This document shows, in pieces, positions 1 through 64,000 of a DNA stretch of 64,000 nucleotides. Numbering within the stretch: position 1 is the first letter of the stretch; each line of letters starts with the position of its first letter. Origin of the DNA: a virus. A program made the translations under genes and the position numbers. The notes beneath the pieces were generated by a model. The model did no database searches. It was not told the origin of the DNA and saw nothing but the letters and a program-made list of their open reading frames with translations. The stretch is from the IMG/VR virus record IMGVR_UViG_3300004457_000028, positions 39,295-103,294 of that record; one strand, written 5' to 3'.

Positions 1-1094
1 TTAAGACCACGCTTGAAGTCAGCAAGGTAAGCATGAGGAGCATACGGCTTAGGTTCAAAGTTGCTATCGTTGTCAAGCACAACCCAACCAGCAGCCGCCT
101 CAACCCAGCGGTCACCAACAGTCACTGAGGGAGTGATAGCATAAGGAACTCCAACACCACGGCAGTGAGCATAGATGTGAGAGAGACGAGAGCCGCTTGG
201 TTCTACAACCATGTAACCATCAGGACACTTCTCTTTGGTAATGTTCTCTTCAAGCCAAGCGACTTCTTCAAGTCCACTCATAGTGATGAAGTCTTGAATG
301 ACTACCTCACCTTGCGGAATCATACCGATAGTATCTACACCTTCAGGTGGAGGCATGACTGGAGTGTGAGAAGGAGCACCACGAATCTGTGTGAGACTGT
401 GGTTCATCTTAGGTAAGTCCATCACACCTCGGTCACGGTTCTCACTCTCAGTAGTGAATACGAACTCAAGTTCGTGACGAGTAGGGGAGTAGGATAGAGC
501 ATTCATAATCATGTTGTCCTTACTGTAGTCCCCAACTCGTAGAGGGAATGCAAGGTTGAACCCATGACCAGCAGTGACACCATCGTGTCCTACTCCCATG
601 ATGTTGTAGCCTTGAAACATAACTGGCTTGTCAAGCCCAGTCTCTTCATCAGTCATCATGACAATGTTACCAGTGTCATCTACTTCGGGGTGAGACAGAG
701 CCATGACTGAGGAGGAGGTAGCATCAATGAAAGGCATGAGTAGCATACAACCATCGGGGTCTTCAGTCTTCATGACACCTGAAAGATATGTGAAGTTCTT
801 GAGCAAAGCAATCTCGTCGTTACAACGAATGGATTCAATGACACCATGCCGAGGAGACTCAGGGCAAGCCCTCAAGAAACAAGGGTAGCCAGTGTGCTCT
901 GCTGCTGATGTCAAGTGGAGTGGTGTGTCAGTAAGGTGGACTGCTACCATATCAAGTGGTGACCAGTCCTTGGGGATAGCATACTGAGTGTGTGCTGACC
1001 GATGGGTAAACAAAGCCTTAGCCTTCTGTGACTTGATAGCCTTGATACGGTCTGTGCTGTTGAGTTGTTCAAGTGTTAGTGTCTTCATGTTCAT
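1..1094 (-). CDS. PEP synthase/PPDK-like protein: ATP-grasp domain plus phosphohistidine swivel domain (C-terminus runs off left edge; not in ORF track)
   Basis: Hand translation from ATG at 1094 (MNMKTLTLEQ...) stays open to the edge. Motifs in PEP-synthase order: SQKAKAL, YPCFLRACP..RHGVIES, LLMPFID, GVGHDGVTAG, ELEFVF, LTQIRG, then VVEPSGSRLSHIYAHCRGVGVPYAI (cf. GGxTSHAAIxARExGIP). Preceded by a purine-rich RBS and a promoter copy. Confidence 0.7.
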   Translation of the reverse strand, partial: MNMKTLTLEQLNSTDRIKAIKSQKAKALFTHRSAHTQYAIPKDWSPLDMVAVHLTDTPLHLTSAAEHTGYPCFLRACPESPRHGVIESIRCNDEIALLKNFTYLSGVMKTEDPDGCMLLMPFIDATSSSVMALSHPEVDDTGNIVMMTDEETGLDKPVMFQGYNIMGVGHDGVTAGHGFNLAFPLRVGDYSKDNMIMNALSYSPTRHELEFVFTTESENRDRGVMDLPKMNHSLTQIRGAPSHTPVMPPPEGVDTIGMIPQGEVVIQDFITMSGLEEVAWLEENITKEKCPDGYMVVEPSGSRLSHIYAHCRGVGVPYAITPSVTVGDRWVEAAAGWVVLDNDSNFEPKPYAPHAYLADFKRGL

Positions 1095-1121
1095 TCCTCT
1101 CTTGGTTGGTTCATACTATAT

Positions 1122-1140
1122 TGCTGCTTTATATATCAAC
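1122..1140 (-). promoter_or_regulatory. Early promoter motif GTTGATATATAAAGCAGCA, copy 1
   Basis: Exact 19-mer with TATA box upstream of the 1094 start. Confidence 0.8.
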
Positions 1141-1141
1141 A

Positions 1142-1591
1142 TCATTCAGTGATTGCTTTAGGGTTGAGTCTTGTGGTGCTTGCATTCGTAGTGCTCACTA
1201 TGTATCGCTTGCGTGGGTTACCCTGTGGGGTATAGAATGTGATGAGGACTTCGGGTAGCATGTTCGTTCTACCTGCGTTGATGTCAAGTGCTTGTAAGTC
1301 TAAGTGATGTGCTATCTCCATCTCAGCACGACCACTTGCTACTACATCAGCGAGCGCTTTCTCTTTGACTTCATACCATTCGTAGATGTATTGGCGTATT
1401 GATTCTATAGAAGTGAATGCGTCGGGGTTAGTATACTCTTCACGCCAAACGAAATCGTCATGACTACCACTGGGGTATGGTCGCTGCTCCTTGATACTGA
1501 ATAGATAGATACTCTCACTCGTCATTGGTAACCGCCTCCCCATTGGTGTGTGTGAATCCCATACCAGCAACGACATACATAGTGTCACCAA
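1142..1591 (-). CDS. Hypothetical early protein (start probably ~1525, MTSESIY)
   Basis: ORF track; tiles with neighbours. Confidence 0.6.
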   Translation of the reverse strand: MVTLCMSLLVWDSHTPMGRRLPMTSESIYLFSIKEQRPYPSGSHDDFVWREEYTNPDAFTSIESIRQYIYEWYEVKEKALADVVASGRAEMEIAHHLDLQALDINAGRTNMLPEVLITFYTPQGNPRKRYIVSTTNASTTRLNPKAITE

Positions 1592-1856
1592 TAGTTATGG
1601 TGTCACCCATAGATGTAGAGCGAAGCCCAAGTCTACCAGTCAAGTCTACCAAGCAGGTGACTCGCTCGTGTCCATCATGCTCCATGTTCTTAGACCAACT
1701 ATCCTGTAGGTTCTGTGTCCATCGGTAAGCGAACTCCAAGTTCTCAAGCAGTGGAGCGAAGTAATCAAACTCAATTGATGCTGCTTCGTAGGGTTGTGTC
1801 CCACTGTTCTCATTCTCAAATGCTCTGTGTGTTACAATCATATCACTCATCTTCAA
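1515..1856 (-). CDS. Hypothetical protein with YodL-like RSxSxGD motif
   Basis: GLRSTSMGDTITIGDTMYVV; ATGA overlap with upstream gene. Confidence 0.55.
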   Translation of the reverse strand: MKMSDMIVTHRAFENENSGTQPYEAASIEFDYFAPLLENLEFAYRWTQNLQDSWSKNMEHDGHERVTCLVDLTGRLGLRSTSMGDTITIGDTMYVVAGMGFTHTNGEAVTNDE

Positions 1857-2068
1857 GCACCTCGCATAATCGCAGTAACAATCTTCACTGCTTGTCCAAT
1901 ACTCTCACAGTCTATGAAGGTCGGCCCAAAGCGTGAGGGTATCTTGAACCAAGGCCCACATTCAACCATCATGTCAGCAAACTGAAAGCATCTACCGTTA
2001 CATCGTAGTTGAACTACGCCCTTCATCCCATCATGTGCTTCAATCGTTATCGTAAGTTCTTGTTCCAT
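1853..2068 (-). CDS. Hypothetical early protein
   Basis: AGGTGA RBS and promoter copy upstream. Confidence 0.7.
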   Translation of the reverse strand: MEQELTITIEAHDGMKGVVQLRCNGRCFQFADMMVECGPWFKIPSRFGPTFIDCESIGQAVKIVTAIMRGA

Positions 2069-2091
2069 CTTTCTTCACCTTCTTATTTAGT

Positions 2092-2109
2092 GCTGCTTTA
2101 TATATCAAC
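2092..2109 (-). promoter_or_regulatory. Early promoter motif, copy 2
   Basis: tgctgctttatatatcaac on + strand. Confidence 0.8.
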
Positions 2110-2146
2110 TTGTCAATTACTATAGACCGAGAAGCGTTTTCGTTTG

Positions 2147-2398
2147 TCACTCCTCCTCGGAGTGGTATTCGTATTCTACATGACAGTGTGATGGTAAACG
2201 ATAGCGTGGTCTTGTTGCATTGACATCGGAGTAAGCAGTAAGCATACCGCTGCGTCTGTCTTGTCTAACCATGTCGCCGTCTTTGACTTGAGGACACCTG
2301 TGTGATTTAATCACTTGATAGAGTATGTCGTTGGCGTGTTGCCCTAAGCGTTCTGTTAGTAGCCATTGGTTCTGTCCTATGCTTATCCTGTATGTCAT
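2147..2398 (-). CDS. Hypothetical protein
   Basis: ORF track; ATGA coupling. Confidence 0.65.
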   Translation of the reverse strand: MTYRISIGQNQWLLTERLGQHANDILYQVIKSHRCPQVKDGDMVRQDRRSGMLTAYSDVNATRPRYRLPSHCHVEYEYHSEEE

Positions 2399-2754
2399 TG
2401 TTCATCACCTTCTAATTGATTAGCGAACTCTTCACGATGGTGTTCCAATCTCATGTCAAGTGCAGCACTATCAATGCTCAACCCCATGCTCTCTTCAAAC
2501 CATTCAAGAACATAGTCAAGAAACTCTCCGTCGCTGATGTAGTCATCAGGAATTACTTGAGGTATCATAGCCAAGCCTTCGCCATCACTGTGCTTAGGGT
2601 CGGCGTTCATCTTCAACCAGTTCCATACCCAAGCACGCTGTGCTTCAAGTGCATCAATAATTCTGTCGTGGCGTTCACACAAACAACGGTCGTCTGTGCA
2701 AGTTGCTTCGTCTCGTAGTTCTCGTAGTTCTTTTATCATGTCATCAATTTTCAT
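2395..2754 (-). CDS. Hypothetical acidic protein
   Basis: ORF track; ATGA coupling. Confidence 0.65.
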   Translation of the reverse strand: MKIDDMIKELRELRDEATCTDDRCLCERHDRIIDALEAQRAWVWNWLKMNADPKHSDGEGLAMIPQVIPDDYISDGEFLDYVLEWFEESMGLSIDSAALDMRLEHHREEFANQLEGDEQ

Positions 2755-2864
2755 ACTGTCATCTCCTGTATCTGTTGTTCAAGTTCTACGATGCGAGCCT
2801 CAAGTTCTTTCACCTTTGCTCGCTCTCTTCGTAGAGCGAATACCATTCCTTGTGACTTACTCAT
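2751..2864 (-). CDS. Small coiled-coil protein, 37 aa (not in track)
   Basis: MSKSQGMVFALRRERAKVKELEARIVELEQQIQEMTV; fills the gap with ATGA overlaps at both ends. Confidence 0.65.
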   Translation of the reverse strand: MSKSQGMVFALRRERAKVKELEARIVELEQQIQEMTV

Positions 2865-3229
2865 GCTGACTCCTCCATTGTATCATCAGTCTTTGGTATA
2901 CGACCCCACTGCTTACCTCTTGGGTCAGGGTTGTATACAATATCCCAGTCACCATCCCACTCCTCATCATGGAGATACCATGTGTGGTTTCGTTGGTAGA
3001 TACTTACATGTGGTAGTGCGTTGAGTCTGTCCTTAGTTGTCATTGTTGCATACCCACTGTGAGTTATCTTGAGTGTGCCGTCAGCCTCGTGACAAGCGAT
3101 AGTGTTACCGAAGAGTTTCAAGTAAGCAGCACCATCACTGTCTACCTCTACCCTTGTGTTACCTCGCTTGAACTTCTTGTGAGACATCAATGCCTTAGAT
3201 GCTAACCTACCTACCTCTGTTCTACTCAT
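2861..3229 (-). CDS. Hypothetical phage-type protein
   Basis: GNTRVE...LFGNTIA...TTKDRLNAL pattern resembles a common phage early-gene family. Confidence 0.65.
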   Translation of the reverse strand: MSRTEVGRLASKALMSHKKFKRGNTRVEVDSDGAAYLKLFGNTIACHEADGTLKITHSGYATMTTKDRLNALPHVSIYQRNHTWYLHDEEWDGDWDIVYNPDPRGKQWGRIPKTDDTMEESA

Positions 3230-4188
3230 GCTATCACCTCTTCTTCTATGCTACAGTTGTTAAGGATGAAGTCAGCCGCTGCTTGTGCTTGACTGAACGC
3301 CTTGTCCAATGCACTGTCCTGATTCTTACATGCATCAAGCCAGTGCTTGAGGTAAGCCTGAGAGTTAGCGTGCTCCTCTTGAAGAACATAAGGATTGAAC
3401 TCACCACCAAGGGAGAGTGTGACAATCAATGCACCAAGTTCAGCAACCAGTTCTTCATAGGCATACTCAGGTGAGCCAAACTTAGAGGCAAGGTTACGCT
3501 CTGCTCTCTTGGGGTGACCAGTGCTATGCACTGCTTCGTGCATGGCCGTCATGACTTCACCAAGTTGAGTCTCAAAGTCAGCGTGTGCTGGTAGCCTAAT
3601 GAGGTCACCACTTAATCTATAGAAGGCACGACTGCCTTGACGCTCAAGAGTAAGAGTGTCTTGTGAATCAACATACCCATAGAAGGAGTCCATCATATCA
3701 GACTCAGGAGTAACAGACAAGTCTTCGTCTTTCACTTCGGGTGCTTCGTAGTCTTCGCACTGCTCAACACAGAACACTTCATACCAACGAGTGACAAAGC
3801 CTGAACGCATAGTCTCTTCACCAGTGTCCTTGTCCTCTACCTTGTAGTTGGATGTCTTAGCGAACTTGATGAGACAACCTTCACCATTGGATAGACCCTT
3901 GATGTTGTAGCCCTTCTCAATGAGTTGCTTACGAGTAGCAAAGCGGAGGTCAGTGTAGCCACGACTCAATCCCCAAAACCACAGTGAGACAATGTTACCA
4001 CCACGGTATGTCTTCTTGCTCTTCAAGTTGCGAGGCATAGTAGCACCACCTTTCCATGGCTTACGCCAAGGAACATTGTTGTCCTTGATACCTGCTGCGA
4101 GGTTCTCATACCAAGTAGCCTTGCTTGCTTCTGTCTTGGCCTTGCCGTATGCTGCCTTCTTCTCCTTACTCCAACTCATCTTTCTCAT
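3226..4188 (-). CDS. ardC: ArdC-like antirestriction / ssDNA-binding protein with zincin-like domain
   Basis: PWRKPW, NxxSxxxYRGGN, HEAVHSTGH, YAYEELVAELGA. Confidence 0.85.
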   Translation of the reverse strand: MRKMSWSKEKKAAYGKAKTEASKATWYENLAAGIKDNNVPWRKPWKGGATMPRNLKSKKTYRGGNIVSLWFWGLSRGYTDLRFATRKQLIEKGYNIKGLSNGEGCLIKFAKTSNYKVEDKDTGEETMRSGFVTRWYEVFCVEQCEDYEAPEVKDEDLSVTPESDMMDSFYGYVDSQDTLTLERQGSRAFYRLSGDLIRLPAHADFETQLGEVMTAMHEAVHSTGHPKRAERNLASKFGSPEYAYEELVAELGALIVTLSLGGEFNPYVLQEEHANSQAYLKHWLDACKNQDSALDKAFSQAQAAADFILNNCSIEEEVIA

Positions 4189-4201
4189 CTCCTATCTTTA
4201 G

Positions 4202-4220
4202 TGCTGCTTTATATATCAAC
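4202..4220 (-). promoter_or_regulatory. Early promoter motif, copy 3
   Basis: Exact 19-mer upstream of ardC. Confidence 0.8.
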
Positions 4221-4221
4221 T

Positions 4222-4347
4222 TCATTCTTCTTCTTGCTTTCGCTTCTGTGGTGTGTTGCCTCTCATGCATTCAGCGCAGCGCCTGAACCCAGCGGGTGTA
4301 GGGTTGTTGCACCTTCGTTGATGACATAGATGTGCAGTGAATCTCAA
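4222..4347 (-). CDS. Small Cys-rich protein, 41 aa (not in track)
   Basis: TTG start overlapping helicase stop; CHQRRC...CAEC. Confidence 0.5.
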   Translation of the reverse strand: MRFTAHLCHQRRCNNPTPAGFRRCAECMRGNTPQKRKQEEE

Positions 4348-6938
4348 GCACTCACCCCCAAGTCTCGTAGCAAGTCTGCTGGTATGTCACCTGAGTCTAC
4401 CATGGACTTGAGTAGTGCTGATGCAATACCCTTACGCTCCACTGCATCCCCACCATCAAGCACCGACTTGATGACTGCTCGCTTCTCCTCTACTACAGAG
4501 TTGAACTTCTCATCAATCGTTCCCTTGACTGAGAGGTAGACTGCGTGAACTGTCTCAGCGTCTTGTCCAATACGGTTCACTCTGTCCTCGGCTTGCTCCT
4601 CCCATGCTGGTGACCACTCACGCTCAATGAACACTACAGTATCAGCAGCAGTGAGGGTGAGTCCCTCCTTCGCAGCAACAGTGGAGCAAATCATAACATC
4701 AATGTCGCCACGCTGGAATGCATCTACTCTCTCTTGTCTCTTCTCTGCTGCAACTGAACCAGTGATGAGTCCAAGTGTGAACTCATCCTTGAGTTCATCA
4801 ACCAACCCATCCACTACATCCTTGTGGTGTGCAAAGATAATCGTAGGCTTACCAGTGACTTCACGATACTCACGAACCCAGTTAGCAGTAGCAGTAATCT
4901 TCAGTATACCACAGTGGTGTCGTAGTTCAGTGAGCATGTTCAAGACAAACCCAGCAGGTAGTGAGCCTTGTGCCTTGTGCATCTCATACTGGTTCAACCA
5001 TGTAGCCTGAGCATTGTTGTATGCCTTCTTCTCGGCAGGGGTAGGCACGACATCAACCACTTGACGAATCTTGTCGGGTAGTTCATCCATGACCTCCTTC
5101 TTGAGTCGGCGGATAGTGAATGCTCTTGTCCTCTCGTGCAACTCTGCCTCGTTAGATGAACCCTTGAAGTCCCAGCCCCAACCAGTGTGGTGAGCATCAC
5201 AGTATTGCTTACCGTATGCAAAGAAGTTACCGAACTCAACAGGCCGAAGCAGGTTCAGTGTAGTGAAGAACTCAATGGGTCTGTTAGTGATAGCAGTCCC
5301 CGACAAACAGATGATGTCCTTGCTGGTGTTGGCTACTTCAAGTGAAGCCTGAGTGCGCTGAGCCTTACTGTTCTTGAGGTAGTGTGACTCGTCAAAGATA
5401 ACGATGTTGAACCCAGCATCTTCAAGCGCAAGTTGTTGCTTCTTCATGAGGTCGTAGTTGATGACGACAACATCAGTGTCAGGTATGTCCGACTTACCAT
5501 TCTTCACAGCCTCAACTGTGAGGTTGGGTAGCCAAGTGCTGAACTCCTTGACCCAGTTATACTTGACATTCGCAGGGGCAACGACAAGGACTGGGTGGTT
5601 CTCAGGGTGCAGTGCTGCATAGGCAAGGGCTTGGATAGTCTTACCCACACCCATGTCATCACCAATCAAAGCACGACCACCAGCAAGTTCACAGAAACGA
5701 ACACCGACATACTGGAAGGGGTAGAGTTCACGACCTTCGGGGAACTGCTCAGCCAAACGACCACGCATCTCCTCAATCTTATCCTCGTCATGTAATGAAG
5801 CAGCACTGGACAGAGCGATGCGCTCAGCCTGAGACTCAATCACAGTAGACATACCATCAACAGTAGCGATAGCATCAGCGAGTGGTTGATAGATACCATC
5901 AAGTCTACCCTTCAAGAACGCACCTTGAGAGACAGGCACTTTCCATGCCTTGCGACTACCATCCCACTTACGACCCATGACTCCCTTGACAATGCTCATG
6001 ACCTTGGTTCGTAGGTCAGCGTCTTGAAGCCAAGGCCACTTGAGCACAAGGACATCAGCCTCAATGGTGGCTGATACATTCTTGTCAGTGACAGCAGTGC
6101 TGGTGTCAGGAGTTGGGGCTTTCACTACGAGAGCAGTGAGTTGGTCAGCGAAGAAGCCATGCTTCTCAAAGATAGCAGCAGCCTTAGTGAGTAGGTCAGC
6201 AGTGTATGTGAGTGACCAAAACTCTCCGTTCCACTTGAGTGCAGGGAAAGGACAACCCGACTTGAGTTCATCCTTGACCGCAGTGTGGCGAGGGAATCTA
6301 AGTGAGACACGGCGAGACTTCTTCGGCCAGCGTCGTGCTGAATCGTTCTTACCATACCATACATCCTCGTAGACCTCAGCCTTGACAGTGTTCCTCAAGC
6401 GAGCCTCAGTCTCAGTGACAATGTAAGAAGCAAGTGTCTCCTCATACAACTGCTTGAGTTCGTTGGGTTGGTTGATAGTATCTCCATGCTCAGTCATGAA
6501 CTCCATGCACATAGCCATGACTTCTTCATCAAAGGACATGACATCTCGTAGAGACGCTGGCTTCTTACCAGTCTCCTTGAAGAACTTACGAAGGCGGCTT
6601 GCTAACTTGGATTGGTATGCTGCCTTGGCCTTAGCCTTGACACCAATCTCAGTCATGTCCTTGAGGAAAGACTGGACATCAACATGCTCAGGAATACCAC
6701 ACCACTTCATCAGTGTAGGAATCTGTGTCTGACTATACTTGTAGAAGCGCTCCGCTGCTTCTTGATACATAGTCTCAGGTATCTCTGCGTGGCCCTCCAG
6801 TCTCTTGAAGAACGGAGCATCACCAGCATTCGGGCCGATGTAATCCTTCTCTCCATCAACATGCACTTCACAGAACTTGTCAATGAGTTGCCTCATCACT
6901 TCTCTTGTCACTAACTTCTTGCTCTTCATCTCAATCAC
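4344..6938 (-). CDS. SNF2-family helicase/ATPase, SMARCAL1/HARP-like
   Basis: DDMGVGKT, DESH, LSGTAITN, QAEDRVNRIGQ; N-terminal HARP-like KWDGSRKAWKVP. Confidence 0.9.
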   Translation of the reverse strand: MIEMKSKKLVTREVMRQLIDKFCEVHVDGEKDYIGPNAGDAPFFKRLEGHAEIPETMYQEAAERFYKYSQTQIPTLMKWCGIPEHVDVQSFLKDMTEIGVKAKAKAAYQSKLASRLRKFFKETGKKPASLRDVMSFDEEVMAMCMEFMTEHGDTINQPNELKQLYEETLASYIVTETEARLRNTVKAEVYEDVWYGKNDSARRWPKKSRRVSLRFPRHTAVKDELKSGCPFPALKWNGEFWSLTYTADLLTKAAAIFEKHGFFADQLTALVVKAPTPDTSTAVTDKNVSATIEADVLVLKWPWLQDADLRTKVMSIVKGVMGRKWDGSRKAWKVPVSQGAFLKGRLDGIYQPLADAIATVDGMSTVIESQAERIALSSAASLHDEDKIEEMRGRLAEQFPEGRELYPFQYVGVRFCELAGGRALIGDDMGVGKTIQALAYAALHPENHPVLVVAPANVKYNWVKEFSTWLPNLTVEAVKNGKSDIPDTDVVVINYDLMKKQQLALEDAGFNIVIFDESHYLKNSKAQRTQASLEVANTSKDIICLSGTAITNRPIEFFTTLNLLRPVEFGNFFAYGKQYCDAHHTGWGWDFKGSSNEAELHERTRAFTIRRLKKEVMDELPDKIRQVVDVVPTPAEKKAYNNAQATWLNQYEMHKAQGSLPAGFVLNMLTELRHHCGILKITATANWVREYREVTGKPTIIFAHHKDVVDGLVDELKDEFTLGLITGSVAAEKRQERVDAFQRGDIDVMICSTVAAKEGLTLTAADTVVFIEREWSPAWEEQAEDRVNRIGQDAETVHAVYLSVKGTIDEKFNSVVEEKRAVIKSVLDGGDAVERKGIASALLKSMVDSGDIPADLLRDLGVSA

Positions 6939-6950
6939 CTTCTCTTATTA

Positions 6951-6969
6951 TGCTGCTTTATATATCAAC
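6951..6969 (-). promoter_or_regulatory. Early promoter motif, copy 4
   Basis: Exact 19-mer upstream of helicase. Confidence 0.8.
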
Positions 6970-7066
6970 AGTCATCCTCTTCTACATCTGTGCAGTTAGT
7001 GCAGTCTCTTCGGCTACACAATCCATCGTGTGCCATCAAGCACAACTCTTCAATCGTGAAACTCAT
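6965..7066 (-). CDS. Small Cys-rich protein, 33 aa (not in track)
   Basis: MSFTIEELCLMAHDGLCSRRDCTNCTDVEEDDC; ATGA coupling. Confidence 0.5.
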   Translation of the reverse strand: MSFTIEELCLMAHDGLCSRRDCTNCTDVEEDDC

Positions 7067-7467
7067 TCTTGCTCACACTCCGCATCAAAGGCCGCTTGCC
7101 CAGCCTCAATGTCTTGTTCTTTCATGAGCATGTTAGCAAGGGTGAGTAGGAGAGACAGGGCCATCCCAGTCTTCGCCTTGCTCATGCCCTTACGAACACC
7201 ATACTCTCGCTTGACAATCGCTGAGGCTGGTGGCTGCTTAGCAGTCAAGCGAATCCCCTGCTGCTCAAGGGTGATACCACGCTGAAGCATACCGAACCTG
7301 ATACCGATAGTGGGTATGGTGCGGAACTCCTCAACAATCTTACGCACTGCAACACCGACACCAGTAGTGCCTTCTTGCATGGCTTGTGAGAGAATGAACT
7401 CCTTACCCTCAAGTTCGGTAGTGACACAGTAGCCATCGCTACCATCGGAGAACATGTGTGTGTTCAT
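7063..7467 (-). CDS. Hypothetical protein
   Basis: ORF track; GGTGA RBS, ATGA coupling. Confidence 0.7.
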   Translation of the reverse strand: MNTHMFSDGSDGYCVTTELEGKEFILSQAMQEGTTGVGVAVRKIVEEFRTIPTIGIRFGMLQRGITLEQQGIRLTAKQPPASAIVKREYGVRKGMSKAKTGMALSLLLTLANMLMKEQDIEAGQAAFDAECEQE

Positions 7468-7706
7468 TCACTCACCACCTTTGCGAAACCAGTCCGAACC
7501 TCACGCTTGATGATATGATACTCGGTATCACCACTGTAGACTCGTGGGGTAGACCACAAATCATACAGGCAGTAGACTGCCGACTGCATGTTGGAGTAGA
7601 CTCCGTAGATGTGTGTCGGCACTGCATCCTCAGCCATGTTGGAGAACAGGTAGGCCGAGTCCTTGGGTAAGGACATGACGAGGTAGATGAACTTGCGTTC
7701 AGACAT
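7464..7706 (-). CDS. Hypothetical protein (start MSERKF at 7706)
   Basis: TGATG overlap with upstream ORF, GGTGG RBS. Confidence 0.6.
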   Translation of the reverse strand: MSERKFIYLVMSLPKDSAYLFSNMAEDAVPTHIYGVYSNMQSAVYCLYDLWSTPRVYSGDTEYHIIKREVRTGFAKVVSE

Positions 7707-7876
7707 CAAGCCACCACCCAGTTGCGAGTATAGCACCACGATATGTTCAGTGGGTTGAGTGCATCAGTGAGGTAGTTGAGTTGCTCATCCAACTCCTCTT
7801 CAGTGGGGAACTCCCATGAGACTGTAGGCTCACCCAGTTGTGCGCCGAAGTTAATGACTGCTTCAAGCCTCCACAT
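7706..7876 (-). CDS. Small hypothetical protein, 56 aa (not in track)
   Basis: MWRLEAVINFGAQLGEP...; TGATG overlaps on both sides. Confidence 0.6.
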   Translation of the reverse strand: MWRLEAVINFGAQLGEPTVSWEFPTEEELDEQLNYLTDALNPLNISWCYTRNWVVA

Positions 7877-8226
7877 CAAGCATCAACTCCTTCATCACCA
7901 TCGTTGAACTCATACATGAGCAAGTCAGCAGGTGAGTCCCAAGGAGCACGAATCTGTATGACCTTGGCCTCATCAACCATAGCCACAGGCTCAGGCTGAG
8001 GTGAGGATGTGTAAGCCCACTCAGGGACATCAGGTTCAATCGGTGTCATGCTTGGGGGAATGATAGGCTGCAAGTCAGGGTAGACAGAAGCACACTCAAG
8101 TGAACAGACCAAGTGGGCTGTCATCTCCACGGTGTCTACCACATCAACACCATCACTGATGTCTATACCACAGGAGGCACAGTGGTGGTCATAGTCAGGC
8201 TGCAAGTTCATGGTGTCGGTTTCCAT
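7876..8226 (-). CDS. Zn-finger (CxxC...CxxxC) acidic protein
   Basis: CASC...CSLEC; start moved to ATG 8226 because the track start lies inside the promoter. Confidence 0.6.
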   Translation of the reverse strand: METDTMNLQPDYDHHCASCGIDISDGVDVVDTVEMTAHLVCSLECASVYPDLQPIIPPSMTPIEPDVPEWAYTSSPQPEPVAMVDEAKVIQIRAPWDSPADLLMYEFNDGDEGVDA

Positions 8227-8241
8227 GTTGATGCTCTTTAA

Positions 8242-8260
8242 TGCTGCTTCATATATCAAT
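8242..8260 (-). promoter_or_regulatory. Early promoter motif, copy 5 (2 mismatches)
   Basis: ATTGATATATGAAGCAGCA. Confidence 0.7.
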
Positions 8261-8334
8261 GAAGTTCAGTTCACCGATTAGTTCTCAGCAATACCGCACG
8301 CTGATGTCACGCAGTAGAGTTAGTAAGCACTGGC

Positions 8335-8655
8335 TTACTCAAGCCCACAGAACTTGCACGATTCTGTATGCGCTTCGTTGAATTGTATGTCATTGTTCTT
8401 GACATAGGAGTGCATGTATGTTCCTTCATCCCACAATCCATTAGCAGCGCAGCCACACTTACAGAAGTGTATGAGTAAACCTTCAATGTATTCGTAGTCC
8501 ATCTGTGAGTTCCACAAGACCGAGAGCATAGCCTCTGCTAACTCACCCTCTTGTTCGTTTGCATACGCTGCTACAATATCGTAAGCCTCACCCTTGTCCA
8601 TCAGTTCTATCTTTACAGGCTCGTAGTCATCGGGTTTACCATCATCGTCTACCAT
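8335..8655 (-). CDS. Hypothetical acidic Cys-containing protein
   Basis: ORF track; CKCGC...CKFC. Confidence 0.55.
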   Translation of the reverse strand: MVDDDGKPDDYEPVKIELMDKGEAYDIVAAYANEQEGELAEAMLSVLWNSQMDYEYIEGLLIHFCKCGCAANGLWDEGTYMHSYVKNNDIQFNEAHTESCKFCGLE

Positions 8656-8731
8656 ATCTACCCATCTACATACGAGACTTAAACCTACTGAGTGTTCTTC
8701 GCAGTCATGCGTTTAGGATAGCGTGCTCGTG

Positions 8732-8838
8732 AACCAGTCCAACTTGTCCGACTAATCCGATGTCTTGTTTAGACTATGTATTGTATGATATTGTATTGTA
8801 TATTGTCTTGATAATACAACGGACTACTTAGACAACAC
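8732..8838. repeat. Quasi-palindromic ~100-bp element, copy A (9-bp TTGTCC-type repeats inverted around an AT-rich core)
   Basis: Aligns with 17680-17776. Confidence 0.65.
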
Positions 8839-8959
8839 TCTACCCTTTCGCTACCGCATCTACACGATAGATGTCTATGCAAACTATGCGTTCTATGCGT
8901 ATACTATAGGGGCGTGCTGAAAAGCATGGCTGAATCAGGGCATCCGAATGACAGGCGAG

Positions 8960-9165
8960 GGGTATATATCAAGCAGCACTGGTGCTGGCTCTCGCTCGGA
9001 GTGAAGGTGATTTATTTTCAACGAGCGAGGTCACTCGTGGGGTTATCCCCAACCGTATGGATGGAAGATGGAACGAACAGGGGCAACGCATCCCCCGCCG
9101 AAGGCGGGGAAGGACTGCGCTTAGCAGTCCCTGCGAAGCAGTCGCTCCGCTGGCGTGCGTAACAA
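8960..9165 (+). ncRNA. Candidate structured ncRNA or DNA hairpin cluster behind a + strand promoter-like copy
   Basis: 15/19 match to the early promoter at 8960-8978, followed by five short hairpins. Confidence 0.4.
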
Positions 9166-9169
9166 GGCC

Positions 9170-9218
9170 AAAAAGCCAAAAAAAAAGCCCCCCACGCCGC
9201 CGAAGCGGTGTGAGGGGC
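9170..9218 (-). terminator. Hairpin plus U-tract terminator
   Basis: 14-position stem (one mismatch, one wobble) with C-UUCG-G loop, then U9 and U5, downstream of gene 9275-10111. Confidence 0.75.
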
Positions 9219-9274
9219 GGCTACCCAGTGAGTGAGTCACTGGTGGGGGTGCGCTGAGTGGCTCAGTGGCCTAC

Positions 9275-10111
9275 TCAGAGGTTCGCAAGCACTGCGATGG
9301 TTGCCTCAAGGCGAGACATGTTCATCTTCTGTGCCTTGGTCTTGGTCATGCCGAGAGCGACTGCTTGCTTCACGAGGTCGGCCTTGCTGACCTTCGCAGG
9401 TGTGGACTTGACCGCTGCAACTGGTGCAGGTGCAACTGGTGCAGGTCGGAGTGCAGCAGCAGCATCACGGCCATCCTGTGCAGTTGGTGCATCAGTTGCA
9501 CCTTGACGGACAAAGGCAAGAGCGCTGTCCTTGAGAGCACCCTTGTTGGCTCGTGTGCTCCAGTCAGCACCAACGGTCAGTTGCAGGTAAGCGGAAACAG
9601 CCTTGCGACGAGACACAAGAGGGCGAGGTTGCCCTGCAAGTTCGTGGGTGTCGGCATAGACAACGCCATCAGCGAACCAGTTCGTGCCAGCAGCGACAGC
9701 AGCGTTCAAGCGAGTTGCCTTGCGAGCAATCTTGAGTTCACGGCGGTAAGCGTTGAGCGTCTTGATGACGATGTGCTTGCTCACCTTGTCGTGGGTGGAC
9801 TTGGCCTCAAAGAACTTGGCGAGGGCAACCTTGCCCATGCTGGATGGCTCAGGCATGTCCTTGCAGTCCTTGCGAGCAGCGGCAAGGTCAAGCACATCAA
9901 CGGCGAAAGCGGTGACTTGAGCACGAGTGTAGGTCAGCGGTGTTGGGCTGAGGTTCATGCCGTCAGCGAGAACGAACATGCAGGTGAAGTCCTTCGTGGA
10001 CTTGCCCCGTAGGTAGGTGGCGATGAGTGGCACAACGGCGGTTGCTTGCTCACCCCAAGTAGCAGTGGCGGTCACAGGTCGGGCTGGGGTCGGGTTCATG
10101 TTGTTAGACAT
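9275..10111 (-). CDS. Basic Ala/Lys-rich protein, possible HeH/Rho-N-like nucleic-acid-binding repeats
   Basis: Own promoter, RBS and terminator; C-terminal SKADLVKQAVALGMTKTKAQKMNMSRL. Confidence 0.7.
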   Translation of the reverse strand: MSNNMNPTPARPVTATATWGEQATAVVPLIATYLRGKSTKDFTCMFVLADGMNLSPTPLTYTRAQVTAFAVDVLDLAAARKDCKDMPEPSSMGKVALAKFFEAKSTHDKVSKHIVIKTLNAYRRELKIARKATRLNAAVAAGTNWFADGVVYADTHELAGQPRPLVSRRKAVSAYLQLTVGADWSTRANKGALKDSALAFVRQGATDAPTAQDGRDAAAALRPAPVAPAPVAAVKSTPAKVSKADLVKQAVALGMTKTKAQKMNMSRLEATIAVLANL

Positions 10112-10140
10112 CTTTCTCTCTCCTTCACGGTGTAGTATAA

Positions 10141-10159
10141 TGCCGCTTTATATATCAAC
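10141..10159 (-). promoter_or_regulatory. Early promoter motif, copy 6 (1 mismatch)
   Basis: GTTGATATATAAAGCGGCA. Confidence 0.8.
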
Positions 10160-10715
10160 TCCAAGCAGTGATGCGTTCTTGCCACTTGTTACGGGGCGTA
10201 TGCTACGGCGCAAGGAGGGTGGCTTAGTTGCCACCCATACGGGTGGGGGTCAAGGGGCGTGGCTTGAGGCTTAACGCTGGACTGAGAGGCGAAGCGTTAC
10301 GCTGCCCTACGAATCGGCAGGTGGCGTAACCTAAACGCTGCACTGAGCAGCATAAGGCTTAGCAGTGTAGCGGTCTATAGAAGTTGAAGCCTGAAGCCCC
10401 TACTCGTGGTGCGTGATGCAAGCCCTGCTCGCAGCGCCACGCTGCTACGCAGCGTTGTGCTGCTCCCTTGTTACGGCAAGGCTACTCAGCCGAGCGCCAC
10501 GCTTGCGAGGCCAGCAGCAAACAGCGCCGCAGTGCCTTGTTACGCCCCTTAGTTACGCCCCCCTTAGGCGGAGGCATAGTAGTTACGCCCTGTAGTTACG
10601 CTTCTTTGGTCACACGCAGAGTTCCAGCAAAAAAAAATTGAAAATAAAAATTGACCTCGCCGTAGTCCTTTGATTTTCCGCATAATTCATAGAGTAGTTA
10701 CGCATCAGATGGGAT
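10160..10715. repeat. GC-rich non-coding strand-switch region with GTTACG repeats; candidate origin or packaging/terminus site
   Basis: GTTACG at 10188, 10296, 10325(rc), 10470, 10539, 10552, 10582, 10595, 10697; A-tract ~10629-10637. Confidence 0.55.
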
Positions 10716-11435
10716 ATGTCGGATGCTTTTTCAGATGCTTTCTCTCTTCTGAAGGCCACTCCTTACAAGAAAAAAGTATTGGCTGATATGCAAGCGGGAA
10801 AGCGTGAACACGCTCAGCGTCGTATGCAAACTGGGCCTACTGAAGACCCTGATGACGAGTTTCAATACGACACCGAAGACGGGTCAAAGAAACCAATTGG
10901 TGAAGACGAAGACACCGGGTATGACATGCGACCTACCGAAGAGCGCCGCAGAGAAAGCGACAACCCTTTTCATCACGATGCCTTAGACACAGTAGACAAG
11001 TCTGCATTTGACTTGGCTTTGAAGGCTTTGCAGCCATCGCCTCATCACATGGATGAAGGGCTTGATGAAAAGCAGATGCGTCACTTCGGAAACATGCAGG
11101 GAATGAAGCAACGCTTTAGCGGCAGTCCTTCTTTTGCTCACGGTATGGAAACATTACCACCAGCACCTATGATGCCTCAAAGTAGTGGTCAGCGAAACTC
11201 TAACACAACGGGAACTTTCCCTCCTAACCCACCGCCACAGCATCCAATGGCTGGTTCTCCGAACACTCAAGAGATGCCGAGAAACATTGAACAGCAAGCA
11301 AGACCTCTTAGCGAATCCAACCCATACGGGAGAATCAAAGAGTCGGAACTACAACGACTCGCTGACGAGTTTGGTATACCATTCGCAAAGGCTTGGACTA
11401 TGTTAAACCCTACTCAAGAAGAAATAAGAGGCTGA
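10716..11435 (+). CDS. Tagged low-complexity protein (putative internal head protein)
   Basis: MSDAFSDAFSLLKA; internal SAFDLALKA; C-terminal PFAKAWTML. Confidence 0.75.
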   Translation: MSDAFSDAFSLLKATPYKKKVLADMQAGKREHAQRRMQTGPTEDPDDEFQYDTEDGSKKPIGEDEDTGYDMRPTEERRRESDNPFHHDALDTVDKSAFDLALKALQPSPHHMDEGLDEKQMRHFGNMQGMKQRFSGSPSFAHGMETLPPAPMMPQSSGQRNSNTTGTFPPNPPPQHPMAGSPNTQEMPRNIEQQARPLSESNPYGRIKESELQRLADEFGIPFAKAWTMLNPTQEEIRG

Positions 11436-11441
11436 TTTGAT

Positions 11442-12986
11442 GTGTCAGCGTTTGATACTGCGTGGTTTTTGATTAAAGCACCCATGTGGTATGGAGACGA
11501 TGAAGAAAAACCACCTGCTAATCCTCGTTATGACATGCTTGAGCACATGTCGTGGGGATTAGACCCAAACTCATGGCAGCAAGCGTGGGAATCCGAAGAC
11601 GGAAACGCTCGTGCTATTGTCAAACCTGACCATAACGAAGGTAACTGGCTTATCTCTCATTACGAAATCAAAGATAATGAGTCTGCACAGGGACATGGTA
11701 GAGGAACTCAGTATCTTCAAGAATTAAAATCTACACTTAGACCCGACGAAGAGCCTGAGATTCATGAGCACCCTTACGATTTTCATGTGACTCATGTAGA
11801 ACCATCAGCCGTAGGATTTTGGGAAAAAATGGTAGACAGAGGCGTAATTGACGGGGCGCACGAAACATCATGGGTGCGAAAAACTCCTGACGGTGATGAG
11901 CATTTTACCCACCCCTACAACCACGAATCAAAGAAACCATACAAACCTCAAATGATTGCTAAAGATGATAGGACAATGGATGTTTGGAAGCGGCGAGCAC
12001 GCAATATGGGTTTAGGAGATGTCCCATACGATTTCTTAGACAGGGACAGCAGTTCAGTGCAAAACTGGAAAGGAGATAGAGAGGGCAAAATAGGTCACGG
12101 TGCTAACCGATATGCATTAGTTGGTGACAAAACTGTAGAAAAGATTCCTAACACCTTTGGTAGAGGACAGGACAAATCTTCGTTGGCTATGATAAACGCT
12201 CTTGCTTCACTCGGTTATCCTATTATTCCTGAGACACCAATCGGCACAGACAACCCTCGCTTTTTCCCGACTGAGCAAGCCAAAGTAGACAGGAGTGATA
12301 ATCTAATACCAAATCATCTTGTTGAACCTGATGATATAGATGAGTTTAACAGAATAAAAGGTAAGTTTGACCAAGACCTACTTGACCTTGATTTTGAAGT
12401 TGCTCAAGAATCTCCACTCGGACAGGCGTTAGATGTAGGGGACATTTACGAAAATGAAGACAATGTTGGCTACAAAGATGGTAAACTCATGGCGATTGAC
12501 CCATATATAGGTCACTTACATGACCTAAACAGGTTTGGACAAGATTTGAGTCAAATGACTGGGCCAATTTCTTCTAAAAATACAATTTATCAAAACAGAC
12601 AAATGCCGAGTAGACACTCAAATTACGGTGGCACAGAGCGACGAGAATACAAGAACAATAAATTGTATCAAGGATTTCAAAATGTAGACCCGATGCAGTT
12701 TAATTCTTTTAATCAACTCTATCATGACAAAGAACAATTCAAACCGTGGGATGCTGTTGAAGAAAAACTGTTTAGTGACCCTCAATCATTTGGTCAATAC
12801 GCTCCTAATTCTAATCAAATGCAACAATTAACTCAACACATGGATAAAGATAATGCAAACTACAAAAATGTAGGCGCTGCGTTAGATTGGATGAACACCC
12901 CTCCTGAGCAAAAGCGCTTGTTTGAGTTTGGTGATGACACTCACGCACGAAGATACCGTAACATGTTGGCATCTTTGAATTACTGA
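11442..12986 (+). CDS. Tagged protein with GNAT acetyltransferase-like and protein-kinase-like domains
   Basis: MSAFDTAWFLIKA; QGHGRGTQYL...AVGFWEKM; IGHGANRYA..VEKIP...DIYENEDNVG..KLMAIDPY. Confidence 0.65.
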   Translation: MSAFDTAWFLIKAPMWYGDDEEKPPANPRYDMLEHMSWGLDPNSWQQAWESEDGNARAIVKPDHNEGNWLISHYEIKDNESAQGHGRGTQYLQELKSTLRPDEEPEIHEHPYDFHVTHVEPSAVGFWEKMVDRGVIDGAHETSWVRKTPDGDEHFTHPYNHESKKPYKPQMIAKDDRTMDVWKRRARNMGLGDVPYDFLDRDSSSVQNWKGDREGKIGHGANRYALVGDKTVEKIPNTFGRGQDKSSLAMINALASLGYPIIPETPIGTDNPRFFPTEQAKVDRSDNLIPNHLVEPDDIDEFNRIKGKFDQDLLDLDFEVAQESPLGQALDVGDIYENEDNVGYKDGKLMAIDPYIGHLHDLNRFGQDLSQMTGPISSKNTIYQNRQMPSRHSNYGGTERREYKNNKLYQGFQNVDPMQFNSFNQLYHDKEQFKPWDAVEEKLFSDPQSFGQYAPNSNQMQQLTQHMDKDNANYKNVGAALDWMNTPPEQKRLFEFGDDTHARRYRNMLASLNY

Positions 12987-13024
12987 CCGCTACTCTTTTA
13001 TCAAGCAACATCGTGGGATGAACG

Positions 13025-13912
13025 ATGACCGCTTTCTCCGATGCCTTTTACATCTTGAAAAATGAGCACTTTTTTGATATTGCATACAACGATTTAGTTG
13101 AAAAAGGTAAAGCAGAGGAGTTTATTCAACTTCAACAGCGAAGACAATTTGTTCTTGATAATGAAAACTCACCTGACCCTGCTATGCGTCAAGCGGCTGA
13201 AGACGAATATCAGAAACTCATGCAAGAAATGAGTGCGAGAAGGGGACAACAACCAATGGGTGGCCCTGAAGGGCCAGTCGGTGAAGGCGCTGCTATGGGC
13301 CAAATGTCTCAACCACCAATGTCTCAAGCCAGTCCATTAGAGAAGGCTTGGGGATTCTTGAAAAAGAATGTAGTTGGTCATCAAGATGGTCAAGAATACA
13401 ATATGCCTGACCCTATCTCATCAATGGCTCAACGCCAACAAGTGCCTGAGACGATGACTCAAACTACACAAACACCTGCTCCGGGTATGTTTGGTCGTTT
13501 CAAACAACCAGTAACTAACACGGCTGAAATCCCAACTGGTCAAATGTCTCTCGGTCAAAGAGAAGGCCCAGTTCAACCAAATGCACCTCACCCAATGGGA
13601 GGGACAAATATAGGACAAGCACCGGGCGCAGAAGTAACTCGTGCTCCACGCCCCGGCCCTTTCAAACCCACCAGCAGTGACCCGATGGGACATGAAGGCC
13701 CATCTTTTCAAACAAGTCTTTCAGGACAAGGCTACTACACTAACGAACAGGGCGAAGCGGTAACTGACAATGTATATGACAGAAAAAACATGTCACGGAT
13801 GGGGAATGACGACTTTGACCTACCCGTTGGGCAAGCGCCAAGATGGATGAGTAGTCAAGATACACCCGATGGTTCGTATGGCGACCAGTTTAACCCAAAC
13901 CGACAGTTTTGA
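13025..13912 (+). CDS. Tagged Pro/Gln/Met-rich protein
   Basis: MTAFSDAFYILKN; SPLEKAWGFLKK. Confidence 0.75.
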   Translation: MTAFSDAFYILKNEHFFDIAYNDLVEKGKAEEFIQLQQRRQFVLDNENSPDPAMRQAAEDEYQKLMQEMSARRGQQPMGGPEGPVGEGAAMGQMSQPPMSQASPLEKAWGFLKKNVVGHQDGQEYNMPDPISSMAQRQQVPETMTQTTQTPAPGMFGRFKQPVTNTAEIPTGQMSLGQREGPVQPNAPHPMGGTNIGQAPGAEVTRAPRPGPFKPTSSDPMGHEGPSFQTSLSGQGYYTNEQGEAVTDNVYDRKNMSRMGNDDFDLPVGQAPRWMSSQDTPDGSYGDQFNPNRQF

Positions 13913-13964
13913 TGTCGCTTCTTAAGCGATATGCTTTTGTTTAGGTATGACTTGGCGTTAGTTA

Positions 13965-15152
13965 ATGCCGAGTGAGAACTATGACTTTGTGCCGTGGGAT
14001 TCTCCCGACGACATTGAGAAGTTTGTTCCGGCTCTTTTAGCGGGAGCAAGAGCGTTAGCACCAAAAATAGCAGGTAAACTTGGTGGTATGAAAACAGCAA
14101 CTGGTGGTTTTTTACAAGGCGCAAAAAAGAAAATAGGCGATGTCGCCAGTAAAGTTGGTATCAAAGGTGGTGGCGCAGCAACAATTGCTACTGAGGGTGC
14201 GGCCAGTGCTACTAAAACAGCGGCCAGTGCTGCGAATGAAGCAGTAGCGTCTGCTGCCCCTAAACCTGACTTGGGAACAAAGATGCCAACTGCTGAGGTT
14301 TCTACTCCTGAACCACCTGCTGCTGAACCAGCAGTTGAAACTCCTGAACCTACAGAACCAAGTGGGAGTGCTGGTAAGAAGAACGATTACAAAAAAGTCG
14401 GTATGCAATTGGCTCAACAAATGCAAGCAGGTGCTGCTCAAAGAAAACAAGCGCAAGAGCAAAGGGCGGCTGATATGGCTCGCCGTGGTGCATCAGTGCA
14501 AACTGGTGAGGCGATGGATATTGCTTGGCGGTTGTTGAAGCGTGATTTGTCCGAGATGACAGATTATGAAATAGACCGAGCAAGGTTCGCTAATGATAAT
14601 CCGGAACTTCAAAGTGAAGAAAGAACAAGGGCTATGGACAGAATGGCAGAGTTTGCTCGTCAAAATGTCACACCGTTTGATTACGGAGATGAAGTTGAAG
14701 AAGCGTATGACGATATAGGCGACCAAGACCATTCGGATTATTTCGGTGAAGACATAGACTCTAATGAGTTGTATCAGTATATTTTAGAAAATGCAGGTCA
14801 AGAAGCGGCGCAAAACTATGTTCAACAATACAAAGACGCTCGTGCAAAGTATGGAGGTAATGCCGCAACTATGGGTCAGTTGGATAACTACGGAATAAGT
14901 AACCAAGGTGATGCAAACGACTTCATAGAAAGTCGTGAAAGAATGACAGGTGACATGCGTAACATCATGCCGAATGACGAAACTGTATTTGACGCTTATC
15001 CTTATCCCGAAGGAGTAGTGTATAACAATAAGTTGTCACCTCCGTTTACCACCACTCCTGAAAACGAATCTAATTTTCAAATGAAATATACAGGCGAACC
15101 AATGGACATCGCCTATCAGTTGTTGAAAAACTGGGAGGGGACTACACAATGA
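13965..15152 (+). CDS. Tagged modular protein with amphipathic Ala/Gly N-terminal region
   Basis: IEK-FVPALLAGARALAPKIAGK; GEAMDIAWRLLK; GEPMDIAYQLLK. Confidence 0.75.
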   Translation: MPSENYDFVPWDSPDDIEKFVPALLAGARALAPKIAGKLGGMKTATGGFLQGAKKKIGDVASKVGIKGGGAATIATEGAASATKTAASAANEAVASAAPKPDLGTKMPTAEVSTPEPPAAEPAVETPEPTEPSGSAGKKNDYKKVGMQLAQQMQAGAAQRKQAQEQRAADMARRGASVQTGEAMDIAWRLLKRDLSEMTDYEIDRARFANDNPELQSEERTRAMDRMAEFARQNVTPFDYGDEVEEAYDDIGDQDHSDYFGEDIDSNELYQYILENAGQEAAQNYVQQYKDARAKYGGNAATMGQLDNYGISNQGDANDFIESRERMTGDMRNIMPNDETVFDAYPYPEGVVYNNKLSPPFTTTPENESNFQMKYTGEPMDIAYQLLKNWEGTTQ

Positions 15153-15325
15153 CAGCATTTGACAACGCTTGGGATTACCTTGAAAAGAAACTATGCCCGA
15201 AAGGTAAAGCAGCAGCAAAGCGTAAGTTTGATGTTTACCCATCAGCGTATGCAAATGGATATGCTGTGCAAGTTTGTCAAGGTAAAATTGGCGTAGGTAA
15301 GAAAAAGAAGGGGAAAAAGAAATGA
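15149..15325 (+). CDS. Tagged small basic protein, 58 aa (not in track)
   Basis: MTAFDNAWDYLEKKLCPKGKAAAKRKFDVYPSAYANGYAVQVCQGK...; ATGA overlaps on both sides. Confidence 0.75.
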   Translation: MTAFDNAWDYLEKKLCPKGKAAAKRKFDVYPSAYANGYAVQVCQGKIGVGKKKKGKKK

Positions 15326-15633
15326 CACGCTGCACTTGTCATGATGTTCTCATTGTCAAAGACCTGAAAAGGTGGTTTGATGAAAAGTGGGTTGATGTCA
15401 GTCGTAAAGACAAAGACGGTAAACACCCACCATGCGGTAGGAACAAAGCAAAGAAATCCAGTAAGGGTTATCCAAAATGCAGACCAAGTGTAAAGGTCAG
15501 CAATAAAACTCCAAAAACTTCAGGCTCAATGTCAGAAGGACAAAAATCCGCTGCTACAAAACGCAAGCGCTCAAAGAAACAAGGCGTAGGTGGAAAGCCT
15601 ACTATAGTCAAAATGGTTGGAGTGATACGATGA
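15322..15633 (+). CDS. Small basic protein resembling a marine-virus family (DUF5872-like, from memory)
   Basis: LKRWFDEKWVDV...CGR...YPKCRPS. Confidence 0.7.
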   Translation: MTRCTCHDVLIVKDLKRWFDEKWVDVSRKDKDGKHPPCGRNKAKKSSKGYPKCRPSVKVSNKTPKTSGSMSEGQKSAATKRKRSKKQGVGGKPTIVKMVGVIR

Positions 15634-15944
15634 CGGCATTTGAGACAGCATGGGATGTTATTGAAAAGGGCAAAAAAAAGTCCAAACCATTCCACGGTTA
15701 CAATCCAAACAAGCATAGTAAAAAAGGTGGACTAAATGCCAAAGGTCGTGCTACTGCTAAGCGTGAAACAGGTGCAAACCTCAAACCCCCTGTTACTAAA
15801 AAACCAAGTTCACTCAAACCCGGTAGTAAGTCGGCAAAGCGTCGTAAATCATTTTGTGCTCGTATGAGTGGAATGAAAGGTGCAACTTCTAAAAAGGGCA
15901 AACTCACTCCTAAAGGTGCATCATTAAAGAGGTGGAACTGTTGA
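15630..15944 (+). CDS. Tagged small basic protein (RRKSFCARM type)
   Basis: MTAFETAWDVIEKG; GGLNAKGR...RRKSFCARM...RWNC. Confidence 0.75.
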   Translation: MTAFETAWDVIEKGKKKSKPFHGYNPNKHSKKGGLNAKGRATAKRETGANLKPPVTKKPSSLKPGSKSAKRRKSFCARMSGMKGATSKKGKLTPKGASLKRWNC

Positions 15945-16099
15945 AAGATAAATGCTGCTGTGGGGCTACAAAAAGCACTCCTTGTGAGTGTATGAAGAAA
16001 GATATTCAGTGCTCGGCTAAAGCCCCCAAGTGTCCTTGTTACAAACTTTTAGACAAGCAAACTGGGAAAACAAAAGTAGCGGTGAAGAAATATGCCTAA
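15941..16099 (+). CDS. Small Cys/Lys-rich metallothionein-like protein, 52 aa (not in track)
   Basis: TTG start after GAGGTGG; MKDKCCCGATKSTPCECMKKDIQCSAKAPKCPCY (8 Cys). Confidence 0.6.
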   Translation: MKDKCCCGATKSTPCECMKKDIQCSAKAPKCPCYKLLDKQTGKTKVAVKKYA

Positions 16100-17681
16100 C
16101 ATTGGTGTCATTCGTAAAGGCCCAGTATACCCAGCCTTTGGGTTGGATAACTTCAATCAATATATTGCACCGCTTGGTCAGGCAATCAACCAAGGACACG
16201 ATAGTTTTGAGCATGTAAACCCCAATGGTGGTGATAGAACTTATTTGAATCAACAAATTAGCAGTAGAATTAACGCAGGTGTTACTGGGAATATACCTGT
16301 TTTTGATAACCTCTCTCTTCAACACGATGCAGATGAGAAAAAACAATTTGAAATGAACTCTCATTATCAATTAGAACATCTAATGAGAACTGCTCCGCAC
16401 ATGTTTAGTGATATAGGAGTAAACCAAAGAATGTTTTTACAAACAGGTGTAATACCTCAAGGTTGGAATAGTAACCCTGCTATGTCATTACCATTTGAAG
16501 ACAAAAAGCGTGTTCGTAATACTAAAACTGGAACTTATGATTTTCACAGTCAAAGAAATATACCTGAACGACGACACCCACTGGTAGTAAAACCACACGA
16601 TATAGGAATGGTTTACGAGCGAGGCCGTGACAATAGATTTTCACCAGTTACCTCTACACCCACTCCTATGTGGCTTGCTGGTGCAAAGTCAAAACATCTT
16701 ACAGCAAGACCATTAGGAGTTGAACAAAACTCAATGCCAAAACATCACGAACTGGAAATCTATGACCGCCATAATAGACATAACACAGCGAATGGTTTCA
16801 AACCCGGAATGACAATGCCTATACAAGCACAAGTTTTGAGACATTCTCATAAGAAACCTGAAGTTCGTGAAGAAGTAGAGCCAGCAGAGCCAGTAGAGTT
16901 AGAAGAAGGAAAGAGACTGAGTGGGGATTTACCTATTTCACTAAAGACTCATTTCAAAACTGGTAAGAATAGCGTTGGAGTAAAAGGCAAGATTCCGGCT
17001 AAGTGGGCTAATGAGGGTAATCCAAACAGTTTACCTCGTAGAATCGCAAACATAAATGATGCACATGATGCTGAAATGATTAGTGATGAAGATAAAAAAA
17101 CTCTTTTGACCTTTCTCTTACAACATTCTATAGAAAGTGGACACTTAAACATGCAAGATTTAACAGGTCAATTTAATCGTAAAAAATGGAATGTCGCTGA
17201 CGATGATGCATACAGTGCTGCTCTTATGGAGATACAAAAGGCTCGTTTTGAAAGAATTACAGACTTGCTATTGAAGGAGCGTAAATCACCTGAAGCCATG
17301 CGTCGTAAGAAAGAATACGATACCAAATACGAGGCTTCTCCTGATAGAGTCAAGTATAGAGAGGATTTGAATAGAGAGCGACACAAGCGTGGTATGTATG
17401 GCGACCACTCTCACCGTGACATTTCACACACCGAAGGTGGTAAATTGACAGTAGAAGACGAGCATAAGAACAGAGCAAGACATTTCAAAGACAAAGGGAC
17501 ACTACGACCTATCACAAAAGGAATCAAGCAAGACCTTGAATTGCTTAGAAACTTAATGGCTGGGCCTATGGATGAGCAAGATAAATCAATAGCACAGGCT
17601 TTACTGACTTCTTTAGACGACTACCATCAAGAAGAAAATGTAGAAAGTAGAAAAGAATTGATGCATCCTTATCCATTCTAA
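16092..17681 (+). CDS. Modular protein with C-terminal HNH-like domain
   Basis: After RFERITDLLLK: YDTKY...RERHKRG..GD...DISH..GG.L..ED...NRAR. Confidence 0.65.
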   Translation: MPNIGVIRKGPVYPAFGLDNFNQYIAPLGQAINQGHDSFEHVNPNGGDRTYLNQQISSRINAGVTGNIPVFDNLSLQHDADEKKQFEMNSHYQLEHLMRTAPHMFSDIGVNQRMFLQTGVIPQGWNSNPAMSLPFEDKKRVRNTKTGTYDFHSQRNIPERRHPLVVKPHDIGMVYERGRDNRFSPVTSTPTPMWLAGAKSKHLTARPLGVEQNSMPKHHELEIYDRHNRHNTANGFKPGMTMPIQAQVLRHSHKKPEVREEVEPAEPVELEEGKRLSGDLPISLKTHFKTGKNSVGVKGKIPAKWANEGNPNSLPRRIANINDAHDAEMISDEDKKTLLTFLLQHSIESGHLNMQDLTGQFNRKKWNVADDDAYSAALMEIQKARFERITDLLLKERKSPEAMRRKKEYDTKYEASPDRVKYREDLNRERHKRGMYGDHSHRDISHTEGGKLTVEDEHKNRARHFKDKGTLRPITKGIKQDLELLRNLMAGPMDEQDKSIAQALLTSLDDYHQEENVESRKELMHPYPF

Positions 17682-17776
17682 CTTGTCTAACTTGTCCGAT
17701 GTATTGTTTACACAATATACTGTATTTACTATTCTTCTAAATGTATAGACTATACAACGGACAACAAGGACAACAC
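17680..17776. repeat. Quasi-palindromic ~100-bp element, copy B
   Basis: aacttgtctaacttgtccgatgt ... atacaacggacaacaaggacaacac. Confidence 0.65.
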
Positions 17777-17790
17777 CCCCAGTAACCTTT

Positions 17791-18408
17791 ATGATGACCC
17801 CCGCAGTGGACAGACCAGTGGACATTATGGATAATCAAGACCATCACGATGCAGAAATACGCCTCATGGGACTAATTTTGGCTCAAAGCACACTGGTTGG
17901 AGTAGCGGTTGGAATCTTTGACGCAAGGGTTTGGCTAACACAAGACAGTGTTTGGATAAATGGTTTCACTTATGCGATGGGTGCATTCTTTGTTCAAGGT
18001 ATAGCATACTACTTCTTTAAGATGTTCTTTGAGCAAAACCTACAAGAAAAGGTAAGACATGGTAACATGGAAAAGCAAAGGAATAATCAATACAGGAGTA
18101 TGCAAACTCAATTTGATAATCGTAGAGCCGACATGGAAATGCGTATGCAAGAAGCACAACTTGAGCGTGAATTACGCTGGATGGAAAATAACCCCGGTAA
18201 GATGCCGCCAAGTTGGGGTGTTCAGGGTGGTGCTCAATCTATGGTAGGTTTTTACGACCAACAAGGTGGGGCTGCTGCTTCTTTTGACGGTAGTAGGATT
18301 CCTACTCATGAGGCTAAGATTTTACAACCACTTACTCTTGGAGTAGAAGAAGACATACCATTGAAGAAAGATGGCACGCCTGATAAAAGATTTGAAAAGA
18401 AATCTTGA
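17791..18408 (+). CDS. Membrane protein (2 predicted TM helices plus coiled coil)
   Basis: Two hydrophobic stretches, then a Q/E/R/M-rich helix. Confidence 0.75.
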   Translation: MMTPAVDRPVDIMDNQDHHDAEIRLMGLILAQSTLVGVAVGIFDARVWLTQDSVWINGFTYAMGAFFVQGIAYYFFKMFFEQNLQEKVRHGNMEKQRNNQYRSMQTQFDNRRADMEMRMQEAQLERELRWMENNPGKMPPSWGVQGGAQSMVGFYDQQGGAAASFDGSRIPTHEAKILQPLTLGVEEDIPLKKDGTPDKRFEKKS

Positions 18409-18421
18409 GTGAGGTTTACTC

Positions 18422-18679
18422 ATGGGCCGAATCTTTCGCACTCCTTCTGATGATGCTACTGAAAGCACGCTGCGTGCTATTCACATAGCAAATACCGTTG
18501 ATAATGCATACGAAAGAACTTGGGGTTGGGTAAAGACTATCCTTGCCTCCGGTATTACATGTGTAGTAGTAAGTGGTATTGAGTTTTACAATCCTGAGTT
18601 CAGTATATACGAAAATACAGTAGACTGGGCCGTTGAAAAACTTGAAGACTTAATCAATTGGTTAAAGTGGTGGGATTGA
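18422..18679 (+). CDS. Small single-TM protein
   Basis: WGWVKTILASGITCVVVSGI; GAGG RBS. Confidence 0.7.
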   Translation: MGRIFRTPSDDATESTLRAIHIANTVDNAYERTWGWVKTILASGITCVVVSGIEFYNPEFSIYENTVDWAVEKLEDLINWLKWWD

Positions 18680-18682
18680 TTC

Positions 18683-19405
18683 ATGGTAGACCCCGGTGGC
18701 ACTGCATTGGTAGGTGCAGCGATGTGGGGTCAGCATATTTACAATTCATATAAACCAAGAAGAGTCGGTATCTACGGAGCACCTCTCGTTGGTAAAACAA
18801 CTCTTGACCGCTATCTTACTACTCCGGGTGAAATGGAAGAGATAGAAGAAGAAGATAGAACTACTCATAGTCGTATACTGAAATTAGGTAATTACAGAAT
18901 GCCTAAACCAACAAGAAAAAGAATTGGTTGGAATGGTGAGAAGAGAGTCGTATATTCATCAGACATAGGTGGACAAGAGAGGTTTTGGAATCTTTGGATT
19001 GAAGACATGGTAACTCGTGGAGTAGAAGCCGTAGTTTACATTTTTGACGATAGGGCTTTCAAAGGTGGAGATGAAAGCATAAAACAAATTGCTGGTTTTC
19101 GTTATCTTGTAGATTGTTTAATACAAAGAAATTATCGCTATCGTTCAGTATGGGCGAGATTCAAAGGTAGAAAGTATCACCCAAGAGTGGTTATGCTTGT
19201 AGCGAATAAAGCAGATAGATTCTTTGATGAAACCGCATCTAAACTTTGGCATGAGGGTCGTATAGGTGAACATAAGATTTTTGACCCATTTAGAGATGAC
19301 TTAATCAGGCTACAAAAAGCAGGTATTCCTACTCGTAGGTCATTCATGGCTACAAGGATTGGATGGAATGTAGAAAAGACAATGGTGAGCCTTTTAACAT
19401 CTTGA
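18683..19405 (+). CDS. Small GTPase, Ras superfamily (Arf/Rab-like)
   Basis: G1 GAPLVGKTT, G3 DIGGQERF, G4 NKAD. Confidence 0.85.
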   Translation: MVDPGGTALVGAAMWGQHIYNSYKPRRVGIYGAPLVGKTTLDRYLTTPGEMEEIEEEDRTTHSRILKLGNYRMPKPTRKRIGWNGEKRVVYSSDIGGQERFWNLWIEDMVTRGVEAVVYIFDDRAFKGGDESIKQIAGFRYLVDCLIQRNYRYRSVWARFKGRKYHPRVVMLVANKADRFFDETASKLWHEGRIGEHKIFDPFRDDLIRLQKAGIPTRRSFMATRIGWNVEKTMVSLLTS

Positions 19406-19460
19406 CCAAAAAAGTGACCCCATAGGTAGCCTTTTGAATAACAACTCTTTCGGTGTAAAT

Positions 19461-19658
19461 ATGTCAAGCAAGAAATCGTCTACTACTTTGGTGTCCACTG
19501 GTGGTGGGAGTCGTAGCCTAAGAACAACTGTTCCTATGTTTATTGTAGAACATTTTGGTCTTACTGCTGGAGATGATGTTAATTGGAGATTTACTGTTCA
19601 AGAGGGACAGATTGTAGTAGTCATGACACCTACGGCTGAGCAGGTCGTGGTAGAATGA
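19461..19658 (+). CDS. AbrB/SpoVT/MazE-type DNA-binding protein
   Basis: SLRTTVPMFIVEHFGLTAGDDVNW; start moved to ATG 19461. Confidence 0.75.
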   Translation: MSSKKSSTTLVSTGGGSRSLRTTVPMFIVEHFGLTAGDDVNWRFTVQEGQIVVVMTPTAEQVVVE

Positions 19659-20590
19659 TGATGTTTAACAGACAACCCCAACAAAATCTAAATGAGGCTC
19701 AATTGTCTACTTTGGCTATGCAAGGTAATGAACAACTTACTCAGGCTGCACTTCAAGAAATGTTGATGGCTCAACAAGGAATGCAAGAAGCAGCACAGGC
19801 TGGTAACATAGAAGTTCCTAAAGTTAATTTTTACCCAAGTCGCCATGCTGACCCACGAAAGGCTCGTAAAAAAGACATCAAGCAAGCATACAAATTACTT
19901 CAACCAGCAAAGCGTTCTATATTCAATCCTATGAGATGGGTATTTGGTCGTAAGTATCGTTACAACAAAGATACAGGAACTTGCGTTGTAGACGGAGCAA
20001 ATGTTGCTGAATTGATGAAACATGATAATCTCTATATGCGTATCTGTGACGATGAAACAGGTCGCTCTCTTTGGGAAATGTATTGGCAAAACCCAGTTAC
20101 TGGTCAGCCTGAAGCGTTTATTGCTCTTGACAAAGTGACCAGTGGTAAGAAAATGCGAGGGACATACTGCCCTGAACATCTTCATTTGTATCATCTACTC
20201 TGTAAATGGGAGGCCGAAGAAGACAAACAGAATGAAATGAACCCAAGTCGTCTCCGTGATAAAGTGAAAAGAGGAGTCTCAATTGTTACTGTCCCTGTAT
20301 CTTCTGTAAAAAAGAAAGACCCTACACCTGCTATGCTAACAAAATACGAACCGTTCTTTGCTGAACTTGAAAGAGATGCTGGTAGAACAAAGGGAATCAA
20401 TCTAATCCATTATGCTAACCCAGCCACTGGTCAAAACGATATTACCATGGTTGTATTTGACCTTCGTATATTTCAATTAGAACTTCAACAAATGAACATG
20501 CCAACGCAAGCGTTTCAAGAATTACTTAATGTTGAGAATACCAAAATGCAACAGAACCTTGATGGTGCAGTAGCGGTTGGGGAGGCATGA
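19655..20590 (+). CDS. Hypothetical protein, Gln/Met-rich N-terminus
   Basis: ORF track; ATGA coupling. Confidence 0.75.
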   Translation: MMMFNRQPQQNLNEAQLSTLAMQGNEQLTQAALQEMLMAQQGMQEAAQAGNIEVPKVNFYPSRHADPRKARKKDIKQAYKLLQPAKRSIFNPMRWVFGRKYRYNKDTGTCVVDGANVAELMKHDNLYMRICDDETGRSLWEMYWQNPVTGQPEAFIALDKVTSGKKMRGTYCPEHLHLYHLLCKWEAEEDKQNEMNPSRLRDKVKRGVSIVTVPVSSVKKKDPTPAMLTKYEPFFAELERDAGRTKGINLIHYANPATGQNDITMVVFDLRIFQLELQQMNMPTQAFQELLNVENTKMQQNLDGAVAVGEA

Positions 20591-20594
20591 TACG

Positions 20595-21266
20595 ATGTTC
20601 AATCTTGGCGCACAACAACAACAACCAAACGGATTAAATCTCTCAGCAACTGGGGGAGGAATGGGTTACGGTATGCAGCAACCGCAAAGCGGATTTAGTC
20701 TTGGAGCACAACCGATGCAACAACAAATGCAGCAGCAGAATCAAGGATTTATGGCTGGTATGATGGGTAGTGCGGGGATGACACCTCAGCAACAAATGAT
20801 GATGCAGAACGGACAAGTCACTCCTCCATCAGAAATGGAACTTATGAATGCTCTATTACAATCTCAAAATCCTATTCATCGTTTTATCAAAGACGGAGGG
20901 CTTGGTAGTTTGATAGATTTGATTGCAGCGACAACCAGCCTAAGTATGCTAAACATTCTTAAAAACGCCACATTCGTTATTGATGAAGACGAGGGTGGTA
21001 TGAAACTTGACCCTGCAACATTATCTTCTGACTTACAAACCCTAAGCATTGAAAATGTGAGTATGGTCTTGAATAACATGGTTGCTCAAAGCAATCAAAA
21101 GTTCCAAGAGGCTGAAATGCAAAGACAACAGATTATTGCTATGTCTCAACAATCAATGATGGGTGGGGCGTTAAGTGCTGCTTTACAAGATGAAGGTATG
21201 ATGAACAAAATGGGCGGCGGAATTGGTAGCGTTGCTCGTGGGCTTATAGGACTACCAAGAAACTGA
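20595..21266 (+). CDS. Gln/Met/Gly-rich protein
   Basis: GGAGG RBS before ATG 20595; low-complexity N-terminus. Confidence 0.75.
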   Translation: MFNLGAQQQQPNGLNLSATGGGMGYGMQQPQSGFSLGAQPMQQQMQQQNQGFMAGMMGSAGMTPQQQMMMQNGQVTPPSEMELMNALLQSQNPIHRFIKDGGLGSLIDLIAATTSLSMLNILKNATFVIDEDEGGMKLDPATLSSDLQTLSIENVSMVLNNMVAQSNQKFQEAEMQRQQIIAMSQQSMMGGALSAALQDEGMMNKMGGGIGSVARGLIGLPRN

Positions 21267-21275
21267 GGCGATATA

Positions 21276-21527
21276 ATGGTGCAATCGGGTAGTATGAAAG
21301 ATTACGGAATGAGAGTAAGTGAAGCGAGTAGTAGTATTTTTGCTCCAAGTAGAAACATCATTACTGAAATGATTATGGTTCAGTTTATTGCAGTAATTAT
21401 GGCTTGCACAGGTATTCTAATTTTCAAAGGTGACGAAATGAGCAGCGGGGATGTAAGCGTCTTTGTTGTAGGTATTTTTGGAGCGTTTATTTTCTTAACC
21501 ACTCTTTACTCAAGAATCACTCGCTGA
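21276..21527 (+). CDS. Small 2-TM membrane protein
   Basis: Two hydrophobic helices, basic C-terminus. Confidence 0.7.
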   Translation: MVQSGSMKDYGMRVSEASSSIFAPSRNIITEMIMVQFIAVIMACTGILIFKGDEMSSGDVSVFVVGIFGAFIFLTTLYSRITR

Positions 21528-21770
21528 CCACTTGTTTATCGGGCATGAAACTGATGGCGCAAGAGCCTTAATTTTCATGACGCAACTACACAGTCGGCAA
21601 GTCCCCATTCTTTTTTGCATGTAAGGACATTGATAACACTCATCAAGTCTCGCCATGTATAGTTTTTTAGAGACTCTGTTGCCTTTCAGTGCATCTTTTG
21701 ATGCTTTGATTAAATCTTTACCACGCTCTTTGAGAGGTTGCTTTGGAACTCTCTCGTAAGGTGGGAGCAT
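21510..21770 (-). CDS. Cys-rich protein (R..C..C...C..CxC...K...CP..KW type)
   Basis: RLDECYQC...CRLCSCVMKIK...CPINKW; GGAGG RBS. Confidence 0.7.
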   Translation of the reverse strand: MLPPYERVPKQPLKERGKDLIKASKDALKGNRVSKKLYMARLDECYQCPYMQKRMGTCRLCSCVMKIKALAPSVSCPINKWSASDS

Positions 21771-21829
21771 GTTCCTCCGAGTAGGTTTTCATGAAAAAGG
21801 ATTATGGGTAATGCTGCTTTAAGCCAATC

Positions 21830-22513
21830 ATGGCGGAGGGTAACCCAGTATCAAAACGGTCTTGCCCTTTGTGTCAGCACCCAAGTCGTGAAGACTTAGA
21901 GAAGGGACTCCTTGATGGTGAAATCTCTTCTAAACAATTAGACAAAGACATGGGCTGGAGGCTGAACACAACAGACCGTCATTTTCGTAATCACATGGGT
22001 CAGTTCCACATGGCTTCTAATCCTCAGTGCAAAGTTTGTGCTGATGTAGGTAGGGCTGATTTTGAGCGTCGTTATTTTGAAGATGGCTCTCAGTCAGAAA
22101 CAATTGCTGAAGAACTTGGTATTGCTGAGTCATCTGTTTATCATCACATGAAACATCACTTTCAACCGTTAGTTCAAAGAAGTGCGGCTGCTGAGATTAC
22201 ATTAGTCGTAGGAGAAGAGGTTAATGCGCTCAGGTCAAATGTTGAACTCCTCAATGTTAAATTGTCTGAATTGCTCAATGAGGGTAGTGTCCATGAAGAT
22301 GGGTTTGTTAGAGATGCGGTGTCACTGCACAAAGAAGTCAGAGAATCAATAAAGGACTTGTTAAAGATGAACGAACAGTGGAGTCCTACATCTGAAAACA
22401 GTCAAGTCAATAATACAATTAACATCCTCAAGGTTGAACTTGGTAAAGAAAGCCCTGACTCTTGGGCGAGGATTCGTAACTCTTTGTTAGAACATGCGGG
22501 TGACATAAATTGA
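21830..22513 (+). CDS. Tandem Zn-finger/HTH protein, candidate terminase small subunit
   Basis: Two CxxC...HTH...HxxxH repeats, helical hairpin, C-terminal NNTINILKV strand. Confidence 0.55.
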   Translation: MAEGNPVSKRSCPLCQHPSREDLEKGLLDGEISSKQLDKDMGWRLNTTDRHFRNHMGQFHMASNPQCKVCADVGRADFERRYFEDGSQSETIAEELGIAESSVYHHMKHHFQPLVQRSAAAEITLVVGEEVNALRSNVELLNVKLSELLNEGSVHEDGFVRDAVSLHKEVRESIKDLLKMNEQWSPTSENSQVNNTINILKVELGKESPDSWARIRNSLLEHAGDIN

Positions 22514-22911
22514 TGCCAGTTCCTGTTCCTGATTTGCTACAAATGACCCATCCGGGTTATGCGCTGGTAGAGCGTGACTCGCCTGTATCAGCGTATAATG
22601 TTCCAATCTATCTTGATTTTTGTCGTTGTATTACAATGAGATTTGAGCACTACGGTGAGTTAGAGATTACTCCACCTGACCTTTTCAAATTACTCACAAA
22701 GTCTTTTGAAACTGTTTTTGAAGATGATGACCCCGTTACATTTTTCCCAGCATATCATCTTATACCTCGTTTACTTGAAGAGTTTGAGCACACCATAAAA
22801 AATATGACATCTGCATTTGAAGATAGTCCGAGAATTATGTTGTTCTATAGAAAAATAAGTCAAAAACTGCGACAGTGTTTTGAACATCATATACAGGGGG
22901 ATAACACATGA
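22510..22911 (+). CDS. Hypothetical protein
   Basis: ORF track; coupled. Confidence 0.65.
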   Translation: MMPVPVPDLLQMTHPGYALVERDSPVSAYNVPIYLDFCRCITMRFEHYGELEITPPDLFKLLTKSFETVFEDDDPVTFFPAYHLIPRLLEEFEHTIKNMTSAFEDSPRIMLFYRKISQKLRQCFEHHIQGDNT

Positions 22912-24416
22912 CGGGTGGTATGATGGGGCGAACCTCCGACACGAGGATATACAATCCTCGCTCCGAGTCCTCTGAAATGTTCAGGGCTAATCATGAAGAT
23001 GAAAGGCCACCAAGCGGTATGGAGGATGGCCGAGACAAAGAAGCACGCAAAGATAAGCGTCAAGCCAAGAAAGAGGCTGAGGAAAAAGAGGATAAAAAAA
23101 TCCGTCACATCAAAGTCCGTTCACATCACCTTGGCCTTGACAGTGAAAAATCTATTGAGGATAAAGACGAGGTAGATGAAGAAGAAGAGAAGTTCAAACC
23201 TCGTGGTTCAGTTGATAACCCATCTGACCAAACTATGCCAAGCGGCACTGGTGGATTCATGACGAGCCTCGCTATGGGTGCTAAAGGGCCGGGTGCTGCT
23301 CGTGGTGAAATGATTCAGATGTCTGAGCCTATGCAAATGGCTAATCAGTTGTTGAAAGAAGTTACTCCTTACAACGAGTCGCCATTTCCTCATGGAGTTG
23401 CACCTTTAGAGGATGTTTCATGTCCTCATTGTGGGGATAAACTTGAAGGAACATATAGAGAACTTCATACTAACGACCCATTGGTTGAACTCTATTGTAG
23501 GACTTGTGATATTTACGATGATTCTTCTGTGGATAATTATAGTAGTAGTTCACTAAAGTTAAATCCACCAATTATCCAAAAAGGTGAACCAATGGACATC
23601 GCTTGGCAACTATTGAAATCAAAAAAAACGACTGCTAAACGCAGAAAAGAAGAAGGGTATTCAAAGTGGCGACCATCTACAGGACAATTTGAACGCCCAA
23701 AAGGAGGCGGTGACCCTCGTAACGCCACATCAAGGCGTGCAAAGAACATCAGTCGTAATCTCCCGTTAGGTAGAAAGACTGGACTCATGAGGCCGCATCT
23801 TTCAGTTGAGTTTTCTCACCGAGGTCTTGCGAGTAAACAACCAATGAGTAAAGACCCACAAAAATACGGTGCTTATCTTGCATCTCAAGAGGCTCGTAAA
23901 CTACAAGGTGGTGTAAGAAGCACTACGACACCACACATGAGACACAGCCAACGCTCATTCATATCAGGTCAAACTGGTGGTGGTCGTTTGACAAACACTC
24001 TACAATACCCTCGTGTCCCAAGACCACGACTACACGCAGTTCGTGCTCCAAGTATTCAACCACCTAAAATGAAGATGCCCCACTTAGCACGACCTAAGAT
24101 GCCGGGTATGGTGACAATGAGTGAAGATATTCCTCAACACAGTGATATTCTCAAAGCAGGTAATGCATATCAAGCAGCATTGATGCGAATTGCTCTCAAA
24201 GAGATTCGTGAATTGATGCGTGAAAAGAAAGACAAGGATAAGAAAACAAAGGGAAAGGGGAATCCTGATGTTGCTGGTGCTGCGAGTAGTCTACCAAATT
24301 ACGAAGCAAATAATCCTAAGACAGCAACTCGCCCCGAAGGTGGCACTGAAGATGAAAACGACTCACGCCTTTGGGGATTAGCCCCCGGCGATATTGCGGG
24401 GAGTGGGCGGATTTGA
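22908..24416 (+). CDS. Tagged modular basic protein with Zn-ribbon insert
   Basis: SEPMQMANQLLK-[CPHC..CRTC]-GEPMDIAWQLLK. Confidence 0.75.
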   Translation: MTGGMMGRTSDTRIYNPRSESSEMFRANHEDERPPSGMEDGRDKEARKDKRQAKKEAEEKEDKKIRHIKVRSHHLGLDSEKSIEDKDEVDEEEEKFKPRGSVDNPSDQTMPSGTGGFMTSLAMGAKGPGAARGEMIQMSEPMQMANQLLKEVTPYNESPFPHGVAPLEDVSCPHCGDKLEGTYRELHTNDPLVELYCRTCDIYDDSSVDNYSSSSLKLNPPIIQKGEPMDIAWQLLKSKKTTAKRRKEEGYSKWRPSTGQFERPKGGGDPRNATSRRAKNISRNLPLGRKTGLMRPHLSVEFSHRGLASKQPMSKDPQKYGAYLASQEARKLQGGVRSTTTPHMRHSQRSFISGQTGGGRLTNTLQYPRVPRPRLHAVRAPSIQPPKMKMPHLARPKMPGMVTMSEDIPQHSDILKAGNAYQAALMRIALKEIRELMREKKDKDKKTKGKGNPDVAGAASSLPNYEANNPKTATRPEGGTEDENDSRLWGLAPGDIAGSGRI

Positions 24417-26752
24417 ATATCTTAGTTCGTAAGTCAATTATTCTCAAAGGTGACGGTGTATATGGTTACTACAACCATCACGAAACAGGACAACTTCAGC
24501 CTTTTCTAAAAACATCTCCTCCACCCGAAGCATTTCATCCTGACCCTAATGTTCCTGATGTCCCAGCATTCGCTCATTATGGTGCTGCGAAACCTCATCC
24601 TTCGGGTCATCCCGGTATGGGAGAGTTGATTCCCGGTAATTTTACAAAAGGTAAACACGGTGAACATGTTTACCTTGACGAAAATGGTGAGACTCATCAT
24701 CACGGTATTGACGGGGTTCTCCATTCTATTGGTGAAGCACTTGAGCGAAAGGGAATGCTTGGACAAAACCACCCACAGTTCGGTGAACTTACTCCACAAA
24801 ACTTAGTTCAGCGTGCTATTGAAATGACAAACGCTGAGCATCAAGACAAAAGTGGTGCTCAAGACATTCCTGATGTAGATTCAATGAAGCATCGTAAGAT
24901 TCGTGTCGCTGGATATGGTGGTCGTAAACCCACTTCTCGTGCTCATAATACTCACGATGGTGAATACATCACAGCATACACAAACCGACCTAATCGTAAA
25001 GAAAAAGTTGGTGCTATGATTGAATCCTATGGAGTTCCTTACAACCATAATTTACAAAAGATTCTCCTTGAAGGACTCGGACTTAGCGATATGGTGGGTG
25101 CTGAGTTCCTTGACAATCCACACATAGACATCGCAGACCTTCATCCTCGTGGTCGCCGTATCAGAGGTAGAGGTGGAGATGTTATCGGTATGAATAGTAG
25201 AGGCGAGTATACTCTACCTGACAGTCATATTAAGGGTGCTCCAAAAGGAGTAGGTCACGACGCAGCCCATACTGGAATCCAGTCTTGGGAGGTCATGAAT
25301 CATACTCCTGATTTTATGCACATGATGCTTACTCGTCAGCAAACTGGTAATAGTGTAGCAAAAAATAACGCTGCGGTGCATATTACAGAGGCTTTGAAAG
25401 TTATTGACCCTAACAAGATACCTGATGTTGAAGTCCCAATTAACACAACACCGGGAACTACTGGTAAACCTCAGTATACAATGATGAATCTTAGAACAGT
25501 GTTGAGAAGCGAAGGCATGAGGGGTAACATGATTAACGAATTAGCAAAAACCCCAGCGTTCAATATGCTTTTTGGTCGTAGTAACAGTGGGAGTGCCGCA
25601 AAACCCGGTGTTGGTAAGAGAGCGTTTCAACATATTCTTGATGCCTTCGGTGGAAAAGAAGGTGGAACTTCTTTCAGTGATTTAACAAGTCATACAGTAG
25701 CAGGTGACCATTTAAGAACAGAAGATGGTATGAAAACCACAGAAGGTCATGGGACTCACAAAAGCGCTGCTGAGTTTTATGCAAAGGCTATGCTAAGCGG
25801 TGCTCACGATGAGCATGATAGCGCATTACGAGCCTACATGCCAAAAGATGCTGAAGGTAACATTGATGCTGATGTTATCAAAAATATGGGGTTAAATCTC
25901 CCAAGTTACGATACAGTAGAACAGCGAAGACAAGGCACTCAGGCTATTGCTGATTTAATTAGTGAGGCATTTGGTCATCAAACTCGCCGTCAGTTACCTG
26001 AAAAATTGCCAACTTCAGGATTAGCGTCTCGTAATGTCATAGGTTATCCTGAGCAAATTATTGAGCGTTTACCTGAACATATCCCATTCTACGATGATTT
26101 AGGATTAGCACCAGTTGAAAGAGCAGGTATCACTGCCCCTAAACCAACCGTCACTCCTTCTACAGAAAGACCCCCACAACCTCCACAACCCCCACTACCA
26201 GTTGCTGTCGCTCCCCCAGCAACTGAGGCACTACCTCCGCCTACACCCCAAAGGGGAGCACCTTCTTTCAGACCACAAAGCCCTGAGTTAGTTGCAGCAA
26301 GACAACATGTTGGTCGTGCTGACCCAGCATCTTTGCGTCAAATCATGGATGCCGCTGGTGCAAGAGTCCCTCAAGGACAAGGTATGCAACTCAGTCCTCA
26401 AGAACAACAGTATCAACAAACCATGGGTGACCCACGACAACAACTTCTCACTCAATACATGAAAGGACAAGCCCAAGAATTGTCCCCTATGGATAGAGTC
26501 ATGAAAGCGATGGAGCAAATGCAAATGGATGACGCTCGTAGCGATTCAAAAATCATGAAGCACGCTCTACCTCGCCAAGTCAATATCGCTGACCTTCACG
26601 GAATCAATCATCTCGCAAAGAGTATTGAACTCACACCTGTTGATGTTCGCTCAATCGCATACGCTACAGGAGACTGGGAGCGCATCGCAAAACGACTCAA
26701 TGTTTCTACAGATGTTGTCAAGGTCGTCAAAGTAAGCGTGGGTGGTGTCTGA
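24413..26752 (+). CDS. Large putative virion/internal protein
   Basis: TTG start overlapping upstream stop (MNILVRKSIILKG); His-rich, Pro linker, C-terminal HTH-like. Confidence 0.75.
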   Translation: MNILVRKSIILKGDGVYGYYNHHETGQLQPFLKTSPPPEAFHPDPNVPDVPAFAHYGAAKPHPSGHPGMGELIPGNFTKGKHGEHVYLDENGETHHHGIDGVLHSIGEALERKGMLGQNHPQFGELTPQNLVQRAIEMTNAEHQDKSGAQDIPDVDSMKHRKIRVAGYGGRKPTSRAHNTHDGEYITAYTNRPNRKEKVGAMIESYGVPYNHNLQKILLEGLGLSDMVGAEFLDNPHIDIADLHPRGRRIRGRGGDVIGMNSRGEYTLPDSHIKGAPKGVGHDAAHTGIQSWEVMNHTPDFMHMMLTRQQTGNSVAKNNAAVHITEALKVIDPNKIPDVEVPINTTPGTTGKPQYTMMNLRTVLRSEGMRGNMINELAKTPAFNMLFGRSNSGSAAKPGVGKRAFQHILDAFGGKEGGTSFSDLTSHTVAGDHLRTEDGMKTTEGHGTHKSAAEFYAKAMLSGAHDEHDSALRAYMPKDAEGNIDADVIKNMGLNLPSYDTVEQRRQGTQAIADLISEAFGHQTRRQLPEKLPTSGLASRNVIGYPEQIIERLPEHIPFYDDLGLAPVERAGITAPKPTVTPSTERPPQPPQPPLPVAVAPPATEALPPPTPQRGAPSFRPQSPELVAARQHVGRADPASLRQIMDAAGARVPQGQGMQLSPQEQQYQQTMGDPRQQLLTQYMKGQAQELSPMDRVMKAMEQMQMDDARSDSKIMKHALPRQVNIADLHGINHLAKSIELTPVDVRSIAYATGDWERIAKRLNVSTDVVKVVKVSVGGV

Positions 26753-27948
26753 TGGGTCAAGTCTATGTTATCCGTAAAGAGGCTGGTGTAGCGTTATCGC
26801 CCGGTGGTATTCAGCAAATATGGATGCCGGGTCAATCAAACGAACCTCAACGATTCGCTGGTGTTACTGGTGGTATCGGTAACTTACAACGACACCCAGT
26901 AACTAATCAATACGAAGCAGCACCAATTATGAGTGAACCTGATGATAAAGGTAGACAGACCGAACTCGGTCATCGTGCAGGTGACATATACGGCGCAAGA
27001 GGTCTAAACATTAACCCAAAGTTCAATCAAAATCTCTCTTTTGGCCCAGTAACTGCTGAACAAGCACCTATACACGAGGCTCAACAAAGAGTGTTTGACC
27101 GAAGTGCAAGGTATGGTCAAACAGGTGCTAATGTCGGGAGAGGACTTGCTGCTGGTATTGGTGTTTTAGCAGGTGCTGTGAATCTCGCAAACGCTGGTGC
27201 TCAAGGTCAAGATGCTATTACTGGTGGATTAGGTGCTGCTCAAATGGGTAGTATGGCTTACCAACAAGGTAAGAAACCATTAGCCGAAGCAGGGGGTGAA
27301 GTTGGAGCACAAGTTGGTGCTCGTAGTGTTGGTGTAACTAAACCTGAAGTTGCTTCACCGAACCCAGTTGCTGTAGCACCTCCTACTAACACTCATACTG
27401 AAGATGAAATGACAAACATGCGGTCAGGAAAAGAAGTCACAATGTCTACAGACAGGCATGGGAATCCAGTTCCGTTTACCAGCGAGGCCGCACGAAGAGG
27501 TGCTAAGCATAGAAGTGACCTAAACATAGGTAGGAATGTAGACCCCGATACAAACCAGTCACCAGTAGACCACATGGGTATGCCTACGGCAGTAGGAGTT
27601 GAAGAGACAGGTATGGTAACTGGTGGTGGTGACCAATCTACATGGCCGACTGGTTCTCAACAAGGGGATGAACAAGCACAAGCAGCGGCTAATAAAGTTC
27701 AAGTCGCTCCAGCAACTACCAACACTTCTCAACAAACAGTGTCGCAAAGCGCCGCTGCAATCGCTGCTGAAACTGGTCAAGGACAGTTACCCGGAGCACC
27801 CGACCCCAATGCTAATTCCGCTGCGGCTGATGTGATTGCTGCAAACACAACTGCTGCTGAGGCTATGAGTGGTAAAAAGCCCAGTTCAACAGACCATTCT
27901 ATAGTCAATCAATCTTTCAATCCTATGCGATTCATCGGGGTGATTTGA
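26752..27948 (+). CDS. Putative ejection/internal protein with Gly-zipper helix
   Basis: MGQVYVIRKE; GRGLAAGIGVLAGAVNLANAG. Confidence 0.65.
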   Translation: MGQVYVIRKEAGVALSPGGIQQIWMPGQSNEPQRFAGVTGGIGNLQRHPVTNQYEAAPIMSEPDDKGRQTELGHRAGDIYGARGLNINPKFNQNLSFGPVTAEQAPIHEAQQRVFDRSARYGQTGANVGRGLAAGIGVLAGAVNLANAGAQGQDAITGGLGAAQMGSMAYQQGKKPLAEAGGEVGAQVGARSVGVTKPEVASPNPVAVAPPTNTHTEDEMTNMRSGKEVTMSTDRHGNPVPFTSEAARRGAKHRSDLNIGRNVDPDTNQSPVDHMGMPTAVGVEETGMVTGGGDQSTWPTGSQQGDEQAQAAANKVQVAPATTNTSQQTVSQSAAAIAAETGQGQLPGAPDPNANSAAADVIAANTTAAEAMSGKKPSSTDHSIVNQSFNPMRFIGVI

Positions 27949-29432
27949 TGGCTAAGCGTGAAGATGAAGCACAGATGAAAGAACTCATCGTTGAAATGGA
28001 CACGAAGATGTCCAAGCGCTCTTTCAAGTATTTCTTTGAAACAGTGTTGGGTTTTGATTACGCAGGGCATCACGAATCTTGGAATGTAGGATTAGAAGAT
28101 AACCGCTACTACTGTGTTAAAGCAAGTCGTGACCACGGTAAGTCTGTTTTCTTTATGTCCTACGCTCTTTGGTTAGCGGCTTTCAAACCAAATACACACA
28201 TTATGATTTTCTCTCACTCTCTTGAACAAACGCTGGAACACATGCGTTTTATTCGTAACAACATAGACGGTGCTGCTTGTCTACAACATCTCAAACCCGG
28301 TGGTATACCTTGGCGTAAAACCTACTTTGAGTTCACTAACGGTAGCCGTATCATGGCTAAGTCTGTCGGTGGAGCAACTCGTGGTTTCCACCCTGATGTT
28401 GTTGTATGTGATGACATTTTATCAGGAACAACTGGTAGTGAACTTCAGCGTGCAGCCGATTGGTTCTATGGTGTTCTTCTACCTGTTCTCCACCACGAAG
28501 GAAAACTCATGATGGTGGGGACTCCGTTTAGTTACAACGATTTGTATGCTGAGTTAGAGAGAAAAGAAACATTTCAAGTGGAGACATATCCCGCTATCAA
28601 CAAAGAAGGTAAACCTCTTTGGCCTGACCGTTGGAGTTTAGAGGCTTTGAACGACAGACGATTATCTATGCCAGCAATTCAATTTACTCGTGAGTATCTT
28701 TGTGAACCAATCCACGATGTTGCGAGTATGTTCCCGATGACTATTCTTGAGAAGGCTCGTGACAGAGAACTCGTGCTTCTTGACCATGCTGAAAACGAAT
28801 ACGACGATAACGGAGACTCTACTGGAATCTTCGGACATCACTTCATTGGATGGGACACTGCAATTGCGTCAGATAAGAATGCTGACTTTACTGCTATGAC
28901 TGTTCTACGACAACCACCCGATGATAATGTAAAACAAATTGTTGGGGTCGTGCATGAGCGTGGAATGAGTTCTGTTGCACAGAAAAGACAAATTATTCTT
29001 TTGAATCAAAGATTTCAACCTGACTTAATTGAACTTGAAGGTAACAACTTTCAGCGTATGTTTGCTATGGAGTTGAATGAAATGCGTGAAGATATTCCCA
29101 TTAGAACATTCATGACAACTCGCACAAGAAAGGAAAGTATCTTCATGTCTTTACTCATGGCTTTTGAACAGGGGCATATCAAAACACCTTATGGTAACGA
29201 ACAGAGTAGGATATTTACTCACAAGTTAGAAGAGGAGTTGAACAGATTTGGTATGCAGAAAAACGGGAGACTGGAAAGCGTGGGTGTGCATGATGACTTG
29301 GCTATGTCTCTTGCTTTGGCTAACTGGGCTACGAAAGAGTTCAGAGGTTCTATCGTCATGCTTGACGACATTCTCCCCGGCCTTGATAACATTATCACAG
29401 GCAAAGGAAACGGCGGGTGGATGATACCATGA
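27945..29432 (+). CDS. terL: Terminase large subunit
   Basis: Walker A ASRDHGKS, Walker B VVVCDD, coupling VGTP, nuclease IGWDTA...HDDLAMSLALA. Confidence 0.95.
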   Translation: MMAKREDEAQMKELIVEMDTKMSKRSFKYFFETVLGFDYAGHHESWNVGLEDNRYYCVKASRDHGKSVFFMSYALWLAAFKPNTHIMIFSHSLEQTLEHMRFIRNNIDGAACLQHLKPGGIPWRKTYFEFTNGSRIMAKSVGGATRGFHPDVVVCDDILSGTTGSELQRAADWFYGVLLPVLHHEGKLMMVGTPFSYNDLYAELERKETFQVETYPAINKEGKPLWPDRWSLEALNDRRLSMPAIQFTREYLCEPIHDVASMFPMTILEKARDRELVLLDHAENEYDDNGDSTGIFGHHFIGWDTAIASDKNADFTAMTVLRQPPDDNVKQIVGVVHERGMSSVAQKRQIILLNQRFQPDLIELEGNNFQRMFAMELNEMREDIPIRTFMTTRTRKESIFMSLLMAFEQGHIKTPYGNEQSRIFTHKLEEELNRFGMQKNGRLESVGVHDDLAMSLALANWATKEFRGSIVMLDDILPGLDNIITGKGNGGWMIP

Positions 29433-29554
29433 AAGAAACAAAAATAGGCGGAAAGAAACACGGAATGGTTTTGGTTATCTCAGTAGGTAGAAAAGGAGAC
29501 AAAGACCCAACTCGTGTTGCCGACCCCGATACTAAGAAAGGTGACAAGAAATGA
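29429..29554 (+). CDS. Small basic protein, 41 aa (not in track)
   Basis: MKETKIGGKKHGMVLVISVG...; ATGA overlaps on both sides. Confidence 0.55.
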   Translation: MKETKIGGKKHGMVLVISVGRKGDKDPTRVADPDTKKGDKK

Positions 29555-30465
29555 GCGATGTTTCAATCTATGAAGTCGGGCCTCGTGATGGATTACAGAA
29601 TATCCAAGAACAAACCCCTACGACTGATAAGATTGATTTAATCCGTAAATTGCGTAACGCTGGACTTCAAGATATTGAGGTTACATCATTTGTCCATCCT
29701 AAACTTGTTCCTAACATGGCTGATGCTGAAGAAGTATTTACAGCAACAAAAGACATTGGTAACTTTAGTGTGTTAATCCCTAATCAAAAAGGATTTGACA
29801 GAGCAAAGGCAGTGGGTGCTGAAAAACTCAATGTTTTCTTTTCAGCATCTGAAATGTTTAATCAAGCCAACTTAGGTAAAAACATGGATGACATTGTGGC
29901 TGAATTAGATTCTATGTTACAAGAAACAGACACAAAAAATGTCAGGGCTTACATCTCTTGTGCATTTGGTGCTCCGAATGAAAAAGTGAATGAGCGTAAA
30001 TTGTTAGAGGCTATTCAAGCAGCAGACCACATGGCTGATTCAGTGGTCTTATGTGACACAATAGGTATAGCCCATCCTTCTTCAGTTCATAGAACTCTTG
30101 AATTAACAAGACACATTGATGCTGATATTGCTTTACATCTACATCATAGAAAAAACAAAAGAGACAACATGTTTCCAAACATTCAAACAGCGTTAGACTG
30201 GGGCGTTACTCAGTTTGATGCAAGTATTGGTGGATTAGGAGGATGCCCCTTTGTAGCAGGTAGTGGGAGTAATCTTTCTACTAATGACATGGTGAGGTTC
30301 TTAGACAACAATGATTACGAAACTGGATTGGTCGTCTCTGACTTAGATGTTATTGCTGATGCTTATGCTACTGAACATTTTACTCCTTACACTCCTTTTC
30401 GTTTGCGTGTTAGAAATAGAGTTGAAAAAATCTTACAAAGTAAGGCAATTAGCAGCAAGTGGTAA
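29551..30465 (+). CDS. Hydroxymethylglutaryl-CoA lyase (DRE-TIM metallolyase)
   Basis: EVGPRDGLQN, SFVHPKLVPNMADA, LCDTIG, HLH, GGLGGCPF. Confidence 0.9.
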   Translation: MSDVSIYEVGPRDGLQNIQEQTPTTDKIDLIRKLRNAGLQDIEVTSFVHPKLVPNMADAEEVFTATKDIGNFSVLIPNQKGFDRAKAVGAEKLNVFFSASEMFNQANLGKNMDDIVAELDSMLQETDTKNVRAYISCAFGAPNEKVNERKLLEAIQAADHMADSVVLCDTIGIAHPSSVHRTLELTRHIDADIALHLHHRKNKRDNMFPNIQTALDWGVTQFDASIGGLGGCPFVAGSGSNLSTNDMVRFLDNNDYETGLVVSDLDVIADAYATEHFTPYTPFRLRVRNRVEKILQSKAISSKW

Positions 30466-30489
30466 ATAGGTCAATCAGGAGGTCAAACT

Positions 30490-31722
30490 ATGTGGGGGTC
30501 AGCATTGATAGAAGACGATTTTGGAGAAGTTCATTCTGTTACCCCTGTTTCCGATGGAGAAGTTCAATCAATTAAAAAGCAACATCATTTTGCTCCAAAC
30601 GGAGATGGTTGGTTTGAAGCGTCTCTTGGTTGTAACGCTGAAACTCTTGTAAAACGCTTGAGAAAAGCACGAAGAAACAATAAAGACAATCGTGAAGAAA
30701 TTGACAGTTTTATCAAAGATGTTAGGAAAATTAAATCTCTTGAAACAGATATGACAATCAAAGCCTTGTCATGGGGAGAGCCTTATGATAATACTATGAA
30801 GCAACTCGGACTCAATGACCGCAAACTCAAGAGTTTGCGTAAGTTTGGTGAATCCCGCAGCGTAAATCTTGAGAGAGCATGTATGCTATGGGATAAGGCC
30901 GAACAGACGCTAAAAATGCTTGACGAGCATGAGGATGTTTGGGGTGTTGAAGAGCAACAAGCGTGGGCTATGGCTATGGGTGACCGAAGTTCGGCTCGTA
31001 AGATGTGGTCAAATGCTTTACATCCAATTGAAAAACTCACAAAGGCGGAACTGTCTTTCTTAGAGTATGCTGCAAAAGAACTCTTAGAAAAAGGCCCAAT
31101 GAAAGTGACTACAATACGCAGTAATTTTTCTGATGCTGGTCTATTAAGAAAATCTCAAACAGATAGAAAACTTACAACTCTTATGAATATGTATGGCGAA
31201 GACATGGATATTGTCAAAGGGGCAGTGAGAGGAACTTATGTTCGTATTTCAAGTGACGGCTTGGTGTTGAAAGATGTGTGGTCTTACAGCGCTGGCTTCA
31301 TTGACGCTGATGGTTACATTACTATTACAGAGCGTGGTGAACCTCGTGCTGGTATGATTGCTACTGGGGACAGAGGTAAAGTTCACTGTGAAGATTTGTT
31401 CAAAACGCTGGAATGCGGTGTGTTGTCTACAGATAATAAAGTCTACAAAGACACCCAAAGAAGCCAACATCGTTTACAATTTTACTCTAAGGCTGATTTA
31501 CGAAAGTTACTTGGAGGGGTGTCACCTCACCTGAAAATGAAGTCTGTTCAAGCAAAGGCAGTTTTGGCTTTCATTGATGAGAAAGATAAAACTCGTAAGC
31601 AAGAACTTAAGCGCTTAGTGCGATACGAGAATTGGAAAGATGACAAAAGAAAATCTCGTGCTTTGTTAGATGGTTGGGGAATTGATATGGACACTATTGG
31701 AAAATACAGGGAGGGGCTATGA
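30490..31722 (+). CDS. Protein with C-terminal LAGLIDADG endonuclease-like domain
   Basis: YSAGFIDADGYITI...LLGGVSPHLKMK. Confidence 0.8.
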   Translation: MWGSALIEDDFGEVHSVTPVSDGEVQSIKKQHHFAPNGDGWFEASLGCNAETLVKRLRKARRNNKDNREEIDSFIKDVRKIKSLETDMTIKALSWGEPYDNTMKQLGLNDRKLKSLRKFGESRSVNLERACMLWDKAEQTLKMLDEHEDVWGVEEQQAWAMAMGDRSSARKMWSNALHPIEKLTKAELSFLEYAAKELLEKGPMKVTTIRSNFSDAGLLRKSQTDRKLTTLMNMYGEDMDIVKGAVRGTYVRISSDGLVLKDVWSYSAGFIDADGYITITERGEPRAGMIATGDRGKVHCEDLFKTLECGVLSTDNKVYKDTQRSQHRLQFYSKADLRKLLGGVSPHLKMKSVQAKAVLAFIDEKDKTRKQELKRLVRYENWKDDKRKSRALLDGWGIDMDTIGKYREGL

Positions 31723-33500
31723 TGGCTGAGGAAAATCAAAGTATTGTCAGTCGTTTTCTCTCTACACTGAGCAGCCCGTTCAGGCGAAGGACTACACCTC
31801 AACCGCAAATGCCTCTGTATACTACTGGTATACAAGAGCCAGTTTTAGCACAAGGTATCACTCTACCAGCACTTTATGCTGTGTCAAATGAGAATCTTAT
31901 TCTTAGAACCGTTATTACAAAACTCGGTCAAGAAGTATTCCGTAGGGGTTACTACTGGGAAAAGAAGTTTCGTATGAAATGTCTTGAATGTGAAGAAGAG
32001 TTTCAACACGAAGTTGATGAATGTCCTACTTGCGGCGGAGATGTTCGTAAACCCGACCCTGACCAAATACTATACGGTAAGTGGTTACTACAACAAGAAA
32101 ACTCTATGGAACAAAGTTTCATGCAAATCCTTCATGAAATTGAGCGTGACTTGAACATCGTAGACGATGCGTTTATGTTAATGATTAAAGAATACTATGT
32201 TGATGAAAAGACTGGTGAAGTTCAGTTTTACAGAGTTAAAGAACTCATTCGTGGTGACCCTATTTTTATGCGAATTATTGCTGACAAGCGTGGAGTCCGT
32301 GGTGGGCGATACAAGATTTGTCGTATTCATCGTAGCGAAATTGCATATCCGGGGCAAGAGCCAAAATGTAAGATATGCGGCGCTCGTTTAGTTGATGCTC
32401 ATTATGTCAATATGGCTGGCTCAGGTAAAAATCAATACTTCATGAAAGGAGAAGTCATTCACCTTTCAAAATACAATCCGGGTAAACTCTACGGGCGTGC
32501 TCCAGTAAATACTCTATGGCGACAAGCCATGACACTCACTGCTATGGATAATTACATTTACACAGCCTATCAAAAGCGTAGGATTCCCAAGGGTATAGTC
32601 AGCGTGACTACAGATAATCTTGAGTCAATGAAGTCTTTTTGGAAAGGCGTTGATGAAAAGATGGAGCGTGACCCTCACTACATTCCTAAAGTTGGTATTG
32701 AATCCGCTTCAGGTCGTGGTGGTGTAAACTGGGTTAAGTTCATGGACACACTTGAAGAAATGCAATACATAGCGGTTCGTGATGAAATACGAAATCGTAT
32801 TGCCGCTTTCTATGGTGTTTCTTCTATTTTTATGATTGATAACGGTAAATCGGGAGGGTTAAACAATGAAGGGTTACAGATTCTTGTTACAAATCGTGCA
32901 GTTGAATACGGACAGAAAGTGTATACAGATGTTTTGTTTCCTCGTATGCTTCGTGAGTTTGATGTTACCGATTGGAAACTTACTCTCTATCCTAACGAAG
33001 AAGAAGACGAGATTACAAGACTTCGCCGTGATGAAATGGAGGTCAATCTTGCACAAAGAATGCAAATGCTTGGGTATGAACCTGAGTTACTTGAAGAAGG
33101 TGACAGAGATGTTCGTTTCAGTTACCGCAAGAAACCACCTCAACCACCTCAACCCGAAGGACAACCGCCTCAGCAACAGAAGCCGGGTGCTATGCCTCCT
33201 CCACAAGCGGGAGGCGGTATGCCTCCAAGACAAGCCATGCCTCCTCCACAAGCGGGAGGCGGTATGCCCCCTCAAATGATGCAAGGTGGTAGAATGCCTC
33301 CTCAGATGATGCCTCCGTCACAACCCGGTGGAGAAGGAATGGGTATTCGGACTCCACGCTCACCAGCAAGACCTGAACAAAGAAGTAGTATGGGTTCGGG
33401 TTCACCAATGAGTAGCGTTCAGCAAAGAGGAGCAGCGCCCAACATACAACAACAAAACTCACAAAGAATCCAAGATAGTAGACGGCCTCGTGGTGCGTAA
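31719..33500 (+). CDS. Portal protein
   Basis: Position; YGRAP, RIAAFYGVSSIF; Zn-ribbon inserts; Pro/Gln tail. Confidence 0.9.
   Translation: MMAEENQSIVSRFLSTLSSPFRRRTTPQPQMPLYTTGIQEPVLAQGITLPALYAVSNENLILRTVITKLGQEVFRRGYYWEKKFRMKCLECEEEFQHEVDECPTCGGDVRKPDPDQILYGKWLLQQENSMEQSFMQILHEIERDLNIVDDAFMLMIKEYYVDEKTGEVQFYRVKELIRGDPIFMRIIADKRGVRGGRYKICRIHRSEIAYPGQEPKCKICGARLVDAHYVNMAGSGKNQYFMKGEVIHLSKYNPGKLYGRAPVNTLWRQAMTLTAMDNYIYTAYQKRRIPKGIVSVTTDNLESMKSFWKGVDEKMERDPHYIPKVGIESASGRGGVNWVKFMDTLEEMQYIAVRDEIRNRIAAFYGVSSIFMIDNGKSGGLNNEGLQILVTNRAVEYGQKVYTDVLFPRMLREFDVTDWKLTLYPNEEEDEITRLRRDEMEVNLAQRMQMLGYEPELLEEGDRDVRFSYRKKPPQPPQPEGQPPQQQKPGAMPPPQAGGGMPPRQAMPPPQAGGGMPPQMMQGGRMPPQMMPPSQPGGEGMGIRTPRSPARPEQRSSMGSGSPMSSVQQRGAAPNIQQQNSQRIQDSRRPRGA
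33192..33268 (+). repeat. 32-bp direct repeat (MPPPQAGGGMP x2) in the portal tail
   Basis: 33192-33223 and 33237-33268 are identical. Confidence 0.85.
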
Positions 33501-33545
33501 GGCTATTTAGGGTGGTATTACTACGACTGCAATAGAGGCGATACT

Positions 33546-33899
33546 ATGGACTTACTCAAGATGAATCCAATGGCACGAAAATTAACTGTTCATACAGATG
33601 CTTTTAACAAAGCATTAGAGAGCAGTGACCCGTTTGCAGCACAGCAACATCTAAATGAAATTATGAAGTTTGCTGGATATTTGAATGAAGATATTCATTC
33701 CGCTGTTGTTAAAGCAGAATCAGAACTTACTACTGTAGTTCAACCCGGAGAAGCAACCATTCTCAAAATGAGCAAGACAGGAGCGAAGTTTGATGTCTCT
33801 CAGCGAAGCGATGTCCTACCCGGCACAATTATGTCTGCACGCACTGGTAATGGTATGCGTAAACATTTCGGAACTTTTGGTCGCTACTCCCCTAAGTGA
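33546..33899 (+). CDS. Head-module hypothetical protein
   Basis: MDLLKM; GAGG RBS. Confidence 0.7.
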   Translation: MDLLKMNPMARKLTVHTDAFNKALESSDPFAAQQHLNEIMKFAGYLNEDIHSAVVKAESELTTVVQPGEATILKMSKTGAKFDVSQRSDVLPGTIMSARTGNGMRKHFGTFGRYSPK

Positions 33900-33910
33900 A
33901 GGTGTCTTAC

Positions 33911-34258
33911 ATGACTGATGAATCTGTTGCAGAGCGTTTAATGAACACTCTAATTTCTAAAATGGAAACAATGGATGGTGACTTACAGATACTTAAAGCG
34001 GAGAATCAACAACTTCGTAATGCAGTAAGTGACCCCATTTCTATGCTACGCAAAGCAGGTTTTGTTCCCACTTCTACTCCACTAAGCCAAGATGTATCTA
34101 CAGATGCATTTAGAGGTGATATTGGAGTTGAAAATCAAATGGACTCAGCATTACTTAAGAGTCAAAATGAATACTCAAACAATGATATTCATTTGATGTC
34201 TTGGGATGAGATACATGAAATGGCTGAACAAGCCAAAGGAACAGAGGTGATACAATGA
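33911..34258 (+). CDS. Scaffold-like small coiled-coil protein
   Basis: C-terminal MSWDEIHEMA matches scaffold MSWEEVHQLA. Confidence 0.65.
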   Translation: MTDESVAERLMNTLISKMETMDGDLQILKAENQQLRNAVSDPISMLRKAGFVPTSTPLSQDVSTDAFRGDIGVENQMDSALLKSQNEYSNNDIHLMSWDEIHEMAEQAKGTEVIQ

Positions 34259-35160
34259 GACCCATACCATCCCCAATAGGAAAATCAGTTATTGATATAA
34301 TGAACAAGGCACAAACCATGATTGAGCGTATTGATGTTCTTTCTAAAGCAAAGAAGTGCAAAGACTGCGGTGATGGTAAGTGCAACTGCAAAGACTGTCC
34401 TGAATGTGGTTCTAAAATGAACAAGATGGGTTGTAAAATGGGCTGTGGTGGCAACAAAATGGCTAAAGGTAGCGATGGCGGGACATTCACCATTGGAGAT
34501 GCACAGAAAAGAAACGCTGGTCAGTCTCCTGAAGATAGAGAAGAAACAGACTACTCACGAGCACCCGGCGAAGATTATGATAGGACAATGCGTGAATATG
34601 ATGAAGCAGAGGCTAATGAAAAACCAATGTCAATGCGTGAAGATACTACTACAGCGAGAACTTTACCTCTTAGCGAAGGCCCATCTCGTGAGCAAAAGCG
34701 TGGAGAGCAAGGTCGTGGGGTTGCGGTTAAAAAGCCGGGATTCCGTAGTGATGAACCTATGCCTTTGAGCGATGAATCAGCATCAGGAAGACCTGAAGAA
34801 GTGAATGCTGAAAGAAGTCGTAGAAAAGATGAACGGAATGCCAGTAATAAAAAGAGTATCTTTGGGCATAGGCAAGCAAGGCGAGTGGCTAAATCCGAAA
34901 GTGGAGCACAGCCGGGATTCAATACTTCATTTGACACTAAGCCTCAAGACATCGCATTTGTCTCAGAAAGCGGTGGTCAAACACGAAACGCTTACTACAC
35001 TACCAATCAACATTTGCTTGATTCAGATGATGTGGCTAACAAAGGTGCAACCTCTGTTTCAGTCAGTCTTGAAAAACTTGCATCTATGCTGAATCCACAT
35101 GAAGGTGGTGGGGCAAGTCGTCTTGATGACGGCGGGGTTCTGAAAAACAACCCCAATTAA
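34255..35160 (+). CDS. Head-module protein with Cys-rich segment
   Basis: KCKDCGDGKCNCKDCPECG... Confidence 0.7.
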   Translation: MRPIPSPIGKSVIDIMNKAQTMIERIDVLSKAKKCKDCGDGKCNCKDCPECGSKMNKMGCKMGCGGNKMAKGSDGGTFTIGDAQKRNAGQSPEDREETDYSRAPGEDYDRTMREYDEAEANEKPMSMREDTTTARTLPLSEGPSREQKRGEQGRGVAVKKPGFRSDEPMPLSDESASGRPEEVNAERSRRKDERNASNKKSIFGHRQARRVAKSESGAQPGFNTSFDTKPQDIAFVSESGGQTRNAYYTTNQHLLDSDDVANKGATSVSVSLEKLASMLNPHEGGGASRLDDGGVLKNNPN

Positions 35161-35172
35161 GGGGTGTTTTGA

Positions 35173-38100
35173 ATGAGAGAATCACCATCGGATTGGTATT
35201 ACAGAAGTCGTAATGACCTTCTTAAGTCAATTTTTGATGGTCTTGACTTGGATAACAGTCTTGGTAATTTCTATTTTGCTAAGATGAACTTAGAAAATCA
35301 CAACGAAACTATACCACAGACTCCGCTGGATGATGTGTGTTATTCAATCCTAAAAGAAAAACAAAGAAAGCATCGTTTTGATAAAAAAACAACAGGTGCT
35401 ACTTTCGTAAGAGGCGCTGAGATGAAACTCGGTGACCACCCATGGCAAAATAGAATGAAAGAAAGACCTTTACACGAAGTAGCCTCTTCATTCCCTCATG
35501 CTGAGTTCGCTCAAGGACAACATTACCCTGAGTCACATCCTCATCATAAGAAACACCATGTTCTCCGTCAAAAAAATACCATAACTCAAAGGTCGGCTAT
35601 GACTGAAAAGTTAAGACGGTTCTACTTACCATCAAAACCCGGTGGTGAAAGTATGTCTCTTCGGCATAAAATGGCTGAAATAGGTAAAGAGCGTCTTGAA
35701 GAAAAAAAGAATAACCCAGCGGTAGTTGGAAAACTTCGTTATGATACAGAATTGGGTAAAGAAGTGAGGCATCATAATTTTCTTGGCCCTTTGAATGACC
35801 ACTATCAACACGACATTTATGAAAATAATTTTCAACAGTGGATGACTCAAAATCGTGACCTTGAAAAAGAAATGATTGACAAGTTTCCAAAACCAGCGGA
35901 ACATGAACATGCTTTGAGACTAAAGCACTTTGAAGACGCAGCCGATGGTTGGGAGAGCGACCAATATCATAGTGAAGCGCTTGACCCAAAGGCTAAGATG
36001 AGTGAGCAAGAGATTCAAGACCATATTTATTCGGGTAAACCTGAGAGCGAACTTGAACCATTAAATCTCAAAGAAAGTTTAGGTCACGAAGGTTACTTGT
36101 ATGGTTTAGAGTTTTTGAATCCACTTGATAGGCATAATGTCATCCAACATCTACACGAAAAAGGCAGTGACCATGCTAACGCTCAAAATATAGAGTTGGG
36201 TAATAATGGTGTAATTAGCGCTGGTCGCATCAAAAGAAATCTTGCTCAAAGATTTACTGGTGAGTTTGACCACTACATGCGACCTCAACACCTACATGGT
36301 GCTAATGTCAAAAAGCACTATGAAACTGTAGACGATATTCCTGATGGTGAAAGTAGATACATGAAATCATCTTTGCTAAAGGCTATGCAAGAAACACCAT
36401 TTGATGCTAAAAACGAAGGAACTACTTCAGTCTATCAAAATCTTCTTGAGGAGTATAACGAGTTATTACATGAACACCGTGACAGTATGGAGCAAGGAAC
36501 TTACGAAGATAATGATGAAAGCGCTTTACAACATCTACCGATAAAGGGAATGATGCAGGGGCGCAAAATAGCAAAGGGTCATGATAACCCGGAAAGCGTT
36601 TTGGGTGAACTAAAAATCCTTGACGAAAAACCATACGAGCATGTTGATTTAGAAACAATGTTGGGCTTAATGGGATATAATGCTGATTTGACAGAAATGG
36701 AGTCACACCCACTACTTCATGGATATGAAGGCCCACTTGTGAGCCAAGAAAAAGTTCGTCAAGTCATAAAAAAGGCAAAGGAAATGTCAGAGGTTGAAAG
36801 GCAACAAAAGCCAATTCGTATGCATGACTCCTTTCATCATGTAGGAAAGAACGGGCCTGACCTCGCTGATATTCCTGAAGATGAAAAGGAACATTGGCTG
36901 ACTGATGAAGATAACAATGTCATGGGTCTTGGTGCTCCATTTGCTGAAGACTTTCACCATCAAGGTGGTATGGGTAGAAATGTGTTGCATAAATTAGAGA
37001 TGATGCATGAAAGTCTACCTAAAGATGAAGATGGCTTTTCAATAATGGGTAAAACCGAAGGAGACAGATTCATCCCTAATCCAAAAACAGTAGGTCTTTG
37101 GGGTCGTTATATTCCTTCTTTGTATTCTAAAGAGACAAGAGAACACGCAGGTCATCACGGTATTTCTTCTCTTTGGGATGCGGCTAACCATCGTGGAATG
37201 ACAAAAGTGAGAAACACAAAGAACATGCCATTCCGTCAAAAAACATCGCTTATTGGTGGTTACTCAAATAAAGTTAGATACATGAATGACGATGAGCGTA
37301 AAGCGTATTTCAACGGCCCAGCCAATAGAAGTGCCATTAGTGCAGACAATTATTTTAACGCAAACCCAATTAACGCTCTTGGTGGTATCGGACTTAAAGC
37401 AACTCAATCACTAAACAATGCAAAGCATTCTCATCGTTTGGCTACCGCTGGTGGTAGACTTCATCCACCACATGCCCCAATGGAAAAGAAAAGTTGGCTT
37501 AGCAAAAAAGAACTTGGTGCTAATACCATACTGAGTCACAATAATAACAACAAGGAATTGTTTAGTATCTTTCAGGGGCATAAGAAAAAGAAAAAGAAAG
37601 ATATACCGTTATCCGCTGAAGCCGAAGATGAACTTGAGGCTTTAGAGCATGAGTATGATGAAATCAGTAATCAAATGATGGACTTTGAAGAAAGTAGCGA
37701 TGAGTATGCGAGATTGAATCTTCGCTTGCACGAAATAGCAAGCCAAGAAGAAGAAATTGAAGCAAAGTCGCAACCTGACGAAAAAAATACATTTGACCAA
37801 GTTACTAATAACGCTGAAATCAAAGACCAACATGACCATGCTGCTATCTTAAAAATGGCTCAAAAAATGAAACCTGCGTTTGAAAAAGCAGACCCTGATG
37901 CTTTTAATCCTGAGTTCCCTGACAAGTTCTTAGCCAACACTTCTCGTTTGATGCGTGACGCTAACATGGCTTTGTTAAGACTACCACACTCGGCTCACGG
38001 TCTACATACTCATGGATATGGTGAAGTTATGGAGGAACACAAAAGTGCCAGTGAGTTGTTATCCGATGGTGAAAATGTAGTATCTCCTCATCACACAATT

Positions 38101-40602
38101 GCCAGCGTCTTAGGTTCTGCTGGTAAAGAAATCTTACCAACTCACTCTCAAGCAAAGGTTCGCTCACTTCTTAACTTACCTGATGACGACGCTCACAATA
38201 ACATGATTGATAGATTACTTGAAGGAATGGATGCACCTGTTAAAGTTCTCCGACATGGAGATTTATTGGGTGCTGGTGTAAGTTATGCTGGAGAAGAAGC
38301 AAACTCTATATTCACAACTGATGACCACCATGAAGCAATTGAATCTATTCTTCGTGGACACATAAACACTCGCCCCTCCGCTAAAGAAGACCCTACAAAG
38401 CGAGCAATAGCGGATAGAAAGTTTGGAGGAGTTTTCCGTGAAAAATACGGTAAATCTCTCGGTCAATTAGAACAATTGTTCCGACCTACTCAACAATCAC
38501 AACTTGACACACATGGTTTATCTCGTCTTCAATTATCTCACCGCAAAGGCAATTACGGTAAAAAAATGAACGCCATTGGTAGTCTAAAGGGTAACATGAA
38601 CGCCCCAGTTAATGACGCAAAAAGTAGAGTTCATGACCTTTACATGTTTGACCCAACTAAGGCTAAGACAATGGAAAAGGTAGTCGCACCTTCTACAAGA
38701 GCGAAAAAAGCACAATGGACTCAGCAACCGATTCACCCCGCCAATAGTCAGGGGGCATCCGTTCAAGACATGTTTATTTCAGGTGGTATGGATAGCGGTT
38801 ATGAGATGACACCGAGCGTTGGTATGGAGTTCCCCGGTAACAAAACCGCTATGGCTGGAACAAATACAGAATCACAATTTTTACATTCTATTCCTCAAGA
38901 AACTATGACCCAACTTCATGGAGAAGAATCTGTTAATCAGGTTCTATCATCGGGTTATCAAGTTCCTGTTGCTACTACAAATATGAACAGAGTTGATGCT
39001 ACTGGTTTACCTTCTAACCTTAGTGCTCAAGCAATTTCAAAGAACGACCCTACTGAAACTCTAATGGCTTTAATGAATCCTGATGCTTTGTTAAAAGGCG
39101 ATAAAGGTAGACCTCCACCCATTCTCCCTATGCATCGTATCTTTTCTTTGAAAGATTTTGAAGCACTTAGAGGGTTTAGCGGTGACTGGGTAGTATCTGC
39201 TTTCTATGACGGACAGCGTATGATGGTTATTCGTAAAGGTAGTCGCTTTACTGCTTATGATGAAAACAATGAAGCAGTGCCTCTAAATGAAGATGACAAA
39301 AAACAACTCAAAGCGGTCAATGATAAGAATTACACTATTGATGTAGTGCGAATGGATAATGACTTACATATCATTGACATTATTGATTATGACGATACTG
39401 ATGTCGCTGACATGACTGTTCGTGAAAGACTCAAAGTATTGAGAGGCCAGTTTGACAGTCACGAGCATGTCTTTGTCCCCGGCCCATACGATACTCGTAT
39501 GACAGAAGAAGGTGGGTTAGAATCTACCGTTAAGAGTTTACAAGAAACACATAAGCAACTATTGTTGCGTGATGCTAAGTCTACATACATGCGTGGTGAG
39601 CGTAGACACCCCAAGTGGTTCTTACTCCGTGGGAATAAGAATGTCAGTTTTATTATCTTAGATGTCCGAGGTAAAGGGCCATACACATACCGATTAGGAG
39701 CAGGGCCACTTGATTCAGAAGGATTTGGTAACCGAGGTGTAGAATACGAAGGTAAACAGTATCTTGATGTTGGGACTGTAAAAAGTCCAAAGCCATTCAA
39801 AGAAGGAGATACTGTTTCAATTTCTGTTTCAGGGGTTAAAAAGCGGAATCGTGATGGTAAAACAATCTACGATGTAACTTCTTCAAAAATTGTAGGAGAG
39901 GCTGATTCGGAAAGTCCAGCAAGTCTTGAGACACTATCTCTTTTGGCTAAATCTCACCCTGTTATTCATGTTCCTTATGATATAACCCTCAAAGAAAATC
40001 AAATATCCATCAATTTTGAAGGGTTAGACGAAGTAATTTACAAGTCAGAATCCAGTCATACTGGAAATTGGGCGCACTCACCTAAGTCTGTTATGGGCGA
40101 GTTGAGCCAGTCCGATTACACTTTACAGTTAGCCGAAAGCGTTAGACCGCTATGGAATCAGGCTGTTTCTTTGATGATAAAAGGAGTAGAACCTGACCAT
40201 TCAATGGACAAGCCAAAAGATAGAAAGCGAAGTGAGAAAGAATCCGCTGGTGTCATTGAGGCTGAAAGCGAAGACAATATCTTGAAGCCAAATACAAAGG
40301 CTATGCTCAAAACAATTACTCGTATTGCTGACCTAACAGAGCGCCTTGATAGTTTGGCTAAAGAAAAAATGACTGGTGGGCCGGGTAGAGGTGGCTTAGG
40401 AATTGATGTTGGTAGTGCTATTGAATCCCCAAGAGGGCCAACCAGCCTTACCAGCGAAGAAAGTGTCCCTGATTGGGACATGATTGAGCGCCCAACCGAA
40501 GACCCCGAAGCAGAATACGACTCAGTTACGCAAAGGCGCTTAAAACAGAAAAATGCTAAGCAGTCCCCTACTTATGAAGCAGAATCGGATTATGAGGCTT
40601 AG
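35173..40602 (+). CDS. 1809-aa protein with C-terminal ATP-dependent DNA ligase-like (NTase plus OB) domain, apparently inactive
   Basis: SAFYDGQR in place of KxDGxR; LLLRDAKSTY..G.RRHPKWFLLR; OB fold with YLDVGTV. Confidence 0.75.
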   Translation: MRESPSDWYYRSRNDLLKSIFDGLDLDNSLGNFYFAKMNLENHNETIPQTPLDDVCYSILKEKQRKHRFDKKTTGATFVRGAEMKLGDHPWQNRMKERPLHEVASSFPHAEFAQGQHYPESHPHHKKHHVLRQKNTITQRSAMTEKLRRFYLPSKPGGESMSLRHKMAEIGKERLEEKKNNPAVVGKLRYDTELGKEVRHHNFLGPLNDHYQHDIYENNFQQWMTQNRDLEKEMIDKFPKPAEHEHALRLKHFEDAADGWESDQYHSEALDPKAKMSEQEIQDHIYSGKPESELEPLNLKESLGHEGYLYGLEFLNPLDRHNVIQHLHEKGSDHANAQNIELGNNGVISAGRIKRNLAQRFTGEFDHYMRPQHLHGANVKKHYETVDDIPDGESRYMKSSLLKAMQETPFDAKNEGTTSVYQNLLEEYNELLHEHRDSMEQGTYEDNDESALQHLPIKGMMQGRKIAKGHDNPESVLGELKILDEKPYEHVDLETMLGLMGYNADLTEMESHPLLHGYEGPLVSQEKVRQVIKKAKEMSEVERQQKPIRMHDSFHHVGKNGPDLADIPEDEKEHWLTDEDNNVMGLGAPFAEDFHHQGGMGRNVLHKLEMMHESLPKDEDGFSIMGKTEGDRFIPNPKTVGLWGRYIPSLYSKETREHAGHHGISSLWDAANHRGMTKVRNTKNMPFRQKTSLIGGYSNKVRYMNDDERKAYFNGPANRSAISADNYFNANPINALGGIGLKATQSLNNAKHSHRLATAGGRLHPPHAPMEKKSWLSKKELGANTILSHNNNNKELFSIFQGHKKKKKKDIPLSAEAEDELEALEHEYDEISNQMMDFEESSDEYARLNLRLHEIASQEEEIEAKSQPDEKNTFDQVTNNAEIKDQHDHAAILKMAQKMKPAFEKADPDAFNPEFPDKFLANTSRLMRDANMALLRLPHSAHGLHTHGYGEVMEEHKSASELLSDGENVVSPHHTIASVLGSAGKEILPTHSQAKVRSLLNLPDDDAHNNMIDRLLEGMDAPVKVLRHGDLLGAGVSYAGEEANSIFTTDDHHEAIESILRGHINTRPSAKEDPTKRAIADRKFGGVFREKYGKSLGQLEQLFRPTQQSQLDTHGLSRLQLSHRKGNYGKKMNAIGSLKGNMNAPVNDAKSRVHDLYMFDPTKAKTMEKVVAPSTRAKKAQWTQQPIHPANSQGASVQDMFISGGMDSGYEMTPSVGMEFPGNKTAMAGTNTESQFLHSIPQETMTQLHGEESVNQVLSSGYQVPVATTNMNRVDATGLPSNLSAQAISKNDPTETLMALMNPDALLKGDKGRPPPILPMHRIFSLKDFEALRGFSGDWVVSAFYDGQRMMVIRKGSRFTAYDENNEAVPLNEDDKKQLKAVNDKNYTIDVVRMDNDLHIIDIIDYDDTDVADMTVRERLKVLRGQFDSHEHVFVPGPYDTRMTEEGGLESTVKSLQETHKQLLLRDAKSTYMRGERRHPKWFLLRGNKNVSFIILDVRGKGPYTYRLGAGPLDSEGFGNRGVEYEGKQYLDVGTVKSPKPFKEGDTVSISVSGVKKRNRDGKTIYDVTSSKIVGEADSESPASLETLSLLAKSHPVIHVPYDITLKENQISINFEGLDEVIYKSESSHTGNWAHSPKSVMGELSQSDYTLQLAESVRPLWNQAVSLMIKGVEPDHSMDKPKDRKRSEKESAGVIEAESEDNILKPNTKAMLKTITRIADLTERLDSLAKEKMTGGPGRGGLGIDVGSAIESPRGPTSLTSEESVPDWDMIERPTEDPEAEYDSVTQRRLKQKNAKQSPTYEAESDYEA

Positions 40603-40643
40603 AGTTTTATTCATATAGGTGAACAGACAGAAAGGGAATTAGT

Positions 40644-42002
40644 GTGTTACGAACTCAGCGCAGAAACATCTCGCTCCTCAAAGCAGGGAGCGACCTCATT
40701 GTTGCAGGTTATGCATCAGTAGAATTAGTTGATAAGCAAGGGGACTTAATTACACGCACAGCACTAAAAGACGCATTCAAAAAATACATGAGCGACCCAA
40801 AATATAGAAATGTTCAATTAGCACACTCAAATATACAAGTCGGAGAAGTAATAACAAATTATACAGATAACCAAGGGAGGATGTGGAAAAGCGAAGTAGA
40901 CGATGCCGGAATGTTTGTAGTAGTAAAATTACGAAATGACATTGAAAAGGCACGAGAAGTAGCATCCGAAATACGAAAAGGCAATTTGGCTGGATTTAGT
41001 ATAGGTGGACAAGCATTCAAAAGAGTAAACAAAAGCGACACCACACACGGCTCATATCAAGAAATCTCAAAATTAGAACTACACGAAATAACAATCTGTG
41101 AAAAAGGAATTAACCCCGAAGCAACATTCAACATACTAAAACAAGACAAAAACAAGGTGAACAAAATGACTGATGAAGTAATGGAACAAATGAACGATGT
41201 ATTGAGCCGCTTAGAAGGCCGACTGGACTCTATGGAGAAAGGAGAACTACCCCCTGCGCTACAAGCCGCTATGGACAAGAAAAAGGGCAAGGGCGACGAC
41301 AAAGAATCCAAAGATGACAAGAAAGAAATGAAAGATGATGACAAAGACGACAAAGAAAAGTCTGAGTTCTCTGATGTCATTACATCTGAATATCTTGACT
41401 GGATGGAAAACACTCTCAAATCCGCTGGTGTGAACACTGGTGCTGCACGACAACACTTTGATGGTGTCGCAAAAGCAAACCTCGGTTCTACGCCTGAATC
41501 AATTGGCGATGGTGCTGATTACTTTGCTGGACAAGTTAAGGGTCGTGCTCAAGAAGGAGGCAACCCATCTACTAACGCAATCGCTCGCACAACTGGCGGC
41601 GGTGGCAAGAAAGATGTCGCAAAGTCTGACTTCATTACAGGACACGGCATTGATTCACACCGAATTGAAGAAGCATACGGAGTTTTCAAGGCTGCAAAGC
41701 AAGAAGAAGAGTTCCGTAAGTCTCTTGAACACAACTTTGAGGGTCGCTTTGCACAAGAAACTCACGAAGAAATCTCAAAAGCACAAGCACAAAACTTTGA
41801 TGCTCGTGCTCCTCTTGATGAAGTCATGAAGGCTCTTGGAGCACTCAATGACCGAATTGACAACTTTTCAAACGGTAACGGCGAAATGATTGCTAAATCC
41901 GTTTCAACACCTGCTCTTGAAGTGCCAAGCACACAAGACTTGGCTAACATGAGTTGGGAAGAAGTTCACCAACTGGCTGGAGGGCTATACCGCAGCGAGT
42001 GA
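40644..42002 (+). CDS. Prohead protease (HK97-type) fused to scaffold
   Basis: GYAS..VDKQGD, QLAH, GFSIGG, EITICEKGINPEA; charged coiled-coil C-terminal half. Confidence 0.9.
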   Translation: MLRTQRRNISLLKAGSDLIVAGYASVELVDKQGDLITRTALKDAFKKYMSDPKYRNVQLAHSNIQVGEVITNYTDNQGRMWKSEVDDAGMFVVVKLRNDIEKAREVASEIRKGNLAGFSIGGQAFKRVNKSDTTHGSYQEISKLELHEITICEKGINPEATFNILKQDKNKVNKMTDEVMEQMNDVLSRLEGRLDSMEKGELPPALQAAMDKKKGKGDDKESKDDKKEMKDDDKDDKEKSEFSDVITSEYLDWMENTLKSAGVNTGAARQHFDGVAKANLGSTPESIGDGADYFAGQVKGRAQEGGNPSTNAIARTTGGGGKKDVAKSDFITGHGIDSHRIEEAYGVFKAAKQEEEFRKSLEHNFEGRFAQETHEEISKAQAQNFDARAPLDEVMKALGALNDRIDNFSNGNGEMIAKSVSTPALEVPSTQDLANMSWEEVHQLAGGLYRSE

Positions 42003-42044
42003 AAACTCACAAAACAACAAAAAAAAATATGGAGATGAAATGAA

Positions 42045-43214
42045 ATGGCACGAAATTATGTAAGAACAGTCAGCGACATGGAGCGATACTACTACGGAGC
42101 AGGTAACTCAATGGGTTACACCTACACTGGTAGCGAACTTCTAAAATCGGATTCACCAATGCTCAGCACAACTGCTGGAACATACCAAGCAATCTACGGG
42201 CGCAAGGTATGGTCACAATTGAACCAAGAGTTCAACGCATTCTCAATTCTACCTAAGAAACCATGGGAACGCAGTGGATGGCGAGTCATTACCGACAAGC
42301 CAAACGCTGGTGTTGTTCACGGTGGTATTGCAGAGAACGGCACACTGCCTGAAACTGTTAAACCTGTTTTCCAACATGTTGCTGCAAAGCCTAAGACAAT
42401 CGCTCACTCTTTTGATGTCAGCGAAGTCGCTGTTTTCCTTGCTGACAAGGATGACGGTATGGGTGACATGCGCTCAGTTCTCAAAGAAGAAATGGGTAAG
42501 CACCACGCAGAAATGGTAAACAAGATGCTTCTCATTGATTCTGATACCGCTGCTGGTAACAACTTTGAATCACTTGACCGAATCACTGCTGGTGACGGCG
42601 CTGGCGCAGGTGTTACTGGTCTAAGGACTGCTGGCGGAAACGAGCATGTAGACGCTGCTTCTAAGTTGGACATCTACAGCATCGCTCGTGCAACCAACGC
42701 TTGGGCTAACGCTGAAGTGAACTGTGCTGCTGATGCTCAGGCTGCAAACCAGCGTGTTCTTTCTCTTGACCACTTGGACACCATTTTCCAGCAAGTTTGG
42801 GAGCGTGGTGGTAATCCAAAGGTCATTCTAACTGGATATGACACTTTGATGCGTCTTCAACAACTTCTACAAGCGCAACAGCGTTTCATGGAGGAAAAGC
42901 GTGTGACCCCTACCTACAACGGTGTTAAGGGTGTTCCGGGCATTGAAGCAGGTTTCATTGTCGCTACCTACAACGGTGTGCCAATCATTCCTACCAAGGA
43001 CATGAAGAAAGACGGTCTAAGCCGTATGTATCTCCTTGATACTGACTACATGTATTTCAGCACTGCGATTCCTACACAATACTTTGAATCCGGTATTGAA
43101 ACTGGTGACCCATTCGCAATCAACCGCCTCGGTCAAGAGGGACTTTACCGAACAATGGGTGAAGTATGGACAACTTTCTTTGGAGCACAAGCGAGCATTC
43201 GTGACTTGAAGTGA
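42045..43214 (+). CDS. Major capsid protein (HK97 fold)
   Basis: Follows protease-scaffold; 389 aa; YGRKVWSQLN, NNFESLDRI, YNGVPII. Confidence 0.9.
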   Translation: MARNYVRTVSDMERYYYGAGNSMGYTYTGSELLKSDSPMLSTTAGTYQAIYGRKVWSQLNQEFNAFSILPKKPWERSGWRVITDKPNAGVVHGGIAENGTLPETVKPVFQHVAAKPKTIAHSFDVSEVAVFLADKDDGMGDMRSVLKEEMGKHHAEMVNKMLLIDSDTAAGNNFESLDRITAGDGAGAGVTGLRTAGGNEHVDAASKLDIYSIARATNAWANAEVNCAADAQAANQRVLSLDHLDTIFQQVWERGGNPKVILTGYDTLMRLQQLLQAQQRFMEEKRVTPTYNGVKGVPGIEAGFIVATYNGVPIIPTKDMKKDGLSRMYLLDTDYMYFSTAIPTQYFESGIETGDPFAINRLGQEGLYRTMGEVWTTFFGAQASIRDLK

Positions 43215-43251
43215 GGACACAAAAACAAAAAAAATATGGAGATGATTTGAT

Positions 43252-43644
43252 ATGGCAACAGAACTAACGATTACAGGAACAGCAACAGCAACCCTTGTGG
43301 GTAACTGGGAACTACGAGCAGGGTCAGCAGACACTTCCGAGTGGCTTGACGGCGCAGCAGATGTTTCATACCCCGGCGGTGGGCCGGGAACTTTCAACGC
43401 TTCTAACAGCGATGGAGCAAACGGCTACGACCCAGCACCTAAGATGGCATTGTTTAATGTCACTGGTGGCGGTGACGGCGAAACAATCATTCTTGGAGGA
43501 GCAACAGCAATTCTAAGCGTTATGGCAACAGACGCTGGTGCAGGAGCAGTAGCAGTCGGAGCATCCTTTACTGGAGTGACTGCAACTCTTCAATACTTGA
43601 GTGGCGCAGCGAATGTCACATCTGTAATGATACTTTACAACTGA
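43252..43644 (+). CDS. Probable capsid decoration/minor head protein
   Basis: Leader duplicated from MCP; beta-rich Ala/Gly/Thr composition. Confidence 0.6.
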   Translation: MATELTITGTATATLVGNWELRAGSADTSEWLDGAADVSYPGGGPGTFNASNSDGANGYDPAPKMALFNVTGGGDGETIILGGATAILSVMATDAGAGAVAVGASFTGVTATLQYLSGAANVTSVMILYN

Positions 43645-43654
43645 GGTGCTTTAA

Positions 43655-44050
43655 GTGCCTACAGTAACATACACTGGTCGCTCTTGGTCTACAGGAAACA
43701 TTGACCCTACGCACCCTGATTTCATTAGGCATCAGCCTCGTGAAGTTACAACCGCTTGGTTGGATAAGTATGCGTTTAGACTTGGTGCAGACTACACAAT
43801 TGAAGGTTACAAAGCCTCTAAAATTGCTGACTCTAAATCTGACTTGAGTGGTGTCCCCGATTCAACATGGGGTCGTGCTGACATCGCAAAGTGGCTTTCA
43901 AACTACGACATCAAGCCAAAAGGCTACGCAACAAAAACCACTCTTCTTTCACTCGTGGAGACTGTAATGAGTCCCGATGGTGTAGAAGAAACTGAGGCTC
44001 TTGTTGAAGAGAGTCTTGCAGAAGAAGAAACAACAGGAGATGAAGAATAA
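43655..44050 (+). CDS. Protein with HeH/LEM-like motif
   Basis: WGRADIAKWL...ATKTTLLSLV. Confidence 0.6.
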   Translation: MPTVTYTGRSWSTGNIDPTHPDFIRHQPREVTTAWLDKYAFRLGADYTIEGYKASKIADSKSDLSGVPDSTWGRADIAKWLSNYDIKPKGYATKTTLLSLVETVMSPDGVEETEALVEESLAEEETTGDEE

Positions 44051-44367
44051 TGGCAGTAACTATTGACCCACGACCAACCTACTTTGGTGACCGAATGATT
44101 GTAACAGGCTCATACGCCGCAACAGATACGAGTATAGTCCTCACAGGTCTACTTGCTGAAATTGATGGTGTTATTGTAAACCCGACAGCAGGGAATCTTG
44201 GTAAGATTAAGGAGATTGATATTGCTGGTGGCACTACTTACGCCGCAGTTGATGGAACTTTCCCTGACATCGCAACCTTTTCCGGCTCTACTATCTCAGT
44301 TGCACCATTCTTGGTTGGACATCAAACCACTGGTGGAACTTTTGTCGCAATTGGTCGTCGCTCTTGA
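44050..44367 (+). CDS. Small structural protein
   Basis: ORF track; beta-rich. Confidence 0.6.
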   Translation: MAVTIDPRPTYFGDRMIVTGSYAATDTSIVLTGLLAEIDGVIVNPTAGNLGKIKEIDIAGGTTYAAVDGTFPDIATFSGSTISVAPFLVGHQTTGGTFVAIGRRS

Positions 44368-44378
44368 GGTGACGAGAG

Positions 44379-44552
44379 ATGACAACGACTGTATCAATTC
44401 TTGGGCCTTTTCCGCCGAAGGATTTCAATGATTCAACCACAACTACTGCTGTAGCAACTGCTATCAGCACCGCTATAGGTGGTAACACTTGTGTATCGTG
44501 CGACCCACATCTTATTCTTGGTAACATTTACATATTTGTCACTACCAGTTGA
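44379..44552 (+). CDS. Small structural protein, 57 aa (not in track)
   Basis: GAGGTGA RBS; MTTTVSILGPFPPKDF... Confidence 0.6.
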   Translation: MTTTVSILGPFPPKDFNDSTTTTAVATAISTAIGGNTCVSCDPHLILGNIYIFVTTS

Positions 44553-44567
44553 GTGTGAGGAGTATGT

Positions 44568-44867
44568 ATGTCGTTAGCCGAGCAATCAATTGACCTGAGC
44601 GATATTGAGCGTTTTCAAAAACAAGGCATTCGTTCCGACGCACAGACTCTACTCGGTAAAGTTATTGACGAAGAAAACCCACTCAAGGGTATTACTTCAC
44701 AACAGCGTAAGCGTAATCTTGAGGCCAGCGATGTTTTGAACATCGGCTCAGGCACTCGTTGCCAACATTGTGGTATGCTTCATTTTATGTGGCGAGAAAC
44801 ATGTGGTAGTTGTGATAAACCAATGGAATACAACCTTGCTTCTATAGACGAGGAGGCGAGAGCATGA
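44568..44867 (+). CDS. Zn-ribbon protein
   Basis: CQHCG...CGSC. Confidence 0.7.
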   Translation: MSLAEQSIDLSDIERFQKQGIRSDAQTLLGKVIDEENPLKGITSQQRKRNLEASDVLNIGSGTRCQHCGMLHFMWRETCGSCDKPMEYNLASIDEEARA

Positions 44868-44980
44868 CCCGTTGCACATTCCTTGATACTTGGTTTGATG
44901 TTGAGTCAAAAAAAGTTGATGAGGATGAAAAAGAAACCAAGAAGTGTTTTGTAACGGGGGATGAAAAGAAGTGCCAATAG
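44864..44980 (+). CDS. Small protein, 38 aa (not in track)
   Basis: GGAGG RBS, ATGA coupling; MTRCTFLDTWFDVESKK... Confidence 0.5.
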   Translation: MTRCTFLDTWFDVESKKVDEDEKETKKCFVTGDEKKCQ

Positions 44981-46557
44981 TATTCAATCCCGGTGAGGCT
45001 GAAACACGCCCACTTGACCCTTCGGCTATTGTCTATACCACTGCACAGAAAGTTGCAGATTTCCTCTCAATAGGCCCACAGGAAGCCGTTTTAGTCAGTG
45101 CTGACAGCACTGCTAACGCAGTATTTGTTACTGGTGCTGATTACAGAACTGTGGGATTTCAAAAAGATGACACCATTCTAATTTACTCCGACGCTGACCC
45201 ATTGGGAACAGAGAGAGTCATAACATCAATTGGTAGCAGCGCCAGTGGGGTTCAACTCAATTTTGCTGATGTTATCACTGCTGCTGATTATCAAGCAGCC
45301 GATAACGCCTATGTTCAAAACACAGCATCGTTTACCAACGGCAAAACTCGTGGTATGAAGCGCTCAGTTGTTGAGGCTCGTATCAAAGAGGCTCAAGATA
45401 AGATTGACAATCTAACACACAACGCTTGGCGACCTTATCTCGTGAGTGCTGAATACATCAATTTTGATACTTACAAACCATACCGCCGACGATACTATAC
45501 GGATTATGTCGGCACAGCACCCCTCCTTTTCAGGAATATCCAGCAAATCCTTCGCCTTGAACTATGGCAGGGTGACGATTACAGAGAGATTGCTACCTCT
45601 GAGGCTCGTATCAAAATGCCTGAAGATGTCAGAGCACTCTCAGGCTCTATCGTGGTGTCATCGGGTAACGGTGCTGCTGCTACACTAACAATAGGAACTG
45701 GTTCTACACAGTGGCGTGCTGACTTTGACGCTGCTACTACCGCACAGAATCTTGCTGACCTCATTAACAAAGAAGACAGAGTATCTAAAGCAGCATTGGC
45801 TTTTACTCCACCATACACACTGGAGGGTTCTACAGAAAATGTGGCACTCAATAACGAGTTCCTCGCTACCGCTAACTCCGATTACGGAACTGGACAAGTA
45901 AAGATGACATCCATGCGTGCAGGTAAAGGTGGTGAATCTTGTTCTATTGTGTCTACTGATGACAACATTCAGTTCTCTCAAGTTTCTACACATAGCACCG
46001 CCTTTGTCAGTTACGATGGTAGCGCAGCACCTACTGTAATCAATGTTGTAAATACTGGCGGTTTTACTCACGCTGGTGTAGCAGTAGACGCAAGTGGTGA
46101 TGTATTCCAGTATACAAATAAAACTCTTACATCGTTTACAGGATGCACCATCGTAGATACAGGAACAAGTTCTACATTAAGTGATATTACAGGAACAATT
46201 ACTCAAAACACCATGAGGATTGACCTTCAAGGTGGTAGTAACTTAGGCGACAACGCACGATTGCGTGACTGGTGGCTTGACCATGAAATGGGTGTCATTT
46301 ACTTCAACAACTCTTATCCTTTCTTTGAATGGAATGCAATTAAGTGCTCTTACATCTATGGTGAGCGTTATCTTGAGAAGGCTATAGAAGAGGCTGCTAC
46401 AAAGATGGTGGCTTGTGATGTCTTGATGTCGGATGACAGAAGCGTTCTAATTCCTGAAGGCACACAAAATGTAGACTTGACTTCTAAGATTCAATTATTG
46501 AAGTCTGAAGTTGATTCTATCTTAGCCCGTTATATTGAAATTATTGTCTTTGAGTGA
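44971..46557 (+). CDS. Head-tail adaptor/neck protein with inserted beta domains
   Basis: YTTAQKVADFL...IKEAQDKIDNLT...YIYG...AIEEAATKMVA pattern; position. Confidence 0.65.
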   Translation: MPIVFNPGEAETRPLDPSAIVYTTAQKVADFLSIGPQEAVLVSADSTANAVFVTGADYRTVGFQKDDTILIYSDADPLGTERVITSIGSSASGVQLNFADVITAADYQAADNAYVQNTASFTNGKTRGMKRSVVEARIKEAQDKIDNLTHNAWRPYLVSAEYINFDTYKPYRRRYYTDYVGTAPLLFRNIQQILRLELWQGDDYREIATSEARIKMPEDVRALSGSIVVSSGNGAAATLTIGTGSTQWRADFDAATTAQNLADLINKEDRVSKAALAFTPPYTLEGSTENVALNNEFLATANSDYGTGQVKMTSMRAGKGGESCSIVSTDDNIQFSQVSTHSTAFVSYDGSAAPTVINVVNTGGFTHAGVAVDASGDVFQYTNKTLTSFTGCTIVDTGTSSTLSDITGTITQNTMRIDLQGGSNLGDNARLRDWWLDHEMGVIYFNNSYPFFEWNAIKCSYIYGERYLEKAIEEAATKMVACDVLMSDDRSVLIPEGTQNVDLTSKIQLLKSEVDSILARYIEIIVFE

Positions 46558-46563
46558 TGCGTT

Positions 46564-46905
46564 ATGGTAAGTGGGCCTCAAGATGAGTTTTTGGAGATGC
46601 TGACCGCTGAGTTATCAGACCCAAAATATCAAGAGGAACTCCGAATGGTTATCACCCAAAGACCTGAAAACTACAGAAACAAGGTAGAAGCACAGGAATT
46701 AGGGATGGAAAACATCATGAAAACTGAAGAAGGCTACCGACAAAACAACAAACCAGCGCCTCAAGGAGCAATTGATGCTGCCTTAAAGCGTGCTGATGAG
46801 CGTATGCTTCGTGAATCACCATTACTTCAAGAGAAAAAACTCAAGTTTTCAGGCGGGATGTTAGTCCCCGACATGACAAAATACAAGAAAATGAAGGCGG
46901 AGTGA
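46564..46905 (+). CDS. Hypothetical neck-region protein
   Basis: ORF track. Confidence 0.65.
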   Translation: MVSGPQDEFLEMLTAELSDPKYQEELRMVITQRPENYRNKVEAQELGMENIMKTEEGYRQNNKPAPQGAIDAALKRADERMLRESPLLQEKKLKFSGGMLVPDMTKYKKMKAE

Positions 46906-46909
46906 TAAC

Positions 46910-47356
46910 ATGGTTGCTACATTTACTGAATCTCTTGATATGGTTGTCTCCACATTGGAGAACTGGAATCGTGGTAACACTGGAAACATCAAACCAGTCA
47001 TCGCTGACATCGCCACAGTAGGTGCTGAGCGAGGAAAAAGGATTGATTTATCCCGCCATGATTACATCTTATGTTATGAGACGGCGCATAACGAAGAAGC
47101 CCCTGAATTATTCTATGATTTTGTCACAACTCGTCTAAATATCACGGTAGACGCTCGCACAGCCAAGGGGAGAAAACATCTTCAGGCTATGGAAAACGAG
47201 ATACGCCGCCTCATTCACTCTGTAAGAAAAGGGGATGGTGTGAACTTTGACCGTATGGTATACAAGACTCGCACTGACCTCTCCGATAGGTCAAAGGTTT
47301 TATTTCGGATGACCTTTCAGATAGAAGTAGTTATCTTTGCGGAGTTAGTGCCTTGA
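46910..47356 (+). CDS. Tail terminator/completion protein
   Basis: 148 aa directly before the tail tube; alpha/beta pattern. Confidence 0.55.
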   Translation: MVATFTESLDMVVSTLENWNRGNTGNIKPVIADIATVGAERGKRIDLSRHDYILCYETAHNEEAPELFYDFVTTRLNITVDARTAKGRKHLQAMENEIRRLIHSVRKGDGVNFDRMVYKTRTDLSDRSKVLFRMTFQIEVVIFAELVP

Positions 47357-47367
47357 GTTGAACGGAC

Positions 47368-49596
47368 ATGCCATCTACAGTATACAAAGGAGATTTGACC
47401 GAGGTTGCCTTCGGTCACGAGACAGGATTGAAACTACCACATGGGTATGCGGGGTCGTTCAAGTTTACTCACGCAAGTAAAAGTGATTCAGCAAATACCA
47501 GTGTAATTAAGTTCACAGGAGGCGATGCTTCTACTCCTTGTGTTGGTGGTCTTTTACTCTACCCAGTCGGTATGCTGGTTGGATGTAGGCTTTCTATTAT
47601 TGGTAAGGGTGATTTTGGCGCTGATGATTCTCACGATACTGGGCGCACATACACAATTATGGAGCATAAAAATCACAGCACTAATAAAACTGAACTCACC
47701 GTTACACCTGCTTTGAAAACAGGACTTGTTGATTCAAACACTAATGATACTTTGATTATTTCTTCTTTTGGAACTCCTACTTTTGACGCAAACATGGGTG
47801 GGTGGAATGTCACAGCAGCGAGCAGTAGTGAGCGTGTGCTTACTGACCAATTCCTCGGTCTTGCAGCCACTCTTACACTACCTGAAACAAAGGTAGACCT
47901 CAAGCGATACCATATCGTGGGACTTGGCCGTGATACGGCAATTCAAGTGCCGGGTCGTTTCCTAAATGAAGGTGGTTCATTTGAGGTCAATCTACACAAT
48001 CCTCGTTGGTTGTATTACGCTCTTGGTATGGAGTCTGTTTCAGTTGGTGACCAATTTGATAGTTTAATCGCTACTGATAGAACACTCGCAGCAGCAACTT
48101 CAATCGGTGAGACTTTAGTGACTTTGGATAATTCTTCTGTTCAGTTTAACTTCCCCGGTGTAATTACTGGTATTTCACTAACAAACGCTGGAACAGGTTA
48201 TCCTAACGGTGCTACAACCGCTGTCCCTAACCCTACAGGTGGAACTGGGTCGGGTGCTACATTTAACGCAGTTGAGAGCACAGGTAGTGGTGGAATCCTT
48301 GATTCTGCTACTATCACCGCAGGTGGAACTGGGTATAAAATCGGAGATGTAATTACACTCGCTGCGGTTGGTGGTGGAGACGCTACTGTAACTGTCACTA
48401 ACACAGATGCTGCTTCAAATGTTCGTGCTGGTGACTATGTTTTGTTCAAAGATGCTAACTTAGAAGACATCATTACTTACAGTAACGCTGGCACTTTAGG
48501 TGCTGACAAAGCCTTCGGTGTAAGTGGTATCGGTGGTGAAGATTACTTTGACCAAACTCAAAAACAAGAGATTCGTCGTATCGCCGCTATCAATGGAACA
48601 AACATTTGGCTTGACGATGCTCTTTGTTTCCCTCACGCCACAAGCACTCCTTTGAGATTCATTCGTTTTGACGATGATGGAACTGCTTCAACTGGTAGCC
48701 CTCATCGTGCTGCAACAGGAGCACTTACTCGTGGTGTTACACGATGTTTGTATTCTCGCAGTAGCGTTCCTTCGTTTGCGGTAGAAGTAAGTATTCGCCG
48801 CCGAGATGTTGAAGGCTCTGTTGCTGATGTCACTGACGGCGGAGTTTCTGACCCGAAGCAACTCACTCGTGTCTACAAGGGATGTAAAGTCAAGGACTTC
48901 TCCTTGACAGCCGATACAGATGCTGCTCTTCGTATGAGCGTAAACTTTGATTCAGCGCTATGCTACACAGATACTGGTCGTCTTGAAACCAGCGGGTCTG
49001 CAACTAATTATTCAAGTGGAACAAAAGGTGACCGATACATGGCTCATCGTATGTTTGAAGAAAACAATACAGACGCTGAAAGAAAAGCAACTGGTATTGA
49101 AAAAGGCACACAGAAGCCATACATGTTCTACAACGGAACTGTAACTATTGCTGGTGTTACACTCGGACAAGTTGTTTCCTTTACCATCACTGGTAACACT
49201 GGAGTTCAACAATTCTACACTATCAATGGTGCTGCTATTACTGACAACGAAACAGACCAAATCCCATTCGGTGGTGCTCGTAACGCTTCTCTTGCTGTAG
49301 AAGGTAAGACAGAGTATACAATGGACTGTGAAATTATTGTTGATGACCCAGTGTTCTATCACAAGGTTCGTAGAGCAGTAGACCACGAGGCTTCTACTGC
49401 TAATCAGATTCGTTTGTCTTTTACCAAGCCGGGAACAGCGGGTAGTCGTGAGAGCATTGACATCTTGTTAGATGACTTCTACATCACAGAAGCGCCGCTA
49501 CCAATCCCTGAAGACAAAGGTGTTATCAAAGCACCATTGAAGATTCTACCAAAGGCCATGCGTGTGGTCGCAACAGACACGCTACTACACTCTTGA
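47368..49596 (+). CDS. Major tail (tube) protein with inserted domains
   Basis: N-terminal VAFGHET; C-terminal tube-like strands; GTGY repeat insert ~48157-48410. Confidence 0.7.
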   Translation: MPSTVYKGDLTEVAFGHETGLKLPHGYAGSFKFTHASKSDSANTSVIKFTGGDASTPCVGGLLLYPVGMLVGCRLSIIGKGDFGADDSHDTGRTYTIMEHKNHSTNKTELTVTPALKTGLVDSNTNDTLIISSFGTPTFDANMGGWNVTAASSSERVLTDQFLGLAATLTLPETKVDLKRYHIVGLGRDTAIQVPGRFLNEGGSFEVNLHNPRWLYYALGMESVSVGDQFDSLIATDRTLAAATSIGETLVTLDNSSVQFNFPGVITGISLTNAGTGYPNGATTAVPNPTGGTGSGATFNAVESTGSGGILDSATITAGGTGYKIGDVITLAAVGGGDATVTVTNTDAASNVRAGDYVLFKDANLEDIITYSNAGTLGADKAFGVSGIGGEDYFDQTQKQEIRRIAAINGTNIWLDDALCFPHATSTPLRFIRFDDDGTASTGSPHRAATGALTRGVTRCLYSRSSVPSFAVEVSIRRRDVEGSVADVTDGGVSDPKQLTRVYKGCKVKDFSLTADTDAALRMSVNFDSALCYTDTGRLETSGSATNYSSGTKGDRYMAHRMFEENNTDAERKATGIEKGTQKPYMFYNGTVTIAGVTLGQVVSFTITGNTGVQQFYTINGAAITDNETDQIPFGGARNASLAVEGKTEYTMDCEIIVDDPVFYHKVRRAVDHEASTANQIRLSFTKPGTAGSRESIDILLDDFYITEAPLPIPEDKGVIKAPLKILPKAMRVVATDTLLHS

Positions 49597-49606
49597 GGCG
49601 ACTATC

Positions 49607-50152
49607 ATGCTTACACCATCCATCAGAGCCAATCATTACAACAAATTATCTCACGACGAGTATGCTCATTGGTATGCATCGCAAGTGGGTGTTACTGAGG
49701 GAGACATTGTTAGCGCTGGTAAAAAGGGTTCACTGCATCTCATTGAAAAGGCAGTTGATGCACTTTTGCAGCCAGTGGTCGTAGAAGAGGTCATTGATGT
49801 GCTACCTGAAGAGGTATTTGAAGCAGCATCAGAACTTGTTACACCTGAAGACATTGGTGACAGTGAAGATTTTCCAACAGAACTTACTTATGACGCTATG
49901 ACCGTCAAAGAATTAAAGGCACTTTGTAAAGAGCGTGGGCTACCAGTCTACGGCACAAAGGCAGAACTCGCACTACGCTTGAAGCGTGATGACGAGGGTA
50001 TATCCGAGTCCCCGACAGAAACTGAAGCCCCTGCTGAAGAAGCGGCTGCTGAAGAAGAGTCGGACATCCCCGCTGACGAAGCGGCTATGACCAATGGTGA
50101 GACAGATGACAACAGTGATACAAAACAAGAACCTACTAATGAGACGGAATGA
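49607..50152 (+). CDS. SAP-domain acidic protein
   Basis: MTVKELKALCKERGLPVYGTKAELALRL. Confidence 0.75.
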   Translation: MLTPSIRANHYNKLSHDEYAHWYASQVGVTEGDIVSAGKKGSLHLIEKAVDALLQPVVVEEVIDVLPEEVFEAASELVTPEDIGDSEDFPTELTYDAMTVKELKALCKERGLPVYGTKAELALRLKRDDEGISESPTETEAPAEEAAAEEESDIPADEAAMTNGETDDNSDTKQEPTNETE

Positions 50153-50480
50153 CGAACAGAAACACGAAATCGGTGTAGACCCCGATGACCCTGATGTGGT
50201 CATGGAGGTTTGGATTCGTGATGTTTCTTTCTTTGACATTCAAAAAGCGGCTCAAGAAATGTTCAATATCTCAAAAACTGGTGAAATGTCTCTAAATCTT
50301 GAAGGCTATTACAAATACGCATTCACAAACTGGGTAGTGCGAACTAATCCTAATCTTTCTACTGATGAACTCATGAAACTCAAAGGCTATGTTGGTGAGC
50401 AAATCTCTGCATTATTGCCAAGTCCAAACGAACTTGGAGAGATGATGTCAGGGGGGTTTACCAAAGGCGGGAACAAGTGA
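50106..50480 (+). CDS. Tail assembly chaperone (G-like)
   Basis: Between tail tube and tape measure; GGTGA RBS. Confidence 0.6.
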   Translation: MTTVIQNKNLLMRRNDEQKHEIGVDPDDPDVVMEVWIRDVSFFDIQKAAQEMFNISKTGEMSLNLEGYYKYAFTNWVVRTNPNLSTDELMKLKGYVGEQISALLPSPNELGEMMSGGFTKGGNK

Positions 50481-50755
50481 TTGAGAGTTTTCTCAGTCGC
50501 AAAGTTATCAACACCCCTGCCGAATTAGAACTCTCTCTTGAAATGAAAGCATACATAGTAGCAAAACATTACAGTATATCAATCAAAGAGGTGCAAGAAA
50601 TGACTCCACAACAGTTCTACCAATCTTACACATGGGCTATTGTGGGTCGCAAAGAAGAAGAGAAGGCAAACAAAAGAGCCAATCAGTCTTCAAAAAGTGG
50701 TAGCCGAGAAACGGTTTCTCTTGACTACGATTTCTTAAACACGGAGGATTTCTGA
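50477..50755 (+). CDS. Tail assembly chaperone second part (T-like)
   Basis: -1 frame relative to upstream ORF; VAKHYSISIKEVQEMTPQQF. Confidence 0.55.
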   Translation: MIESFLSRKVINTPAELELSLEMKAYIVAKHYSISIKEVQEMTPQQFYQSYTWAIVGRKEEEKANKRANQSSKSGSRETVSLDYDFLNTEDF

Positions 50756-52071
50756 TGGTAGCACTGGCTGGCCTGACCGTAGCCCTTAGTGGGTTGTCAA
50801 GCGGAGCAGGTGCAGTCTCAGGTATCTTTGGTGCTCTTGGTGGTATTTTCGGTGCTGCTATATCAGCAGTTACTGGTGCTTTTGGTTCTGCAATCGCATT
50901 TATCAAAGAGAAGTTTCAGGTAGTGAAAGACTGGTTTGATGAAAATATCAAGCCAGTTTTTGACGAATTATGGGCTGTCGCTGAGCCAATCATACAGACA
51001 ATCGCTGATTTTGTATCAGACACATTGGGTTTAGCGTTTGATGGTCTAAAAATTGCATGGGACTTGTTAATGACAGGCTTAGATTTGGCTTGGAATGAAG
51101 TCATAGTTCCTCTATGGGATTTGGTAGGCCCAGTTATCCAAGTAGGTTTAGACCTGTTAGGGGTAACATGGGGTTTGCTAATGGATGCTATGAAATTAGC
51201 ATGGGACAATATCATCGTTCCTCTTTGGGATTTAGTCGGCCCAGTTGTTGAAATTGGTATATCCGCTATTGGTTTAGCATGGGATGGACTCATGTATGGT
51301 ATGGAGTTGATTTGGAACAATGTCATTAAACCACTTTGGGATTTAGTCGGCCCACCAATTGAGGCTGGTATAGGACTCATAGGAACTGCATGGGATGGCC
51401 TCATGGATGGTATGGAAGTGATTTGGAACAGTGTCGTTAAACCTCTTTGGGACACTGTAGGCCCACCAATTGAAACTGGTATAAGCGCTATAAAAAGCGC
51501 ATGGGACTTACTCGTTGGTGGAATGGAAACAGTTTGGGATAACACCATTGGCGCTCTATGGGATAAAGTAGGGCCGGGTATGGAGGCCGGGATAGGCGCA
51601 ATCAAACTCGTATGGGATGAACTCGGAGATGCTTTTGACTGGGTATGGTCAAACATTCTCAAACCAATTTTTGATGCCTTTGAATATGTTCTTGACTTAA
51701 TATGGGGAGTCTTAGAACCAGTTGTTGATGCTATCATGGACTTGGTAAGCGCTGGTGGTGAACTCATTGGTGCTGGATTAGACATGCTCGGATTCGCAGA
51801 AGGTGGTGTAGTGAGTGGCCCTGAATCGGGTTACCCAGTTATGCTTCACGGAACAGAAGCCGTTGTGCCTCTATCGGGTGGTCGCTCTATTCCTGTAGAA
51901 CTTGAAGGCGGTGGCGGTGGTGGAGGCGGAAACACTTACAACATTACCATCAATCCTTCAGGTATGACAGACCGAACTGACAAGCGTGAGTTCGCAAGAA
52001 AAATGAGTAGCGCCATTCAGCAAGAGATTGCTCGTGCAAGCGGTGGCTCAACAATGAGGTCGGGTAGATGA
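50755..52071 (+). CDS. Tape measure protein (short)
   Basis: Trp-periodic amphipathic repeats; C-terminal FAEGGVVSGP...HGTEAVVPL. Confidence 0.8.
   Translation: MVALAGLTVALSGLSSGAGAVSGIFGALGGIFGAAISAVTGAFGSAIAFIKEKFQVVKDWFDENIKPVFDELWAVAEPIIQTIADFVSDTLGLAFDGLKIAWDLLMTGLDLAWNEVIVPLWDLVGPVIQVGLDLLGVTWGLLMDAMKLAWDNIIVPLWDLVGPVVEIGISAIGLAWDGLMYGMELIWNNVIKPLWDLVGPPIEAGIGLIGTAWDGLMDGMEVIWNSVVKPLWDTVGPPIETGISAIKSAWDLLVGGMETVWDNTIGALWDKVGPGMEAGIGAIKLVWDELGDAFDWVWSNILKPIFDAFEYVLDLIWGVLEPVVDAIMDLVSAGGELIGAGLDMLGFAEGGVVSGPESGYPVMLHGTEAVVPLSGGRSIPVELEGGGGGGGGNTYNITINPSGMTDRTDKREFARKMSSAIQQEIARASGGSTMRSGR
51109..51663 (+). repeat. 111-bp (37-aa) tandem repeats in tape measure
   Basis: PLWDxVGP-type units at 51109, 51220, 51331, 51442, 51553. 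Confidence 0.85.
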
Positions 52072-53354
52072 GTGACGGCTACGGAACACCTATTCGCCTT
52101 CACTTTGATGCTGGTCATCTTAATGGGATATTCGGTCTTGGTGCTGATGTTTTCCCTCCGATGGAACTTCAGGCTCTTTCTATTGCTCTCAGTGTAGAGC
52201 GTAAAGTGGGTGGTATGCCTTTACCTATTATGGGTGGAAAAAGAATGGGGATTGATTTGAACATGGTTAATTCTACTATTGTCATTGAAGGTATCTTTAC
52301 CGATGATGATGTGAATAGAAGAAACACAGCGGCTACTGGTGCAAACGCACAAATAGATTTTGCTGTCAATCACTCTGACTTATCATCAGTTGGAAAGTTT
52401 ACTCAAGTGCCAAACTCTATATTTGAAAACCTCGCCACTGGTGCTTCAAAACTCACATTACTTGATAAACATGATAACTCAAACAAAATAATCTATTTTG
52501 CTACCAATGACCTTTCATCATCGGCATCTTTAGATTACTCAAATCCGGGTGTTTCAAATGTAAACACAGATAGTGGGACTACAACAATTTTCATACATCC
52601 TACTAACTACCTTACCCCTGCTCAAATGGCAGCGTCTGTTGTTACAGCGTTAGGTGCAAGTCATCTTAATTCTTCTATCTCAGCCGTAGCGTCTACATCA
52701 GAGTTTGTCCCCGCTGCTGGCTCTTCAAAACTCACACTCACACAAACCACCACTGGTAAAATGACAAGGCTTGACACTGTATTTTTTACTAACAGTTCGT
52801 CTTACAACCCTTATCATCTGTCTTTCACAGGAGGCTCAAGTGCCTCTACCAGCAGTCCAAAGTCGGGTGGAGACAAAGTGCAAGACTTGTATGGGATTCT
52901 ACACAACACAGACCGAGGCACTGCTGCTATAATAGTAGGAGCAATAATGGGTGCTGCTGCTGTTGCTGTCACCGCTGCAACAGGTGGTGCTGCTGCTGGT
53001 GCTTTAGCAGCAGGTGCTGGTGCGGGTGGTGGTGCTGGATTACTTTTAGGTATGAAGAGCATGTTCAACGGTGATTATCCTATTGGAATACAGATTCCCT
53101 ATAACTCAATGATTACTGCTGACAATGGTAAAAAGTATGCTATTCGTAACTTTTTGATACGCACAGGTATTTTCAAATCAACAAATGATAAAATATCTGA
53201 TTTTAACGAGCGCGATGCTAATGTAGAGTTTGACACTGGTGACGACACAACGGGTATTCAAGGCACTATTCAAAAGTTGGACATTGGCTACAACGCTGGA
53301 GAGCAGCACTACACATACCAAATGGTCTTTGCACCAATTGACATGATTATTTGA
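52068..53354 (+). CDS. Distal tail/baseplate hub-like protein
   Basis: Directly after TMP; C-terminal GTIQKLDIGYNAGEQHYTYQMVF. Confidence 0.55.
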   Translation: MSDGYGTPIRLHFDAGHLNGIFGLGADVFPPMELQALSIALSVERKVGGMPLPIMGGKRMGIDLNMVNSTIVIEGIFTDDDVNRRNTAATGANAQIDFAVNHSDLSSVGKFTQVPNSIFENLATGASKLTLLDKHDNSNKIIYFATNDLSSSASLDYSNPGVSNVNTDSGTTTIFIHPTNYLTPAQMAASVVTALGASHLNSSISAVASTSEFVPAAGSSKLTLTQTTTGKMTRLDTVFFTNSSSYNPYHLSFTGGSSASTSSPKSGGDKVQDLYGILHNTDRGTAAIIVGAIMGAAAVAVTAATGGAAAGALAAGAGAGGGAGLLLGMKSMFNGDYPIGIQIPYNSMITADNGKKYAIRNFLIRTGIFKSTNDKISDFNERDANVEFDTGDDTTGIQGTIQKLDIGYNAGEQHYTYQMVFAPIDMII

Positions 53355-53363
53355 GGTGAAAAA

Positions 53364-56300
53364 ATGCCTATCATGTTACAATCCAACCACGCTTTGCTGT
53401 TTGATGGTGTAAGCGATGGTGTAATTATCCCCCAAGGTAGTTTCAGTAGAATTGGACAAGACTACGATGATACTCACAAGAGTTCTTCTGATGTTATATC
53501 TACAAACTACGGTGACGGTGTTATCGCTGACGCTTTGGGTGGTGGCCTCGGAATAGAAGCATGGGTAGTCCCTGACTGTGGTGGCGTGATTCTCATGAAA
53601 GAGGGTCAATTCAAACTGAGCATGGGGACTGTAGACACTCCCGGCCCAATTGAGTTTGAAGCAAACATAGACTCCTCTGTTGGTAAGATGAAAGTATTGC
53701 TACGAACAGCCCTACCTGAGACAAACAACTACGATGGTCATGTATATCCAGTGAACACATTTGGTGGGTTAGATGATTCGTATAACCGCTTTGATGCTGG
53801 TAAAGATAAAGCAACATCGTTATCACTTAGTCAAAGACCCTTGTATCACATTGTTGTTGGTCTAAACAAAGGTAGTGTTCAAATCTATGTAAACGGGGAT
53901 TTAGTTGCACAGCAAATGATTCCCTCTGATGCTAAACTGACTAAAAATAACTCACATGTTTTCATTGGAGGTAAAGGTGGCGACTTTAGAGGTATCATTG
54001 AATGCATTCATGTTACTGCTCAGTTCAATAATGAAATGAAGTCTCGTAACCCTGCGTTAGCGGGAGATAATACAATCTCTCTGTTTAGGTTTGAAGAACC
54101 AGTGACTCCGTTGAAAGATGTCTACACTATTACCAGCACCTCAGCAGAGAGCAATCTCACTGCCCTTGTTATTGGGTCTACTAACGCACAGGCTTTGGCT
54201 AACTCTTTGACTGGGAAAACGGTCACAGACAGTTCTGTTGATTTTACAGTCTCTCCTTACTCCACTGGTGTGTATTCAGTTATTGACCGATACACAAACC
54301 CCGGCACTACACAAAACCATCTCGTTCCTCATGTTCCTTACAATCTCCTCATTAACCCCGGCTCAATCAATCAGACCACTAAGAAGCCTAATCAAAAACC
54401 ACCTGAGCGTGTGAGGCTTCATAGCATAGACATCAACAATGGTAAATTATTGGTGTCAAGTGTCCACTTAGATTTCAAAACAACTACCAATGTAAACGGA
54501 CTGCGCCCTATTCTTCATTCAACTCACATCGCAGGGAACGGGGCAAACTCGTTTGTAGTTATCTCGGCTGACTCTTTAATTGAAAACGGCACAGGTCGGC
54601 CTTACCAACCTCCTCATCTTGCTACACAACTGATTGATAGAGCAGGTCAAATGTTAATTGACGAAGGTAAGTTTGAGCAACATGCTATGGTGTATTCCAG
54701 TCGCATGGCTACAACCACTGTTGATACAGAAAACCCATTCGCTGTAGTGTGGCCTACAGACTTAGATGAGTCGTTTCAAGTAGGTCATTCGGGTCGTCAC
54801 ATACTGAACCATGTTGATGGTCACCATTACTTGAGAAACATGCCTCGTGCTAATGAAGAAGGACTTGACCAACAGGCTGGTAACTCGGATATTCTAACCT
54901 TAATGTATGACGAAAGAACAAGAGGAATCAAAGATTTATTCCCAATTAACTCAAGAGTAGATTACTACCGTGATGTGGCACAATTTGAAATCACTGATGT
55001 GGTGAACTCAAGCGCTGTTCATGAAGTTGTAAACAACGGACTTAGTGGTGCGAGTAGAAAACTCATATCCATTGGTGGGGTGAGCACAAGTGCTGCTGAT
55101 TTTGACCCATTCCCATTCCTTCTCAAAGGGCCAGCACCTTTGACATTAGATGCTATTGATTCTAACCTTCGCAAGTTTCACCTACACCCATCCAGTAAGA
55201 GTAGAGTAGCGTTGTTACATGTCCCTACTCTCGCTACTCGTGGGCTTGCTCCTTATGTTGAAGTTCACTACAACGCTATAGATTTTACAGGTGCTTCAAT
55301 GAGTAAAACTTCACCTATGCTTATGGTGGAAAAAACAGTCCCAGCGAGTAATGTTTCTGTTTCAGGCGGTGGGTATGTTTACGATGACATAGCAACTGAT
55401 GTTGCTGCTGGTAACGCAACACTTTACGCCGCTGGTGGTTACATAGATGTTGGTAAATCAAAAGAAGGAAACTTAGGCTCAGTTAATTTCAGTCACTCCC
55501 TCGTCGGTGACAACAGCGAAGGATTTGAGGCTGATGTTGAATTAGATGAGCGACTCACGCCTCAAAACTTTACAGCCACTGGTGATATTGGTAATAACAC
55601 ACCACAGAATGTCAATGCTTCTCATACATCAAAAGCCGACCACGACTCAGTATTTCATCGCCTCTTTATGGAGAGAGTAGAGGTTAAGGGCGGGGCTAAC
55701 ATCACAGAAGAGTTTGCTCGTAGAGTTCCGCATAAAGTTCAGGGTAGCCCAAGTGCGGGGCAATTTGACGAGGGTATCACTTCTTCAGCCTCTGCTATAC
55801 ATGAGTTCTTTGACATCATTGACAATGTTGAAGTTTCAAATCAACTAAGTTCTAATCACCGTTTCTATGTTCAACCCTCTGACAGAAGAAGAACAAACCA
55901 ACTGCAATATGTTTACTCTACCAAAGACAGAGAAGAGAGCAATATCGCCTGTGTAATGTTCTTGATGGGTCGCACAAAATTGCGTGGCGTAGAAGAAGTT
56001 GAAAGCGATGAAGGTCGTTTTACAGCAGTAAACTGCGTAGGACTTTCTGATGTAGCAGCAACCCGTAGCATCAATGAATTAGGCTCAGGTAGCCCTGACT
56101 CGCATGTAGTCAAAGAAATAGACCCTAACGCCCCTGTGGTGAGTGTAACGCTCGGTGGCGTGGGCCAAGGAGCATTTGACACTAAACCTTCTTTTGACCG
56201 CAGCACACTGGCACACCTACCATATAGCACTCGTAGAGGATTCTCATGTCTTGCTACCAAGATAAGAGTAGATAGGAACTCAATTAACAATACTCAATTT

Positions 56301-59300
56301 ATTGAAGTATCGCCTCTAAACAACGAGTCTGAAGATTTGAAAAGTTGGGGGACATATCCATTCCCTGAAATCGGGCGTATATATCTTAAAAATGGAGCAA
56401 ACGCAGAATACAATAGTAAAACTGGTGTTTGCTTTAATTTTGTAGATTCTAACCTTTCAACAAGAAGATACATACTACCAAACAACACAGTAGTGACTAC
56501 ATTCCAAGAGTGGGTTGTTGGTAGTGGTCTTTGCACCAATGCTAACGCTCTCACTGGGACACAAAATCAAGACTTTCCTCTTGGTGAAGTAATCATGGGA
56601 GACGGTCACTTCTTTGTAGAAAACCTACAATTAGATGGCAGCACTGTGAATGACAGAATGTTTCAATCAATGGACAATGTATCACATGATTATCAACTTG
56701 GCACTCAGTTTGCTTCTACTCGTGCGTTAGTTGAAATCCCTCTCTTCAAAGGACAGTTCTTTGCTAACAAGTTTGAGAACAGTTACCCCAGCCCCGACAA
56801 TTCTTTGAAACTACACATTGACCCTACTATGACGGCTCATACATGGAATCCTTCTCCAGTTGGTCGTAGATACCAAGACCTGCCTCCAGCAGATAGAAGT
56901 GCATTTGGTGCTTATGCTAAGAGCATCCTTACTGATAACAAAAACAATCAATCTAACATTGTCAATTTTGAAACTACCAATGCTGCTTACAAAGTTTATG
57001 TAAGCAATCCAAAAGTTTTCCCCGCTGGTGTAACTACTGGGGCTGTTTACTTCAATGTAGATAATGTAGTGTTGTATCGTAGGGCATTCTTACCTTCGGG
57101 AGAGTGGTGTATTTACTCTAACGACCCAACTGTAGACGGGTATCTGAATGTAGTAAAACAAACATCTTTTGTTTCTGAAAACTTTGTTAGTGAAATTACA
57201 GATAACGGTATTGGTCTACCACTTTTAATTGGTAATGCATACGACTCAGAAGTTTTAGTTCCTCTAAAGGGTGACGCTCTTAACTCCGCTGCTGACTTTG
57301 AAGACAGAAGCGAGTATTACTATGACCAAGCGAGTGTGAAAACGCAAGGTGGTAACATTGACTACGGACTACGACAATATGTGAGTGCTGTAGAGTTCAA
57401 GGCTGGGCCTCTTTCTAATCCTCACGCAGCAAAAACACAAACCCGCAGAGCCAGTGGGACTATTCTCAATGTTGAACCTATTATGAATGGTTCTGTTTAC
57501 ACAGGTTACGCTCACTTAATCATGAGTCAAGAAGATGTAGAATTGTTCCCAAATGTAGATAATCCACCTTCGTTTGTTAATGCTGCCTTGTATACTTGGG
57601 AGATAGGTCATGCTCATTACACTTTAGAAGCAGCGGGTAATACCTTTGTCTTCTTCGGAGAAGGTAACAGAGTTAAAGTCGGAGGGGGTATCGCTGCTGA
57701 TGACAGTTTATCAAGTATTATTGTTAGGACTAAAGAAAGTTCAACCACCCCATCATACCTTAAAAACGCTACATTGAAGGGGGAACAGGCTGTATTAGTG
57801 TCAAAGGGTTTTGATACTCATTTTGCATCAGATAAATACAACATAGCCTTGAATGACAATCTTAATTTGTCAAACTCAGCAAGACCTCTTCACTACTCTG
57901 CTTCTTGGAAAATTACCCAAAGACAAAACACAACAGCGTTCACAATAACAACTACTACAAGAAGTGAACTTGTTCAAGCAAACACTCTTCATTTGAATCT
58001 TCAAGTTGGAGATTATGTTTACGCCGAAGAGTGTCGTGGGACAAGTGACTCTATTCGCTCTATTTTGTTAGGTCAAGTAACCGATATTCAAGAGAACGCA
58101 GTTCATTTCAATCCAGCCGATGCGACAGCGGATTCTTGGATTTATCTTGAATCAGCCATTCCAGCCGATAATCAAACAGCGTTTGATGACGCTCTTTCAA
58201 ATGCAGCAGGTAGTGCTGACATCAATGTTTTCCTAAGAGTCGGTTGTCAAGACATTATGAAGAATGACGATGCTGCTTTATTAAACAGAACTTGGGTATA
58301 TCCATTTGCTCAAGGTGGTTTACGAAGTGGTGACACAGTTTGGTCAAACATGACTTACAACAACCCACACGCTGTTCAGGGATTATTCGCTAAGAGTAGA
58401 GGTGTGTTTAACGAGGCTTTAGTGTGGCGTGGATTTAACGGTGGTAAAGGTTTGTTAAATGACAATCCTCGTGACTCAATACCACTTGAAAACTTCTTGA
58501 TTGGAGATTCATGTATAGAGACTGCTCGCAACTTTGTTCAACATGTCAATAAAACAATTGAACTGAATTACACAAACCTTGGTATTTCTTCTCCACCTAA
58601 AGTCGCCTACCTTGACCCGTATCTCGCCACAGAGGGACACGCTCGTGTGCTTCTCTATGATGTGGCACATGACCGTGAGTTTATTGCATTCCAAGATATT
58701 CACATGCAAGTTCAAACTTCTGCTAAAGTTGCTGAACTTGGATTTGAAAGATTGTCTACTTCTCAAAATATAGCAGATGGTAGCGATGAAATTGATTTGG
58801 GTAATTATTCAATCAAATACAACGGTGGTGCTCAAAACCCATACATTACTCAAATAGATGTAGCAAACGGTTTCCCTTCGCAGAACAAATACATCAGAAG
58901 TAATCAACACTCTAACTTCATGGAGAGTGCTTACGCACACAACTTAGCCAACAGTATGGCAAATGAAATGTTAGAGCCAGTCAAAGGAATAGTAACAAGA
59001 ATTGAACCATTAGGTGGTAACAACATAATGCTGCGACAACAAGGAACTGGTTACCCATCAGGCACAACTACGGGGGTCGCTACTACAAGTATCTCAAGTC
59101 CCGGCGCAAGTGGTCTTGTAGTAACTATCAGCACTACTCAAGGCCAAATACACACAGTAACAGTTACTGCGGGTGGTAGTGGTTACAAAAACTCAAGAAC
59201 AAATGCGCCATCTTTAGTTCGTATTGGCGGTGGTAACAATGATTGTGTAATGCAGGTATTTACCACTGATACATCTCTAATCAACACACTCACTGCTATG

Positions 59301-62300
59301 AGTCAAAGCATGATATATGGTAAAGCACACGGACATTTTATTCATACTGGTTATCACACTGGTGGGCCTTTGGCTAAGAAAAGAAGCATAGGTGACAGCC
59401 TTCTTTCAAGAACAAACAACGCTACAGTGATTCCTTACTATGCTAACAAAGTTCATCAGCAAACAAGAAAGTTGTTTTCTTCTAACAACGAATTGGTTAA
59501 GGCTTTAATGCAGCATCGTGTAAAATTACCAAAGGTTCTGACTCTTAAAGCAGGTGGGGCTACATACAATAACGGTGATTTCAGGAATGTAAGAACAACT
59601 ACTGACGGTAAAGGTAGCGGTATGACCGTAAATGTAACAATAAGCGGTAACGCAGTTGCGAGTGCCACAGTAAATCGTCAGGGAGACAGTCTGTATAAAA
59701 ACGGAGATACAATCTTTATCGGTGACAGAGGTATCAATGTTTTACCTACTGCTACCGCAACAGTAGGTGGTGACGGGCTTGGTAGTTTTGCTTTAGCCAT
59801 TAACAACACCAATGAAGAAATATCTACATTGTTTGATACTCCTGATGGAACTCGTGTAATACCCGCTTTCCTTGCGTTAAAGGGTATACGCTCTGAGACT
59901 CTTGACTTATCATCACATGATGAAACAAGATTAAAACATCTACCTCATTGGAATCAGATGGACTTTACTCGTAGATTAACTATTGACCTCGGTGAAGTTG
60001 CTGTAAAAGATGGTATTACAAATGTAGAAGCGGCTGCTAATGAAGTAGTGAGAATGATTAACCAAGCGGGTGCAAAGAAAGGGCGCACACACTCTGCGAG
60101 AAACAATAAGCAATACCCAGTAAGAGTAGTTGGTGAATCTGATTTTGCAGCAACTGGTTCAACGCATGACCCTGCTGTATGGTGGGATGAAGACAAAGCC
60201 TTCGCTTCACATGACAAAGGAACACACATGGGATATGTTCGTGCTCACATAGGTAGAGTTGTTCAAGACGCTGATGGTAACGAAGAAGGGTTCTCAATTA
60301 TTATTCACAGCACAGTTCCGGGTGCTACTGGTCGTAACTTCGCTGTTTGGTTAGACAACAGTAAGGGACAAGTGCCTTACAAACCTGAGTTCCTTATTGG
60401 TCACGGTGGGCGCTTCAGAACATTTTGGTGTATGCCTAACGAACTTAGCGGAGAAAACATGCACCCTGCACCTATGCCGTTGAATAAACACGGTAGACCT
60501 TTTGCACCTATTACATCTCTTAACCAGTATACATTCCCCGACGAATCTACTCAAAGAGTGGTGTCAGTTGCCGATTTTGCGAATAATGATAGCAATTCAA
60601 TCACACCAAAACTAAGAGCAGTATCGGCTATGAGTGGTGCAGGTCAATCACACAATACCCTAAACACAGAATCTTTAGAGATTAAAGGTCACAATAGTTC
60701 TTTTACTCAAGGTCTACGAACAGGAACACACGCTATAGCGAGAATGAACTTTGGTGGAATAGTTTCAGCAGGTATTCCGGGTTTTGCCCCCGATGCTGGT
60801 AACTGGGGCTTTGGTAGAAAAGGAGATACTCGCTTTACAAGTGATTATGGAAAACTGACTAAGATTTCATACACAGAACCACCGTCTACATACACTGGTC
60901 ATGTGCCTACAAAAGACACATTCCCCGATAACATAGGAGAATCTTCAATTTATGGTCTACAACTCAAAGACCACAGAGGAGAGGCACATGGTATCAGGTA
61001 TATTTACAAAAATATGGGTGAAGATTTCACTTTAGACAACACCAACTTACCTCAAACTCTTGACAATGAAATAGCAATTTTCTTTAATCACAAAGACTGC
61101 ACTCAGGGCGGATTCACCATAGGAAAACACATGCATGGTATCAGCGACCCTACAGGTAGATTCCCCGGTATACCTGATAACGCAGCATTGGCTAACTGGC
61201 AAGGTAACCTATGGAGAGGCGCACCTGCTCCTAACGCTTCTTACAACACGGATGTAGTCTATGACCGAAGTGCTCAGACACTGACTGTTACCCCGTATGC
61301 TCCTTACGATGCATGTCCTCATCACGATGTTTTGGGTTACATGGGTTTCCCCGCTGAGAACGGTGTCATTCATCTTTCCGACCCTTACAACGATATGGGA
61401 ACTGCTACTGTCACAGCAGGTGGGACTGGTTACACACCCAATCAAACAAATGTTGCGGGAACTGCTGTGGGTGGTAGTGGTAGCGGGATGACTTTGTTAG
61501 TAACTACTCATGCTTCTAACGCTATTGTAACAGCGGTTACAATCACATCTCTTGGTGAAGGAGGTTACCTCCATGGTGAAACCTTGTCAGTAACAAGTGC
61601 GGGTGGTGTAAATGCTGAGTTTACACTTGATACTCCTCTCATGGGTAACTGGGGTAACATGCTTAGTTACACCCACCGAACAAAAAATGACATTACCGGG
61701 ACTCATGTATTTCATGGAGTAACTGGAGATACATACATTTCAAAACATCGTATTCACACTCACAGCAACACTGCACCAAAAATTGAGCGTGGAACTTTCA
61801 TAGTAGGTGAAACAACTGAGGCTACATCGGCGCTCATCACCCCTGTTGCTAACTGGACTACTCTCGTAACAGACGAGTTGATGGCCGCTGTTACTGAGTT
61901 TGCTATCAATTTATCAGACCCTAACAAGCCCGAAGGCCATTTCTTTGATTGCACTGAGATGTATGCCTCAGACGGTAAAACATTTGGAGAATGGGGTCTT
62001 ACAGAAGAGTCAATTAAAGTTCGTGCTTACAACACTAAAAACAACATTCAACCAATATCGGATTTCTTCTCCGCCTCATTATCTCAAGATATGGGAATCA
62101 AAGCAAGTCACATTGAATATGGAGAAGTCCAAAGCGTAGCATACACAAACAATGGCGTAGTGATAAGTGGAGATGGCACACGACCAGTAAGTGATGATTT
62201 GATTGAAGATGGTAGAAGTGTAGCCTGTGGTTACATCCCTTCTACTGTTTTACAAATTGCTACTAAAGGAAAAGGGTTCAACGCTAACAGCGCTACACCT

Positions 62301-64000
62301 AACATTGTAGATTCTGAAAATAACCCAATTGATACCGAGACATGGCGTAAGAACTTAATTGGTGAAAACTTTACTGAAAATAGCGGTGACTTAATTCTAC
62401 CAAATCTTGACAATCCTACACTTCACATGAGTAACATTCATTCTTCTTCTATGATGTTTACTCATACCACTAAAGAAATATGGCATTTTTGTAAACCCGC
62501 TGGCTATGAGACTACAGTTGTTCACAACGAAAACGGACAAAGTTACGACTACACACGAATAGACTCTTTCGGAAACAGAACACCTATCACTTACGGTATG
62601 GAAACGGCGATTGTAGAAAGTCAAAATCTAAACTCCGGTGGCTATGTTTCGGAAAGAACATTCAAACAACTTACCGATGCAAACTTAAGAAGTGAAGACT
62701 GGCCTTCATCAAACCCAAGCGAGACACTTATTATCCAAAAATACGCTGATAAAAAAGCGTATTTGTTTGCGGGTAAGCGCTCTTTGGGTAGCGTTCATTC
62801 TCAACCAATCATACACTTTACAGGCGCTCGTGATAGCCCTGACAATTATGTGCCACTTTACTTTGGTGGTGGCTTTAGTGGTGCTACAATAGACATCAAT
62901 GACGGAACTAAAAACGATTACTCTGAGCATAACACTCACCCATACGCTAATGGGCCAACAGGTTCAGCAGGTATTCAAAATGCTAATGAGATTCTGTCGT
63001 CATTCTCTACCTTAGACTGTAACGCTATCATGGCCTTTTTCCCCGCTACTGCTCTCTTAAACCAGCATCGTGGTAGTATCAATCCACCAGTTTACAACAA
63101 GGATAACATATTGTCTTCTGACATCAAGCGTGGAGCACATACTCCAAGCAACATACATCCTGATGCTGCTCCATATACTGCTGGAGTTCACATGCAAGTG
63201 CCATCTCCTATGGTAGTGCGGTTCGCACATCCTACTGCTCGGTATAACGACCATCGTGATGGTATAGAAAACAAGACAACCTACATTATCTTCGGGCCGG
63301 GGCAAGCATTCCCACTCACACGAGAGGTAGCGTCTCCAATTAACACCTTTGAGCCGCATCCGGGTCACGCCATAAGCACTGGTAATACATGGTCAAAAGT
63401 TCCTAACATGACGAGTAGTAGACCGTTCTTACCAAATCACATTCAAAATAGCACAGGTGAGTATATGCCTGAGCGTGCTGCTACGCAATTGGCTAAACAC
63501 CGTTTCCACTATCGTCAAGTGCTAAACTGGGAAGCACCAGTCGGTATACCCGACACTGTATTTTTGAGAGAGCGACCTGAAACTGGGCGAAACTATGGTA
63601 ACTCATTTACACACCAAGCATTTAATTTCTACACTACAGCAAGTAATTTTTCAGATGATGTTGCTAAAGCCTATGCTGTTACACAACCAAGTCGCCATGC
63701 CATGTTCTATGGTGGTGGTATGGTAAAGAATGCAGACTTGTGTTGGCACATGGATAACGGTAATCACCCCGGCGGTTCGTGGATGGATAATCAAATTACC
63801 ATGAACCCACCAAGAGAAAGTGATAGCCTACGAGTTGCACTTGCGTCTACTACCACTCAGATTAACAAAACTGCATTTAGAGTGGCGGGAACTGTTGCTA
63901 CAAGAATGCTTTATTCTAACGATGACTCTAATTCACCTACCTTTGCAGCAGAGACATTAGTTCATGGTGATGTAGACCACGAATACATCATAGTAGATGC
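53364..64000 (+). CDS. Giant tail/adhesin protein, >3500 aa, N-terminal LamG/ConA-like domain (runs off right edge; not in track)
   Basis: GAGGTGA RBS, ATG 53364; ALLFDGVSD, IEAWV, YHIVV, IYVNG, FIGG..FRG. Frame still open at 64000 and no stop-terminated ORF listed in that frame. Confidence 0.8.
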   Translation, partial: MPIMLQSNHALLFDGVSDGVIIPQGSFSRIGQDYDDTHKSSSDVISTNYGDGVIADALGGGLGIEAWVVPDCGGVILMKEGQFKLSMGTVDTPGPIEFEANIDSSVGKMKVLLRTALPETNNYDGHVYPVNTFGGLDDSYNRFDAGKDKATSLSLSQRPLYHIVVGLNKGSVQIYVNGDLVAQQMIPSDAKLTKNNSHVFIGGKGGDFRGIIECIHVTAQFNNEMKSRNPALAGDNTISLFRFEEPVTPLKDVYTITSTSAESNLTALVIGSTNAQALANSLTGKTVTDSSVDFTVSPYSTGVYSVIDRYTNPGTTQNHLVPHVPYNLLINPGSINQTTKKPNQKPPERVRLHSIDINNGKLLVSSVHLDFKTTTNVNGLRPILHSTHIAGNGANSFVVISADSLIENGTGRPYQPPHLATQLIDRAGQMLIDEGKFEQHAMVYSSRMATTTVDTENPFAVVWPTDLDESFQVGHSGRHILNHVDGHHYLRNMPRANEEGLDQQAGNSDILTLMYDERTRGIKDLFPINSRVDYYRDVAQFEITDVVNSSAVHEVVNNGLSGASRKLISIGGVSTSAADFDPFPFLLKGPAPLTLDAIDSNLRKFHLHPSSKSRVALLHVPTLATRGLAPYVEVHYNAIDFTGASMSKTSPMLMVEKTVPASNVSVSGGGYVYDDIATDVAAGNATLYAAGGYIDVGKSKEGNLGSVNFSHSLVGDNSEGFEADVELDERLTPQNFTATGDIGNNTPQNVNASHTSKADHDSVFHRLFMERVEVKGGANITEEFARRVPHKVQGSPSAGQFDEGITSSASAIHEFFDIIDNVEVSNQLSSNHRFYVQPSDRRRTNQLQYVYSTKDREESNIACVMFLMGRTKLRGVEEVESDEGRFTAVNCVGLSDVAATRSINELGSGSPDSHVVKEIDPNAPVVSVTLGGVGQGAFDTKPSFDRSTLAHLPYSTRRGFSCLATKIRVDRNSINNTQFIEVSPLNNESEDLKSWGTYPFPEIGRIYLKNGANAEYNSKTGVCFNFVDSNLSTRRYILPNNTVVTTFQEWVVGSGLCTNANALTGTQNQDFPLGEVIMGDGHFFVENLQLDGSTVNDRMFQSMDNVSHDYQLGTQFASTRALVEIPLFKGQFFANKFENSYPSPDNSLKLHIDPTMTAHTWNPSPVGRRYQDLPPADRSAFGAYAKSILTDNKNNQSNIVNFETTNAAYKVYVSNPKVFPAGVTTGAVYFNVDNVVLYRRAFLPSGEWCIYSNDPTVDGYLNVVKQTSFVSENFVSEITDNGIGLPLLIGNAYDSEVLVPLKGDALNSAADFEDRSEYYYDQASVKTQGGNIDYGLRQYVSAVEFKAGPLSNPHAAKTQTRRASGTILNVEPIMNGSVYTGYAHLIMSQEDVELFPNVDNPPSFVNAALYTWEIGHAHYTLEAAGNTFVFFGEGNRVKVGGGIAADDSLSSIIVRTKESSTTPSYLKNATLKGEQAVLVSKGFDTHFASDKYNIALNDNLNLSNSARPLHYSASWKITQRQNTTAFTITTTTRSELVQANTLHLNLQVGDYVYAEECRGTSDSIRSILLGQVTDIQENAVHFNPADATADSWIYLESAIPADNQTAFDDALSNAAGSADINVFLRVGCQDIMKNDDAALLNRTWVYPFAQGGLRSGDTVWSNMTYNNPHAVQGLFAKSRGVFNEALVWRGFNGGKGLLNDNPRDSIPLENFLIGDSCIETARNFVQHVNKTIELNYTNLGISSPPKVAYLDPYLATEGHARVLLYDVAHDREFIAFQDIHMQVQTSAKVAELGFERLSTSQNIADGSDEIDLGNYSIKYNGGAQNPYITQIDVANGFPSQNKYIRSNQHSNFMESAYAHNLANSMANEMLEPVKGIVTRIEPLGGNNIMLRQQGTGYPSGTTTGVATTSISSPGASGLVVTISTTQGQIHTVTVTAGGSGYKNSRTNAPSLVRIGGGNNDCVMQVFTTDTSLINTLTAMSQSMIYGKAHGHFIHTGYHTGGPLAKKRSIGDSLLSRTNNATVIPYYANKVHQQTRKLFSSNNELVKALMQHRVKLPKVLTLKAGGATYNNGDFRNVRTTTDGKGSGMTVNVTISGNAVASATVNRQGDSLYKNGDTIFIGDRGINVLPTATATVGGDGLGSFALAINNTNEEISTLFDTPDGTRVIPAFLALKGIRSETLDLSSHDETRLKHLPHWNQMDFTRRLTIDLGEVAVKDGITNVEAAANEVVRMINQAGAKKGRTHSARNNKQYPVRVVGESDFAATGSTHDPAVWWDEDKAFASHDKGTHMGYVRAHIGRVVQDADGNEEGFSIIIHSTVPGATGRNFAVWLDNSKGQVPYKPEFLIGHGGRFRTFWCMPNELSGENMHPAPMPLNKHGRPFAPITSLNQYTFPDESTQRVVSVADFANNDSNSITPKLRAVSAMSGAGQSHNTLNTESLEIKGHNSSFTQGLRTGTHAIARMNFGGIVSAGIPGFAPDAGNWGFGRKGDTRFTSDYGKLTKISYTEPPSTYTGHVPTKDTFPDNIGESSIYGLQLKDHRGEAHGIRYIYKNMGEDFTLDNTNLPQTLDNEIAIFFNHKDCTQGGFTIGKHMHGISDPTGRFPGIPDNAALANWQGNLWRGAPAPNASYNTDVVYDRSAQTLTVTPYAPYDACPHHDVLGYMGFPAENGVIHLSDPYNDMGTATVTAGGTGYTPNQTNVAGTAVGGSGSGMTLLVTTHASNAIVTAVTITSLGEGGYLHGETLSVTSAGGVNAEFTLDTPLMGNWGNMLSYTHRTKNDITGTHVFHGVTGDTYISKHRIHTHSNTAPKIERGTFIVGETTEATSALITPVANWTTLVTDELMAAVTEFAINLSDPNKPEGHFFDCTEMYASDGKTFGEWGLTEESIKVRAYNTKNNIQPISDFFSASLSQDMGIKASHIEYGEVQSVAYTNNGVVISGDGTRPVSDDLIEDGRSVACGYIPSTVLQIATKGKGFNANSATPNIVDSENNPIDTETWRKNLIGENFTENSGDLILPNLDNPTLHMSNIHSSSMMFTHTTKEIWHFCKPAGYETTVVHNENGQSYDYTRIDSFGNRTPITYGMETAIVESQNLNSGGYVSERTFKQLTDANLRSEDWPSSNPSETLIIQKYADKKAYLFAGKRSLGSVHSQPIIHFTGARDSPDNYVPLYFGGGFSGATIDINDGTKNDYSEHNTHPYANGPTGSAGIQNANEILSSFSTLDCNAIMAFFPATALLNQHRGSINPPVYNKDNILSSDIKRGAHTPSNIHPDAAPYTAGVHMQVPSPMVVRFAHPTARYNDHRDGIENKTTYIIFGPGQAFPLTREVASPINTFEPHPGHAISTGNTWSKVPNMTSSRPFLPNHIQNSTGEYMPERAATQLAKHRFHYRQVLNWEAPVGIPDTVFLRERPETGRNYGNSFTHQAFNFYTTASNFSDDVAKAYAVTQPSRHAMFYGGGMVKNADLCWHMDNGNHPGGSWMDNQITMNPPRESDSLRVALASTTTQINKTAFRVAGTVATRMLYSNDDSNSPTFAAETLVHGDVDHEYIIVD

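Follow-up and report, generated by a model that had tools for sequence, protein, structure and literature searches.

[quoted passage not shown] The T4 CTS is also the subject of Mullaney and Black 1996, as cited in PMC9024508. A capsid localization signal has been described at the N-terminus of DarB of phage P1 (PMC9024508), and the giant phages phiKZ and SPN3US possess propeptides as well as processed ejection or inner-body proteins (PMC10052503, PMC7411985).

The DNA analyzed here (the window) comprises the right-hand 64 kb of the 103-kb genome of a magrovirus, a tailed virus whose hosts are marine Poseidoniales archaea. Approximately a dozen unrelated proteins of this genome share a helix of 10–12 residues ending in Lys (referred to below as the tag), which is a three-turn amphipathic helix with the order capping residue, P/A, F/M, D/E, x, A, W, x, hydrophobic, L, K. 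We found no mention of a shared tag in three papers on magroviruses, and no publications combining magroviruses with metaproteomics. The tagged ORFs adjoin the head-assembly genes and lie on both sides of a conserved operon (17791–22911), which encodes transmembrane proteins and a GTPase resembling Roc/MMR_HSR1 (weak Pfam hits). Those at 10.7–16 kb occupy a hypervariable zone at the junction of the leftward and rightward genes, the most variable part of the genome. A promoter-like 18-mer is present in approx. 14 copies, exclusively on the minus strand and each upstream of leftward genes; none of these copies precedes a tagged gene. Disordered stretches rich in M, P, Q and G are confined to the C-terminal tail of the portal protein and to five proteins encoded in the block that precedes the terminase gene.

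A strict pattern, [FML]-[DESAQ]-x-A-[WFY]-x-x-[LIVM]-(E)-K, is matched nine times in the 103-kb genome versus 0.32 times expected (mean of 200 residue-shuffled six-frame translations; maximum 2). All nine matches are located in plus-strand ORFs, between 10728 and 23592 of the window, and the three minus-strand frames contain none. A profile HMM, for which noise remains below approx. 4 bits, sets the tags apart and also recovers the weaker copies at 11376 and 13331 and both E-K variants. The recurrence reported in the original prediction is thus real, and all of its tag coordinates are exact. Its statement that unrelated sequences follow the tag also holds, since BLASTP (1e-4) detected no mutual similarity between the post-tag sequences of this genome. 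The copies of the tag and of a second leader type are as follows:

10716–10754, plus strand: N-terminal tag of ORF 10716–11435, A-F form in which F replaces W (strict pattern; HMM 14.9 bits)
10998–11024, plus strand: decayed internal tag of ORF 10716–11435 (comparison with the ortholog in the related genome G001)
11376–11408, plus strand: weak tag near the C-terminus of ORF 10716–11435, Asn replacing Lys (HMM 4.9 bits)
11442–11477, plus strand: N-terminal tag of ORF 11442–12986 (HMM 16.1 bits; family alignment)
13025–13105, plus strand: N-terminal tag of ORF 13025–13912 plus a second tag-like helix at 13067–13105 (pattern and HMM)
13331–13363, plus strand: internal tag of ORF 13025–13912 (strict pattern; HMM 13.1 bits)
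14505–14540, plus strand: internal tag 1 of ORF 13965–15152, G-E-A-M form (HMM 19.0 bits)
15093–15128, plus strand: internal-type tag, 7 residues from the C-terminus of ORF 13965–15152 (HMM 18.2 bits)
15149–15187, plus strand: N-terminal tag, E-K variant, of a 58-aa basic protein (pattern, HMM, phrog_27331)
15630–15668, plus strand: N-terminal tag, E-K variant, of a 104-aa basic DUF6321 protein (Pfam)
16092–16118, plus strand: second leader type, x-G-V-I-R-K, at the N-terminus of ORF 16092–17681 (recurs in relatives)
17244–17276, plus strand: tag-like leader ending in L-L-L-K, within ORF 16092–17681 (conserved K junction)
23322–23357, plus strand: internal tag variant of polyprotein ORF 22908–24416, A-N replacing A-W (loose pattern)
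23583–23618, plus strand: internal tag of ORF 22908–24416 (HMM 20.2 bits)
24413–24433, plus strand: second leader type, further copy (recurs in relatives)
26752–26778, plus strand: second leader type, further copy (recurs in relatives)

In G001, the ortholog of the decayed copy at 10998 is a full N-terminal tag placed directly before the same downstream sequence, and the counterpart of the 11376 copy has kept its K. The cargo of ORF 11442–12986 consists of a GNAT-like lead and a protein-kinase-like C-terminal domain (weak kinase-fold matches), and AF2 places a helix at residues 3–10, followed by a disordered linker. The module downstream of the 14505 tag matches L136:3219–4703, which likewise follows an internal-type tag, from the first residue past the K. 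The 15093 copy is probably a remnant of truncation, because the G001 ortholog is longer and has four tags. The 58-aa basic protein at 15149 corresponds to the N-terminal half of DUF5872 (phrog_27331). In the 104-aa protein at 15630, Pfam assigns residues 29–102 to DUF6321, and matches in 303 marine phage records start mostly at residues 22–33 and never before residue 8, which places the tag outside the domain. The leader at 17244 precedes a phrog_6437-like domain at a conserved hydrophobic-x-K junction; in G001, G002 and G004 this junction is kept and the upstream sequence is variable. The 23322 tag belongs to DNA repeat family D3 and has orthologous tags in G001, while the 23583 tag precedes a conserved, strongly basic 264-aa module that is homologous between genomes. 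The second N-terminal type (x-G-V-[IV]-R-K), also noticed in the original prediction, does recur in relatives, and in L135 a hybrid of this leader with an internal tag stands before the same cargo.

A profile search of four full genomes identified approx. 51 tags (10–16 per genome), all on the terminase strand and flanking the terminase gene; in G004 some are also present between the terminase and portal genes. No real tag was found in the replication and tail genes of these four genomes; the refuting condition named in the original prediction, equal frequency in early or tail proteins or in shuffled sequences, did not hold. One additional G004 profile match elsewhere, without the W and the K, was counted as noise. 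The 263 N-terminally tagged ORFs found in IMG/VR form 144 cargo clusters that are unrelated to each other, and across these the tag alone can be aligned. The tag is a portable unit at the protein level, carried by unrelated cargo and limited to genes next to those for head assembly. The few annotations available for the cargo are regulator-like or enzyme-like and none is structural; the tagged proteins include small, very basic proteins and zinc ribbons. Neither a MuF domain nor any other shared domain was found in them using Pfam and PHROGs, the common part being the 10–12 residues; a polymorphic toxin or polyvalent protein system of the MuF type, which would have a large shared N-terminal domain anchoring it in the head, together with variable effectors at the C-terminus, was rejected.

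The terminal Lys acts as a module boundary: homology of the cargo begins within 2 residues of it, and conservation of the tag stops there. In approx. 10 cases the same cargo occurs either as a stand-alone N-tagged ORF or after an internal tag. Modules are gained and lost exactly at the Lys; a GNAT-like module, for example, is absent from P0018 relative to P0001 exactly between two K sites, and an orthologous polyprotein has 2 tags in this genome versus 4 in G001. Among distinct tag cores the final residue is K in 56 cases and R in none, which points to recognition by an enzyme. The residue past the K is A in 26% and M in 16% of cases, and never P.

The window encodes a candidate for such an enzyme. 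In phage HK97, the S78 protease gp4 cuts the capsid protein after Lys103 and is targeted into the procapsid by its C-terminal tail, and the S78 proteases of HK97-type systems act inside procapsids. The corresponding features of the window are:

33546–40602, plus strand: head-interior genes lying between those for portal and protease (33546, 33896, 34255 and ORF 35173, encoding a 1809-aa protein), examined for [LI][LI]K sites
40644–42002, plus strand: S78 prohead protease fused to the scaffold (Pfam Peptidase_S78)
42129–42146, plus strand: [ED]-[LI]-L-K site followed by S/A, 34 residues into the major capsid protein (conservation)

The protease-scaffold protein is the candidate enzyme for a cut after the tag Lys. 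It contains 13 occurrences of [LIVMF]-x-K-[SAG] versus 2.5 expected, and each of the nine conserved K in its scaffold part has S, A or G as the next residue. The site in the major capsid protein (MCP) is a candidate maturation cut: its [ED]-[LI]-L-K motif is identical in 80/80 loci compared (MCP 76–97% identical), the site persists in relatives at 63–75% identity, where D or I variants occur, and it aligns with M-S-K|A-D of HVTV-1. Conserved [LI][LI]K sites are also present in 33546, 33896 and 35173, and 34255 has none; D-L-L-K|S near the N-terminus of the 1809-aa protein is still conserved where identity is 35%. Observed versus expected numbers of [LI][LI]K are 14/13.8 in early genes, 3/4.3 in tail genes and, for the head module, 13/5.4. 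These last 13 sites all lie within five head-interior proteins (the S78 protease-scaffold, the N-terminus of the capsid protein and three neighbours), and the K is kept in three other genomes at 11 of them. The hydrophobic-hydrophobic-K end of the tag matches a motif that is enriched and conserved solely in head-interior proteins, and the residues following the K at the head-module sites (A, S, M, G) are those favoured past the tags, although a small residue follows the K in only 44% of N-terminal and approx. 25% of internal tags versus 9/9 scaffold sites.

Some of the weaker copies listed in the original prediction (26483, 35320 and 41808) are missed by the profile. They prove to be conserved K sites, with hydrophobic-hydrophobic-K followed by a small residue in orthologs, and we take them for candidate cleavage sites rather than tags. 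The claim that the scaffold itself carries the tag found no support: its conserved C-terminal motif, which it shares with the 120-aa protein at 33896, is a different one.

We tentatively favor the view, to which we give slightly less than an even chance, that the tag is a capsid-targeting and processing tag working like the T4 CTS. In magroviruses it would then serve as a portable label by which a large and rapidly changing repertoire of accessory proteins is addressed and processed. The hydrophobic face of the helix (F/M, A-W, L) would dock the cargo onto a procapsid component, probably the scaffold part of the protease-scaffold protein. The S78 prohead protease would next cut the invariant hydrophobic-hydrophobic-Lys end, so that N-tagged proteins and multi-tag polyproteins release single modules. 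The cargo (small very basic proteins, zinc ribbons, a kinase-like and possibly a GNAT-like enzyme) would be retained in the head with the DNA and may reach the next host cell. For docking, cleavage and delivery we argue by analogy with T4, and the capsid-cargo reading of the original prediction is upheld in part, by the modular nature of the tag, its restriction to the neighbourhood of the head-assembly genes, the module boundary at the Lys and the match of the tag end to the head-protein motif. The absence of the promoter-like 18-mer before tagged genes and the distribution of the M/P/Q/G-rich stretches also count in its favour. Against it count the less restricted post-K residue, the low AF2 confidence of the tag helix and the distinct scaffold motif, and with a cut after the K, the upstream module would keep the internal tag at its C-terminus. 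The tag is also absent from HVTV-1, which has the same capsid protein, portal and S78 protease-scaffold, and from related haloviruses with the same head module, which indicates that any tag receptor is magrovirus-specific.

These absences would suit a docking helix for a hub outside the capsid, either a host factor or the GTPase-plus-membrane-protein operon, at which many accessory or host-takeover proteins are gathered and where the Lys serves for recognition or modification instead of cutting. We consider this unlikely, if still a serious competitor. The F/M-x3-W-x2-L spacing is typical of helices that bind in clefts as short linear motifs, the operon has tagged genes on both sides, the annotated cargo is not structural, and the hypervariable zone could also house host-takeover genes that are not packaged. 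However, such a hub leaves unexplained why the tag end matches a motif restricted to head-interior proteins, why its Lys is never Arg and why module borders fall exactly there. It also fits poorly with the tagged genes between terminase and portal in G004, and with cellular genomes, in which no tag-bearing protein was found except on a viral contig in a single-cell genome. A related and rather improbable idea is that the tag, instead of marking proteins for the capsid, is the address code with which a virus-encoded pathway sorts proteins in archaea. A single helix whose Lys is obligatory could route more than 140 unrelated families to a hub such as the same operon, or the families could be coupled to this hub covalently through the Lys; if true, this would be a kind of effector sorting not yet described for any prokaryotic virus.

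The multi-tag ORFs, the insertion of modules at tag boundaries and the invariant Lys could also be reconciled with a signal for polyprotein processing or maturation only, the cut after the Lys being made in the cytoplasm and capsid loading playing no part. The protease could be the S78 enzyme or an ArdC-type zincin encoded in the window (3226–4188), whose zincin-like MPTase-PolyVal domain is of a type thought to process polyvalent proteins of phages. This explanation appears doubtful: most tags occupy the extreme N-terminus of single-module proteins, from which a cut would free a mere 12-residue peptide, and the eight conserved helix positions exceed the needs of a cut site. Moreover, the S78 enzymes of HK97-type systems work within procapsids, and G001, whose record is 90% complete and has 15 tags, contains no match to the ArdC-like gene. 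It is very improbable that the repeat is a nucleic-acid feature with the peptide as a by-product, i.e. recombination linkers promoting the shuffling of modules, or internal ribosome-binding and start sites at which the Met of the internal form is the initiator. Exchange of modules does occur at the tags, and internal tags always have Met at the position of the Phe of N-terminal tags, preceded mostly by the codons GGY/AGY, then GAA, then CCA; with GGT as the first codon, this resembles a weak Shine-Dalgarno sequence. However, a GGT codon with a good Shine-Dalgarno match is present in just 15/99 internal tags, the N-terminal tags share the helix without these nucleotides, and a hydrophobic residue 6 positions upstream is kept at the protein level. 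Compared with one another, tag copies show identities of 0.61, 0.74 and 0.35 at the first, second and third codon positions, respectively; the third positions are thus nearly random, which indicates selection on the protein.

The proposed capsid tag can be set beside several known systems. Encapsulins are cellular compartments with HK97-fold shells, in which a short cargo-loading peptide of the G-S-L type, at either terminus of unrelated enzymes, binds the inside of the shell without proteolysis. The short peptide on unrelated proteins and the HK97-fold shell are points of likeness; we rejected identity with this peptide, as the tag consensus is not G-S-L and cellular genomes lack the tag except on the viral contig. 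With HK97 the magrovirus shares the S78 family (Pfam) and candidate sites in which a Lys precedes, and a small residue follows, the cut. What the magrovirus enzyme recognizes is deduced from motif statistics only, and no set of tagged cargo proteins is known from HK97. As with P1 DarB, a large anti-restriction enzyme whose N-terminal segment suffices to bring it, or a reporter, into the head, a terminal segment would provide the address; the DarB signal, in contrast, comprises approx. 30 residues of one protein, with no cross-family motif and no link to a protease site. In the giant phages, many head-internal proteins are likewise cleaved by the prohead protease at a short consensus sequence, with large ones yielding several pieces, and cargo is ejected into the host. 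Their small-x-Glu consensus is, however, a cut site only, without a 10-residue docking helix, their genomes are at least 240 kb, and there is no homology to the magrovirus system.

Like the tag, the T4 CTS is a short, conserved helix at the N-terminus of proteins that evolve fast and are otherwise unrelated, with a cargo comprising small basic proteins and host-modifying enzymes; the resemblance would extend to an end motif cut by the head protease. The two peptides have no sequence similarity, and the magrovirus consensus differs from the T4 sequence. T4 uses gp21, which cuts after L/I-x-Glu, whereas the magrovirus enzyme belongs to family S78 and would cut after Lys. Unlike its T4 counterpart, the tag also occurs inside polyproteins, in viruses of an archaeal host, and its 10–16 copies per genome and at least 144 cargo families compare with a handful in T4. 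Given the different protease and tag consensus, the magrovirus system would be T4-like in its working, but not a member of the same family.

A short helix of 10-12 residues ending in Lys (here called the tag) recurs on unrelated proteins encoded beside the head-assembly genes. The original prediction had interpreted it as a capsid-cargo address that is cut after the Lys. Every coordinate predicted for its copies proved exact, and the enrichment is real: the strict pattern occurs nine times in the whole genome (shuffle mean 0.32, maximum 2), always within real plus-strand ORFs (10728-23592) and never on the other strand. Chance or low complexity as the origin of the tag was ruled out by the shuffles together with strand and frame controls. 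The profile search proposed along with the prediction, performed with a profile built from 29 copies on this genome (G000) and three related full magrovirus genomes (G001, G002 and G004), cleanly separated tags from noise and revealed 10, 15, 11 and 15 tags, respectively.

Alignment of 224 distinct copies gave the consensus [G/M/S]-[E/S/T]-[P/A]-[M/F]-[D/E]-x-A-W-x-[L/V/I]-L-K, in which A (96%), K (92%), L (87%) and W (75%) are the most constant residues, with no conservation beyond the K. The N-terminal form reads M-x-A/P-F-D/E-x-A-W, and the internal form hydrophobic-x-x-G/S-E-P-M-D/E-x-A-W. When the last position of the pattern was left free, 56 distinct cores ended in K and none in R; five ended in E, and those checked in ORF translations were x-E-K variants with the K one residue on. 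As judged from its residue pattern, the tag is a capped amphipathic helix of three turns, one face of which carries F/M, W and L. A low-confidence AF2 model of ORF 11442 has residues 3-10 helical, followed by a disordered linker of 30 residues.

What follows the tag is highly diverse. A set of 263 distinct ORFs opening with the tag pattern (a few of them from the Met of an internal tag) divides into 144 cargo clusters, across which the alignable part is the tag only. The possibility that the tag is the conserved edge of a repeated domain was ruled out, the modules within one genome being unrelated. In approximately 10 verified cases, the same cargo is found either as a stand-alone N-tagged gene or behind an internal tag in a larger ORF, and the homology begins no more than 2 residues from the K. 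Within the ORF 11442 family, the tag is constant and a GNAT-like module is present or absent; in one member the tag K is joined straight to a sequence that elsewhere stands behind a second site, I-A-K. The conserved polyprotein 22908-24416 carries two tags in G000 and four in G001, with the additional modules sitting between tags. DUF6321 was found in 303 marine phage records, where most matches start at residues 22-33 and none ahead of residue 8; the tag was therefore added to a pre-existing domain.

Pfam names only 9 of the 144 cargo representatives and PHROGs a few further; the named cargo comprises DUF6321, GP88, a DnaJ-type zinc finger, HTH and ParB-C. The tagged products of G000 include two small, very basic proteins (the DUF6321 protein and the N-terminal half of DUF5872), a zinc ribbon, a basic tail of 264 residues and disordered M/P/Q/G-rich stretches. 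The confidently modelled C-terminal domain of ORF 11442 weakly resembles protein kinases (Foldseek E 6.6e-3; by VIA, Z 7.8 and rmsd 3.8 over 136 residues), while GNAT is a lead only for its N-terminal part. Disordered stretches with 50-88% M+P+Q+G occur in just six proteins among the approx. 105 ORFs of the whole genome, namely the portal, in its C-terminal tail (31719-33500), and ORFs 10716, 13025, 20577, 22908 and 24371; assembly of these proteins with one another, inside the head or in a condensate, is conceivable. The small basic DUF5872 and DUF6321 proteins (15149-15944; DUF5872 is split into two ORFs overlapping by ATGA) are common to hundreds of marine cyanophages and pelagiphages, and are therefore shared, within the same waters, by viruses of bacteria and of archaea. 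A search for loci related to ORF 16092-17681 gave no match, and a check of the HTH protein 21830-22513 as the small terminase brought no confirmation.

The IMG/VR record of G000 (103,294 bp, estimated to be 95% complete; window G000:C1:39295-103294) encodes tail genes in this region as well as the following head genes.

Head genes of the window (start position and product)
27945, large terminase
31719, portal
40644, S78 prohead protease fused to scaffold
42045, HK97-type capsid protein

In all four genomes the tags are encoded on the same strand as the terminase, 4-19 kb upstream of its gene, and G004 has further tags between terminase and portal. Neither beyond the portal nor in the replication module did the profile detect a tag in the four full genomes, apart from one G004 match lacking W and K, which was counted as noise. 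By profile and shuffles, then, the tag is not equally frequent in shuffled sequence or in these other modules. The IMG/VR scan yielded 39 stretches with the internal form and at least 120 with the N-terminal form, the densest among the N-terminal matches listed having 11 tagged genes within 11 kb.

A promoter-like 18-mer with a TATA-like core, GTTGATATATAAAGCAGC, is present in approx. 14 copies (window 1123-10159 and the genome upstream), all on the minus strand ahead of leftward gene groups and never preceding tagged genes; it is likely the promoter of an early or replication regulon. The leftward and rightward genes are separated by a GC-rich non-coding stretch of 460 bp (10160-10620) with approximately eight copies of (T)AGTTACGC or TTGTTACGG, possibly an array of binding sites, an origin or a packaging site. 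An element of approx. 100 bp with AACTTGTCCGA repeats occurs twice (8732-8838 and 17671-17776); its second copy, which divides the variable tagged genes from the conserved block starting at 17791, may be a transcription boundary. Among the leftward genes, a minus-strand ArdC-N plus zincin MPTase-PolyVal protein adjoins an 864-aa SNF2 helicase (3226-6938); both are present in G002 and G004, with no match in the 90%-complete record of G001. An HMGL-like (pyruvate carboxyltransferase-type) TIM-barrel gene (29551-30465) stands directly behind the large terminase, an unusual position for a metabolic-type enzyme.

The K-ended signature of the tag reappears in the head proteins.

Occurrence of [LI][LI]K in gene groups of the genome
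Early genes: 14 observed, 13.8 expected
Tail genes: 3 observed, 4.3 expected
Block upstream of the terminase (the tags): 14 observed, 3.2 expected
Terminase-to-capsid module: 13 observed, 5.4 expected

All 13 sites of the terminase-to-capsid module fall within five proteins (33546, 33896, 35173, 40644 and 42045), and the K is kept at 11 of them in G001, G002 and G004, at identities down to 35%. Three of them stand close to the N-terminus, at residue 13 in the protease, 18 in the 1809-aa protein and 34 in the capsid protein. The last of these sites is identical in 80 of 80 loci, persists with D or I variants in relatives as little as 63% identical, and aligns with the junction between K and A-D of HVTV-1; residue 35 could not be placed on the HK97 fold in an AF2 model (pLDDT 33), and a profile search against PDB sequences matched the C-terminal half alone. 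The HK97 protease, of the same family as the S78 protease here, cuts after Lys103. In the protease-scaffold, [LIVMF]-x-K-[SAG] occurs 13 times (2.5 expected), the largest excess of the genome in absolute number, and each of the nine conserved K residues of the scaffold part is followed by S, A or G. The residues after the head-module K (A, S, M, G) are those favoured after the tags: the K of N-terminal tags is followed by A (26%), M (16%), G (9%) or S (9%), almost never by V, I, L, T or F, and never by P. Both the second leader type, G-V-I/V-R-K, and the L-L-L-K leader of 17244 stand before the same phrog_6437-like domain, at a conserved K junction.

The prediction that the tag itself is present in the scaffold, the 793-aa and the 1809-aa proteins was not borne out: the profile gave no match, and these proteins have conserved hydrophobic-hydrophobic-K sites instead. 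The 1809-aa protein (35173-40602), located between portal and protease, has such N-proximal sites, L-L-K followed by S and I-L-K, and may be considered a candidate processed head protein; its residues 1384-1482 weakly match a domain of ATP-dependent DNA ligases (E 7e-4, which does not pass the Pfam cut-off). The protease-scaffold (41946-41978) and the 120-aa protein 33896 (34193-34225) share a terminal motif, M-[ST]-W-[DE]-E-[IV]-H-x-[ML]-A, confined in four genomes to exactly these two plus-strand proteins, plus one looser minus-strand match in G004. It is this tail, distinct from the tag, by which scaffold-type proteins probably bind the capsid.

On sequence grounds, the tag acts like a docking helix with a candidate protease site attached. 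That it would load proteins into the capsid, where the S78 protease would cut them, is a reading we hold tentatively, at somewhat less than an even chance. Against it, the position following the tag K is less constrained than at the scaffold sites, the tag is absent from haloviruses with the same head genes (none was detected in the first 80 kb of HVTV-1), and the scaffold's own conserved C-terminal motif, common to the 33896 protein, differs from the tag. The helix might instead be a docking code for another hub, e.g. the conserved GTPase and membrane operon at 17791-22911, which we regard as rather unlikely; processing at the K without capsid loading seems less probable still.

A nucleic-acid explanation of the repeat is very improbable. 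Identity among tag copies is 0.61, 0.74 and 0.35 at the first, second and third codon positions, and selection therefore acts on the tag at the protein level; since the third positions vary freely, an element acting as DNA, or a linker for recombination, was rejected. Support for internal start sites preceded by a Shine-Dalgarno sequence is weak, a good match being present in only 15 of 99 cases.

In the surface ocean, magroviruses belong to the most abundant viruses, and the function of most of their genes is not known. The capsid protein of G000 shares 32-33% identity with its counterparts in the haloarchaeal siphoviruses HVTV-1, HCTV-1 and HCTV-5, and IMG/VR holds more than 599 close relatives (contigs up to approx. 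107 kb). G000 matches the magroviruses, viruses of Marine Group II (Poseidoniales) archaea (PMC5434244). Among 185,579 species genomes scanned, several matches to the tag occurred only in a viral contig of a Poseidoniales single-cell genome; the remainder were chance helices unrelated to the tag (in Chloroflexota thioredoxin-like proteins and a Glaciecola permease), which dismisses a host-derived motif. This magrovirus-sized contig (CACGHY010000002.1; 106,262 bp), from a genome labelled Candidatus Poseidoniales AG-422-I20, encodes five N-terminal tags and a capsid protein 63% identical to that of G000. The Poseidoniales host assignment is thereby supported, and the contig gives direct evidence, at the single-cell level, of the host that this virus group infects.

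The magrovirus papers examined (among them PMC5434244) make no mention of the tag, which, at approx. 10% of the genes per genome, ties more than 140 protein families of little-known function to one pathway. Should the tag load capsids, archaeal viruses would have their first reported cargo-delivery system, with the largest tagged cargo set of any tailed virus. It would then provide a list of candidate injected effectors (e.g. anti-defence and host-takeover proteins) in an uncultured pair of host and virus, a prediction of the specificity of an S78 prohead protease, and a ready-made peptide to load foreign proteins into HK97-fold shells.

A docking helix with a candidate protease site follows the logic of the T4 capsid targeting sequence, which is all that the diverse internal proteins of that phage have in common (PMC3012670). 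The kind of system (a targeting peptide and a head protease) is already known from T4; what is new here lies in the tag sequence, the family of the protease, the scale, an internal form within polyproteins and a host that is an archaeon.

Follow-up and report, generated by a model that had tools for sequence, protein, structure and literature searches.

We identified, in a magrovirus-type genome, a compact cassette of genes for membrane proteins and soluble orphans that surround a divergent small GTPase of the Ras superfamily. The conserved core of the cassette is five genes (A, B, the GTPase gene, E and F), usually accompanied by a sixth gene, G. The cassette is undescribed in the literature searched. 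It is a candidate route by which magroviruses may act on, or exit through, the host membrane; our best guess, possible rather than probable, is a late-acting, membrane-bound GTPase switch that would serve egress or membrane remodelling.

The window (the whole 64,000-nt stretch analysed here) is the right-hand 64 kb of a magrovirus-type record of 103,294 bp. The genome, ∼95% complete and of a tailed, archaeal type, encodes PolB as well as TerL, portal, S78 protease, HK97-type major capsid protein (MCP) and tail tube; the last five bear out the tailed archaeal virus of the preliminary description. The nearest MCP relatives are Druskaviridae haloviruses (32–33% identity). An HMG-CoA-lyase-like gene adjoins TerL, as in the ICTV description of magroviruses (PMC10768690), and at the sequence level the genome fits that description. 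Magroviruses, which abound in the ocean, have been assigned to Marine Group II archaea; the presumed host phylum is Thermoplasmatota.

Seven ORFs, all on the + strand, were found where the preliminary description had placed them. They are close-packed (intergenic gaps of 13, 3, 28, −4, −14 and 9 nt) and co-oriented with packaging, head and tail genes. Gene order is retained across 164 loci, and the core order A, B, GTPase, E, F is constant over four lineages, down to ∼31% GTPase identity; it is also retained in the lineages P0145 and P0128. In the P0145 lineage the five cassette genes are located elsewhere in the genome, directly after the MCP gene and three small head-region genes; since the five genes were relocated together, the cassette travels as a unit. 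It is inherited vertically, and dN/dS values of 0.05–0.09 across its genes indicate strong purifying selection. Synteny had been proposed earlier as a check: the block is syntenic in many relatives, and an objection from lack of synteny fails. The operon of seven genes described earlier stands for A, B, GTPase, E, F and usually G, but D is an accessory insertion.

The GTPase (240 aa; 18683..19405, + strand; dN/dS 0.054) has intact G1 (GAPLVGKT), G3 (DIGGQ(98)ERFWNLW, with Trp at Q+7) and G4 (NKAD) motifs. All 203 distinct family members have G1 and G4; Dx[GP]G is present in 197 of the 203 and the Trp in 196 of these 197. Insertions of ∼20 aa occur in switch I and ahead of β5. The catalytic residue of switch II varies (Q, E, D, H) even among close relatives, which is odd for a canonical timer GTPase. 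The AF2 model (pLDDT 82.9, pTM 0.82) shows a confident small-GTPase fold with an N-terminal helix (residues 4–23) ahead of β1. Structure comparison (VIA) matched the model to Arf6 (Z 16.9, rmsd 2.6 Å over 162 residues), Sar1 (Z 16.9), SR-β (Z 16.2) and mimivirus Rab (Z 14.5); Foldseek returned at least 500 small-GTPase matches. Motifs, family conservation and fold thus agree with the GTPase reported earlier, and so does its short hydrophobic helix. The latter is moderately hydrophobic and weakly amphipathic (<H> 0.39, µH 0.21); because of the low hydrophobic moment it does not qualify as an amphipathic helix of the classical Arf kind.

The preliminary description called the protein ‘Arf/Rab-like’, a label that stands for Ras-superfamily membership only. 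Two features, its switch II (DxGGQ...W) and the top PDB profile match, point to Arf/Sar. This match, the best real one of the family profile, is Asgard GerdArfR1 (E 1.9e-6, residues 14–122) and takes in the N-terminal helix of the viral protein; hhalign of the viral family against Asgard Arf proteins gave a probability of 98.2%. In matched profile controls the viral family scored 94 against Asgard Arf and 88 against Ras/Rab, with Arf against Ras at 194. The Pfam Arf model had no match to the window GTPase at E ≤ 0.1, and its best E-value among 30 family members was 7.8e-4; eight of the 30 weakly matched the SRPRB model. In the maximum likelihood (ML) tree the viral family, itself monophyletic (100/100) on a very long stem, is not nested in the Arf clade. 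Neither this tree with AU tests nor the profile controls separated Arf from Ras/Rab affinity; thus, Arf-specific membership is not established.

Three of the neighbours are membrane proteins, and their TM features are conserved among orthologs. Protein A (205 aa; 17791..18408, + strand; dN/dS 0.079), described earlier as a 2-TM coiled-coil protein, has one strong TM segment at 23–45, but the second hydrophobic stretch is weaker; the chain then continues with a charged, coiled-coil-like stretch and ends in a tail rich in G and Q. It was detected at the same position in 139 of 164 loci, with at least one TM in 114 of 116 orthologs, and was recovered in the P0128 lineage by HMM (E 3e-21). An analogous TM protein precedes the GTPase by two genes in 67/67 P0145-lineage loci. 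Protein B (85 aa; 18422..18679, + strand; dN/dS 0.090), whose stop codon lies 3 nt upstream of the GTPase start, has one weaker hydrophobic segment and, at the C-terminus, a helix that is acidic and rich in Trp. It was detected in 142/164 loci; its single TM, as reported earlier, is supported by at least one TM in 98 of 108 orthologs, and the P0145-lineage analogue has a TM in 55 of 67 loci. Protein G (83 aa; 21276..21527, + strand; dN/dS 0.092) has two TM segments (27–53 and 55–81), as first described, and a short basic tail. It was detected in 130/164 loci (at least two TMs in 101 of 102 orthologs) and in the P0128 lineage (HMM E 6e-9); the HMM search did not detect it in the P0145 lineage.

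The Gln/Met-rich character noted earlier for E and F was confirmed by composition of the N-termini. Protein E (311 aa; 19655..20590, + strand; dN/dS 0.071) is a soluble orphan with a variable, Q/M/A-rich N-terminus (49% Q/M/A/N in the first 50 aa). Alignment of orthologs revealed core invariants R71, C110 and C172-P-x-H175-x-H177-x-x-H180, whose Cys and His residues are a candidate metal site. The E model has pLDDT of 78 overall and >90 in the core; structure and sequence searches found no fold or sequence match. E was detected in all 164 loci, in 77 of 83 P0145-lineage loci by HMM and in the P0128 lineage (HMM E 7e-48). Orphan protein F (229 aa; 20577..21266, + strand; dN/dS 0.065) has a low-complexity N-terminus, in which an LNL(G/S) motif occurs and Q/M/G/N account for 50% of the first 80 aa; it further contains PPS(E), which is invariant, a helical domain and, at the C-terminus, the conserved motif ...VGGGIGSFxRxhhxGGR. 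No match was found in PDB or the atlas. It was detected in 146/164 loci, and a Q/M/G/N-rich protein occupies its position in 65 of 67 P0145-lineage loci.

Protein D (74 aa; 19434..19658, + strand; dN/dS 0.088), the AbrB-type regulator of the preliminary description, is SpoVT/AbrB (MazE)-like, but its PF04014 match is sub-threshold (E 2.4e-4; 21.4 bits, where the cut-off is 24.7). D is accessory to the cassette because it was detected in only 70 of 164 loci; in other lineages the gap between the GTPase and E genes is too short to hold it. Downstream of the cassette, gene I (21830..22513, + strand) encodes a DNA-binding protein of the HTH type (227 aa) that contains a coiled coil and two invariant CxxC pairs. 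It was detected in 160/164 loci, with weak HTH matches in Pfam and a GerE-type HTH in PDB and PHROG profiles; identity as a small terminase is not established. In the P0145 lineage I does not adjoin the cassette; we treat it as a conserved neighbour of the cassette.

Upstream of A, an intergenic inverted repeat (17683..17776) has arms ...CTTGTCTAACTTGTCCG / CGGACAACAAGGACAAC that flank an AT-rich core of ∼60 nt. The pattern TTGTCCG-N59-CGGACAA is unique in the window, with 0.02 occurrences expected by chance. By a regular-expression test the repeat is present upstream of A in 14 of 134 relatives, the closest ones only, versus 0.5% of control windows. The repeat described earlier as the cassette's own regulatory element is thus real and improbable by chance, but it is dispersed: a second, co-oriented copy lies at about 8737–8845. 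It is a candidate promoter or operator at the cassette start.

The GTPase would act as a guanine-nucleotide switch, because NKxD specifies guanine and the P-loop and DxGG are intact. The remaining steps (membrane, partners and output) are drawn from anatomy and genomic context. In one nucleotide state the GTPase may sit on the host cytoplasmic membrane via its N-terminal helix and/or A and B, by analogy with the N-terminal helix or anchor of Sar1, Arf and SR-β and with recruitment of Sar1 by Sec12. There it could recruit or release the soluble partners E and F; since these have no recognisable fold or family, no feature of theirs links them to membranes. Most likely, the output would be a timed alteration of the host membrane at a late stage to allow virion release, either by holin-like small TM proteins that disrupt the membrane or by vesiculation and weakening of the envelope. 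We infer late expression from gene orientation and position alone. With 205 aa, A exceeds the usual length of a holin, and Pfam and PHROG profiles gave no holin family match among the large ORFs of the window. The machinery by which archaeal tailed viruses exit is uncharacterised (PMC10791045); in Haloferax, the Arf-like GTPase ArvA drives vesiculation (PMC10927574).

The same membrane features of A, B and G would also suit remodelling without lysis in the manner of ArvA, a reading that we regard as unlikely. The cassette would then produce vesicles (for decoy or superinfection exclusion) or a membrane-attached platform for genome replication, packaging or virion assembly. EV production requires euryarchaeal ArvA/OapA and rises when this protein is overexpressed (PMC10927574); the Q/M-rich low-complexity regions and conserved terminal peptides of E and F are such as scaffold- or coat-like adaptors might have. 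However, the partners ArvB (DUF2073) and ArvC (DUF2072) are absent and the neighbours lack a Pfam match (for E and F, none to ArvB or ArvC at E ≤ 0.1), phmmer links the viral family to no cellular GTPase (none reached among 1.84 billion proteins) and assembly of tailed viruses is not known to depend on a membrane.

Position among structural genes suits an assembly role equally well. The cassette is always embedded in the cluster of packaging and structural genes and shares its strand, and in the P0145 lineage it directly follows MCP and the three head-region genes. The GTPase could thus be an assembly or maturation chaperone, or a checkpoint for head, tail or packaging, with the small TM-like proteins as minor structural or tape-measure-associated components. 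We consider such a morphogenesis factor quite unlikely: three conserved true-TM proteins are hard to place in a membrane-less tailed virion, no cassette protein matched a PHROG structural family and, as the preliminary description observed, the cassette proteins share no cargo peptide tag (here the repeat family D5 alone was seen). To our knowledge, no Ras-like GTPase belongs to a tailed-virus morphogenesis module, which also counts against this role.

Host takeover or defence at the membrane (secretion, SRP-type targeting, cell division or membrane-associated defence) is very unlikely. SR-β is among the top structural matches, the weak SRPRB matches in eight family members agree with it, D is MazE/AbrB-like in one lineage, and the Met-rich segments might loosely recall signal-peptide-binding domains. 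Against these points, SR-β matches no better than Arf or Sar1, D is accessory, the cassette sits among late, not early, genes and its proteins have no similarity to known anti-defence proteins (a comparison that left PADLOC out).

A recent host origin of the GTPase, as a captured auxiliary gene among unrelated neighbours, is almost certainly wrong, even though the JGI automatic pipeline annotated some family members as ‘GTPase SAR1 family protein’ and one GTPase-bearing contig was binned in an Asgard MAG rich in Arf-like genes. An exhaustive phmmer search of the 1.84 billion proteins matched only the family's own closed set of 76 cluster representatives. The sole ‘cellular’ matches were three short contigs binned to unrelated taxa, one with a complete cassette; none of the 41 Arf-model hits of the Asgard MAG had the 235-aa open frame of the viral-type gene, and the window GTPase is itself below the reach of the Arf model. 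The stem of the viral family measures 1.9 substitutions per site. Between two lineages MCP identity is 39% and GTPase identity ∼31%, so the GTPase appears to diverge roughly in step with the capsid protein; it is present on all three MCP-selected contigs that reach the expected position. Recent isolated capture, which the preliminary description had raised against itself, is therefore already contradicted at the sequence level by the closed viral family, its long stem, co-divergence with MCP and fixed synteny over four lineages.

Like holin lysis cassettes of tailed bacteriophages, the magrovirus cassette lies in the late region, close to packaging and head genes, and groups several small proteins that have one or two TM segments and a charged tail. 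Unlike them, it has no endolysin or spanin (profile searches of the large ORFs of the window found neither, and with a wall-less host neither would be expected), and a GTPase with two soluble orphans within the unit occurs in no known lysis cassette.

With the Arf family (GerdArfR1, PDB 8OUN/8OUM; Arl8; Sar1) the viral GTPase has in common the fold, switch II DxGG(Q/H) with Trp at +7, and a helix ahead of β1 aligning with the GerdArfR1 helix and P-loop; its best PDB profile matches are Arf-family proteins. However, identity is just 15–18%, the viral protein has the ∼20-aa insertions (switch I, pre-β5) and a variable catalytic residue, and its N-terminal helix is hydrophobic, not amphipathic. 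ArvA/OapA (HVO_3014) is likewise a small stand-alone euryarchaeal Arf-like GTPase that acts at the membrane, has a hydrophobic helix at its N-terminus and shares its operon with genes for small partner proteins (PMC10927574); here the likeness is by description, not sequence. In Pfam, ArvA falls under MMR_HSR1 and Arf is its remote best match, a situation similar to that of the viral protein, but the viral neighbours have no DUF2073 or DUF2072 signal. Thermoplasmatota are never named in the main text of the ArvA paper (PMC10927574). Giant eukaryotic viruses also encode Ras-superfamily GTPases; their Ras, Rab and Ran (mimivirus Rab, PDB 5XC5) are the only viral structural neighbours among the matches listed. 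The giant-virus genes can be recognised as recent captures from eukaryotic Rab, Ras and Ran, whereas the magrovirus family is old and closed, belongs to a tailed virus of prokaryotes and comes with its own cassette.

All seven ORFs of the preliminary description are present on the plus strand at window positions 17791-21527. In gene order they are A (205-aa transmembrane protein), B (85-aa transmembrane protein), the GTPase (240 aa, 18683-19405), D (74 aa), E (311 aa), F (229 aa) and G (83 aa, two transmembrane segments). The genes are close-packed, with gaps of 13, 3, 28, -4, -14 and 9 nt. The intact G1, G3 and G4 motifs ascribed to the GTPase were likewise found, and they hold across 203 distinct members of its family. 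The G1 Walker A motif GxxxxGK[ST] (GAPLVGKT, residues 32-39) and the G4 motif [NT]KxD (NKAD, residues 175-178), the guanine specificity motif, are kept in 203 of 203 members, and Dx[GP]G of G3 (DIGGQ, residues 94-98) in 197; among these 197, all except one have Trp at Q+7 in switch II. Residues G32, G37, K38, D94, G97, D122, R124, N175 and K176 are kept in alignments of 15 and of 30 members. K79 is nearly invariant across the family; T77, the candidate for the G2 threonine of switch I, stands at the very start of predicted β2 and is the majority residue, with S, H or R in some members.

Single-sequence searches with the GTPase gave weak Pfam matches (Roc, E 0.023; MMR_HSR1, E 0.058) and a PDB match to Arl8 (E 0.09) covering switch II only. 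The AlphaFold2 model built with an alignment (pLDDT 82.9, pTM 0.82) matched at least 500 small-GTPase chains (Rab, Ras, Rho) in Foldseek. In VIA, a search independent of Foldseek, Arf6 came out on top (Z 16.9, rmsd 2.6 Å over 162 residues), and next were Sar1 (Z 16.9), SR-beta (Z 16.2) and a RagA-like protein of Asgard origin (Z 15.8); Rab and Ras scored lower, near 13-14.5. Because the family-wide motifs, the model and both structural searches agree, the 240-aa protein is a genuine Ras-superfamily G domain. This switch protein is specific for guanine and has a hydrophobic N-terminal helix, predicted at residues 4-23 (pLDDT 53-64; <H> 0.39, with muH 0.21 making it weakly amphipathic). Two insertions of ~20 residues each are located in switch I and before β5.

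The catalytic residue of switch II (position of Ras Q61) is variable: Q predominates (142 of the 197 members), ahead of E (37), D (12), H (5) and A (1); the window's GTPase has Q98. Even GTPases that share ~80% identity can differ in this residue, with DxGG and Trp on either side of it unchanged (examples are loci L020, L054 and L064 and the divergent P0145 lineage). Catalysis could be completed in trans, the chemistry could tolerate the change or hydrolysis could be slow.

The protein was compared with the Arf/Sar type trait by trait. Switch II of Arf1 is DVGGQDKIRPLW, and the Arf/Arl/Sar signature is DxGGQ/H followed by a conserved Trp; switch II of the window's GTPase, DIGGQERFWNLW, has the Arf/Sar form DxGG(Q/H)...W and aligns with those of Arl8 and the Asgard protein GerdArfR1. 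The amphipathic N-terminal helix of Arf docks on the core and is released upon GTP binding; the predicted N-terminal helix of the viral GTPase, weakly amphipathic, aligns with the GerdArfR1 helix. The Arf interswitch toggle is a two-residue register shift of β2-β3, and a β2-β3 hairpin is predicted in the viral protein (77-83 and 86-92, in a single static model). The best real PDB match of the viral-family profile was GerdArfR1 (E 1.9e-6; residues 14-122, from the N-terminal helix to β4), an Asgard Arf deposited as PDB 8OUN (bioRxiv 10.1101/2024.02.28.582541). Arl8 at ~1e-4 and Rab33 at 1e-3 came next; top matches to RecA were dismissed as due to the repeated P-loop in a concatemer chain.

Family-level comparisons did not single out Arf. 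The window's GTPase had no match to Pfam Arf (PF00025) at E <= 0.1; 15 of 30 viral members match it at E <= 1 (best 7.8e-4), with Roc, MMR_HSR1 and SRPRB similarly weak. Over the same 30 members the Pfam tally comprises Roc, MMR_HSR1, Arf, EF-Tu, SRPRB and Ras, none better than E 5e-5. The JGI automatic annotation calls some members 'GTPase SAR1 family protein'. We compared profiles with hhalign, using as controls the small GTPases of one Asgard MAG, labelled via Pfam. The viral family matched Asgard Arf with a probability of 98.2% (E 6e-14, score 94) and Asgard Ras/Rab with 97.9% (E 4e-13, score 88); the two Asgard profiles matched each other with 99.9% (E 2e-31, score 194).

The maximum-likelihood tree (LG+C20) unites the viral GTPases in a single clade (100/100) whose stem measures 1.9 substitutions per site. 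With references drawn from one Asgard MAG plus three G domains of bacteria, the latter a small and long-branched outgroup, this clade falls on the side of Asgard Arf, Rag and Ras and away from the bacterial outgroup (96/83 support). The viral family, Arf+Rag and Ras/Rab form an unresolved trichotomy: the best tree has Viral+Ras at 69/51, the AU test gives p 0.37 for Viral+Arf/Rag, and neither grouping is rejected. Of the earlier label 'Arf/Rab-like', the Ras-superfamily part is thus upheld by fold, motifs and tree, while the Arf-specific part finds no backing in the Pfam searches, the nearly equal hhalign scores or the trichotomy. We read the viral GTPase as an old lineage of its own within the Ras superfamily that shows some Arf/Sar-like traits; it is not an established member of the Arf family.

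The GTPase family is a closed one. An exhaustive phmmer search over 1.84 billion representatives returned only 76 clusters, many of them fragments; searching by word index gave 473 close relatives, carried by marine contigs that reach ~107 kb, and the homologues come from marine (Tara) samples. Among 185,579 species genomes (GTDB) just three short contigs of 8-16 kb match the GTPase, one of them carrying the full cassette. The bins that contain them are Parvibaculum, Maricaulis and an Asgard ('Promethearchaeati') MAG (L166, L167 and L168), and the three are likely mis-binned viral contigs, i.e. binning contamination of public genomes; as short contigs from unrelated taxa, these bins were rejected as host evidence. 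Between two lineages the capsid proteins are 39% identical and the GTPases ~31% identical, as expected from long vertical descent. When five large contigs were picked by capsid alone, all three that reach the expected position carried the GTPase; in the other two this position falls beyond the contig end. A recent, isolated capture of the GTPase from a host, an origin weighed in the preliminary description, was rejected, the family being closed and co-diverging with the capsid; host capture is exceedingly improbable.

The synteny of the cassette, which the preliminary description had proposed to check, is kept. We compared 164 IMG/VR loci with GTPases sharing 33-90% identity with that of the window, detecting neighbours by tblastn, and found these in the same order as in the window. 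E was detected in all 164 loci, F in 146, B in 142, A in 139, G in 130 and D in 70, many of the misses being contig ends. The 227-aa HTH gene I that follows the cassette (21830-22513, plus strand) was found in 160 of 164; its identity as a small terminase was not established. A Cys-rich 86-aa gene (DUF6171/phrog_13558) on the minus strand at 21510-21770 overlaps the 3' end of G by 18 nt and is present in 113 of the 164 loci. Median dN/dS is 0.05-0.09 for every cassette gene.

The arrangement extends to more divergent lineages. The P0145 lineage comprises ~140 contigs with GTPases 29-32% identical to the window's. By HMM, E lies directly downstream of the GTPase in 77 of 83 loci; the other neighbours have mostly lost their similarity in sequence, with the architecture kept. 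A transmembrane protein is found two genes upstream of the GTPase in 67/67 loci and immediately upstream in 55/67, and a Q/M/G/N-rich protein is second downstream in 65/67. Here the cassette lies right after the capsid gene, not before the HTH gene I; the five-gene unit has been relocated, and the five genes therefore move together. In a fourth lineage (P0128 type) the order is A, B, one inserted gene, GTPase, E, F and G. The insert is a 260-aa gene with a poly-Asp/Glu tail (L367:5217-5999, also in L358 and L363). The most divergent members (P0155 and P0164) were not placed on contigs and stand outside the synteny comparison, and the GTPase family alignment is too variable for pattern-based locus finding. 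The constant companions of the GTPase are small membrane proteins, two or three in number, and a pair of soluble orphans.

Both orphans lie downstream of the GTPase. E contains one invariant Cys together with a C-P-x-H-x-H-x-x-H motif, and its core was modelled with pLDDT above 90. The structure had no PDB fold match (best VIA Z 4.4; none in Foldseek at E <= 1e-3), and the sequence had no PDB match, no longer or fused relatives and no atlas match. An ArfGAP-like zinc finger was considered for E and rejected, there being no structural match. Neither E nor the GTPase had a tblastn match in an annotated phage collection that includes haloviruses and lacks the exemplar magrovirus ON649702. F, a Q/M-rich protein, has conserved LNL(G/S), PPSE and C-terminal Gly-rich motifs, with neither a PDB sequence match nor an atlas match. 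D was earlier called an AbrB-type regulator; it does match PF04014 (SpoVT/AbrB, MazE; E 2.4e-4), but at 21.4 bits against a cut-off of 24.7 the match is sub-threshold, and the gene is confined to one lineage. PHROGs and NCBIfam yielded nothing useful for the seven cassette proteins.

Beyond the cassette the window encodes standard tailed-virus parts: large terminase (27945-29432), adjoined by an HMG-CoA-lyase-like gene, portal (31719-33500), S78 prohead protease (40644-42002), HK97-type major capsid protein (42045-43214) and tail tube (47368-49596). An ORF at 50755-52071 holds four tandem 111-nt units (51055-51498) that make a 37-aa protein repeat (family D1). A single ORF of >3,545 aa (53364-63998) extends past the window end and presumably encodes a giant tail or fibre protein. 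Replication and morphogenesis gene clusters are on opposite strands. On the strand opposite the structural genes, an ArdC-N plus zincin metallopeptidase protein (3226-4188, minus) adjoins an 864-aa SNF2-family helicase (4344-6938, minus).

The only named relatives of the capsid protein are those of HVTV-1, HCTV-1 and HCTV-5 (32-33% identity) and of viruses of methanogens; HVTV-1, HCTV-1 and HCTV-5 are ~102-kb haloarchaeal siphoviruses. The virus fits the published description of magroviruses (PMC10768690) because of its genome size, PolB, lyase gene, Druskaviridae-like capsid, opposite-strand replication and morphogenesis clusters and marine (Tara) homologues. Magroviruses form the order Magrovirales, for which Marine Group II archaea (Poseidoniales) are the assigned hosts (PMC10768690); we infer the same host here, taking it over from that literature.

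The inverted repeat upstream of the cassette, earlier taken for the cassette's own regulatory element, is real; it is not private to the cassette, the window having at least two copies in the same orientation, and the second (8737-8845) is intergenic between divergent gene clusters. A sigma-70 promoter scan (16 sites versus 14.3 expected) was set aside as not informative because the virus is archaeal. Other repeats were noted. Six copies of a 35-40-nt motif ending ...GCTGCTTTATATATCAAC (families D2 and D3; 1106-10172), beside minus-strand replication-side genes, have the look of a recurring promoter that includes a TATA-like box. A 31-nt motif AAAAAAAATATGGAGATGA...ATGGCA (family D6; 42020-42050, 43227-43257 and 44025-44055) stands ahead of the capsid gene and of each of the two genes after it and may be a strong translation-initiation or late-promoter element. 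A 37-nt coding repeat (family D5; reference copy GEPMDIAYQLLK at 15092-15128) occurs in four copies (14504-15128 and 23321-23618) inside otherwise unrelated proteins.

The cassette lies in the late cluster, and its genes are under strong selection. We tentatively propose that the GTPase would cycle on the host membrane, via its N-terminal helix and/or via A and B, and would control E and F, the outcome being a late membrane event serving virion release; on the present analysis we hold this to be possible, somewhat short of probable. A role in release is plausible because the egress of archaeal tailed viruses is described as completely uncharacterised (PMC10791045), because Haloferax has an Arf-like GTPase, ArvA, that drives vesiculation (PMC10927574) and because Arf GTPases are present on a putative Asgard mobile element (PMC11529989). 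A more specific version, with the cassette as the release machine of archaeal tailed viruses, in which the GTPase would time or localise membrane disruption by holin-like proteins together with two new-fold proteins, is doubtful. Equally doubtful is that the cassette serves non-lytic vesiculation, in the manner of ArvA, or builds a membrane platform. A morphogenesis factor is a little less likely again; in its favour, the cassette follows the capsid gene in the P0145 lineage, and against it, small membrane proteins accompany the GTPase throughout. Host takeover or defence, set beside the late position, is improbable.

If the release-machine version is true, it would amount to GTPase-gated lysis without a bacteriophage counterpart, in a virus group very abundant in the surface ocean: magroviruses are reported to rank third in abundance among marine virus groups, after SAR11 phages and cyanophages (PMC5434244). 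The cassette is a concrete, cloneable candidate for archaeal tailed-virus egress, or at least for a virus-driven membrane process. Among the magrovirus and archaeal-virus papers that we consulted, none mentions a comparable GTPase encoded by a virus. The family also shows that a lineage of prokaryotic viruses took up Ras-superfamily switches carrying a membrane-type N-terminal helix in the distant past, a finding relevant to how Arf/Sar-type membrane GTPases developed in archaea.

Two known systems invite comparison. Directly downstream of ArvA, its operon encodes the partners ArvB (DUF2073) and ArvC (DUF2072 zinc ribbon) (PMC10927574). The viral D, E, F and G, in contrast, have no ArvB or ArvC Pfam match at E <= 0.1; where ArvC has a zinc ribbon, E has its Cys/His motif in an unmatched fold. 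Phage holins are small proteins that have one or more transmembrane segments, end in a charged and hydrophilic C-terminus and are encoded among clustered late lysis genes. No holin family was matched by the cassette proteins, and no lytic enzyme adjoins them; A, B and G have conserved transmembrane segments, and A has a region with 35% charged residues.
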